In this document: positions 1 through 41,844 of the stretch, in pieces | How positions within the stretch are numbered: the first letter of the stretch is position 1 | Layout of the letters: every line of letters starts with the position of its first letter | NCBI GenBank assembly: GCA_001724265.1 | Contig: MEDY01000286.1 | Span: 1 to 41,844 of the forward strand | DNA: 41,844 bases | Direction of reading: 5' to 3' | Source of the DNA: Rhizaria sp. SCN 62-66 | Taxonomy: Eukaryota | Translations under genes and position numbers: made by a program | The notes under the pieces: model-generated | Told to the model about the DNA's origin: nothing | Databases searched by the model: none | What the model saw: only the letters and a program-made list of their open reading frames with translations

Positions 1-102
1 GCACTGGCGAAGGCCCGGTTCAAGGAGGCTGATGCCGAACACGAGGTGGCAGCGGCCAAGCTCAAAGTTGCTGATGCTGAAGTCGGCGTTTCTCTAGCCT
101 AA
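1..102 (+). CDS. 3' end of an upstream gene (partial), helical/coiled-coil-like C-terminus
   Basis: Frame 1 reads ALAKARFKEADAEHEVAAAKLKVADAEVGVSLA then TAA at 100-102, followed by an abrupt switch to AT-rich sequence. Confidence 0.7.
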   Translation, partial: ALAKARFKEADAEHEVAAAKLKVADAEVGVSLA

Positions 103-300
103 TTAACCTTCTGATAAGGTTTGGATATGTTAATGAATAAATAAATTTGAATGTGAGAATTTTAATAAAGTCCGTATGACGCCCAGTCATCGCGATCTTC
201 AAGTTGTGCAAACTTGATTGCTGCTTATGTAATCGTGTGCAATTTGTATTTCTCGTGTTGGATTTACGGTGCGTATGAACTTAGAAAAAGGCTGAACTTG

Positions 301-420
301 CTAAGAACAAAGAAGAACTGGTACAATATATATTTTAAAACGCTGGAACAAAAATACTATAACTATCATGTTTGCTTACTCAAATCAATCGAAATACTTC
401 TCACTTCTGCATTCACTCAC
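301..420 (-). other. Putative terminal intron of the coiled-coil gene (would add exon 264..300, ...NKFSLFLSSYAP-TAA)
   Basis: The apparent TGA stop lies in a consensus donor AA|GTGAGT. 120 nt AT-rich stretch ends in TTCTTCTTTGTTCTTAG. An alternative in-frame acceptor exists at 343. Confidence 0.45.
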
Positions 421-3400
421 TTCGCCTCGGCAGCAACAGCCTGGCTGTCCTTGCTCTTAACAGGCGAAAAGAGCGACGTGTGGTGTCCGCCCACGAGCGT
501 CGTCTTGGCAGTCTTAGGCGCAATTACACGGCCCGGAGACCAGTGCTGCTGCTGTTGCTCCAGGCGCTCAGCGACTGCGTAGCTCTGGTCTTGCGTCAGA
601 GGCTGGGAGCTGACAGCGAGGCCAGCACTACCGGCCGCCGCTCGCTCCGGTGACCTCGCGCGCGACTGCGAACGCGACTGTGAGCGTGACTGCGAACGCG
701 ACTGACCGTGGGACGGCGAAAGCACGCGCGTCGGCGAGAAGTTGCCACTCCGCGCACTCGCGCTCGCGCTGCCGCCGTTGTAGCCGCTGCTCTGGCCGTT
801 GTGCGAGAACGCAAGGAAAGGCCCGTCCGGCCGGAACGCCGGGTCGTTGAGCGAGCTGCCCGTGACCGGGGCACGGCCCGACAGCATGCCGTAGCTGTAC
901 GGAGGCTGAGCCTGTCGCGCTGTCGCGCCAGGAAGCCCGGACTGCAGCGGCGCCGTGCGGGGCGAGAACGACGGGTCCCACTGCCGCTGCTGCGCAGACT
1001 GCTGCGACGGGCCGCCGGCAGCAGCCACAGCGGCCGCAGCTTGCAGGGCCACGTCGTACTTGCGCTGGTCGCGGCGGTAGTCGGGATCCGCGCAGGCCGG
1101 GGGCGCGAGCGACCGCGGCAGCGACATGTGGCCCTCGCCTACGGTCATCTGCTGCTGACCGTCGCCGTAACCAACAGTGACGTTGTTGGCCGCAGCGGCG
1201 TAGTACGAGGCATCGCCGCCGTAGCTGTTGTTCAGACTGTCACGACGACCGTAGCTGTTGCTAAAGTCGTTGCCATTGCCGCTGCCGTTGCCGTTGCGGC
1301 GGCGCGGCGAGAAGGCGTCGTTGGCGGTCCCCATCGCGCTGATGCCGGCCGCGTCCGCCGCGGCGCGTGTGGCCCGGGGCGTCACCACGCTGGCGGCGCC
1401 CGAGGTGCTGACGGCGCCGGCGGCGGGGCGCGTGCGGCTGTGCGAAGCGGGCACGGCAGCGACGGGCCCGAAAGCAGACTGCGGCCGCGCGTCGGCGTTG
1501 GCCAGGTCGGCCTCGGCGGCGGCGCTGCGGCGGCGCTGCTCGGAGAGCTGGGACGCACGTGTGGGCCGCGGAGACGTCGGCGGCTGCACCGCGACCGGGC
1601 CTGGGGACGCGCAACGGGATGCAGAGCGCGATGCAGAGCGCGACGCAGAGGGGCTCATGCCAGAGCGGCCGCGGACGAGGTTAGCGTTGTTGTCGTAGAG
1701 CGCGGTGCTGCAGTTGGGCGAGATGAGGCGCTGCTGCTCCTCGTAGCACTGCTTGTGGTACTTAGAGTGCGGCTTCGGCTGCTGTGGCGGCTGATGTTGC
1801 TGCGACAAATGACTGTGAGCAGCGGCCGGGCGCGGGGCAGGGGCGGCGGTGTAGGGCGCGGCGGGCAGGCCGCTGCGGGCGGCGCCGCGCGGCGTGTGCG
1901 CGCCGGCGTTGCCGAGGCCAGCAGCGACGTTGTCGAAGGCAGTGTTGGTCGAGCGGGCAAACAGAGGGATGCTGGAAGGCTTAGCCTGCTGCTGAGTAGC
2001 GTTGTTTTTGTTGTCGGTGACGTCGTCATCGCCGAAAAGGGCTGCGTTCAGTGCGTCATCCTATGTGCTCTTGACATTGCTGCCATCGGCATTGTGCATA
2101 GTCTTGCTGTGATGTGTCTAGTATCGATCGTTGCTGTTGTCTTCGCCGCCGTGTTGCTGCGAGTGCGGGTCATAGAGTAAGTGATCGTCGTCCACAGCCT
2201 CGCCGCTGAGGGCGGCGCCGAACATCGGCGAGTGACTGTGAGCACCACGCGTACCGGAATTGCCGTCATCGCCGTCGTCCTCATCCTCGTCGGTGACTGC
2301 GCCAGAAGTCAGGCCTCCGTCAAACGCACCTTGTCCATCGTCGTCGTGTTCGGCATTCCCCCGCTGCTGCTCGCCGCGGTAGCTCTCGTAGTCGTCGTCG
2401 TCGGCGCCGTCGTCGACGACGGTGGCATTGTGGCGGCGCTGCTGCTCCGAGTCGCCGGAGTTGCGGCGACTGCTGCTCTTGCTGCTATCCGCCTAGTAGC
2501 GCGCGTCCTGTCCATGTCCCTGCTGTTGCTCGATCGCGTAGTCGGTGCTGTTGGCGAGCTCCTCAAGAGCAGCGCGCTCACGGTCGCGGAGCGCCTGCTT
2601 GGCGAGCGCCACGTCTTTGTCCGAGCCCATCACGCGGCGCCGGGAGCACTCGGAGGACTCCCCCGTCTGCTCACTATAACGGTCGATCGCACCCTCGCCG
2701 CGGCCGTTGCTGTTGCTGAACGTGTTGAGGTTGGAGAAGTCGAGGGGACGAATCAGACTGGCATACTTGCTGTCGGTGTTGTTGCCGTCACCGAGGCTGT
2801 GATCGCTATTGTCCGTGTTTGCATTGTCACTGTTGTTGATGTTATTGTAGGTTTGAGAGCCACGGCGAGAGTTTGCACGAGACGACGATGCCGCAGCTGC
2901 CTTAGAGCTGGCGTCGCCCCGCGTCACGTTTTTTGACTCGGAAGCAGAAGCGCCACCGTTGGTGACGCTGCCGGGACGGCTGTCGCTCGCGCCGTAGCCA
3001 TCGCTGTTGCCCGCATAACCGCTGTTCACACCGTAGTGGCTCGCGGCAGGACCGAACTTGGCGATGTAAGCCTCGTCGTCGTCACCCTTGCTGTGGCTGT
3101 GGCTGCCGTGGGGCGCGGGAAGAGCGCCACCGTAGTTGCCACCGGTCGCCGGCGCAGAGTAGCCAAGCATATGGTTGCCGTGACCGTTGCTCTGCTGCGC
3201 GGCTGAGGGCGCGACGCCGAGGTTGCTGTGGAGACGCGGCACCGGGTGGCGGGCGCCGCCGGGCGTGGCGGCGCTTGCCATCGCCGCAGCCTTGGCGGCC
3301 GCAACGGCCGCGGTGGCCTTGGCGTCATCGACACGGCCCAACGCGGCCGACATCTCACCGTAGCCGCCGTAGCCGACCGAGGAGCCGGCGCCGTAAAGGC

Positions 3401-6400
3401 CCACGCCGGAGGCCACGGCGGGGGCCGGGACCGGCACAGGCGCGGCCATGTCCGAGAGCACCCCGCGGCGGCGGTTGAACGGCAGACGCGCGACGTCGAC
3501 ACCCTCCTTGGCAAGCGCAGTGACGTAGGCCGCCACCTCGTCCTCGAGCTCGGCGACGCGCTCGCGCGCCGTGTCAAGCGCGGCCGCCAGCGCGCGCTTA
3601 TCCTGCAGCAGCGTGGCGACCTCGGCGCGCAGCTCGTCAGCCACGGCCTCGGCCGCCACGCAGCGCGCCTCCAGCTCGCGGGCCGCGCGCTCCCACACGG
3701 CCTCGGCCACGCTGGGGTACGGCGCCACCGACGCGCCCGTGACTGCGCCGGCGGTCGAGGCGCCGCCGTTGAAGGACGCGTTGGGGTTGAAGGCCGGGTT
3801 GGCGGCGTTGAGGCCCAGCACGCCGCCGTGCGCAAGCGACGTGTTCAAAGAGTGAGCCAGCGACGCGGCGTTAACGCCCGCGCGGTGGCCGAGCTCCTCC
3901 TGCAGCTGCGCGATGTGCGACTGCAAGAACGACGTCTTCTGGCCGGCCTCGAGCTTCGACGCCTCCAGGTCCGCCTCGAGCAGCGTGTGGCGGCGGCGGC
4001 GGCGCTCGATCTCCTGCTGCAGCCCCTGCGTATGCGCAGTCAGCTCGCTCACGCGCTGCTGTGCCTCCGCCAGAGAGGTCGCGGCGGCGCGACGTTGCGC
4101 GGCCTCGTTGTCTTTGTCAACGCGCGCGCGCTCGGCGGCCTTCTTAGCCTCGGCGGCCTCTGCGCGCGCGGTGGCGGCGTCGCGCTCGGCGGCCTCGACG
4201 CGCTCCATCGCGGCGTCGTCGGCCTTGCCGTGCTCACGCTGCGCCGCGTCGAGAGCGGCCACAGCGTCCTGGCGCGCCTTCTCGGCGGCCGCGGCGGCCT
4301 CGGCCTTGGCGGCGAGCGCGCCGTCCAGCTCGGCCACGCGCTCCTCGAGCGCCTGCTTGGCGGCGATGAGCCGCGCGTGCTGCGATTGGAACGATTCCAT
4401 CTCCGCAACCGTGGCAGCCTCACGTTCCACGGCCGCCTTGGCGCGCGTGCGCGCGTCTGTGACCGTGGCGCCGTGCGTCGCCAGCTCCTCCGCCAGCGCG
4501 CGGCGCGCGGCCTCGACCGTCGACAGCTGAGTCTTGAGCGCAAGGATCTCGGCCTCGCGCTGCGTCTTGTCCTTGGTTAAAGTAAGCCTCTCACGGTCGA
4601 GTTCCTCGGCCTGCTCCTCAAACTTGCGCTGCTTGACCTTGGCGTTGTCCACGGCGGCGCGCAGCTGCGCGGCGGCCTTGCGGATCTCGTCGCCCTCCTG
4701 CTCGAGCATCTCCTTCTTGCGGCGCATGATCCAGTCCATGTCGCCGAACGAAGCCGTCTGCTCCTGCTGCTCGCGCTGCACCATCGCCTCGAGCGAGACC
4801 ACAACCTGCTGCATCTTGTGGATGTGGTTGTCCTGCATACGCGACCGCTCCTGCAGGTTGCGCACGTGGCGCGCGAGCCGGTGTGCGAGGTCGAGCACCT
4901 CGGCGGGGTCCTGACGGTCGACGATGTGCGTGTCGGGCGGCGTCAGCAGCTCCGCGCCCGGGATCACGGTGCCCACGCCGACGCCGCCGCCAGCGCTCGT
5001 GGCCGCAGGCGTCAGCGACATGGCCTTGCGGTACGCGGCGGCCGCCAGCCCGCCCTTGGGGGCCTGGCCCGCCGTGCTGCTGTTGAGCGCCGAGGCCGAG
5101 CTCGCGTTGAGCATCAGCTGCTGCTGCTGCTGTTGGGCAAAGGTCTCGTCCGGCTGCAGCGTGGTGCCCAGCTCCTCCTCGGCGGCCTCCATGGCGGCCG
5201 CGTCGGGGTAGCCGAAGGCGCGCGCAAGTCGCGTGCGCAGCGACTGCGCGGCGGCGTCGGCGTCCTTGGCCTGCCCGCGCAGCGCAGCCAGCTCGTCCGC
5301 CTTGGCGGTGATCTCGCGCGCAAGCTTCCCGATCTCGCCGCGCGCCTCCTCCTCGCCGGCGCGCGCCGCGGCCAGCGCCTGCGCGAGCTCGCGGCCCTGT
5401 TGCTGCTCGCTCGCGCACTGTAGCAGCGCCTCGGCGAGCCGTCCGTCGAGCGCGCGCGCGCCCGCGTGCGCCTCCTCGACGCGCGCCTCGGCCTGCAGCA
5501 GCGCGTCCTGCGCCAGCGCCAGGTCGCGCTGCGAGAGCGTGAGCCCCTTGTCGAGCTCGTTCGCGCGCCGCTCCAGCCCCGCGCGCTCCTCGCGTAGAGC
5601 GGGGATCTCACGCAGCGCCGCGCGCATGGCCTCGGCCTGCGCGGCGGCCTCAGCGCGCTGCTCGCGGAGCCCCGCCACGGCGTCCCGCAGCGCCGCGGCC
5701 TCCTCGTGCGCACGTTCCACGGCCCTCACCGCAGCGTCGCGAGCAGCGGCGTCGGCTGCGGAGCGCTCCTCGGCGCGCGCGGCCGCGGCCTTGGCGGCCT
5801 TGGCGGCGTCCGTCGCGGCGGCCGCGGCCGCGGTCGCGGTCGCCGCCTCAGACTGCGCGGCAGCGGCCTCGGCGCGCGCAGCCGAGATGGCGGTGTTGGC
5901 CTCAGCGCGCGTGTTGTTGGTCTCGGCAACGGCCGCGGCAGCCGCGGCGGCCGCGGTGGCGGCGGCGCGCTGCTGGTTGGCGGCCTCCTCCTCGGCGGCC
6001 GCGCGGTCCTCGGCGGCGACAGCCGCGCGGTCCTCGGCCGCGGCGACGCGCTCAAGCAACCCGTCGATTGCAGCATCGTACTTGGCCATCACACCGTCAA
6101 ATTTGCCTTCGGTCTCGCGCCGCAGCTCCGCCAGCGCGGTGTCGGAGCGCGCGCGCGCGGCCGCGGCGTCGCTCTTGGCCGTGGCAAGCGCGTCCTCAAG
6201 CACGGAGACCTCGCGCGCGGCCAGCTCGGCGCGCGACGAGAGCTCGATGCGCTCGGCTGCGAGCTTTGCGACCTGCGCCTCGAGCATGCTCGCCGTCAGC
6301 GCGCGCTCTGCCACGGCGTCGTAGTGCAGCGCGAGTTCGTCGTACTGCGCAGCGGGGACTACGCGCACGCCCGCGTACGCGCCGCCGCTCTGCTGCTGCT

Positions 6401-8201
6401 GCATGTGAACGCTGTTGTTGTTGTTGTTCGTAGCGAAGAACGACGAGTTGAGGCCGGAGCGAGCGAAGGCGCCGCCGGTGTGCGGAGACGCCATGCCGGG
6501 GCGCGGGAACGCGCCGACGCCGCTGCTGCCCAGAGCGTGACCGCCGGCAACAGCGCCAGCGCCAGAGCCAGCAGAGGAGCGAGCGCCGAAGGGCGTGGCG
6601 GGGGGCATGCCGGCGGCGCTGGTGCCGAGGCCGAGGACGCCGGCGCGGCCGGGCCCAAAGCTCGGCGTCGTGCCGTACGCGGCGGCGCTAGAGTCCGCGA
6701 AGTGCACCGCGGACGCGGGGTCGGCGGCGGCGGAGCGCAGCGCGTCGACCGTGGCCTCGAGACTGCGCACCGTCACCTGCAGCCGCGCGGCCTCGCCCTG
6801 CGCGCGCTCGCAATCGCCGCGCAGCCGCGCCGCCTCGCCGGCGGCCTCAGCGGCGCGGCGTTCGGCGGCTAGCACGGCGTCGCGGCCGTCGCGCGCGGAC
6901 CGGACCACGCGCTCTGCGTCGGCGGTCGCGCGCGCGGCGGCGTCGCGCGCGGCGCTGAGCTCGGCCACAAGCTCGGCCTCGCGCTGCGCGGCGCGCGCAG
7001 CCGCGCGGTCGCCGTCGGCGGCCTGCTGCGCGGCGCGGGACTCGGCCAATGCAAGCCGCGAGCTCAGCTCGCCCAGCCGCGCCTCGGCGGCCGCGGCGGC
7101 GCGCGCGGAGGCGTCGGCCCGCGCCTGCGCGCCGTCGGCAACGGCGGCGAAGTGGTCGCGTTCTGTCTGCAGGCGCGCGTTGAGCGCGGCGAGCTCGCTG
7201 TTCTGGCCCTCGAGCGCCGCGCACCGGGCCTCGAGCGCGAGCGCGTTGCTGCTGTTGGAGCCAGCACTCGTGAGGGTACCGGTGACGGTGACCGTGCTGC
7301 GCGAGGGAGGGACGCGGTCGGTCAGCGCGACGCCGAAGCTGCCCGCGCCGCCGCCGTAGCCCTGGTCGACGCCGGGGTAGGCGGCAGAGGGGCGCGAAGG
7401 GGTGCGGACTGCGGAGGCGGGCCGCGGCTGCTGGGAGTAATACTGCTGCTGCTGCTGTTGCTGTTGCTGTTGTTGCTGGTGTTGCTGCAGCAAAGACAAG
7501 CGGTGGCCGCCGTAGCCCTCGCCGTCGGCCCCGGCGGCCGCAGCCGTGGGGGACACTCCGGCAGAGTGACTCGTGAAGCGTCCGCTGCTGCTGCCGCTGA
7601 AGCCCGAGGCGGACTGCTGCTGCTGCTGCTGCTGCAGCTGCTGATGTTGTGACTGGAGCTGGAGGCGCGAGAGAGGCTCGCGGCGCGGGGACGCGGGCGG
7701 GGAGTAGCGCGAGCTGGCCGCCGCGGGCGAGTGCGAGCGCGATGGCGCGTTTGACCCGGCATTCCCGCCCGCGGCAGCGTTGGCGGCCGCCAGCGCGCGG
7801 GCGACGCGCAGAGGCGTCGAGAGCGCCTGAGATGCCGCGGGTGAGTGTGGGTGTGCGCCGCCGCGGAGCCCCGGGGATGCGGTAATGAGCGCGGCAACGC
7901 CGTGCGCGGACGAGGTGTTGCGGACTGTGGAGGTGAGCGAGAGCGTCTCCTCAACTTCTTCGGCGAGGGCGGTGAGCATATCGCGCTCGACCACGTCGTC
8001 GATGTCGTCGATGTCCGAGGACGCAGCCGAGGAGCCGGGGTTCGGGTACGTAGGGTCCGTCACCGTGCCCGCGGGACCGCGGGAAGGGCTAAGGGACATG
8101 GCGGGGGCGCAGGCGAGGGCGGCGCGGGGCGCGAAATCGGCAGAGAAAAGGCGGTTAGAGCTAGAGGGACCTGCGGTTTTTGAAGCGCCTCTGTGAAACA
8201 T
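417..8201 (-). CDS. Giant coiled-coil / low-complexity protein (~2594 aa) read through three in-frame TAG codons
   Basis: ORFs 2493..8201 and 417..1808 are in the same frame. The 1809..2495 gap is open except for TAGs at 2493-2495, 2118-2120 and 2061-2063, keeps exon-like composition (D/G/N/S-rich peptide) and has no AT-rich intron. Long A/E/R/L heptad-rich segment at about 3500-7240. The 3' end may splice (AA|GTGAGT at 420). Confidence 0.8.
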
Positions 8202-8929
8202 GATAGGGATTTTTAGTTACAAAAAGGCTCAATTGTAAGATATTGGCAAAGATGGTACTTATATTTGTCATGTAGTTCGGGATTGTGCTTGTAAAAAGTG
8301 CTTGGAGGCACGAAACGAAATGAGAGCAAGTGCGGACAAAAGGGGGTGATGTCGCGCTCCGCAACATGTCCGTTGGGGGTATAATCAATATCGGCATATG
8401 ATGACATAAAAATATGTTATAGAATAACTCTGTTCTAAATACTTTTTTCAAACAAGTGCCGGAGCTACGCATCAAATTTAAAGTTCTAGACTTCTCAAAC
8501 TTCTCGTCCCAACCAGTCAGCTGCGCCGCCATCCAACGGCTCTATCCGTTTCGCGCCGCGCCGCGTGCCATCGATCATAACAGGTCATATTTCACGGATA
8601 ATAAGTATTCTAACGATATAGCTTGCATACCAGTTTTTAAGGCAGGTTTTGCGCAATATATTTTAAATTTGATACCGTTGAGCAGAGTTTTCATACAGCA
8701 AAAGGCGTTTGCAGTTAGTAAACGTCACTAGTGTCAATGACGTGTTGAGATATTGTTGGAAGAATAGTACAATGTGTTGTATCAGCATTAGAAATCTAAC
8801 AAGTCTGAATGGTTTAGATGCACATATAGACCTCATAAATAACGAATAAAGTACGTTAGCGCTCGTCATACAAGTCAAAAGTTGGAAATATACGAGTCGA
8901 TGCGTGGCGCGGAGCAAGGTACCAGAAGT

Positions 8930-11900
8930 TTACTAACACTGCTCGTCGTCATCCACAGGCCTGAACTGGCCTTTGACCGCAGTCTCCCGCACCAGCCCGT
9001 CCTTCTCCAGACTCGCCAGCGTGGCTGCAATGTCCGCGCCTGAGACAAAGCCCGTCCTCAGTGCGCGCGAGACTCCGGCGGTTAAGGCACCGCTGCTGTT
9101 GCTGTTGCTGCTGCTGTTGACAGACACGACGCCCGCGGCCGCCGCGGTGGTCTTGACCGTGGTGGCAAGCCATCCGGACATAAGAATGGGCGCGTTCAAG
9201 TGCGCGCAGACGTCTAGAGCTGTGACGCCGTGTGTCAAAGTTAAGCCGGGGCGGGACTCCAAAATGAAGCGCAGAGCTGTGAGCACGAGCAAGCTGAACT
9301 CACTGCTCACGGTCGCTGCGGCGGTGGCGGCTGCAGCAGCTGGGGGCGCAGTAGCAACAATTCTCAGATCCGGCTTCACAGAAGCTGAAGCGGTGTCGGC
9401 GCCCGCAACCTCAGCATCTCGTGAGGACGACGCGGAATGTGCACCAGTGCTGCCTCTGTTGGCGCCAGCGCTGCTGCCACTGGCGTTATTGCTGGCGACT
9501 GGCGAAGGCGCCGGAACAACAAACTGTAAGTGCGTCTCCGCGGCCGCATCAGATGCAGGCACACTACGCGACTGCGACGGCGAGCGCGATTGTTGGCGAG
9601 ACTGCGGGCGCGGGCGGGCGGGCGACTGAGTGAGGGGCTGTAGCGACGGAGGAAACGGATTATCGTCTTCATTGTCAACGTCGCCCATCGCGGTCGCAGC
9701 AGCCCTCACTGCGGTCTGTGCCTGGACCTGCTCGGCGTCTGTCATAGCAACAGCCGTCGCACCGTGCAACGCGGCGGGAGCAGCAGTCGACGCGGCAGTC
9801 TTGCTCTCATCGCACACCTCACTCACGAGTGCGGTGACAGCCGCCGTGTCTGAAGCCAATGCAGAGCTGTTCACTGCTGTTGTCGCGGTGCTCGCAGCAA
9901 AGGCGGGGGAGCGGCGCGTGATCGGCGTCGCAACATGCGGCGCGCGGTTTGTAGCAGGTTCCAGCGCGGGCACGTGGAGTGACGACGACGACGACGACGA
10001 AGTCGTGACGTCGCTTGAGCCGGCAACGATGTCGACGTCGTTGTCGTCGTTCATGGCCCCAGCAGGGCTCGCATTAGTGGCGTTGTTTGTCGCAAAGCTG
10101 CCGAGACTGACTGCAGCGCGGTGAGCCCCACTGTTGTCCGTGCCGCCGTTGGGGCGCTGACTGGTGCTGGCGCTGTGGCCACTGGGGCCACTGTGGCCAC
10201 TGGGGCCACTGGGGCCACGGGGCGTCAGGGGGATGAGCGGCGGCGCAGGGGTCGAGCCGGAGCCCACGGTCATGCGGGCGTGCGACGCAGAAACGGGGGT
10301 GCTCACAGCGCTCGCACTCGCGCTCGCGCCTGCGGGGGCCGCAGCCGTGGCGTTCGGGGCATTGGCAGAGGCACCAAAGGCTGAGTAGATCGAGTGACGA
10401 GAGCTACTGCTCGGGCCGTTACCGCCGACAACAACGCCGCCGCTGCCACTGGTGTTCTTGCCCATAGCAGCGTAAATGCTCATGCCGCGGGGCCGCTGCA
10501 TGACGCCGAACTGGAACAGCGAGCTCTGGCCTCTGCCGGCGCTGCTGGGGGAGTGGTTGTGCGCAGGAGAACTGTTGGCGGCAGCCTGGCCAGTTGTACT
10601 GCTCTGTGACGCGCTTGTATGGGCATCAGATGCGGTCGCAGCCGTGCCAGTGCTGGTCGCTGCAACGGTCAGATCTGGTGCTGCCCCGCCAGCGACATCA
10701 GCAGCGCCAGTCGCATTGGCTGCAGCGGTCGCGGCGGCAGCAGCAGGGGGCGCGGCAGCCACGCAAACCGCGCTGTCCTGGTCCTGAGTGAAGCTGACCG
10801 ACGACGGGGCCGGCGGTGCGAGCATCCGGTGCGCCTTGAGGGCCTCGTCGACGTCCGAGTCGGAGTCGGAGCTCGAATCAGAGCTAGAGCTGGATTCAGA
10901 GGCGGGGGACAAAGCCGGTGCAGCCGCAGACAAAGGATCACTCGCCGCAGCGGTGTTGTTGTGGTTGTTGCTGCTCGCACTGGCGCCGCTGCGGGTGCGG
11001 GAGCTAGCTGCAGCGTCCGCCGCAGCCGCGGTGTTATTGCTTGAGGCAGGAGAGTTGCTGCGAGTAGCGCGACGGTTGCTGTCCGCCGCAATTGCAGCAT
11101 TCGAAGGCAAATTGTTCGAGGCAGTTGCGACGTTGGCTTCGGTCTTGATGGCACGCTCTGCGCGCGGAGTCCGAGGCCTGTTGTGATTGCGCGTCCCTGC
11201 AGCGGCTCCATTGGCAGTCGCGGCGGCAGTGGGGTCTGGCTTGACGAGGGCAGCGCTATCGTCGCCGGTCCGGGTGTCAACGCTCTCATTCGCGGCACTG
11301 CTCGCGCTTGCGGCGTTGAGGCGGGTGTGGCTGCTGCCGTTGGCGTTGAACTTGACGCTGACGCTCGTGCTGATCTCGCTCGGTAGCTTCGCTTGATGCT
11401 GCGTGCACGACTGGCTTGTTTGCGGCAAAACGCGGAGACGCGACGCCACCGTGTCCGCGACCGCAAACCCGGCGCCGGCCCCGCTGATCGTGCTGCCGCC
11501 GGCGCTGTTTGGGCCAGCGTTGATGCGGGAACGCGACGAGAAGGTCGGGATGGAGCCGGGGCTGAGCGGCGTGTCGAGCAGGTCAGTGACGTACTCGGTC
11601 ACGCTGACTCCCAGCCCCGGGGTCCCTGCGCCGCGGCCGCTGTTGCTCTTGCTAGAAGTGGCCACACCAGCGTCAGTGGTGTCTGCGGCGCGTGTGGAGG
11701 ACGAGTCGGTCGCAGTCGCCGTCGAGCCTGGGCCGCGCGAAGCGACGGGGGCGCGGGCGGGTCCGTGGGGACTCTGCCCAGCAACAGCGGCGCCAGCCGT
11801 AGCGCTGGCGGAATCAGCAGCAGCTGGTGTGCCGAAGTGCGACAATGTGGAGCGAGTGCGCTTCGAGACGGGGGTGATCAGAGCGGCCGCTGCGGCGGCA

Positions 11901-12850
11901 GCGGCGGCGCTGCTGCTGGTGTACGTCTTACTGGGCACATTGCCGTTGTCGCCCACACTTGCGCTCTCGGTCGCAGTACTTGGCTTGTTTTTGTTATTCT
12001 TGCTGGCCTTTCTTTTAGCATCGTCATCGCTGTCACTGCTGCTGCTGTCGTCGCTGCTGCTGTCGCGCGCAGCCTTGCCGCCGCTGGTCCTGGTCTTGCC
12101 TGCCGCGCCCTTGCTCTTGCCGCGATCGTCGCGAGCGCTGCTCTTGCGCGCGTCGTCGTCTTCGTCGCTGCTGGGGTCGAGCGGGCACGGACCAGTCCTC
12201 TTGGACCGCTGCGACCTCCGAATCTCGCTCGGATCCTTAGCAGAAACAGCAGCAGCAGTGTTGTTGCTGCTGTTGTTGTTGTTGCTGCTGCCCGCGTTGT
12301 TCGCTGCGTTAATCAGCTCTAGCTGCTGCTTCCAGCCGAGGTTGCGCACGCTGCCGCCCGCGCCCGCAGTGACCATGTTGGCGATGAGGTTCCTCGGCGC
12401 GCGCGCGCGGTATTCGCGCTCACTCTGCGCCAGCGCCTGCTGGAGCTGCAGCTTCTGCGCCGACACCGCCGCTGCAGCAGCAGCACCAAACCCGCCTGCG
12501 GCTGCCGCCGGCGCGGCTGCTGTGGAGGCCGGCGCGGCCGAGCGGTGGACGTCGCGGACGACGATGGTTGCGTTGCGCGCCTGGCGCTGCTCGCGGCGTT
12601 GCTGCAGCCCGCTCAGGTATGCCTCGTCGTCGTCGTCGTCGTCGCCGTCATAGAAGCGCGAGCGCCGCGACGCCGCGGGGCCGCGGTACAAAAATGCGGA
12701 TCTCGCTGCGGAGAAGGAGCCGTGGCCGGAGTGGGGGACGGGAACGTCGAAATGCAGGGCGGCGGCAGGGAGAACCGAGGGCGCGGCGCCAGCGTTCGTG
12801 GCCATCGTTCGGTTCCGCTGGATAGCGATGTCCTTGGCGCGGCGAGCCAT
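8930..12850 (-). CDS. Ser/Ala/Thr-rich, largely disordered protein (~1306 aa) with a possible C-terminal winged-helix domain; ends TGT-TAG-TAA
   Basis: Single 3.9 kb GC-rich ORF bounded by AT-rich DNA. The TAG at 8933-8935 is immediately followed by TAA at 8930-8932. C-terminus GVTALDVCAHL...ADIAATLASLEKDGLVRETAVKGQFRPV has a winged-helix-like pattern (by eye). Confidence 0.8.
10175..10222 (-). repeat. Coding 9-bp tandem repeat (GPS/GHS tripeptides)
   Basis: Units of gccactggg/gccactgtg on the + strand encode GPSGPSGHSGPSGHS. Confidence 0.8.
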
Positions 12851-13148
12851 CGCGGAAGAGTCGAACGAGGTTTAAAACTCAAAGATGTGTCAAATTGCGT
12901 GGAATGTAGCGGGGGTTATATCAAGGTGGAGCGGGGAGCTGCGTCGGCGGGAATCGAGCGCGTACGCACACCAGAGCCGGTCTGGGCTTTGTCTTGAAAT
13001 GCAGTATGAAACACAAGGGAGCAGTTATATGAGGTATAATAATGCAATAATATATATTATTGGCACTTGATCATTGGAGAATATAGCACCGTGCTGTTGA
13101 CGGAATCCTCATCGAGTTATTCATTATTTTTGTTGTTACAGCACCTCA
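12851..13148. promoter_or_regulatory. Compact divergent intergenic region (298 bp), probable bidirectional promoter
   Basis: ATG at 12850 (-) and ATG at 13149 (+) point away from each other. No specific element identified. Confidence 0.45.
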
Positions 13149-14512
13149 ATGTCGGGCTCGCGCGCCGAAGAAGAGGAGCAGTTCCGCGATTTCTTCCGTA
13201 AGTCGGCGCGGATTGCGCCTCCGTCTGCTGCGCCTGCACCAAGGCTCCCCGACATTACGCTCGACACATTCGCCGCGTCCTTTAACGCCGAGACCCCCGC
13301 TGTGTCTGGCCAGGCCGGCGCTAAGAACCCGTTGCCAACCACGTCAGCCCTCGGCCCCAAGAAGGGTCTCGCGCTGCCCTCGAAGAGAAACGCATCAGCA
13401 ACCAATACAGCCACTGGCAACGGTGTGTCCAAGGCGGACGCTAGCGCTAGCAAGGTTGCATTTGACATGGAGCTCGTGGCGGAGACCTGGACCGAGCTGA
13501 GCTACAGCTTCCCCACCCTCACAGTCGCTGGGCTGGTGAACCTCGCGCGCTACCTCCAGCACCACTTCGGCGCGCTCAAGGCACTGCCGCCGCGCGCCGA
13601 CGGCGTCGCGCTCTCCACCGTTGTGCTTACGAACCTTGTCCGCGTTGCCTCTGCGCCCCGCACCGGCGCGGGCGCGAGCGCGGGCGCGAGTGCTGTGGCG
13701 GCGAAAACGCCCGCGAGCGGCACAGCTGTTGCGTGTGTTGCTGGCTGTAACGACGGCGCTCGCCTCGCTGCTGCTGCGGCCCGCGTGCTGCGCGCGCTTG
13801 CAGTCAGCAGCCTCCCCGCGCTGCTGGCGAGCGACCGTGAGCAGCTGAGCCGTTTCTGGGGCAACGTGGACCCCGAGGCGCTCGCGCTCGCGATGGCACA
13901 GAGCGTGGAGGACGCCACCTCTGCGGCCACGGCCGCCGTCACGGCCGCGAATACGGCCGCGGCTGCTGCGTGGGCTGGGGTGGCTGCTGCGGCGACGACG
14001 CCAGTAACGCTGAGCTCACGGTCAGATGCTGCAGACCGGGTGATTGCGTACAGCGCGGAACTCGCGTCGCCAATCGTCCCACATCAGCAGCAGCTACACT
14101 GCTCCCAGTTCTTTGGTCCGATGCCCCCCGGCGACGCCGCCGCCGTCCAGCGCAACGACGGCAGTAGCGCGGGGGAGCGCGGCCACAGCAGCAGCAGCAG
14201 TCTCGCCCGCAACGGTGGTGCTGCCGACAATAGCGACGGCGTTGACGATGGTGGCGAAGATGTTGCTGTTGTTGCTGTTGAAGGCAAGAACGATAAAATC
14301 AAGGACCGTCACGCTGCGGCGCTTGCACAGTCGGGAGCGCGCGTGCTCGTGCTGCCCCCAACTCGCGGCCGCAACAGCAACACTGTCAGCAATGGCGGGG
14401 ATAAGTCGTGTGGCCGTCGAGATTAGAAGAAACCGAGTGATCGTGACAGCGACTGCGGTGACTCTAGCTTCAAAGGTGAAGACGGTAGTGACGGTTATGG
14501 TAGCTATGGCAG

Positions 14513-14549
<37 letters not shown>

Positions 14550-17375
14550 AACATCTCCGCTGACGGCGACGATCATCGCGGCGGCGAGGCTGATGACGAT
14601 AGTGATGACGGGTTTGGTGATGTCAACTACGAAGACAACAGTGACGACGACGATGGCGAGGGCTATTTCACAGGCATTTCCAAAATCATCAACAACAACA
14701 AGCCCTTGAACTCCTCGAAAACTGCATCCGCCTTTGTGAGCACCGCAAGCCCCAGTGTGCCTCAGAGTGACCGCGACCCCGGGCTGCACTCCTGGGCTGC
14801 CCACGGTCGCCGGCTCCTGTCTCTCCTGCGGCTATGGGCACACCCGATTGCTCTTGGCTTCCGCTTACCCGCGTGCTTAGACTATGACATCGACGCCGAA
14901 ATGAAGCCGCCAGCGCCAAAGGTCGACACGCCTGCGACCAACAGCAAACCCTCCGCGACTGCTATGACTGAGCCTGAGCAGGCGTGGGTTGCGTACAGCG
15001 GTGTCACTGCGGCCTCACTTGTGTCAATGGTACAAAACCTGTTCCACTCGATCAGCGACGCCGCAGCCACGAACGCGCGCCTCTCCAAGGGTACCAGCAG
15101 CGGGCGGGAGCCCGAGGCACTCCGCCGTTGCTTAGTCAGCGCCGCCCCCTCTGTCAGCGCGCACGACCAGCGGCCTGAGCCAGAGTTGGCCGCCGCCGAG
15201 TCGGCCGCCGCCCACAGCCGGAGTCCTTGGCTAGTGACCGTCGACGTGGAGGAGGTTCGCGAGCTCACTGTCACTCTCCTCTCCGGCGCCCTCTCTCAGT
15301 CGCTGGCGCAATCAGTTGCGCGTGCGGGTGCGCAATCATCGGTGACGAGTGCAGTGACCGCAGCAGCCGTGACTGCAGACGCAGCCGTGGCTGTCCCTGC
15401 CGCGGTGCAAGCTCTGTCAACGATGCTGATGGTCACTGCTTCTGCGGCGACTGTTACTACGACAAATGAAGCGCCCTTAACGCAGTCAGGTGCGGTGCCA
15501 GCTGCTGTAGAGCGGTTCTTGTCCGTGATTAAGAGCAGCTGTGACCGCGCGCTCGCTACAGCCGCGGTAAGCGACACGAACGCGGTCGCTGCCAACGCTG
15601 TCGCCGAGGCGCTCGCTGCTGCGAATGGCCTCGCGACCGGCGCCGGTGCCAAGACTGTGAGCACCTCGAGTGCCATTGGGAACCGCTGGGGTGAGGAGTG
15701 CGCGTGGACCGCGCTTGCTGCCATCCACAACAACAGCAATAACAAGAACAGTCGCAAGAATCTCAGTTCGACGGATTTCAACATCGCATCTGGGGCCTCA
15801 CTGACGACAGGTGCTGCGGCGGCAGCGGCGGCTCTTGCGACGGCGCTGACTTCGCAGTCGTCTGCGGCGCGCGAAAGCGGCCTGGACTGCGCGTGGGTCG
15901 GTGAGCTCGTACGTTCCGTCTCGGCCGCGCTGCCCTCGCCGGTGCTTGCGTCGCTGCTGTTGGCAGTCACGCGCAGCGTTGTCGACGCAACACCTGTATC
16001 CGTGACTGCGGGCGGCGACGGTGACGCGGACGATCGCAACTACTGCCCCCGCATTATGGACTGTGCAACAGCCGCAAATCATACTATAGTGTCGTATCTG
16101 TCGCTGTTCCGCACGGTTTCTGCTACTGCTAGCCCAAGCGACTGCGAGCAGATCATCGATGAAGTGAGTGCAGACTGGACGGCACCGATTCCCACTCCGG
16201 TGCGTCCAGTCGATAGCCTCAGCCTGAGTGGCGGCGAAAATGTCATGACCGAGACGAGTGTGGTTGCAAGGCTCATTGAGTTATCTATTTCGCTCACATT
16301 CGCGATCAAATCAGTTGCTCAAACGATGACAACTCCTCCTGCCGCTATTGCTGCTGGTAACAAAACGTCCGAGTCAACGGAGATTCAATGCGCAGCCAAT
16401 GCCCTCAACAGTGATGCTCGCATGGGCATTCACGCTGCGCAGACCGCCCTTGCGTCAGTGTTGCGCCTCTTAGCTTGCCTTGCTGCGCACAGCTCCCAGG
16501 TCCTCACTGCTTTAGCAGCAACGCCCGTTGTATGGTCACTCCTTACGCACACGCCAGCCGCGACGACAGCGCTGCTATCGCCCGAGTCTCCTCTCACAGT
16601 CACCGATCTCCTTGCGTGGTTGTCGCTCGCCGACTCTGCTGCAATTGCTGCTGGGTCAAAGTCGCAGCTTCTACTGTCGGAGAGCGCTCTCACGATGGCG
16701 ATTGCAGCTGGTCTCGCCACAGGCCAAGCCGAAGCACAGGCCGCGGTTGATGCCGAGCTTGACGCACTCCTGGGCGACCTCTCTGACGACGAAAAATGTA
16801 CCGGTCAGACCAAGACGCAGGGATCAAGCGAAAGCTCTCTGGGAAAGGTTGCTCCTCCTTCTTATGTCACAGCATCGGTTGCTGCGCTGCGCAACGTCGC
16901 TGCTGCTGGCGTCGCTCGCGCTATCAGCGACGCAGTGACTACGACCACAGCGGCGGCGACCAGCGACTCGGCTGGAACTGCAGCAGCCATTCCGACTGCG
17001 CAGACAGTCTGGGCCGCGGTGAGCGCTGCAGTGGCCGCTTTAGTCGCTGTGATCAAGGTCCCGCACGCTGAACGCACGGCGCTGCTTGCTGCGATGCTCG
17101 CTGACAGCCATGGATTTGCTACGGCAGCAAGTGATGCTTCAGTAACTGCTGGCAGTGTATTACATAGCGCGATGCGGACGCTGAGCAATGCCATTGCAAA
17201 GACAGCTAACGCGTCGGCGACGGCCACTGCATCTAAGACTGTAACGCAAAACGATATTTCAGTTGCGACGTCCAAGGTGGCAGGGGGTGACGGCGGTGGC
17301 GACCAGCATCCGAATGGCGGAATGCTGCTGACCTATCATGTATTGTGTAAGGTAGTGCGCGCTCGGTGCGACTGA
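13149..17375 (+). CDS. Uncharacterised Ala-rich helical protein (~1408 aa) read through one in-frame TAG
   Basis: ORFs 13149..14426 and 14706..17375 share a frame. After TAG 14424-14426 the frame stays open as an acidic linker (KKPSDRDSDCGDSSFKGEDGSDGYGSYGSGDDDDDDDDDDDN...) into the second ORF, which has only a TTG start. Ends at TGA. Confidence 0.8.
14517..14549 (+). repeat. (GAC)11 microsatellite, poly-Asp in the post-TAG frame
   Basis: Eleven perfect GAC units, in frame with the read-through CDS. Confidence 0.9.
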
Positions 17376-17575
17376 GCATCATTTTCACATGTGTGAATAC
17401 ACTCTCATCAGATCTCAGTTGGACAGTTCTTCAAAAATGAAATGTGACGGTGTGCTCATATGAAATCATTGAGTGTATTTGTGATCAATAAAGAATTGTA
17501 AGATGTTTACAGCGATGTCATGATGGAAGTCACGTTGAATCATTCTTTCTGCTCCTTTGTCCTTGGTGTCGTGAC

Positions 17576-17576
<1 letters not shown>

Positions 17577-17624
<48 letters not shown>
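17577..17624. repeat. (TCA)16 microsatellite, = (GAT)n on the minus strand
   Basis: Sixteen perfect TCA units followed by degenerate TTA/TCA/TCG/TTG triplets. Confidence 0.95.
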
Positions 17625-17625
<1 letters not shown>

Positions 17626-18118
17626 TATCATCGTCGTTGTCGTTGTTGCTAACCTTAATAGAATACGTATCATGTGAAGAAATGCACAAAACTAATTTGC
17701 GAAGCTCGAAATGTATTGGAGGGGAAAGAAAATCGATAAAAAGAAATATACATATTCATGATATGCGAATTGTTCAAATACATATTCCAGAAAATGTCAT
17801 TATGACAATATAGCCTCCTGCTTTGTTCAAATCATCAATGTTGTAAGCAAAGGTCAACCAATATTCATAATAATACTGTATCAACAAGGAGTTGCACCAG
17901 CAACAATTGAAGTTGAACCCGCAATCTTCACGTAATAAATAAATAAATGAATACAAGTTCTTGAATCCAAACCGATGCAGCAAAAAAGCTGCGTCAAAAA
18001 CTCGTCCATCGGATAACAATAGCTCTGCATCGTACAATCAAACACAACAGCAAAAACAGCAACTCACAAGGCGTTAGCCATATACTAAGAGCGCGCGTCG
18101 TACTACAACAGCGCCAGC

Positions 18119-21100
18119 TTACTCATTAGCACTGCCCTTAGTCTTGCCTTTGCCCCTCCCTTTGCCTTTGTCCTTGGTCTCCTTCGCAGTGGCGGTCGCC
18201 TCGGCAGTCGCAGCGCTGGCCGCAATCGCCTTTTCGCGCCTTGCCAGCGCGAGCGCGGCCTTGTGCTGCTTGCTCGTGAGCTTCAGCACGTCCCTCTTGG
18301 CCTTGCGAGCCGCACGCAGCATGTCCTTCAGCGAGCGCGGCGCGAACGCGGCCGCGAGCAGCGGCGCCCACTGCTGCAGCCGCTGGGCGCGCTCCCACGC
18401 GTCCCAATGTGGCGCCACTCGAGGCTCAGTCTGCCTCGCGTTAGCAACTGCGGCGACAGTATCCGTGTTAGCACCGTCGGCGTGGCTGTTGATGCTGCCA
18501 ACGCAGCTGCTGGTAGGAGGGAACGGCTCGCAGTGCGTGACCGGCATCGCCAGCCCCGCGCCCGCGGCGGGGACCCACCGGCCCGCGCCGCACACAAGCG
18601 AGGCCAGCGCCGCCGCGCGCGACAGCTGCGGCCACACCGCATCGCCGGCGTCAGTGCCAGCACCCGTGGACGGGTGCGAGGGTGCGTACAGAGAAGCGGG
18701 CGTCGCCGCGGCGCTACGGAGCCGGCGCATCGCGGGCGCGCAGCCGGCCACAGCGGCCACAGCCTCGCGCCGCCACTGCGCAACGCGCTCGGCACCGCTA
18801 GCGCCAGCGCCAGCGCCAAAGACACCACTGGCCACGAGATCAGCAGTGCCAGTGACGTCGCCATCACCCTCTTCCTCCGCGTCAGCGTCAGCGTCAGCGT
18901 CAGAAGCAGGAGCAGCATGACGAGTTGTTGCAGCAGCATCGTCGCTGCGCTGCGCCGGCGTCTGCGCCTGTGCCTGCACTTGCTCAGGCCTGTCATAGCG
19001 CGCAATCATTGCGAGCGCGGCCGCCTCGGCCTGCGCCCGCGCGCGCGCCGCCGCCCGCGCCGCGCGCGCCGCGTCCTTGGCCGCCGCGCGCGCCCGCAGC
19101 CGCGCCTCGGCGCCGGCGGCGGAGTCTGCGGCGGCAACGAGCGCGCCCGCCTTGAGCCAGCCCTGCCGCAGCGTGTCTGCGCAACGCACAGCGTCGCCGC
19201 CCCACCACACCGACCAGGACGCCGCCAGCACGCCCGAGCCGGGGAGCGTCGTGACACGGTACGCGGGGGACGCCGCCGACGCGGGTCTGCCTCTCGCGGC
19301 AGGCGCGGCAGTGGCGGTCGCAGTGGCAGAGCTGACGGCTCCATCTTGGGGTGTAATCGCGGTCGACTCAGCAGGATGTGATTGAGAATGCGACTGTGAC
19401 CGAGACTGAGGTTGCTGCTGCTGTTGCGGTTGCAAGCGAGGTTGATTCTGTGTGGAATTATACAGCTTGTCACCGGTCGCATTGGTGAGATCGCTGTTTT
19501 TGTTATTGAAGGAGCGCGCAGATGCATTAGGCCGACTGTTATTGTGCTTGTTATTATAGCTCCGGGTGGTATTGTCATTACTGTTGTTGTAGCTGCGCCT
19601 GCCATTGCCATATGCGTGATTCCCTACCGGAATCGATTCATCACCGGCATCGTGAGCACCAAACCACGCCGACGTCGGAGACAGCGACGCTAGCACAGCC
19701 GCGGACGACGAGAACAGCAAGTTCGAACTCACGCCATGACTGCTGCTCACAGCCACTCCCGCGCCAGTGTGTGCGCCCGTGCTCGTGCCCGTACTCGCCC
19801 CCAGGCTCGCGCCAGTGATTGTGCTGCCGGACACCGCGGCCGCCGCAGCCCGGAGCGCATGCTTGCGCGACACGGCGGGCGGCGGCACGCACACCGCGGC
19901 GCCCAGCGGCCAGCGCGGGCGCGGACGTAGCGCCGCGGGCAGCGACTGCAACAGCTCCATCTGAGACTGCGACGGTGTTTGTGACTGTGGCGCTTTGTTA
20001 TTGTGAGCGTAGAGAGGGCTGTTGCGCGGAATGGCGGACAGGCGCCACAGCGCACGCGTCATCTCGCTCTCCCGCACACAGTCACTCTGCTGCTCACGGT
20101 CGACGCTCTGCTCACGGCCACTCGCCACCTCGGCCCTAGCGTGCGCGGCGGCGGCCCAGGCAATCATGACGCCGTTGTCGGTGCAGAGCGCGCGCGGGGC
20201 CGCGGCGGTGACGAAGCCCCAGTGCGCGGCCGCGCGGGACACGTACTCGCGCAGATAGCCGTTGGAGGCCACGCCGCCGCACAGCAACAGGCGCCGCGGT
20301 GCAAGGGGGCTCGCCAGCGGCGGCGGGGACAGCGAGAGCACGTTGCGGGGGGCAGCGCTTGCATCGTCAGCAGCGTCATCGTCAGCAGTGCTTGTGATGT
20401 TGCGAGCGCCGCTGTTGTTGTCACCGGCGACGTTGTCGCCCGAGGGGAGCGCGCCTTCAAGTACTTGAAGCGAGCACGCAAGGCGGTGCACGAAGTGGCG
20501 CGCGACCGACGACTGCACGCTGTGCGCGAACGAGAGCTGGAACAGGGGCGACAGCAGCGCCGCGGTCTCTGCCTCAGTTGTCACGGCACTGATAGGCGCA
20601 CTGGTACTGGCACCCGCACTCGTCGTATTGTTGTTGTTGTTGTTGTTGTTGTGGAGCAGAGCGTCGACGTGCAGCGAGTGCGCGAGCGCGCGCCACGCCG
20701 ACTGCGAGGCCTGCGCGGCCGCAAGCGCGGACCCGGGGTGCGCGGACGCCAGAGCCGGGTGTGTGTAAGCGCCATCCGCAGTGTACGTGCCGTCAGCGCC
20801 GCCAGTGCTGCTGTCATTAAGGTTGTCGCGGGCGCGGGCCAAGGAGGCGGACACTGCGGCGGCATCGGCGGCCACGGCGCGGCGGGCGGCGGACTTCATG
20901 CCTGAGAAGGACAACGCGGTGTAGCCTGTGGTGCGGAGTGAACATAAAAATCAATACAGCGAAGATAGGTGGATAGTTCAGTTTAATTCAACATGAAATG
21001 CCTGTTTGACTCAATGTGTCTTATGATTAAGTTCGTCCCGACAGTGAAGATGAGAAACGTACCCAAACCCGCACCGGAGCCGGAGCCGGGGAGCGGCAGG

Positions 21101-23415
21101 GGGATGTCGACGAGCGGCAGCAGCGGCGACAACGGCACACGCGGCCGCGGCGGCAGCGGCAGCGCGGCGGCGACGGGCAGCCGCCACTGCTGGAACAGCG
21201 GCCAGTCAGACTCGCTGTCGCGCTGCTCGCGGTCACTCGTCTGCCCACGGTCGCTTGTGGCGGCGAGAGTGGGCAGGGGCGCGGCCTCAGGGGACTGCGA
21301 CACGGCAGCGAGTGGCGACGCCACGGGGGTCAACACGCCGCGCCAGGCCGCGGGACCGAAAAAGTCAACATCAGCAGCAGCAGCATCTGTGCTGCCCTCG
21401 GCGACCGTGCTGCCATCAGGGTTCTGCTGGGGAGCAGTGACGCAACCGGCGAGCAGCGCAGCCACGCGCGTGTGCCAGTGCGCGGCGCGTTCCAGAATGG
21501 CGCCCGGTGGCAGCACGGCGGGCTTTGCCGTCGCAGACTCGGTCACAGGGGCCGCTGTCGCCGCAACGCCGGTGTCGGCGCTCGCGTCGTGGCTCTCGGT
21601 GCTGTAGTCGTCTTCGTAGTCGAACCCAGCGTCCGCAGCGTTGCCGTTATCGCCCGCAGCGCGGGGCGGCGGCAGCTGCGGCAGTGCCTGGAGCCGCTGC
21701 ACGAGCTGCAGGTTGCGCCACTCGAGCCACGCGCGCACCGCGCTCGCGCCCGCGCCCGGCTGCAGCGCCCACGGGCTGGCCTCGGCGTCGACCGCCGCCG
21801 CCACAGTCTCTGCCGCCTCCGCGGCAGACGAGGCAGTGCTTGTGTCCGGTGTCGGTAACTGCGGTGCACTCGCGTCGGCGCCGAAGCGTGTGAGCGCGCG
21901 CCTGCGGTGCCAGTGCCTCTGCTCGCGCGTGGCCTCGAGCGCGCCCAGGTCGCGCGGATACACCGTAAAGGGCGAGGCGGGCGCTGACGGCAGCGGGGCC
22001 GCGGCAGGGAACGAGGCCGGCAGACGCGCGTCCGACAGGTGCGGCCATAGTAAGGACGCGGGGGGCGGGGCGGCGCGAGAGGCAGGCTGTGACTGGCGCA
22101 AGTGGGCAGTGAAGGCGGCCCACACGGCGGCAGGCGTCGGCCCGCAGCTGTCACCATCGCTACTGTTGTTGTTGCTGTTGTTGTTGTTGTTGCTGTTTGG
22201 CGTCGGGTGCAGCTCCTTGGGCAAGTACTTAAGTGGGAAGCACTCTGCGCTAGCCTCACCGACGCCGACGTCAGCCGCCTGCCGCGCGCGGAGCGCCTCC
22301 TCGGCCTCGACCACGGCAGCAATTGCCGCGAAGTTAAGCCGCGCGAGCCCGCCGACGCGGCACGCCTTGTCGAGCGCCTCGCCCGCGGCATCGTCGAGCG
22401 TGGTCGCGAGCACGCGGTGGCGGCCCGGCGCCGCGGCCCACACCAGCTGCGAGTGCCCGCCGCTGGCCACGAGCGCCAGCGCAGGCGTCGCCGTCAGCGG
22501 GGACAGCGGCCGCGGGGGCAGCGAGCGCGCCACGGCCGCTGCGGACGCTGCGAGCGCGCTGCTACTGTTCTGACCAGCCGCAGTGCTACTGCTGCTGCTG
22601 TCATTAGCAGCCATGGCCGTAGCGACGGCGGCGGCGGCGGTGGGCGCGGCCAGCTCGGGGGCCAGCTGCGCGACGAGCGCGTGCGCCTCGACGTGGTTCA
22701 CACCTAGCAGCGGCACGCCCCAGGCGAGCGCGAGGCGCGCCGCGGCGGCCACGCCGACCGAGAGGCACGGCGCGAGCCCGGGACCGGAAGCCACCGCCAC
22801 CGCGTCCACCGGCACCGAGACAGGGACAGGGGGCGACGAGGGCGCGGTGGCTGGACTTTGGGGGAGTTGAGGGGCAGCTGCGGCCTGCGTGAGCGCGCGT
22901 GCGACGACGGCGCCGATGTGTTTCCTGTGCTAGCGCGCCGCGACCGAGGGCATGACGCCGCCGAGCTGCTCGTGGATGGGCCACTGCGAAAGCAGCGAAT
23001 GCGCGCGCAGAGAGCCGTGCGTGGTGAGGACGGCCGCCGCGGTCTCGTCGCAGGAGGACTCAATGCCCAGAATCACCGCGGGGCGAGAGGCAGCAGCAGC
23101 AGCAGCAGCATGGGCAGATGTTGATGCTGAGGCGGAGGAAGCAGATGTGGAGGCGGAGGTAGAGAAGTAGCTGCGAGAGTTGATGTTGCTGTTCCGATGT
23201 CCAAATGAAGTGACTGCAGCTGAGTGCGAGTGCAGCTGAGAGGGTAGATGGGGGCCGTATTCAACCGCGCGTTGCGCATTTGAGGCTGTATATGCATTTG
23301 CAGAAGCAGCAGCAGTCGCCGCAGCAGAAGCGGATGCAGAGCAGGCTGAGGCCGCTGCGGCGGCGGCAGGCGCAGTCACGGAGCGAATGCTCGCAAGCCT
23401 GAGCATTGCCGACAT
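18119..23415 (-). CDS. OSGEPL1: Mitochondrial-type tRNA N6-threonylcarbamoyltransferase (Qri7/OSGEPL1, TsaD/Kae1 family), ~1719 aa; exons 23415..21063 and 20925..18119; one in-frame TAG
   Basis: Family motifs appear in order: LGIESSCDETAAAV, GGVMPSVAAR*H, AVASGPGLAPCL, NHVEAH, LVASGGHSQL, TLDDAAGEALDK, PGAILE, LSFSGMKS, LCGGVASNGYLR, CTDNGVMIAW. The N-terminus (MSAMLRLASIRS...RSYFSTS) resembles a mitochondrial presequence. TAG at 22930-22932. Confidence 0.92.
20926..21062 (-). other. Spliceosomal intron (137 nt, phase 1) in the Qri7-like gene
   Basis: G|GTACGT...CACCACAG|GC, AT-rich. Splicing restores the frame into GYTALSFSGMKS. Confidence 0.9.
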
Positions 23416-23889
23416 GCGCGCCAGGTCAACTCAGCTAAAAATATGGAGTGCTGTTGTCTTTAAAGCTGCGAGTTCAGGATATTACTACTTGGGGAGTGAG
23501 AGAGCGAGTGCAGCGAGCGATTGTTGAGAGATGGCCGGAGAAAGAGGGGAGTGAGTGCAGAGAAACTAAAACAGAAAACCAAGAGATATAAAAAGAAAAT
23601 ACAATGTAAATTCACGCATTGAATACTGGCGAACGTAATAAACTGATGTTGACGATCAGTGTCGCAATCTGGATCAAATTTCCTGTCGCAACGTTGGTGG
23701 GTTGCGAGAGTACCGTCGGCGAAGAGGATTGAGAAGTCCAATGATAATATCGCCCAAATTAAACGTATGTGGGGATTGTTTCGTTTAATCTGGCTTGAAT
23801 TGATATGCCTCATATTTGATTTGAAATAATCGTTCTTTATCTTGCGCTTAGTCGAGTTCACAGCTACTTTACATCGAGACTTCTTTCCG

Positions 23890-26055
23890 ATGTCTGCCCG
23901 CTCTCTGCCACCCGGCACTGCGGCCGCGACCCCGACCGCCCCTGTGCTGCCCATCGCCGCAACTGCACGTCCCCGCTTGCCTGCCGCCGCCCGTGGGCCG
24001 ATGTACGACCCGTCTTTTTACGCTGACGCGATTCGCGAGCACTTCTTGAGCGAATCCTCGTCGTCATCAACCTCTGCCTCAGCCACCAGCTCGGTCCCTG
24101 TGTCGGCGACTACGGTCGGCGCGGCAGGCTCGCCGGTGGCAGCGACTGCTGACGGCCTATTTGGGCGCAGCGCGTTGGACACCGCCGCGGGTGCTGGCGA
24201 TGACGACAATGACAATGACGATACGGAGGCCTCCCCTTGTGGAGCGACGACAGTGTCTGTTCCAACGGGGGGCTCCTCCATCACGACTGGCGTTACTGCC
24301 CGAGCAGCGGCTGTCTCCGCGTCCTCCGTATTGTCGGCTTCTTTTCTGACGTCTTTGTCATCCCTCTGCGCCCGTCCCGCCCCCGCTGCTGCATCTGCTG
24401 CGACAGGCGGCAGCACGATCACCAACTCTAACAGCAGCAGCAACAGCAGCAACAGCAGCAGCATCAGTAGCAGCGTTGGCGCCGGCGACATGCGGGTGCG
24501 CGAGCGCATGCTGGCGCGCATGCTCAAGCGCATTGACAGCAACGGCGACGTGAACATGGATCCGGACGCAACTGCACTCCCGCACAGCAGCATGGGCGTG
24601 TACGGCTCGATTCGCAGTCACGCTCTGACGCACAGTGACACGCACACGCACACGCACACGCACACAGAGCGCGTGCTGCGGGGCTTCATCCCCACCGACA
24701 GCGAGCGCGACAGCAATTGCGACGATGACGACGATGACGATGATGAAGATGGGGGCTCCTCGAAGTCTAAGTCGAAGGCTAACCAGTATGCAGACAGTGA
24801 GTTTGCCCCAATCGATCCGCTGCTGCTCCTTTCGTCAGGCGCAGTTGCCACTGTCGCTGAGGCGGAGGCAGCAGTTGCAACGGCAGCAGCTGCAGCTAAG
24901 AGTAAGATCAAAAGAAAGAGCAAGGGCAAGAATGGTGAGAACAAGATCACTGTGGTCAACGGTGCGCTTGCACGCGAACTCGTGGGCATCAGTACCGTGA
25001 TTGATGTTGCTGCTGACGAAGAGGAGTACGACCGTGAGCAGCTCCAGCAGCAGCTGCAGCTGCAGCAGCAAGGTGCATGTGAGCTGCTGCAACAGGCTGA
25101 CGACGAGCAGCTGCTACTTGGGGACGGTTCCGCGGCAACTGCAACTGCAACTTTGCCGGCGAATGTCGACAACGTTGTTGCTAGTAGCGGCAGTGTCAGT
25201 GATAGCTCTGTTAAGAGGCTGCCGTCAATGCTGACTCAATTTGCAAACGCCACTGCGAACAACAACACAAAGACACCTGCGAGTGCGTATACTGAGTGTG
25301 TCACGGTGGAAGAGACTGGCGAGATTGCGATTGAGCAGTGGAGCAAGGCCGACTTCGACTCGGACTCTGAGCCTGCCGGCGATGCCAGTGCAAGCAATAC
25401 GGGCGTCAAGACTGACGACAACAATCACACTGCAGAGTCAGAGGCGACCGCGGTGACTGAGAGCGCTGTAGGTATCGTGGGACAGGAGCAGACAGAGCAT
25501 TCCGCGGCTACGCACAGCAGCAATAACAACGAATCTTTCTTGCCTGGCGCCGCTGAGACCGACTCTGACTCCCACTTGCAAACGCAAGGCACGAACATTG
25601 CCTCTAGCAGCAACAGCAACGACGCCGATAGTGCAGATATCGAGGAAGTGGCTGTGGACAGCGCCGCGCACGAGCGCATTTCGTACAGCCAGCGCGCGCA
25701 CGCACGCGCACAGGCCCGCGCACAGCACAGCTGCAACAGTAGTGACACTGGAGTGATTCAGCGCAATGGCCTGTTCCCCGAGGTCGCGGCCGCTGAGGCG
25801 CTCGGGCTCGACGCCTACCCTGACAACGACGGTGGCGCCAATGAGAGCGCCGCTAATGCTGCCACGGCAACGGCACTGGGCGAAGAAGAAAGCGAGGTTC
25901 TCGGGGCCGGGCTGACTGCGGAGGAAGCTGTGACGCGCTGGGCTGGGGGCGCGGGGGCGGGGCCGCTGACGCAAATCAAGCTGGCAGGCGATGAGAATGA
26001 GGCTGAGGAGGAGGATGACGAGGCGTTCTTGGACAGTTTGTTCAAAATGGGATGA
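23890..26055 (+). CDS. Uncharacterised acidic low-complexity protein (~721 aa)
   Basis: First ATG at 23890 at the start of GC-rich sequence, open to TGA. Poly-D, poly-S, HT and Q tracts. C-terminal EEEDDEAFLDSLFKMG. Divergent from the Qri7-like gene. Confidence 0.75.
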   Translation: MSARSLPPGTAAATPTAPVLPIAATARPRLPAAARGPMYDPSFYADAIREHFLSESSSSSTSASATSSVPVSATTVGAAGSPVAATADGLFGRSALDTAAGAGDDDNDNDDTEASPCGATTVSVPTGGSSITTGVTARAAAVSASSVLSASFLTSLSSLCARPAPAAASAATGGSTITNSNSSSNSSNSSSISSSVGAGDMRVRERMLARMLKRIDSNGDVNMDPDATALPHSSMGVYGSIRSHALTHSDTHTHTHTHTERVLRGFIPTDSERDSNCDDDDDDDDEDGGSSKSKSKANQYADSEFAPIDPLLLLSSGAVATVAEAEAAVATAAAAAKSKIKRKSKGKNGENKITVVNGALARELVGISTVIDVAADEEEYDREQLQQQLQLQQQGACELLQQADDEQLLLGDGSAATATATLPANVDNVVASSGSVSDSSVKRLPSMLTQFANATANNNTKTPASAYTECVTVEETGEIAIEQWSKADFDSDSEPAGDASASNTGVKTDDNNHTAESEATAVTESAVGIVGQEQTEHSAATHSSNNNESFLPGAAETDSDSHLQTQGTNIASSSNSNDADSADIEEVAVDSAAHERISYSQRAHARAQARAQHSCNSSDTGVIQRNGLFPEVAAAEALGLDAYPDNDGGANESAANAATATALGEEESEVLGAGLTAEEAVTRWAGGAGAGPLTQIKLAGDENEAEEEDDEAFLDSLFKMG
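24631..24666 (+). repeat. Coding (CACACG)n repeat (His-Thr dipeptides)
   Basis: Encodes HSDTHTHTHTHT. Confidence 0.75.
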
Positions 26056-26586
26056 TATCGACTTGATTTTGGTCGAATTGGGTCAAAACATGACGGAATG
26101 GCCCGAGTAACGGGTTGCTGCGTTTGGATACTTAGTGACGGGAAGTTGGACGTTTGGCATATGTACGCTTGATTAGACGCAATGTATTGTGTATGTAGAT
26201 ACAAATTTGACTTTTCTATTTCGAATGCATATTTATTTAAAAGGCTCATTCGATTTTGAATCAGTACGCATAAAACATGTGCGCCAACGGATAGAATTGC
26301 CAGTGCGAGCGCGAACACTGGAAGCTCGGTCAATCACGGAATCAGTTGCACATAAATACTTAGGATCCCCATCGTCAACAACAATGAAACTCTCTGCAAG
26401 AATACAATTTTCTTATTTCTCTTTGGATTTTTAATTTCAGTACAATTTTATTGAGACTATTTCTCACACATTTGCATTTCCGCTCGCGCTCTTGCCCTCG
26501 CCCTAGTCGTCCTTCACCCCCGTCTTTCGCCGCAGTGCTAAACCTTCATTCTTGAGTCAGCACTCAGAGTTACGCTCCCGTCATAC

Positions 26587-29500
26587 ATGCGCCGCTCTGC
26601 CGCGTCAACACGCGCGGGCTCGGCTGCACAGCTGCAGTCACAATCACACATCGATCCTCAGCCAGTGCCTCCTCAGCTCCCCCCTCAGCGGGCCCCGCAG
26701 CGTCGCTCGTCTGCCCGCACGACAATCAGCACTTCACCTGCTGTTGTGTTACCGCCTGCGGCCACATCTAGTGCGATAAAGGACGCTGGAAGTACAGCCC
26801 TGGGCCGCTCTGTTAATGATGTCAAAGGCAGCGACAAAGTGGGTGAGATTGTAATGGTGCTAACGGACAGCGACGACGATGATGACTACGACGACTTCGA
26901 GGACGATGAAGACAATTGCGACGGGGATGCGAGTGACAGGGACGCTAGCATTAACGCCAGTGCCCGCTCCAAGCGCCCCCGCACAGCTTCAAATGCGCTC
27001 ACAAACCACAGAGCTAGCTCAAGCGACGACAGTGTCCACTTGCTGCCCCCGCTCTCTTCTCTGCGCCAAAAGGAACACCAGCAACAACAGCGACATGGGC
27101 CAGCACTGCCGTTGCCTGCTGCAGATGCGGTCACTTACTGCGCAACTGCGAGCGCTGCCGCACTCACCAACTATAGCGACTCTCGTACCTCGAGCTCTAC
27201 CAGTAATGCTGTCAACGATGCTGACTGCTACAGCCCCGGATCCCACCCATTCGCGTTGACATCGTGGTCGTCACTGTGCGCGCGTGTGCTGCGCTGGGAC
27301 CGGCCCGACTGTGTGCTGCGCGCGTGCATTGACCGCGAAGCAGGGCTGTATCCGCAGCCTTATTTCCCCTGCAACAACAACGACAAAAACACTGGCGTTA
27401 ACAACACCAAAGCAAACACGGCGACGAACAACTTCAGCAGCATTAACATAACCAACAGTCATCGCGACAGCAACAGTGTTAGTGCTAGTCGCGAGCCAGT
27501 GACTCTGTTGCTGCCATCCTTTAAAACCCAGACCCCCAGTCTACTGCTCCCTTTCGCACCGCTGCCGGGCTCCCCCCTGCCGCCGCCAGCGCACGCACTG
27601 CTGCCGCCGCCGCTGCGCCACCTCGCGAACTGCCTCTGGACGCTCGACAGCGTGCTGCTCGACTCGCTGATGACGCACGCCGCGCGTGCGGCGACGCCGC
27701 TATCGGTTCTCAAAAAAGACGCTGCGCGGCGGTTGCGGCATGATGTGAGCGCAGAAGACCTGCTGAGGCTGCTCACGGTCATGCCTGAGAGCTACGAAGT
27801 GACTGTGGTCACGGCTAGTCCTGTGCCTACACACATGAGTGCTGTTGCAAATAGCAATGCGCAAACCAACGCTGACGACAGCAGTAACAAGAGCAATGTA
27901 AGTGGTAATGATGACGACCGTGTGTTCTCCCGGTTTAACCCCGACACAGGCCTGAGTACCTTGTTGCGGTGCAAGTACCTCCCTCCTGACCACGAAATCA
28001 AAATCTCTCCTTGGCTACCTCCACGCTCACGCCAACAGTCACACCGCCCAAGTGCCAGTGATCCTGCTGACGCTACTGCTACTGCAAATGCGTCTGCGTC
28101 TGCTGAAAGTGATGTTGCTGAGAGCGTTGTCGGCGTTGCACCGCTGTCCCCCAGTCACCTGTGGAGCTATCTCAGCGCTTCGCGGCACGCGCGCTACGCT
28201 CTCTTGGTCCGGCGGCTGCTGTATTTGTCGCTTTTGGCGCAGCTAGCTCCGCTACGCGCGTTGTCGCTTGCGTTCGACAGCAATAACAACAAGAACAACG
28301 GCGACTTTATGTTCTCCGCGGCAAGCATAAAGGACAGCGAGTTTCCGTTCGTGGTCGCAAGCGACTGGGACGCGCCTCTGACCGGGACGAAGTTCTCGGC
28401 CCGTGCCGTCACTGTTGCGCGCGCGCTCGCTGGCCACTGCGTCTCCGCGCTCACGACGCTGGCGCCCACGCTGCATGGTCCGAGCCACGCTCATTTCCAC
28501 ATCGGGGAAAACAGTCACAACAACACAGGCGCCGTGAACACTCAGGGCGATAGCGAGCTTGGCGTTGCGTATAGTGCCGCTGACGCGAATAACTGTGTTT
28601 TTATGCACACACATGCACGGGTGTTAGCTACTGTCACTCTAAACGCATCCAACCGCCATGTCGCAAATTCGAAGGCGAGCTCTCTCAGGAATGTGCAATC
28701 TTGCGTCTTTAGTGGCGCAGCTCATCTTCCTGCCTCAGCTACAGCAACTGCGTCTGCGGTCGCCCGCACTCCCGCTGCCGCCGCGGTGCTGCTGCGCGAG
28801 GCCCGCGCTCTGTCGCAGCTGTGGACCGCACTGCCTGCGCCCGCGCCGCCGCTGCAGCTGTCTGTGCGCGCGCCGTGGCCCGTCTGGCTGCCCGAGAGCC
28901 ACTACGTCGTCGCACCGTCGCTTATGCAAGACAAAACTGGACTGCTGCTGCCACTGCCGCCGCTGGAAGCACCGCCGCCGCCGCCAGTGTCAAAGGGGGC
29001 CGCGTTCAAGCGCGCGCTGGTCACGGGCGCTGCGGTCAGCGCTGGTGAGGACAACGACAAAAGACATGGAGACGGAGGCAATGCTGGCGATGACAACAGT
29101 GACAGCGCATGTGAAAGTGATGGCGACAACGATGGTGTTGCTGCTGATGCCTGCGACTGCGGCCGTGAACAGCAACTGGGCTCTGGCTGTGAGCAGTGCT
29201 CGTACCGCCGCCGTGCTCACAGTCACTTGCTCCGCACGAAGTCAAGCCGCTTGCGTCTCTGTCGCCGCGCCGCGCTTCCCCCCGCGCCGCCCGCGCCGCC
29301 CATTGCGTTCGTGTTGAGTCTAGCCGCCGACTGCACGCACCCGACCGAGCTCTCGGCCACTGGGCTCCGCGTTACCGCGACAGCGGCCGCGGCTGCCGGC
29401 GCATCGGCGCTAGCCGTGGCTGAGGGCGAGAGCGGCGCTGCGGGCGCGGCGCGCGCAGCAGCGGTTGAGGCGGCTGCCGTGGACGCAGTTCTTGGGCCTG

Positions 29501-32500
29501 AAACAGTCTCTTCAATCGCCAACGAAACAACGCTCGAGCTTGACCTAGAGCTCAACAAGAACAGCCACGACCAGAGGCACTCTGCAACAAAGACGCTCTT
29601 ATCCGAGTCCGGCGTCGGTCACGACTCTGGCGTGAGCACTTCCAATGTGAGCGGCGTTGCTATGACCGTTGCTGCGGGCGCAAGCGGAGTCTCGGCGAAG
29701 GGCGTTGGTGTGCGGGTAGCAGGGTACTTTGCACTCTTGACTGCGCTCGAACAGCAGCTGCCGCAGTCGAGCGGGGCTAAAACGAAAAGTGCAAAGACCC
29801 AAAATCGCTCGATTGCTGTGCCGCGCCCGATGCTGCTACCTGTTCACGCATACCTGTATTTGGCACCGAAGGATGTCACAGTTGCAACCGCTGCTGCTCT
29901 CATGCAACTATCAGAGCAGCAGTCGCCGCACAGCAATGGCAACAACAAAACTCACGATGCAAGTGAGACAGTGTCGCAGAAGCGCAAGAGTTTGTTCTCT
30001 GTCCTGTCCGCTGTTTGCGTGATGAACAACTTAGCCCTCGCTCGCACTGCCTTCACTGCGTCACACAACTCCAACATCGACAGTGTCAACAGCAACATTA
30101 CCGCACAGCAACCCTTGTTTATTCACGCATCGGGCTTTTTCGGCCCCGTCGCCCGCCACTTTGCCCGCCTTATTGCCACGCTTCTCCACCCGACCCGCGG
30201 ACTCATGCGGTCTACCTTCTTGCCGACGCGGCCTGACTTAAGCGCGGGCCGCGGGGGCTGGGACTGCTGTGCTATGTTGCGGGCACTGGTAGCGCGTGTG
30301 ATGCCGGGCGAAGTTCAGGATTTGTGGAGTGATGCTGCCAAGTCTGCGAACACGCCCACAAAGTTGACAAAGAACGTCGACTCTCGCGGCGATTTGAGTG
30401 GCAGCAACGGTGATTGTCACGAAGGTAATCGCTTTGTGATTTTGCTCACGAAAGCAGCGTTGCGCGACGCAGTCACTGCGCTTCGAACCAACAGCGCTCT
30501 GAAGCAGCTTGAGAAGACGATCGCGCTTTTGAGCGCAGTGACTGACGCTGCTGAGATTGTGCGCGGCATGGCACTCACGCAATCGCCCGCTTTCTTCACC
30601 ACCACCAGCAATAACAGCAACGCTAACGCCGACGCTAGCAACAACAACGGACAGCAGCCGCAAGTGCAGACTGCAACGACGACTGCAGCTGGTGGCGCAG
30701 CTGCTGGTGCTGCCGGTGGGCTCGCCGCGCTCCGAGCAAGGCTTGCAAGCTTTAAGAACAACAACAACGCTGCCGCTGCAACTTCCAGCGTGGCTGCAAC
30801 TGCGCCGTCACAACAGAAGCCAGAACATCAGCAGCAGCAGCAGCAGCAGCAGTCTGGTGCTGCCGCTGCGGCTGCTGTGGCGCATCGCCCCGTGCCGCTG
30901 CCGTTGTCCCGCGTGGTGGCCGAGCTCGCCAACAGCGACCGGATCGGCCGCACGCACGGCATGTCTCCAGCGGCCTGCGAGAAGCTCGTCGTTGCAATCT
31001 GTGCTGTGTCCGCCGCCGCCGCTGCCATCGAGCATGCTGACGCCGCAGCTAAATCTGCGATATTTACGGACGCCGACAATGCTAATAGCAACGATGGTGC
31101 TGTTGCGACAGCGAAATCAGATCAAACTAAGTCGGTTGTCTCGACGCAGCGAAGTCAAGCCGCCATGCAGTGCGTGACGACCTCGTTCGGCACAGCGCTT
31201 CGGTATTATCCGTTACACAACGCGTCCGCGTTTGCGGCGGCGGCCGCCGCGGCGCGCACTGCTGGACTGGGGTTGCATAAAGCGGTTGCGGCCTCTGTGG
31301 CTGCGGTGGCGGAGGCGGCCTCATGGTGGACTGACCCGCCCACGGTCACCTATAGCGGCACTGGCAGCGACGCTAACAACAACACTGCGGAACAGAAAGT
31401 CGACACTGCGCGTCTGGAGAGTGAGAGCGGAGAGAACGCGGGGGTTGAGCTGCGCAGTGCTGGCTACATCGACGCCATTGCAAACGCGGCGACCGCGGCG
31501 GAGGCCGTGGCTGCGACCCAGTGGGCGCTGCCTAAGTACCTGCGCCAGTCGAAGTCGCCGTGCCAAGTGAACGTGGGCGGCGAAGTGACCGTGAGCAGCG
31601 AGTGGGACCGGGTCTTCGTGGCTCCCCTGAGGTTCCTGCTCCGCAAGGCGTCCCCTCTCGGCGCCTGCCTCGACTCTGCACTCAGCGTCGCTGACTCTGA
31701 CGGCACAGCGCAGACTTGCCCTGACAGCGCGACGGCCGGCATCGACCCCGTGGCATGGCCCGCCACTGCAGCGGGCCGGCTGCTCTGCTTCGCTCACGCC
31801 GACGCCACCGTGGAGCGCGTTGCGCGCGCGTCGGTGGCGACTGTACGCAGGGATGGAAGGGCGGTTCAGAAGCTGCTCAACGAGGCGAAACACGCAGCAG
31901 CACCAGCGCCACAGTTACAACCATCTGTTGAGGCTGTTGCACGGCTGCAACGCGAGCAGCGTGAGCGTAAGCGGCTGCTGCAGCGGCTTAACTTGTTCGC
32001 GGGATGTTCCCGCGGGCGGCTGTACTTTTACCCTCCTAACGCTCCCGGTGTGCCGCAATGTCTGTCCTCAAAGACCAACAGTTCCACCGCAAGCGCCACT
32101 GATGCTAATGACTCTGAGGCTGATGACGACACAGATTTTGACGTTGGCTTAAGCTTTGACTCCGATGCCGGCACCGACCGTGAACATGAGACTGGTGACT
32201 GCGAGCGTCTGCAAGACGTGGAGGGCGCTCTCTTTGCCCGGTGGGTGGCTCGGCGCACCCCCGCCTTGCCTCAAACACAGGCACTGATACAGTCGCTGTC
32301 GCGTGGGATGTACACGGCAGCGTTGCCGTCGCTCCCGTCCCTGGCGTCGCTCTCTGAGGCCATCCCCGCAACGCACGCGCTCAAGAACAGCTGCAACTTA
32401 CCGTGTGCTCTCGAGTTGACTCAAAACACCCCCAACAGCAGCCCGTCGGCCCGCACTCCTGATAGCACGAGTCTAAGTGTCACAGATGTAAGCACCCCGC

Positions 32501-32667
32501 GCGTATCGCTTGACACGGCGACCGCGGTTGCGCTGCTAGGCGACAGCGCGCACGGCACCGCGGCGGCGGTCGCGGCCGCGAATGCCGACGCGGCGGCCGC
32601 CGTGCTGCTGTGGCTGCTGCAGTGCACCGCGGTCGAGAGCGGTTGCGTCGCCAAGAGGCTGCAGTGA
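26587..32667 (+). CDS. CDT1: Probable DNA replication licensing factor Cdt1-like protein, greatly expanded (2026 aa)
   Basis: LLPPPLRHLANCLWTLDSVL...LSVLKKDAARRLRHDVSAEDLLRLLTVMPESYEV (27598-27800) matches the recalled Cdt1 middle winged helix (LPxxYxxLaexFxxLD...TVYPxSY). DAAEIVRGM...LPLSRVVAELANS...MSPAACEKLVVAI (30541-31000) matches the Cdt1 C-terminal winged helix. Ends TGA. Confidence 0.6.
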   Translation: MRRSAASTRAGSAAQLQSQSHIDPQPVPPQLPPQRAPQRRSSARTTISTSPAVVLPPAATSSAIKDAGSTALGRSVNDVKGSDKVGEIVMVLTDSDDDDDYDDFEDDEDNCDGDASDRDASINASARSKRPRTASNALTNHRASSSDDSVHLLPPLSSLRQKEHQQQQRHGPALPLPAADAVTYCATASAAALTNYSDSRTSSSTSNAVNDADCYSPGSHPFALTSWSSLCARVLRWDRPDCVLRACIDREAGLYPQPYFPCNNNDKNTGVNNTKANTATNNFSSINITNSHRDSNSVSASREPVTLLLPSFKTQTPSLLLPFAPLPGSPLPPPAHALLPPPLRHLANCLWTLDSVLLDSLMTHAARAATPLSVLKKDAARRLRHDVSAEDLLRLLTVMPESYEVTVVTASPVPTHMSAVANSNAQTNADDSSNKSNVSGNDDDRVFSRFNPDTGLSTLLRCKYLPPDHEIKISPWLPPRSRQQSHRPSASDPADATATANASASAESDVAESVVGVAPLSPSHLWSYLSASRHARYALLVRRLLYLSLLAQLAPLRALSLAFDSNNNKNNGDFMFSAASIKDSEFPFVVASDWDAPLTGTKFSARAVTVARALAGHCVSALTTLAPTLHGPSHAHFHIGENSHNNTGAVNTQGDSELGVAYSAADANNCVFMHTHARVLATVTLNASNRHVANSKASSLRNVQSCVFSGAAHLPASATATASAVARTPAAAAVLLREARALSQLWTALPAPAPPLQLSVRAPWPVWLPESHYVVAPSLMQDKTGLLLPLPPLEAPPPPPVSKGAAFKRALVTGAAVSAGEDNDKRHGDGGNAGDDNSDSACESDGDNDGVAADACDCGREQQLGSGCEQCSYRRRAHSHLLRTKSSRLRLCRRAALPPAPPAPPIAFVLSLAADCTHPTELSATGLRVTATAAAAAGASALAVAEGESGAAGAARAAAVEAAAVDAVLGPETVSSIANETTLELDLELNKNSHDQRHSATKTLLSESGVGHDSGVSTSNVSGVAMTVAAGASGVSAKGVGVRVAGYFALLTALEQQLPQSSGAKTKSAKTQNRSIAVPRPMLLPVHAYLYLAPKDVTVATAAALMQLSEQQSPHSNGNNKTHDASETVSQKRKSLFSVLSAVCVMNNLALARTAFTASHNSNIDSVNSNITAQQPLFIHASGFFGPVARHFARLIATLLHPTRGLMRSTFLPTRPDLSAGRGGWDCCAMLRALVARVMPGEVQDLWSDAAKSANTPTKLTKNVDSRGDLSGSNGDCHEGNRFVILLTKAALRDAVTALRTNSALKQLEKTIALLSAVTDAAEIVRGMALTQSPAFFTTTSNNSNANADASNNNGQQPQVQTATTTAAGGAAAGAAGGLAALRARLASFKNNNNAAAATSSVAATAPSQQKPEHQQQQQQQQSGAAAAAAVAHRPVPLPLSRVVAELANSDRIGRTHGMSPAACEKLVVAICAVSAAAAAIEHADAAAKSAIFTDADNANSNDGAVATAKSDQTKSVVSTQRSQAAMQCVTTSFGTALRYYPLHNASAFAAAAAAARTAGLGLHKAVAASVAAVAEAASWWTDPPTVTYSGTGSDANNNTAEQKVDTARLESESGENAGVELRSAGYIDAIANAATAAEAVAATQWALPKYLRQSKSPCQVNVGGEVTVSSEWDRVFVAPLRFLLRKASPLGACLDSALSVADSDGTAQTCPDSATAGIDPVAWPATAAGRLLCFAHADATVERVARASVATVRRDGRAVQKLLNEAKHAAAPAPQLQPSVEAVARLQREQRERKRLLQRLNLFAGCSRGRLYFYPPNAPGVPQCLSSKTNSSTASATDANDSEADDDTDFDVGLSFDSDAGTDREHETGDCERLQDVEGALFARWVARRTPALPQTQALIQSLSRGMYTAALPSLPSLASLSEAIPATHALKNSCNLPCALELTQNTPNSSPSARTPDSTSLSVTDVSTPRVSLDTATAVALLGDSAHGTAAAVAAANADAAAAVLLWLLQCTAVESGCVAKRLQ

Positions 32668-33026
32668 ACGGCAATAATATCCTCACAATGTTTAAAAATG
32701 TTTATTTAGTTTAAGCACGCTCTTTATGTCACGATGAAGTTGCCCTGTAGATCGTGTTGTTATATAGACTTCCCCTTCACTGTTTACAATACAAATCGAC
32801 CTTACAGCTAGTCAATGATATGCCGCAAAAATGTTCGTACTACATGGACACTCCTCTCTGTTTAGATCGAGATCTGTAGGGATGTTCGAACTAATGTATT
32901 GTATTGTTGTGAAAGAGAGACACTGGCCAGTGTCACTTGCTAACGCAGCGCATGGCCTGTCGCGCCAAATAGACTCTGTGGGCCCCCCAAGCGCGTAATT
33001 TCAAGAGCAACATGCGTCATCACTAC

Positions 33027-33811
33027 TCACGTGCTCTGCTGCGGGGGAGCGTCCGTACCGGCGACCCCGAACTTGGCCTTAAGCGCGGCCAGCTCCGCCA
33101 GCCCGGCCTCCACCTTGGCGCGGCCCTGCTCGACCTTGCCCGCCGCGCTCGCGCCCGCGGTGGCGGCGGCAGCGGCGGCGGCGGCGGCGTTGCGGGAAGG
33201 CTTGAAGTAGACGACGGTGAGGTAGCGGCCGTCGACGTTGAAGCCATTGAGCCCGTCGACGGCGGCGCGCGCGTCGTGCACGTTGTCGTACACTACGTAC
33301 GCGCGGCCCTTAGACGAAGGGCCGTTGCCCCTGTGAAGTGAACGCGTTAGAGAAACAAAGAGGAAAGAGACGGCGGGAATGTGAGATAGCGACAAGGAAG
33401 AAACAATATGTGAAGACAGTAGACTGTCGAGATAAAACCAACATAAACCTTTGGATTACAAGTTATTTTACAAAAATAACTGAGAATATGCCTCATTTCA
33501 GGACAATGTGATGTGAGATATGCAGTGTAAGTGAGTTGGATGGACTTACATGCGGATCTGGCGGATGATGCCGAAGCGGCCGAAGAGGGTGTACATGTCC
33601 TCGCCGGAGTAGTTGAACGGCAAATGTTTGATAAAGAGAATACGTGACGCGTCAGCAGGGAGCTGTGGTTGGCGCACACTCTGTAGTGGGAGCGTGGTAT
33701 GGAGCAAAAAGAGGCGAGAATGAGTGAGCGAAGGCAAGAGAAAGTAGGGCGACGGAAGATCGGCGGATTGAGGGCGAGACGTACCATGCCAGTATGACCC
33801 AAAGAGTTCAT
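33027..33811 (-). CDS. SF3B6: Splicing factor 3B subunit 6 (SF3b14a/p14), RRM, 153 aa; exons 33811..33785, 33680..33550, 33330..33027
   Basis: Spliced product LPADASRILFIKHLPFNYSGEDMYTLFGRFGIIRQIRMGNGPSSKGRAYVVYDNVHDARAAVDGLNGFNVDGRYLTVVYF...LKAKFGV is colinear with p14. Both introns are GT-AG and frame-restoring. Ends TGA. Confidence 0.95.
33331..33549 (-). other. SF3B6 intron 2 (219 nt, phase 2)
   Basis: AT|GTAAGT...CTTCACAG|G joins RQIR-M-GNG. Confidence 0.93.
33681..33784 (-). other. SF3B6 intron 1 (104 nt, phase 0)
   Basis: ATG|GTACGT...CCACTACAG|AGT, pyrimidine-rich. Supplies the ATG that exon 2 lacks upstream of the RRM. Confidence 0.8.
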
Positions 33812-34414
33812 TGTGATTCAGACAACAAAAAAGTACGGAGTGACCTCTGAATTTGTATTGACGATCAAATCAGACCAGAAGACAGTGCCAAAATGAGGGA
33901 TCATACCAACGGACTGGTCGGGGCAGGTTCGCGAAAAATCTCAGCGAGGTGGTCGCAATTGCAGCCTGGTTGTTCTCGAGCTTTTCAGCGAGGATTAAAT
34001 CACACACTCCCGACGAGGCACGCGGCTCACGCTGATGAATCTGTGTTGTCAACTCAGTAGCATATTTGTGTTTAAAACGTGATCCACGATCAACCCTGAC
34101 CCTCAGCGCACTATTTCTTCAGGGTGTCGAGAAGATAGCAAAACATCCCCTCGCTGTTGCTGTTGTCGCTTAGCAGCGCGCGTCTCTCTCTCTCTGGACC
34201 AGGGTGATTGATTCACTGTTGCCGTGACGTGTCCCTTTCTGTCTTTTTGTCCTGTGCACGCACACCTGTCTTGTCTTCCCTCTCATCACACTCCCGCACT
34301 GTCTTTCCAAACAAACGCAAACCAAACTGAAACTAATAGTCTCTCCTGCAACTCCTGAGCAACAGCTGAAGTAGACTTCTTAGTGTTCTTTCCGACGACT
34401 GCGTACTCCCGACT

Positions 34415-35599
34415 ATGAGCAGTATTGACCCCAACGATTTCCCGCCGCCGCCCCCGCCGCCGCCACCGGCGGACGAGGACTACAACGACGACGGCAACTA
34501 CCCCATGCCTCCGCCGCCGCCGCCCCCACCAGCCGACGACGACGCCACTGCTGCTGCTCCCATTAACAACAACGGCAGCAGCACGTCTACAGCAGCAACG
34601 GGTCCGCTGCCTGCGCCGAGCTTCACCGACTTCACCCCGTCTTTCCTCTCGGAGTCCGAGTCCTCCTCCTCGGCCTCCATCGCCCTCGCCATCCTCCCCG
34701 GCGTTGGCAGCGTCTCCAGCGCCGGCGCCGCGCCCGCGTTCGATCTGATGGCTGCGCTGGCGGACGCGCAGCACGAGGCCGCGCGCTCAGACGCCGCGTC
34801 GATCGCGGCCGCGGCCGCTGCCAAGGCCGCGCTGGCCTCCGGCGCGGCGGCCGCGCAGTGCAACAAGTGCGGCCGCGCGGGCCATACCTGGCGCGAGTGT
34901 CCCGAGAACCTGCACGAGGGCGATGACACGGTCCTCATCCAGGGGCTGCCGCAAGGCGCGGGCGTGACCGAGGCGGCCGTGGCGGCCTGGGCGGGGACCA
35001 TCGGCCGCGTGCGCCGCAAGAAGGGCAAGGGCCGCGACCGCTTCCTCGAGCTCGACTGCGTCAAGCTGTACCGCTCCGCGGGCGAGCTGCCCGCGTACCT
35101 GCTGGCCGCGGCCGATGGCGCGGACCGCGCCGCCGGCGGCGTCGCGCCGAACACGGTGACGGCCACAGTGACATTCGAGGACGCCGACACGGCCCCCGCG
35201 GCCGTCCGCTGGCTCAGCAACAGGCCTTTCACGGCCGGCGCCGACGGGGCCGCGGCCGCTGCGGCACCGGCGAGGGACAGCAAGAGCGGCAGTGCGAGTG
35301 GCGTTAAGGTGAGCTTGATCAAGAAGGAGCAGAACAACGCCCCGGACCAGTCCCAGGCTCAGTCTCAGGCTCAGGGACAGGCTCAGGGACAGTGGCAAGG
35401 GCAGGGGCAGGGGCAGGGGCAGTGGGGCGGCCGCGACCGCAGCGACCGCGACGGTGGCTACAGCGGCGGCGGCGGCGGCAACCGGTTCCAGGGGGGTGCT
35501 CCTGGCGGCGGCTGGGGCCAGCAGGGGCAGCAGCAGCAACAACAGGGACAGGGAGGCTGGGGCCAGCAGCAAGGTGGGTATTACGGCCGCCCCCAGTGA
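34415..35599 (+). CDS. RNA-binding protein: poly-Pro N-terminus, CCHC zinc knuckle, FUS/EWS/TAF15-type RRM, G/Q/W-rich tail (394 aa)
   Basis: CNKCGRAGHTWREC is CX2CX4HX4C. DDTVLIQGL...TIGRVRRKK...VKLYR...ATVTFEDADTAPAAVRWL...VKVSL follows the FET-family RRM pattern including the basic KK loop. Ends TGA. Confidence 0.8.
   Translation: MSSIDPNDFPPPPPPPPPADEDYNDDGNYPMPPPPPPPPADDDATAAAPINNNGSSTSTAATGPLPAPSFTDFTPSFLSESESSSSASIALAILPGVGSVSSAGAAPAFDLMAALADAQHEAARSDAASIAAAAAAKAALASGAAAAQCNKCGRAGHTWRECPENLHEGDDTVLIQGLPQGAGVTEAAVAAWAGTIGRVRRKKGKGRDRFLELDCVKLYRSAGELPAYLLAAADGADRAAGGVAPNTVTATVTFEDADTAPAAVRWLSNRPFTAGADGAAAAAAPARDSKSGSASGVKVSLIKKEQNNAPDQSQAQSQAQGQAQGQWQGQGQGQGQWGGRDRSDRDGGYSGGGGGNRFQGGAPGGGWGQQGQQQQQQGQGGWGQQQGGYYGRPQ
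35353..35424 (+). repeat. Coding 6/12-bp tandem repeats (QS/QA/QG/QW dipeptides)
   Basis: caggctcagtct / caggctcaggga / cagggg units encode QAQSQAQGQAQGQWQGQGQGQGQW. Confidence 0.8.
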
Positions 35600-36387
35600 G
35601 CGGCTGCGATGTGCTGAATACGACTGCGAAGCGCACCGTGCATGCGGGCGTATTCTATTCATCGATGGTACTGAGTAAGGTGATGGGGCGTGGACACGCG
35701 GCGTGCGTGCGTGCCTCGGGCTGGGGCCCTGGTGAGCGACTTTAGAGGAGCATATATGCCATAAATACAAAAATAACGTACCATATACATAGATCTATTG
35801 CAAATGTATGTCATATGGTAAATTTACTGTTCAGAATGCTCATCAAGCGAGTGCAGTTCTTTGTTTTCAACAAATTCGACTGGGCACGAGTGACTGTGAG
35901 CAGGGCGGAAGGAAGGGCAGAAGCGGGCACAGCGAGACACACCATCCCAAAAAAAGGGCATATTTCGTCGGTCTCAAACGCGCTCCTCCGTTATGACAGC
36001 GGGATATGCATAGTTGATCGAGACATGTAGTAACTGTGAGAAGTGGTTCTAAATTAAAACAGGTCGTTTGCTTCCACTTCTGGCGCACAGGGGATGCCTG
36101 CAATCATGGCGAATCGGCAGTGAATCGATCTCGCATAGCCAACTCATTCCCTAGTCACGTTTTTCCGCTCTGTCTACAACAATCACGCCCCATTCCCAAA
36201 TCCCACCGCTGAACCCTGCTTAAATCCCGCTCTATTCCCCTGCGTGTCCTTGTTTTCCCCCTCGCAACCTTTTCCGATCCTTCAGCGCAGCGCCCCCACT
36301 CTCCCGCACCCTCGCTCGCTCGCTTGCTTTCTCTCTCTCTCTGCGCCGGCACTCCCTTTCTGTCTGCTCGCGTCCCTCCCGCCCCCG

Positions 36388-39300
36388 ATGAGTTCCGCGG
36401 AGGCCCCCTCGGCCGTCCCGGCGCCCGCGTCCGGCATGGTGTCCCCCTCTGCGTCCAACGCGACCGCGATCGACGCCCGCGCGCAGTCCTCGGTCCACTC
36501 GCAGCTGCTGCTCAACGGCGGTACCTTCACCACCTCGGGGCTCTTTGGCGCGCAGCAGCGCTGCGTGTGGGTGTCCCCCGCGCTTGACACGGTCTTCTGG
36601 GCCAAGACGCGCGACCAGAAGAAGCCTTCCTCGGCCCCCGCGTCGGCCATCGTCTCCGCCGGCAACGCGCCCCCGGGCTCCTCATCGTCGTCGTCCTCGT
36701 CCTCGTCGTCGTCCGCCTCGGCCAGCTACGCCGCCTTCTCGCCCAACGGCGGCGCCGGTGGCTCCGTCAGCGTCACCGTCGTGTTCCGCGAGCGCGCCGA
36801 TGGCCCCACCACCACGCTCGACTTCGACTGCGTCACTCGGTGCGTGCATATAGTCTTATAGCATGCGTTATTTCGCTGCGAAATTTGGATTTATACGTTT
36901 AATTTAATGTGTTTACATAACATTTAGTACTCTCTGCTCATATGTCAAACTTTTCCTTTTCTGTGAGCTCATGTTGCGCCTTAAATTACTGCTATTTGTA
37001 TTGTTATTTACCGCTTGCCTCTAACAGCGAGGAGGCAGACACATGGGCGCGCGCGTTTAACTGGCTGCGCTCTGTCAACTCGCAGGTCTCTCAGCCGTTC
37101 AACTTCCAGCACAACGTGACGGTCAACGCTGACTTCACGTGGGAGCTGCCTCCGAACCAGTCGATCGAGTCCCTGTTCGAGCTCTCAACAGTGCTGGGTC
37201 AGGGCACCTTCGGCAAGGTCTTCAAAGCGCGTCACCGCGACACGGGCTTCGCGCTGGCCATCAAGCTGGTCGACGTACAGGGCCTCAGCGATGTGAGCGA
37301 GATCAAGCGCGAGGTTGACGTGCTCAAGGAGTGCCGCTTCAAGAACATCGTCGACTACTTCGGCTGCTGGGGCCCGGACCAGCAGCACCAGCTGTGGACA
37401 CTCATGTCCTACTGCCAGTTCGGCTCCGCCATCGACCTGCTCTACGCCGCGCAGGTCTACCTCAGCGAGGTTCAAATCGCCTTCATCATTGCGTCCACGC
37501 TCGCGGGGCTGCACTACCTTCACACGATCAAGCGCATCGTGCACCGCGACGTCAAGGCGCGCAACATCCTCGTCACCGGCAACGGCTGCATCAAGCTCGC
37601 GGACTTCGGCATCTCCAAGCAGGTGTCGACCGAGAACATCGGCTTCTGCACCATCGGCACCGGCTCGCCGCATTGGATGTCCCCCGAGGTCGTCCAGGAC
37701 GAGCCTGCGACGTTCGCCTCCGACATCTGGTCGCTCGGCATCACCGCCATCGAGCTCACGACGTGTCTGCCGCCGCGCGCGGACCTGGGCGTCGACGACG
37801 TCATGGCCGCCACGGTGCGCGACGCGCCGCCCACACTGGCTCCCGCGCCTGCGGGCCGTCCCGCCTGGTCGCGCGAGTTCGTCGACTTCGTCACCGTGTG
37901 CCTGCAGAAGGACCCCGCGATGCGGCCCACGACGGCGGACCTGCTCAAGCACCCCTTCGTGCGCATCGGCATCATGGAGAACCACTGCCTGGACCCCATT
38001 CTGCAGAAGGTCGAGGCGCAGCAGCGCCAGAAGAACGACGGCTCGGGCGGCGCCAGCAGCAGCAACAACGCCGCCGGCGCCAATAACGGCGGCGCCTCCC
38101 CGCGCGGCGGCCTTAACGGCGGCGCCGGTGCCGGCGCCAGCGGCAGCGCTAACTACGACGTGGACCTGGCCCCGATCAACAACCTTAACGCCGCGACGGT
38201 GCCCGGCAAGCGCGTGCTCTACTCGGACAGCAAGAAGTCCTCCGCGCTGGCCTCTCCCAACTCGCCCAGCAACGGGCCCGTCACTGCCTCCTTCGCGGCC
38301 TCCCCGAGCCTCAACGGGCCCTCGGCCGCGCGCTCCGCCAGCGGCGCCTACGCGGGCGCGGGCACCAACGGCATCGACTTCGACATCGACCTGGGCGGCT
38401 CGGCCTACAGCAACAACAGCGGCGGTAGCGGCGGCAGCGGCGGCAACAACAGCAGCAACGGTGACGGCGTCAAGACCGTCACGCGTGTGTCGTTCGAGGA
38501 CAACATGATTGCCTTCGCCTCGGGCATGACCTTCCGCATCCCGGACACGCTCTCGCGCGCGCTCTCCACGGCCGGCCGCGGCACGCCCGCCGCGGGCGCC
38601 ATCGCGGAGCGCTTTGCGGAGCTGTGTCTACCGCCATTCGTCGAGGTTGTGGTGGGCACCCCTGAGACGCGGTCCAGCACGCTGGGCAACTACAGCGCGT
38701 ACCCCGTGCGCGTGCGCGCGAACCCGGTGTTCGAGGCGCGGCCGTGCACGCTGCCGCTCGACATCGAGGAGGTGGGCACGCCGACGCTCGCCAAGCTCAT
38801 CGCCGATAAGGACACCGTGGTGGTGTACCGCCGCTACAGCGACTTCCTCTGGTTCCATGAGCAGCTCGAGTTTGCCTTCCCGGGCCTGCTGATTCCGCCG
38901 ATGCCCGGCAAGCACTTCTCGGGCAACTTCGACGACGAGATCATCAACGACCGGCGCCAGGGTCTCCAGTGGTACCTCGACTCGGTCGCGCGTCACCCGC
39001 TGCTCTCCAAGTCCTTCCTCTTCCACGCCTTCGTGCGTCTGTCCGCGGAGAAGTTCCCGGGGCTCAAGAAGTACGTCTCGCAGCGCATCGACGACCTGCG
39101 CAAGGCCGCCAAGCAGCAGGCGGCCGCGCGCGCCGGCAGCGACCTGCCTGGCGCAGCACCGGTCAACGCGCTGACGGGCAGGCCGATGTACTCGTTCCCC
39201 GCGCACGCGAGCGCGCTGACGGCCGAGACGACGTTCGCCGACGCCGTGAACCCGGTCAAGGAGAGCGTGGGCTTCTTCTCCAAACTCAAGTCCAAGGTTA

Positions 39301-40856
39301 TCTCGAGCAAGACTACGTCGCTGCTGCTCTCTCTGCCCGCGCAGACGCAGCTGACCGTCGCCGCGCTCTACGCCAAGGACATCGTGTGGTACCTGTCTCA
39401 TCTAGAGCAGCAGTACGGCCGCCTCGACGCTGGCCTCACGACGGCGCTCGACGCGTGCGCCAAGCTGGGCATGGCCGTCTCCAAGTGGGTCACCTCCGCG
39501 GACCAAGGCCGCCAGGCACTTACGATCGCGACCGAGGCTGCGCGCGACGCCGCGCCCGTGTCGTCGTCCGCCGCCGTCATCTCGCTGAGCGACACCGAGA
39601 CGGCGATCGTGAGCAGCTACGAGGCCGCGCGGCAACAGGCGCTGGCGAAGCAGGCCGCCGAGGAGGAGGAGCAGCGCCGGCGCGCAGAGTCCTTCGCCGC
39701 CAAGGGCGCTGCCAGCCGCGGCAGCCACACGGCGAGCGCAACGCCCTCGCTACGCGGCCCGCCGCCGTTCCCCGGGACGATCGTGCCGGGCGCCGGTGCT
39801 GCGTCCTCCGCCGCCAGCGCCGCCGCCAAGCTGCCTAAGTCGGCCAAGAAGGCCGCGACGGTCGCCGCGGCGGCGGCCCGTAGCGCCACCGCGGGCGCCG
39901 CGGGCGTGGCCGGGGACGCGCCGTGGATCGAGTTCGAGACGGCGCTGGGGCCCGGACTGACTCTTCTCGCGCAGAGGGTCGCCCGCGACCTGGGTCCCGT
40001 GCTCGCAGAGCGCTGCACCAAGCTCAACGCCTTCGGGCTGTATCCGGCCAAGTTCTACCGCAAGCTCTGCGGCAGCGTCCGCGACATGATCCGCAGGTAC
40101 GGCGTACCGACCGCAACTTTGACGGGACGGGATAGGATATGAGTTGAATATGATGCTTTCTTTTTAAAATTGTTGGTCTATCTGCTATAATTTCACGTTG
40201 TCATCTCATTTGCGCCCTCTTTTTTACACCCTTTTTTGTTACTCTATCCAGGCGCGACTCGCTGCTGCTCTCTTGCCGCAAGGAGCTAAAGGACGACCCT
40301 ACGATGACCACGCCTGTGGCCCTGGACTCGGCCGAGCCCTCGTCCTCGGACGCCCCCGCGCAGTCCGAGCCCATGCTCATGACTGGCAGCAACGTCCGCG
40401 TCATCCCCGCACCCGCCGACCAGGTACCTTAACTCGTCGACTTCTGTCATAATTTAATCTGGCACTTTTCACTTGAATCATCTTCAAGTTCAACATGCGT
40501 ATGAGTAAAATATGGCAAGGCAAAGTTTTATCTCACAGCATCAATATTTTGTGTTTTTCGACTTATTTCTTGATTTCCTTTTCTCCTTTCAGGCGCGCGC
40601 GCTGTCCCTGCCGCGCACGGCGAGCCGCGGCCGCCTGGACTCGTTCTCGCAGTCGGTGCTGGCCGAGGTCGCGCTCTTCCAGGCGCAGAAGCAGTGCCAC
40701 TTCCTGTCGATCACGTCCGCGCTCGCGACGAGTCAGCGCGAGGCGGCCGAGAAGGAGGCCGCGGCCTGGGAGGGCATCGTCGGCACGCTCGATAGCATGG
40801 AGGAGGACTGCCAGTGGGCCGACCTCTCCTTCGAGACCAGTCTCGTCGCGCTCTAA
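36388..40856 (+). CDS. STE20-family Ser/Thr kinase with N-terminal PH-like and CRIB-like motifs and C-terminal PX + BAR-like region (~1318 aa); exons 36388..36839, 37028..40096, 40252..40423, 40593..40856
   Basis: Kinase motifs GQGTFGKV, AIK, HRDVKARN, DFG, GSPHWMSPE, DIWSLGIT. CRIB-like VSQPFNFQHNVTV. PH C-terminal helix TLDFDCVTREEADTWARAF is formed across intron 1. PX motif RRYSDFLWFHEQL...IPPMPGK...RRQGLQWYL...HPLL. Three GT-AG introns keep the frame to TAA. Confidence 0.92.
36840..37027 (+). other. Kinase intron 1 (188 nt, phase 2)
   Basis: CG|GTGCGT...CTCTAACAG|C, AT-rich, frame-restoring. Confidence 0.9.
40097..40251 (+). other. Kinase intron 2 (155 nt, phase 2)
   Basis: AG|GTACGG...CTCTATCCAG|G gives MIRRRDSLLL. 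Confidence 0.85.
40424..40592 (+). other. Kinase intron 3 (169 nt, phase 0)
   Basis: CAG|GTACCT...TTCTCCTTTCAG|GCG, frame continues to TAA at 40854-40856. Confidence 0.85.
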
Positions 40857-41363
40857 GCAAACAGCGCGACAGCTACAATCGCCTTGTTCATGTTATACAA
40901 TGTTGATTGAAGGAAATGATTATCTTTTTGTCGGTTTTGATGGGTTTTTTTTATTTCGTTTTGTTTTGAAAACGCGATGAAATATTCGACGAAGTCCAGA
41001 AATGGAGTTAAACAGAAGCAGATCTGTGGGTTGTTTTTTATGCTGCCCTGTCTGGGCGCATCAAACTGTGGCTGGTGACGCATATTATCTCGTCAAGCCA
41101 ATACATCTTGACAACATGTCAGACACAATTCAAGCATACACGATTCAATATACACTGTACATGTACCCCTGATGTAGAGGTTTATGAAAAAACGTGTTTT
41201 CCGCGATTTTCGCGCCTTGGTGCGCACTTTTCTATTTCACTACGAGCGAAATAGTCTATATTGTACTTGGTTATATTATTTATATGCGTGGAAACATCTG
41301 GCTTGGCTGACTTCTATGGCCTCAAAGTGGACGGAAGGCAAATTTCAAACCCTTCCTGGTCGA

Positions 41364-41844
41364 TCAGCGTCTTTCATTTGCATGATATATACACAGATAC
41401 GGGTTCTAACGGAACAAAAAGTCAGGAAACGTGTTCAAAATAAAGCGAAAAAATCGTTGTTAATTTAGGTTTGTAGGATACTTTCTTTTCACTGTTTTAC
41501 GATGGGTAAAGCTCACCGCGTCCCGTGGGCGCGATGTGCTGGATTTCTAACGGCTCGCAGGAAGAGGCGGTCCGCGCCTCTTTCTTGGAACCTCAGATCG
41601 GTCCTCTACGAGCTTCTTGCGAGCGACACTTTCCTGTAGCGCGCTCAGAGGCTTGGACGCCGGGAGGTCCGCAGGGCACGTCGAGTCACAGTTACTACCA
41701 CAATAACACTTATCAGACTGGGGAGTTAGTTTGCTCATGTAATCGTAGGCTTTGTCCACACTCTGTTTGAAGCCGGACACGATGTTGCAACCTGTGATCA
41801 GCCGCATAGCATGCAGTGTCACTTTGATACGCAGGTTGTTAGCC
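41364..41844 (-). CDS. 3' end of a gene entering from the right edge (partial), with an in-frame TAG and a putative last intron 41406..41516
   Basis: Open from the window edge (ANNLRIKVTLHAMRLITGCNIVSGFKQ...CYCGSNCDSTC...PPLPASR), TAG at 41547-41549, then KSSTSRPRDA up to GCG|GTGAGC...CTGACTTTTTGTTCCGTTAG|AAC and a short exon to TGA at 41364-41366. Confidence 0.55.

Follow-up and report, generated by a model that had tools for sequence, protein, structure and literature searches.

The window analysed here, a stretch of DNA of 41,844 nucleotides, raises the question of how the codon UAG is read in the nuclear genome from which it comes. A preliminary description listed seven TAG triplets and proposed that UAG is a sense codon and that UAA and UGA stay stops. 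All seven triplets were found at the positions and on the strands given there, with the same +4 bases (G, A, G, A, C, T, A). Five of them, at 2061, 2118, 2493 and 22930 on the reverse strand and 14424 on the forward strand, lie inside coding sequence and support this reading; the triplet at 8933 is ambiguous, and for that at 41547 coding support is lacking. The claim is genome-wide, and its support comes from three genes of a single 42-kb window with five such codons between them.

Results

Reading-frame continuity across the TAG triplets

Codon usage was scored in bits per codon with all six frames compared and with three intergenic segments as controls. The nine segments flanking the five internal TAGs score from +0.17 to +0.42 and the claimed frame is the best of six in each, at the same time as the controls stay at or below -0.35 in all six frames. 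With TAG taken as open, the frames that run over these five triplets reach 2599, 1424 and 815 codons. The GC content within 150 nt on either side of the five sites is 0.52–0.73, as compared with 0.34–0.41 for five introns and 0.37–0.45 for eight intergenic spacers. The five introns are canonical GT-AG introns of 137, 155, 169, 188 and 219 nt, in agreement with the range of 100–220 nt described previously. Introns concealing the TAGs were considered as well and were ruled out by the gapless alignment of the TsaD protein (see below) and by the exon-like GC content of the TAG flanks.

The modelled genes (11,193 codons) require no frameshifts and contain in frame five TAG, no TAA and no TGA, which agrees with the absence of internal TAA and TGA reported for about 11,600 codons, though the count is in part circular, as TAG alone was allowed in building the gene models. 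In the remaining five frames of these stretches there are 291 TAG, 202 TAA and 781 TGA. If TAA or TGA is read as sense, the coding ORFs gain at most 111 codons and none of them merge in frame; only TAG joins ORFs. The frequency of UAG in the window genes is about 0.45 per 1000 codons. The statement that all interruptions are TAG is true of the five sites but is weak evidence when taken alone: G- and C-ending codons prevail here, and therefore single-base nonsense changes would mostly give TAG too, as judged from the codon table and usage. No common motif is formed by the +4 bases at the five sites (G, A, G, A, C) or by the next codons, which differ, so these adjoining bases carry no shared readthrough signal.

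The TAG triplet of the TsaD/Qri7-like gene

18119–23415, reverse strand: TsaD/Qri7-like gene, PF00814 on both ORF pieces (Pfam), stop TAA at 18119–18121
21063–23415, reverse strand: exon 1
20926–21062, reverse strand: intron, GT-AG, 137 nt, phase 1, donor GTACGT, acceptor CACAG
18119–20925, reverse strand: exon 2
22930–22932, reverse strand: in-frame TAG within the TsaD/Qri7 domain, motif GGVMPSVAAR-TAG-HRKH

Splicing of the intron restores the sequence G-YTALSFSGMKS. In a gapless alignment with solved TsaD chains (PDB) the TAG falls on a single residue, and it occupies the position x of the conserved motif GGV.P..A.R-x-H. Among 114 homologues this column is filled by Glu (29 sequences), Gln (22), Ala (18), Arg (14), Asp (11), Ser (7), Asn (6), His (3), Cys (2) and Lys (2). 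It is neighboured by an invariant Ala and an invariant Arg, and by a His present in 111 of the 114 homologues. The window protein keeps all 26 columns that are invariant in the 115-sequence alignment, nine of them N-terminal and 17 C-terminal to the TAG, the latter including H146, H150, S223, G224, D246 and D247. With invariant residues on either side of the triplet, both halves are needed in a single chain and translation must therefore pass it. This column is the one site in the window where an in-frame UAG stands against a sense codon of a conserved protein. Codon bias is lost 3' of the terminal TAA. A word-index search with the TsaD region returned no relative closer than ~35–44% identity over most of the query, and the matches were mostly of bacterial type.

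TAG triplets in two genes without homologues

417–8201, reverse strand: gene G1, ~2594 codons, coiled-coil and low-complexity, stop TGA at 417–419
2493–2495, reverse strand: first in-frame TAG of G1, flanks +0.42 and +0.37 in frame, flank GC 0.68–0.69
2118–2120, reverse strand: second in-frame TAG of G1, flanks +0.37 and +0.34 in frame
2061–2063, reverse strand: third in-frame TAG of G1, flanks +0.34 and +0.23 in frame
13149–17375, forward strand: gene G3, 1408 codons, no known family, stop TGA at 17373–17375
14424–14426, forward strand: in-frame TAG of G3, codon score +0.22 before and +0.33 after, best of six frames

G1 is a single open frame of 2599 codons broken by these three TAGs only, and its codon phase of highest GC is constant from 601 to 8100, save for the bin 2101–2400 with its two almost level phases (0.72 and 0.71). 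The frame of G3 is open for 1424 codons with one TAG. The four TAGs of both genes lie in low-complexity, non-conserved sequence without homologues, and for this reason their support consists of the continuity of frame and codon usage. An exhaustive search for homologues of G3 gave three matches, all of them ORF pieces of the window itself and each broken at the TAG.

Strain differences add to the picture for G3. Fourteen differences were found downstream of TAG 14424, eight synonymous and six non-synonymous, with an expected synonymous share of 0.258 (P = 0.013; P = 0.064 for transitions only), along with one in-frame insertion of 3 nt. This bias towards synonymous differences suggests that the sequence behind the TAG may be under selection at the protein level.

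Gene ends and the two remaining TAG triplets

8930–8935, reverse strand: TAG with TAA immediately behind it, gene G2 (8930–12871), 3' end
41547–41549, reverse strand: TAG, not coding-supported
36388–40856, forward strand: PH - STE20-like kinase - PX gene, Pfam Pkinase and PX, stop TAA at 40854–40856
36388–36839, 37028–40096, 40252–40423 and 40593–40856, forward strand: kinase exons, ends set from the sequence and by comparison with the relative P0006
33027–33680, reverse strand: RRM gene, RRM_1 halves on two ORFs, stop TGA at 33027–33029
33331–33549, reverse strand: intron of the RRM gene, 219 nt, GTAAGT..CACAG junction

Nine gene ends could be compared: TGA closes six, TAA two, and TAG with TAA directly behind it the remaining one. 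An unambiguous TAG end occurs in none of the nine, which are too few genes to be decisive. UAA and UGA are retained as terminators, since TAA ends the kinase and TsaD genes and TGA ends six others. A code of the NCBI table 6 type, with in-frame UAA and with UGA as the sole stop, does not fit a window that has no in-frame TAA and two genes ending in TAA. The long kinase ORF runs to a TGA at 40140, which is intronic, and the true end of the gene is the TAA at 40854–40856; the C-terminus of the kinase coincides with those of P0006, P0007 and P0008, so that this end is fixed by homology. P0006 comes from a relative with 64–70% identity, and the locus L001 (see below) is another of these three relatives. 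The RRM gene is presumably SF3B6/p14-like. Its modelled span is without the start-codon exon.

Because TAG 8933 is the last codon ahead of TAA at the 3' end of G2, it is equally possible as a real stop: the pair may be a last sense codon and a stop or a tandem stop, and the case is ambiguous. Downstream of it the GC content drops to 0.40. Around TAG 41547 the codon scores are -0.30 and 0.00, and GC3 periodicity is absent at 41401–41700.

A metagenome scan with the kinase alignment gave nine loci, among which L001 is the only real relative. It shows 47% identity; six of its nine long ORFs end in TAA, none has TAA in frame, in-frame TAG is likewise absent and a similar TAG-x-TAA ending is present. 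This nearest sampled relative appears to keep the standard code. L001 and the window had no other gene in common and the tRNA scan of L001 was negative. The single match of the kinase scan over genome contigs (L010) turned out to be an unrelated bacterial kinase, and an Atlas search with the PX and C-terminal part of the kinase returned generic PX-domain clusters only. The best named matches are kinases of chytrid fungi and Dictyostelium with 40–42% identity over the kinase domain, which is too distant to place the lineage; from the literature, aphelids and green algae came into consideration as candidate affinities.

Recurrence of the TAG triplets in other assemblies and strains

The sequence of the organism recurs in metagenomes from bioreactors, wastewater and activated sludge. 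Seven contigs carry the ORF that stops at TAG 14424 and five the one that stops exactly at TAG 22930, with a 2-residue variant of the latter of equal length on one further contig. Run X4 belongs to another study and contains a ~1% divergent strain sampled ten years later, in 2025. It keeps TAG 14424 as well as TAG 8933 with the TAA behind it, and both triplets of this pair are also unchanged in run X3. The X4 contig over TAG 14424 has four differences, all located and none at the TAG; that over TAG 22930 has five differences in total, with the positions of two of the five listed. Read depth was excluded from the analysis, as the values are sums over cross-mapping low-complexity contigs. A polyA metatranscriptome (X5) contains contigs on G1, G2, G3 and TsaD exon 1, and among the minority of pieces listed none spans a TAG.

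Discussion

Alternative explanations

Four other readings of the TAG triplets have to be weighed. UAG may be mainly a terminator that is read through at the five sites by a near-cognate tRNA, in a programmed or context-dependent ambiguous code giving short and long products. The first stop of G2 is indeed TAG with TAA directly behind it, in-frame UAG is very rare (5 in 11,193 codons), and ambiguous stop/sense codes are described in 10.1101/2022.04.12.488043. Nevertheless we regard this reading as unlikely. A TsaD truncated at 161 residues would be without 17 of the 26 invariant columns, including H146 and H150, and decoding would therefore have to be of high efficiency; the three TAGs of G1 lie within 145 codons and would compound the losses, and neither the +4 bases nor the flanking codons have a motif in common. 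Under a standard code, instead, each of these TAGs would end translation, whether as a nonsense mutation in a gene under decay or as the border of two distinct genes whose frames coincide by chance. ORF callers do break the genes there, nonsense mutation of mostly G/C-ending codons would for the most part produce TAG as well, and G1 and G3 have no homologues to prove their continuity. Against this very improbable reading stand the conservation of the TsaD domain on either side of the TAG, frameshift-free gene models with intact splice sites, and the absence of an AT-rich spacer at all five sites, over which the coding score runs on in frame. Moreover, 179 codons are open from TAG 14424 to the next ATG (chance ~0.02 given the density of stops in the other frames), the downstream strain differences are skewed to synonymous, and the TAGs are identical in samples from 2015 to 2025.

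A code with both UAA and UAG as sense and UGA as the sole stop, like that of ciliates and dasycladaceans, would account for the six of nine genes ending in TGA, and TAA might be missing because A-ending codons are rare: CAA occurs 81 times and CAG 380 times, so that with five TAG about one TAA is expected. Both codons usually change together according to PMC5304391 and PMC11687900. There is little room for such a code in the window, where the kinase TAA falls at a C-terminus common to three relatives, another TAA closes the TsaD gene with codon bias gone after it, and in-frame TAA is absent from all 11,193 codons. That the TAGs are assembly or sequencing artefacts is hardly credible: the window does come from a metagenome assembly and may itself stem from X1, the run that matches it best, but the TAG-terminated ORFs are found on 5–7 contigs and on a variant contig, and contigs of other studies carry TAG 8933 (X3 and X4) and TAG 14424 (X4). 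The best explanation of the TsaD column, the four coding-continuous TAGs, the kinase TAA and the six TGA ends is thus that UAG is sense and UAA and UGA are stops, as originally proposed, with TAG 8933 and TAG 41547 giving no support. Points against this reading are that TAG is the first stop of G2 and that L001, at 47% identity, is free of in-frame TAG and has a similar TAG-x-TAA end. We conclude with a probability of about 0.78 that the window derives from the nuclear genome of a eukaryote that is compact, GC-rich and uncultured, and in which UAG specifies an amino acid and UAA and UGA terminate translation.

Probable meaning of UAG and its decoding

The residue encoded by UAG is probably polar, Gln or Glu, rather than Leu, Trp or Tyr, as judged from the one conserved site. 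Decoding would involve a tRNA whose anticodon is CUA that reads UAG and not UAA; its simplest source might be tRNA-Gln(CUG) or tRNA-Glu(CUC) after one anticodon change. Recognition of UAG by eRF1 would be lost or weakened, and UAG would be a rare codon in this organism, at ~0.45 per 1000 codons. No tRNA genes were found in the window or in the related loci scanned, the Rfam scan of the window gave no match, and a Pfam scan of eleven window ORFs gave none to eRF1.

The chances seem to us about even that this is an independent UAG-only reassignment new to science, probably to Gln or Glu, in a deep eukaryotic lineage recurrent in wastewater reactors. It may be at an early stage, because UAG is very rare in the genes and adjoins UAA at one gene end, and L001 appears to use the standard code. 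A GC-rich genome with UAG still rare and with a seemingly standard relative may in this way show early codon capture. Standard gene callers cut proteins at each UAG, as is seen in database entries, and genes of this organism are therefore mis-annotated in metagenome catalogues.

Comparison with known codes

UAA and UAG nearly always change meaning jointly, and the UAG-only reassignments described in PMC5304391 and PMC11687900 are confined to a handful of nuclear lineages. A literature search of main texts (supplementary files aside) found no described UAG-reassigned eukaryote from wastewater or sludge. If confirmed, the code of the window would be a further case of this known but rare type.

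In the rhizarian exLh (Sainouroidea), nuclear UAG is read as Leu and UAA and UGA are stops; Leu is near-certain there, with 384 in-frame UAG in 71 transcripts (PMC5304391). Like the window, exLh has only UAG in frame and is a non-ciliate eukaryote known from sequence data alone. In contrast to its 384 UAG, the window has five in ~11,200 codons, and Leu does not occur at the TsaD site in 114 homologues. The host of exLh is an insect, whereas the window organism is found in wastewater reactors. In Iotanema spirale (Fornicata) UAG codes for Gln and UAA is still a stop (PMC5304391, PMC11687900). This code, in which TAG is translated as Q (NCBI table 15), is the likeliest match if the residue is Gln, since Gln or Glu is commonest at the TsaD column; the genome style differs, the window being rich in GC and coding for long proteins of low complexity.

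Phyllopharyngean ciliates, Protocruzia tuzeti and the green alga Scotinosphaera have reassigned UAG alone, to Gln, Leu or Ser, some of these cases being known from environmental genome data (PMC11687900). No ciliate traits are seen in the window, with its GC-rich exons, introns of 137–219 nt and TGA as the main stop, and Ser, which is among the residues assigned in these groups, occupies the TsaD column in only seven of 114 homologues. Codes with both UAA and UAG as Gln, listed in PMC11687900 for ciliates, Hexamita, Streblomastix, ulvophytes and the aphelid Amoeboaphelidium, resemble that of the window in the change from stop to sense, probably for a polar residue, and in TGA as the dominant terminator. 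The difference is that in the window TAA still terminates, at the homology-fixed kinase C-terminus and at the end of the TsaD gene. If our reading is correct, this additional non-ciliate case would be an independent data point on the uncoupling of UAA from UAG.

Gene content of the window

At least nine genes, located on both strands, were modelled in the 41.8-kb window. GC-rich gene bodies (up to 0.75 GC in 2-kb windows) alternate with AT-rich spacers, the GC content of which is 0.37–0.45 versus 0.34–0.41 for the introns. As the introns are AT-rich and the exons have a GC content of 0.6–0.75, the exon borders are marked by GC alone. The genes and introns are listed below.

Genes and introns modelled in the window
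417-8201, minus strand: G1, very long, coiled-coil and low-complexity
8930-12871, minus strand: G2, no Pfam match
13149-17375, plus strand: G3, no Pfam match, 1408 codons
18119-23415, minus strand: TsaD/Qri7-like gene (PF00814)
23890-26055, plus strand: G5, no Pfam match
26587-32667, plus strand: G6, no Pfam match
33027 to about 33680, minus strand: RRM gene, two RRM halves on two ORFs, which we take to be SF3B6/p14-like
34412-35599, plus strand: G8, no Pfam match
36388-40856, plus strand: PH - STE20-like kinase - PX gene
20926-21062: intron, 137 nt, donor GTACGT
33331-33549: intron, 219 nt, donor GTAAGT
36840-37027: intron, 188 nt, donor GTGCGT
40097-40251: intron, 155 nt, donor GTACGG
40424-40592: intron, 169 nt, donor GTACCT

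The five introns, read from the sequence, are all canonical GT-AG; splicing restores the frame and also rebuilds conserved protein sequence where homologues exist. The window is nuclear DNA of a compact intron-poor eukaryote. Neither a tRNA gene nor an Rfam match was found across its length. The right end carries a GC-rich patch (41550-41700, GC 0.62) without codon periodicity or clear ORF, which could represent a UTR or the margin of a gene that continues beyond the window. The DNA is present in bioreactor, wastewater and activated-sludge metagenome runs of six studies (2015 to 2025), and for the products of its own ORFs, Logan and ENA assemblies are the only recorded sources.

In-frame TAG codons

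The preliminary description cited seven TAGs as sense codons (2061, 2118, 2493, 8933, 14424, 22930 and 41547). All seven were located there with the +4 bases described, and five of them (2061, 2118, 2493, 14424 and 22930) do lie inside coding sequence. The remaining two do not hold as sense codons: TAG 41547 is surrounded by sequence without periodicity or positive coding score, and TAG 8933, at the 3' edge of G2, has TAA directly behind it and is possibly a real stop.

Reading through TAG yields continuous frames at 417-8216 (minus strand, 2599 codons, three TAGs), 13101-17375 (plus strand, 1424 codons, one TAG) and 20983-23430 (minus strand, 815 codons, one TAG). When TAA or TGA is read through instead, the true coding ORFs gain at most 111 codons and none is merged in frame. 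TAG read-through joins some antisense frames of GC3-rich genes too; merging is therefore weak evidence alone, and continuity was tested by further means. In G1, the codon phase with the highest GC is constant over 601-8100 across the three TAGs, with the exception of bin 2101-2400, where two phases are near-equal. Under a codon-usage model trained on 6,846 codons outside the test segments, each of the nine stretches adjoining the five internal TAGs scores between +0.17 and +0.42 bits per codon in the proposed frame; this frame is the best of six in every one of them, and all three intergenic controls are negative in all six frames. Within 150 nt either side of these TAGs the GC content is 0.52–0.73, matching exons rather than introns or spacers. 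The 11,193 modelled codons contain 5 TAG, 0 TAA and 0 TGA in frame, a count that is partly circular because the gene models allowed TAG only; the five other frames of these stretches contain 291 TAG, 202 TAA and 781 TGA.

In G1, a TAC (Tyr) codon stands immediately before two of its three TAGs (2115-2120 and 2493-2498, minus strand), the peptide contexts being ..ARY-TAG and ..DRY-TAG.

Termination at TAA and TGA

The claim that UAA and UGA still terminate is supported by two TAA and six TGA gene ends. TGA closes G1, G3, G5, G6, G8 and the SF3B6-like gene; TAA is the end of the TsaD gene, past which the codon bias disappears. TGA 40140, closing the long kinase ORF, falls within an intron, and the two exons past it match the environmental relative P0006 (70% identity). 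The kinase gene ends at TAA 40854-56, coinciding exactly with the ends of P0006 and two other environmental relatives, P0007 and P0008. The order of PH, STE20-like kinase, PX and conserved C-terminal helix region is common to these four proteins. The database entry P0005 (1066 aa), the ORF-caller product of the window kinase, is incomplete: it is missing the first exon and both final exons as a result of stops in the kinase introns.

For one of these relatives the DNA could be read: the metagenome locus L001 encodes a kinase with 47% identity to that of the window, the only gene in common. TAA closes six of the nine long ORFs at this locus and TGA two, and none contains an in-frame TAA, so that the circularity of the codon count does not affect this argument for TAA as a stop. 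No in-frame TAG was seen in L001 genes; a candidate at 15181 precedes the probable start codon. A long ORF of L001 (18247-19764, minus strand) has TAG as its first stop and TAA one codon later, resembling the TAG-TAA end of G2, which is ambiguous.

The TsaD/Qri7 site and the probable encoded residue

TAG 22930 is located inside the TsaD/Qri7 domain, in the segment GGVMPSVAAR-TAG-HRKH. This segment aligns gaplessly to solved TsaD structures, with H or D at the TAG position, which rules out an intron hiding the codon. Aligned with 114 diverse homologues, the site has an invariant A at -3 and an invariant R at -1, and position +1 is H in 111 of them. The window protein keeps all 26 invariant columns (9 preceding and 17 following the TAG) and the intron of the gene is intact, hence it is not a pseudogene. 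Judging by its sequence, both TsaD halves must come as one chain.

The TAG column itself contains E 29, Q 22, A 18, R 14, D 11, S 7, N 6, H 3, C 2 and K 2; L, W and Y do not occur there among the 114 homologues. This composition favours Glu or Gln and speaks against Leu, Trp and Tyr as the probable residue. A separate 57-hit alignment, in which a single bacterial clade predominated (47 E), was given little weight. No TsaD relative closer than about 35–44% identity over most of the query was found, and an exhaustive search of 1.84 billion representative proteins with G3 returned three matches, all its own pieces; the amino acid assignment therefore rests on one column. The four TAGs outside TsaD are in acidic, hydrophilic low-complexity sequence, a setting compatible with a polar residue, which proves nothing.

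The predicted TsaD/Qri7-like protein has ~1,720 residues, with long Ala/Ser/Asn-rich insertions inside the domain and a ~680-residue extension after it. The typical length of TsaD is 330–450 residues.

Recurrence in other assemblies and strains

Seven contigs are on record with the exact ORF ending at TAG 14424 and five with that ending at TAG 22930; a same-length variant of the latter (two residues changed) is on another contig. Contigs of sequencing run X4 (2025, a different study, about 1% divergent) cover TAGs 8933 and 14424, and none of their differences, all of which are listed, falls at either TAG; an X4 contig also spans TAG 22930, with two of its five differences among those listed. 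Run X3, from a third study, covers TAG 8933 without any difference. PolyA RNA contigs align to portions of G1, G2, G3 and TsaD exon 1, and none of the contig pieces listed covers a TAG.

Of the 14 strain differences downstream of the TAG in G3, 8 are synonymous; random changes would give an expected share of 0.258 (P = 0.013), and transitions alone one of 0.340 (P = 0.064). Given this bias despite the lack of a homologue, G3 looks like a lineage-specific gene under selection. The X4 strain also has an in-frame CAA insertion at 14689, downstream of the TAG. In G2, 5 of 16 differences are synonymous, with no sign of constraint. The X4 differences are more closely spaced in the 8217-8929 spacer than in the neighbouring exons.

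Proposed decoding of UAG

The most probable reading (about 0.78) is the one proposed in the preliminary description, in which UAG specifies an amino acid and UAA and UGA remain stops; its support comes from a single window and a single conserved site. UAG would be read by a tRNA with anticodon CUA, which would not be able to pair with UAA, and its recognition by eRF1 would be weakened, a mechanism that we infer from published cases in excerpts of PMC5304391. An ambiguous or leaky UAG could account for the TAG-TAA end of G2 and for the rarity of in-frame UAG, but it is unlikely in view of the essential enzyme domain (TsaD) split by this codon and of three TAGs within 145 codons of G1.

That the TAGs are true stops or belong to pseudogenes is quite improbable: it is contradicted by TsaD conservation, by intact frames and splice sites, by the absence of spacers at the TAGs and by their stability over ten years of sampling. 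Most nonsense changes in genes with G/C-ending codons would presumably also yield TAG, so that TAG exclusivity is weak evidence by itself; the earlier statement that all interruptions are TAG loses much of its force as an argument. Reassignment of both UAA and UAG is very hard to reconcile with the two TAA gene ends, and an assembly error is the least credible of all, with TAG-ending ORFs on several contigs, one of them a variant, and with TAG 8933 kept in X3 and X4 contigs and TAG 14424 in X4.

Comparison with known UAG-only codes

No description of a UAG-reassigned eukaryote from wastewater or sludge was found in the literature searched, supplements aside, and a putative independent origin of the UAG reassignment in the window is plausible. 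According to the same excerpts and those of PMC11687900, nuclear UAG alone encodes Leu in an uncultured sainouroid rhizarian (PMC5304391), Gln in Iotanema spirale (PMC5304391, PMC11687900), Ser in Scotinosphaera, Gln in Protocruzia tuzeti and Gln or Leu in several phyllopharyngean ciliates (PMC11687900). As far as these excerpts describe them, the window case works like all of these codes, and should the residue be Gln, the code would correspond to NCBI table 15.

Follow-up and report, generated by a model that had tools for sequence, protein, structure and literature searches.

UAG is probably read as a sense codon, with UAA and UGA still terminating translation, in the organism whose DNA makes up the 41,844-nucleotide stretch of contig MEDY01000286.1 analysed here (the window). 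The window is nuclear DNA of an uncultured eukaryote that is GC-rich, has few introns and comes from communities of wastewater or bioreactors; the GC content of the window lies between 0.51 and 0.75 per 2 kb. The central case is a TsaD/Qri7-like gene on the minus strand. Under the standard code its reading frame is interrupted once, by TAG at codon 162, and the frame is open only if this TAG is sense. Sense decoding had been suggested by the first-pass annotation of this site; it is now supported, though not proven, by an intact gene, even conservation on both sides of the codon, an enrichment of synonymous differences, four further TAGs inside genes and the lack of gene ends formed by TAG alone. 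The coordinates of all features are collected in Table 1.

The reverse complement of 22915..22965, from GGC GGC GTC through CGC TAG CAC to CAC ATC, does read as GGVMPSVAAR, the TAG and HRKHI, as described in that annotation. Its claim that a single residue at the TAG restores the spacing typical of the family also holds, since the phmmer alignments against TsaD structures have no gap here. In the PDB chains, 'ggvmpsvaarxhrkh' aligns gaplessly with 'ggvvpevaarhhlkn' of Thermotoga TsaD and with 'ggvvpelasrdhvrk' of the Salmonella/E. coli type, and the match spanning the TAG is a stretch of 64.7 bits. As judged from these alignments, the TsaD match across the site is far beyond chance. If translation did terminate at codon 162, the standard-code ORF from the ATG at 23415 would be 161 aa long, the length given before.

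Table 1. Features of the TsaD/Qri7-like gene and other TAG sites in the window (positions are those of the window; "-" is the minus strand).
Feature	Positions	Strand	Details or basis
Exon 1, ATG at 23415	21063..23415	-	N-terminal extension of about 113 aa, TsaD motifs, low-complexity insert of about 430 aa
GIESSCDET motif, exon 1	23067..23041	-	
Motif GGVMPSVAAR-TAG-H, aa 152-163	22927..22962	-	alignments to TsaD chains and homologues
In-frame TAG, codon 162 of the TsaD/Qri7-like gene	22930..22932	-	gapless against solved TsaD chains
VNHVEAH metal site, exon 1, aa 239-245	22701..22681	-	
SGGHS motif, exon 1	22464..22450	-	
LDDAAGEALDK motif, exon 1	22398..22366	-	
Predicted spliceosomal intron, 137 nt, GTACGT...CACAG, phase 1	20926..21062	-	sequence, open spliced frame
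Exon 2	18119..20925	-	SFSGMK, GGVASN, CTDNG, C-terminal extension of about 665 aa
SFSGMK motif, exon 2	20911..20894	-	
GGVASN motif, exon 2	20278..20261	-	
CTDNG motif, exon 2, aa 1032-1036	20185..20171	-	
TAA stop of the TsaD-like gene, end of exon 2	18121..18119	-	
Internal TAG 1, gene g1 (417..8201)	2493..2495	-	691 open codons after; next 150 nt GC 0.69
Internal TAG 2, gene g1	2118..2120	-	
Internal TAG 3, gene g1	2061..2063	-	547 open codons after
Internal TAG, gene g3 (13149..17375)	14424..14426	+	982 open codons after
TAG TAA tandem, 3' end of gene g2	8930..8935	-	only gene-end TAG, TAA immediately after

The gene is larger than was first noted. It has two exons and 1719 codons, and the spliced coding sequence of 5160 nt contains no stop before its end except the TAG at codon 162. 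The motifs downstream of the TAG had been described as intact and, by implication, as lying in the frame that follows it. They are intact, but not all of them are in that frame, because SFSGMK, GGVASN and CTDNG belong to the second exon, past the 137-nt intron. The intron is a prediction from sequence, with no RNA joint for it among the read joints listed. The TAA that closes the exon-1 frame falls inside it (20983-20985), homology to relatives restarts two residues past the splice junction (YTALSFSGMK), and its boundaries match those of two other introns in the window.

The TsaD, Qri7 and OSGEPL1 proteins (PF00814) are the organellar or bacterial-type t6A37 tRNA threonylcarbamoyltransferases, and the window gene has all the motifs of this family. 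GIESSCDET, SGGHS/T, DDAxGEAxDK, SFSGxK and GGVAxN occur in order in the spliced protein, together with the HxxxH site and the C-terminal CTDN aspartate. The metal binding of HxxxH and the role of the CTDN aspartate are familiar from the structural literature on TsaD and Kae1. The Pfam TsaD profile scores 115.9 bits on exon 1 and 32.5 bits on exon 2 (cut-off 24.8). With a TsaD HMM built for this analysis the spliced protein reaches 221.6 bits, and the match covers profile positions 3-180, 211-230 and 264-325 of 339. The unusual property of the protein is its size: 1719 aa, compared with about 340 aa in bacterial TsaD and about 400 aa in the yeast forms. Low-complexity inserts of very large size keep its motifs far apart: the one that follows the DK motif and precedes SFSGxK has about 430 aa, and another of about 185 aa precedes GGVAxN. 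The three closest relatives (621-779 aa) have smaller inserts at the same places. The C-terminal extension has no Pfam match.

How far can the gene be placed within the family? The first-pass label 'Qri7/OSGEPL1' stands as regards membership of the TsaD family, which the Pfam and PDB matches show, while its mitochondrial part is an assignment by inference. Among PDB chains bacterial TsaD matches with a lower E-value (3e-25) than yeast Qri7 does (6e-15), and the N-terminal extension is rich in Ala, Ser and Arg and resembles a presequence by eye. The closest protein matches are metagenome proteins and Paulinella micropora (EukProt). The name Paulinella micropora came from the protein cluster of one match, and an Atlas search gave generic PX clusters alone, which is too little to assign the organism to a lineage. 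For the lineage as a whole, the nearest protein relatives are metagenome sequences that are 48-66% identical. The one genome-contig match (L081) to a kinase-PX protein was rejected as bacterial-looking, since its ORFs are densely packed on one strand and its GC is uniform.

The 1557 codons past the TAG contain neither another stop nor a frameshift, and the predicted intron is undamaged, with its phase correct. The TsaD-like protein is conserved to the same degree before and after the TAG: of the columns that are at least 80% conserved in five relatives, it keeps 21 of 27 upstream of the codon and 79 of 103 downstream. The dN/dS check proposed with the original observation gave a crude value of about 0.31 downstream of the TAG in both genes examined. 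Among the strain differences downstream of TAGs, 17 of the 32 listed are synonymous, against 26% expected (pooled P 0.0012), in a tally that rests on the 40 listed of 64 differences. Two ways of making the TAG harmless were considered and rejected. An enzyme made by reinitiation would be inactive, because the first Met past the TAG, codon 268, lies beyond the HxxxH site at 241-245. An intronic position of the TAG is contradicted by the gapless alignment across it and by the lack of a donor motif upstream; no GTAMGT donor was found within 400 nt upstream of any of the five internal TAGs of the window, so these are not intronic.

Searches of 5.8 and 1.84 billion proteins brought up no intact closer paralogue; their best non-self match was 56% identical. 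The relatives at 49-56% identity were recovered by the exhaustive protein search alone; in the word-indexed protein searches, Qri7 relatives stayed at or below 41% identity in both length classes. A scan of metagenome contigs gave TsaD genes at 33-46% identity among the loci listed (at least 80), the window's own contig not being one of these. In the public protein collection the Qri7 gene is represented by a 610-aa fragment that begins past the TAG. The product of the post-TAG ORF (P0002), which begins at the earliest start codon past the TAG, is recorded on 6 contigs, which suggests indirectly that the interruption by TAG is present in all of them.

Runs from three years contain 93-99% of the sampled words of this 6-kb stretch, and the DNA runs X2 and X3 show 2 differences from the window over 11 kb, the pieces of these two among those listed ending at 22885. 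The TAG of g3 is covered by a second-strain contig (X4 record 15), whose 4 differences all lie elsewhere. On the RNA side, a contig of the polyA metatranscriptome (X5 record 29) spans 22784..23017 with the TAG included. It has one mismatch in 234 nt, at a position outside the differences listed, and this number is expected from strain divergence alone. The differences of the X4 and X5 contigs over codon 162 belong to the 24 of 64 that are not itemised. The X5 change types outside the listed positions include a plus-strand T>C, which at 22931 would turn UAG into UGG.

Does TAG occur inside other genes of the window? Altogether there are five internal TAGs in 11,241 codons (about 0.4 per 1000 codons), distributed over three of nine gene models. 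They are followed by 547-982 open codons at a GC of 0.52-0.81, and the GC3 frame signature runs on in the same frame beyond them. The true gene ends look different. Eight of them were identified, TGA at six and TAA at two (one TAA preceded by TAG), and in this small sample none of the 8 ends is formed by TAG alone. After true ends there are 0-91 open codons, and the 3' flank is AT-rich at seven of the eight (GC 0.33-0.47 in the first 150 nt). The flank of the g7 end has GC 0.62 in the first 150 nt and 0.35 thereafter, and between 150 and 300 nt the GC is 0.47 at g6 and 0.68 at g8. TAA and TGA are absent as internal codons from all 11,241; for those models whose definition already relied on readthrough of TAG, this result is in part circular. 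The exclusive use of TAG is weak evidence when taken alone, because random nonsense mutation in these codons would give TAG in 65-68% of cases, and the probability of five out of five is then 0.12-0.15. The four TAGs outside the TsaD-like gene lie in low-complexity sequence that is unalignable and has no Pfam match. The window yielded no tRNA with ARAGORN and no match to an Rfam family, and eRF1 is not among its genes.

What other events could place a TAG in this gene? In leaky termination UAG would formally remain a stop and be read through by a near-cognate or weak suppressor tRNA, so that in-frame TAGs are tolerated but rare. Their very low usage agrees with this, as does the one TAG that stands at a real gene end right before TAA, and the Qri7 TAG has C at +4, a readthrough-prone context. 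However, the five sites share no common context (+4 bases G, A, G, A and C) and show no stable structure downstream or around them (z +1.17, +0.54, +0.36, +1.12 and -0.84). Three successive readthroughs would be required in g1, and readthrough of low efficiency would be costly for a presumably essential organellar enzyme. We regard leaky termination as unlikely. We also think it quite unlikely that the TAG is a nonsense allele, that is, a recent GAG>TAG (or CAG>TAG) change leaving a 161-aa truncation in a pseudogene, a strain-specific or heterozygous null or a redundant copy. A single base change turns GAG, a codon of the residue that stands here in most of the closest homologues, into TAG; with this codon usage most random nonsense changes would yield TAG, and the contigs of X4 and X5 that cover the codon differ at positions outside those listed. 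Against a nonsense allele speak the clean codons downstream with their in-phase intron, the even conservation and low crude dN/dS beyond the TAG, the internal TAGs of two other genes, the record of the post-TAG ORF on several contigs and the lack of a second close copy in two very large protein libraries.

Restorative RNA editing would change the TAG to sense in the mRNA, for example by A-to-I conversion giving UGG (Trp), as in filamentous ascomycetes, where such editing is described as restoring premature stops in dozens of genes (PMC11156358, PMC10776026). There, as in the window, a genomic UAG lies within an otherwise intact conserved ORF. According to the same accounts, A-to-I editing in fungi favours a U at -1 and frequently acts on UAG (PMC11156358, PMC10776026), although for UAG a U at -1 of the edited A is trivially true. 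The X5 contig does have a mismatch over the site, and plus-strand T>C is one of five X5 change types without a listed position; as stated above, strain divergence is enough to explain a single mismatch. In contrast to the fungal sites, where the edited A is located in the loop of a hairpin, a stable hairpin is predicted at none of the five TAGs (z -0.84 to +1.17), and Trp, unprecedented at this column, is never found there in 203 and 138 homologues. The known system belongs to the sexual stage of ascomycetes, and nothing in the window gives a sign of such an identity. We consider editing a very improbable explanation. That the TAG was made by a sequencing or assembly error is hardly credible. 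The window does come from a metagenome assembly, and a base-level view of the codon is not among the 40 of 64 difference rows listed, but the read runs of three years, the near identity of X2 and X3, the six contigs with the post-TAG ORF and the like behaviour of the four other TAGs all speak against an error. Finally, the ribosome may skip the codon by a hop, although this would shorten by one residue a spacing that all aligned homologues conserve.

If UAG is a sense codon, which amino acid does it specify? The first-pass annotation described the column as variable, and so it is: E, A, Q, S, K, N, R, D, H or M occupy it in 203 of 208 homologues, and A, E, K, S, Q and others in 138 of 147 homologues of a second set. 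For human OSGEPL1 the annotation gave Leu, a residue that is absent from both homologue sets (208 and 147). The accompanying statement that the column cannot identify the residue was too strong, since Glu is found in five of the six closest homologues, and for this reason Glu is suggested for UAG. These five include the three relatives with lineage-specific inserts. Glu would be favoured by the closest homologues, Gln would be about equally likely on precedent and Leu less likely. More tentatively, the window may represent a code variant not yet described, with UAG as glutamate and UAA and UGA kept as stops, in an unsampled lineage and at an early stage of low usage; we consider this specific proposal possible but doubtful. 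To our knowledge, UAG as Glu is known only alongside reassigned UAA, in peritrich ciliates, Blastocrithidia and one oligohymenophorean. Our literature search found no code in which UAG alone is Glu.

The mechanism we propose is as follows. The ribosome would insert an amino acid at TAG, delivered, by analogy with known systems, by a tRNA with anticodon CUA, and eRF1 may have a weakened recognition of UAG. The TAG at codon 162 would then be an ordinary, rare sense codon in an organellar-type TsaD/Qri7. Its residue would fill the single position that separates the conserved Arg from the conserved His in GGVxPxxAxRxH, and the full 1719-aa enzyme would be made, with HxxxH, SGGHS, DDAxGEAxDK, SFSGxK, GGVAxN and CTDNG.

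It is useful to compare the window with systems in which UAG alone has changed from stop to sense. The rhizarian exLh (Sainouroidea) reads UAG as Leu, and Iotanema spirale (Fornicata) as Gln (PMC5304391). In both, as in the window, in-frame UAG occurs in conserved genes and UAA and UGA are the sole bona fide terminators (PMC5304391); UAG terminates 0 of the 71 and 119 ends tallied in that paper (PMC5304391) and does so alone at none of the 8 window ends. The scale is different, with 384 and 204 in-frame UAGs reported for 71 and 126 genes, many of them in conserved columns (PMC5304391), and five TAGs in three of nine models, one in a conserved column, in the window. The window is also GC-rich, unlike the genome of the sainouroid Rosculus vilicus, for which 37.7% GC is given (PMC10770858), and the residue suggested by its homologues, Glu, is neither Leu nor Gln.

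In phyllopharyngean ciliates, found by mining metagenome-assembled genomes, UAG has become Leu or Gln, and suppressor tRNA(CUA) genes are described in two of their genomes (PMC11687900). The reassignment is limited to UAG there as well, but UAA is the main stop and the genes with internal UAG are reported as 78-91% (PMC11687900), while the genes of the window end mostly in TGA (6 of 8) and internal TAGs are scarce. The window also lies on a contig recorded as up to 205,739 bp long and has spliceosomal introns, at odds with the gene-sized chromosomes characteristic of this ciliate class. Among the points that weigh against UAG as a sense codon, internal TAGs occur in three of nine models only, far from the share of genes given for the UAG-reassigned ciliates (PMC11687900), and one alone of the five TAGs, that of the TsaD-like gene, falls in a conserved column that can be aligned.

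The nuclear genetic code seldom changes, and the first cases of UAG reassigned with UAA still a stop date from 2017 (PMC5304391), with few since. The genes of the window organism are split by standard-code gene calling, so annotation, binning and completeness of such eukaryotic contigs are wrong until the code is recognised. If UAG is indeed sense here, this would be an independent origin of the change in a further lineage, GC-rich and outside the ciliates, from wastewater metagenomes, and the very low usage of UAG could show a reassignment that is early or weakly used.

The first-pass annotation had placed an in-frame TAG inside the GGVxPxxAxxxH motif of a TsaD/Qri7-like gene, here called Qri7, and the codon string it gave, GGC GGC GTC ATG CCC TCG GTC GCG GCG CGC TAG CAC AGG AAA CAC ATC, was matched exactly on the minus strand at 22915..22965. 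Read from the ATG at 23415 (minus) under the standard code, the ORF ends at this TAG as a product of 161 aa, the same length as had been claimed. With the TAG translated as X, exon 1 scored 115.9 bits against Pfam TsaD (PF00814; cut-off 24.8). In a phmmer search of all PDB chains the aligned stretch spanning the TAG covered residues 115 to 258, and the motif ggvmpsvaarxhrkh aligned without gaps to Thermotoga TsaD and to its Salmonella/E. coli counterpart, the TAG column holding His in the former and Asp in the latter. The family spacing proposed for one residue at the TAG is thereby borne out, as is the Asp named for E. coli TsaD. The TAG in the TsaD motif is real, and chance resemblance is excluded.

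Features discussed in the text (positions on the forward strand of the window)
Feature	Position	Strand	Basis
In-frame TAG, codon 162 of Qri7	22932..22930	minus	sequence reading
Putative intron of Qri7, 137 nt, GTACGT...CACAG, phase 1	21062..20926	minus	sequence, phase, homology
Small three-exon RRM protein gene	~33030..33810	minus	Pfam RRM_1
End of gene model g2, ...TGT TAG TAA; sole TAG at a gene end, TAA immediately after	8930-8935	minus	

Past the TAG the frame stays open until a TAA at 20983-20985 and lacks the C-terminal family motifs; SFSGMK, GGVASN and CTDNG lie in the next minus-strand ORF, in a different frame. Excision of the putative intron joins the two frames into a CDS of 5160 nt (1719 codons plus a TAA stop), whose single internal stop is the TAG. 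The earlier claim of intact downstream motifs thus holds for their presence, and needs correction in that these three are reached in another frame, beyond the intron. Our TsaD profile, built from 60 homologues (339 positions), scored 221.6 bits against the spliced protein and matched positions 3-180, 211-230 and 264-325; alignment with the five closest full-length relatives added the blocks LPPGAILERAA, an FQ..H helix and a C-terminal RW. Sequence, phase and homology argue for this intron, and among the read-contig joints listed no RNA joint crosses it. The RRM gene has two introns, GTACGT..ACAG and GTAAGT..ACAG, with the same donor and acceptor pattern, and the RRM_1 profile is split between two exons across the second; its product presumably resembles spliceosomal SF3B6/p14. 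At 1719 aa the Qri7 protein is about five times as long as bacterial TsaD, with low-complexity inserts of ~430 and ~185 aa within the fold; for its C-terminal extension, ~665 aa long, there is no Pfam match. Its closest relatives (621-779 aa) carry smaller inserts at the same positions.

Nine long gene models, lying on both strands and separated by AT-rich spacers, a STE20-type PX-domain kinase and spliceosomal introns mark the window as eukaryotic nuclear DNA, and runs from bioreactors, wastewater and activated sludge over several years contain this DNA. Among the 11,241 in-frame codons of the gene models g1 has three internal TAGs and g3 and Qri7 have one each, five in all, and no internal TAA or TGA occurs. 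Eight gene ends, a small sample, comprise six TGA, one TAA and the TAG-TAA tandem of g2, which could mean that a second stop backs up a reassigned TAG, or else that TAG retains some stop function. A flank test based on GC and open codons after the stop separates internal TAGs from true ends non-circularly. After each internal TAG the GC is 0.52-0.81, 547-982 more codons stay open in frame and the first ATG comes 6-158 codons on; after true ends the frame stays open for 0-91 codons and the 3' flank is AT-rich (GC of the first 150 nt 0.33-0.47 at seven of eight, 0.62 at g7; at 150-300 nt g7 has 0.35, g6 is back to 0.47 and g8 to 0.68). The GC3-high/GC2-low frame signature runs unbroken across the TAGs, and the 400 nt upstream of each of the five contain no donor motif. 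Random nonsense mutation in this codon usage would yield TAG in 65-68% of cases, so that five TAGs out of five, with a P of 0.12-0.15, are weak evidence by themselves. The g1 TAGs fall within 145 codons (2061-2495, minus) of a 2594-codon coiled-coil-like gene, and two share the context (C)G(A/C) TAC TAG, that is, R-Y-TAG. The AT-rich stretch 40154-41844 has short coding-looking pieces, four TAGs among the 244 codons of its longest open frame and no recognisable gene; it is probably intron-rich or non-coding.

If Qri7 were a null allele or pseudogene, to which a single GAG>TAG change would be a fitting path, its downstream part should have decayed. Five relatives define 27 columns upstream of the TAG and 103 downstream with at least 80% conservation; the majority residue is present in the window at 21 and 79 of them, respectively, and this equal retention means that conservation downstream is not relaxed. 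A 2025 DNA run (X4) and a polyA RNA run belonging to that study (X5) contain a strain ~0.5% different from the window. Positions are listed for 40 of the 64 differences. Past the respective TAGs, Qri7 accounts for 13 of the 40 (7 synonymous, 6 not) and g3 for 19 (10 and 9). Synonymous changes are in excess (pooled P = 0.0012 against 26% synonymous sites), and the dN/dS comparison that the first-pass annotation had proposed gives a crude 0.31 in both genes, with transition bias ignored in both figures. The intact intron and the parallel internal TAGs in g1 and g3 likewise speak against a null allele, which we regard as unlikely. Reinitiation was also considered and rejected: the first Met past the TAG, at codon 268, lies beyond the HxxxH site at 241-245 and so could not rescue the enzyme.

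An assembly error is very improbable. Three DNA runs (X1-X3) contain 93-99% of the sampled words of a 6-kb stretch, and X2 and X3 agree with the window except at two positions in 11 kb, the pieces listed ending at 22885. Codon 162 is spanned by one X4 contig (22875..24000; seven differences, five located elsewhere and two without a listed position). A 610-aa ORF from the first start codon past the TAG is on record from six contigs in a public protein collection; since a standard-code caller gives such a product only where the upstream frame is interrupted, this supports the base call indirectly. Another X4 contig spans the g3 TAG with all four differences elsewhere, so the second strain keeps that TAG. 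In the spacer where the 3' ends of g3 and Qri7 converge (17037-18137) the polyA RNA run gives no cover, and in the AT-rich spacer from which Qri7 and g5 diverge (23513-23847) it has a 335-nt contig; long 5' UTRs, or DNA present in the RNA library, may be the cause. Its contig over codon 162 (22784..23017) has one difference, position not listed, and plus-strand T>C is among the change types without a listed position; at 22931 this would be UAG>UGG, as in the restorative editing known in ascomycetes (PMC11156358 and PMC10776026, in the parts that describe it). Such editing is nevertheless quite improbable here, given that no stable hairpin is predicted at the TAG sites and that Trp is without precedent in the column. 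Leaky readthrough without reassignment would suit the rarity of in-frame TAGs and the g2 tandem, yet the TAG sites share neither context nor structure, and we hold it to be rather unlikely. Our favoured reading, in which we have reasonable confidence, is that UAG is sense while UAA and UGA still act as stops.

Which residue would UAG then encode? The column is as variable as had been claimed, with ten residue types in 203 of 208 word-indexed homologues (E 82, A 44, Q 25, S 24, K 12, N 6, R 4, D 3, H 2, M 1) and twelve in 138 of 147 exhaustive-search hits (A 66, E 29, K 13, S 9, Q 7, R 4, N 3, D 2, G 2, T 1, Y 1, C 1); Leu and Trp are absent from both sets. The best three non-self hits (P0330, P0331, P0332; 49-56% identity), from metagenome contigs, one of 445 kb, have inserts at the same places as Qri7 and Glu in the column (AAREH or AVREH), as do P0334 and P0336; in P0333, a Paulinella micropora protein, the residue is Ser. 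Glu, one step away as GAG, is thus the likeliest ancestral residue judging from these homologues. The first-pass view that the column leaves the residue open stands insofar as one column cannot decide it, and is narrowed by the Glu of five of the six closest homologues. If UAG is sense, Glu and Gln appear about equally credible: Gln has the most precedents and would be a conservative substitution. Leu, although a rhizarian and ciliates are known to use it, is disfavoured by this column.

A code with UAG as sense and UAA and UGA as stops was first described in the rhizarian exLh (Leu) and in Iotanema spirale (Gln), for which the relevant passages of PMC5304391 give 384 and 204 in-frame UAGs and no UAG terminators. 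Phyllopharyngean ciliates followed, with UAG as Leu or Gln, tRNA(CUA) genes and internal UAG in 78-91% of genes, according to the corresponding passages of PMC11687900. As far as those passages go, the window matches this pattern but differs in lineage, in its high GC, in TGA as main stop and in how very seldom UAG is used. For its kinase-PX gene (36942-40142, plus) the closest relatives are metagenome proteins of the same architecture, 66, 58 and 48% identical, one on a 188-kb contig, which points to a small group of related, unsequenced organisms; literature searches found no description of such an organism. The window is probably a further case of the known kind of UAG-sense code, and, should the residue prove to be Glu, it would represent a new code variant.
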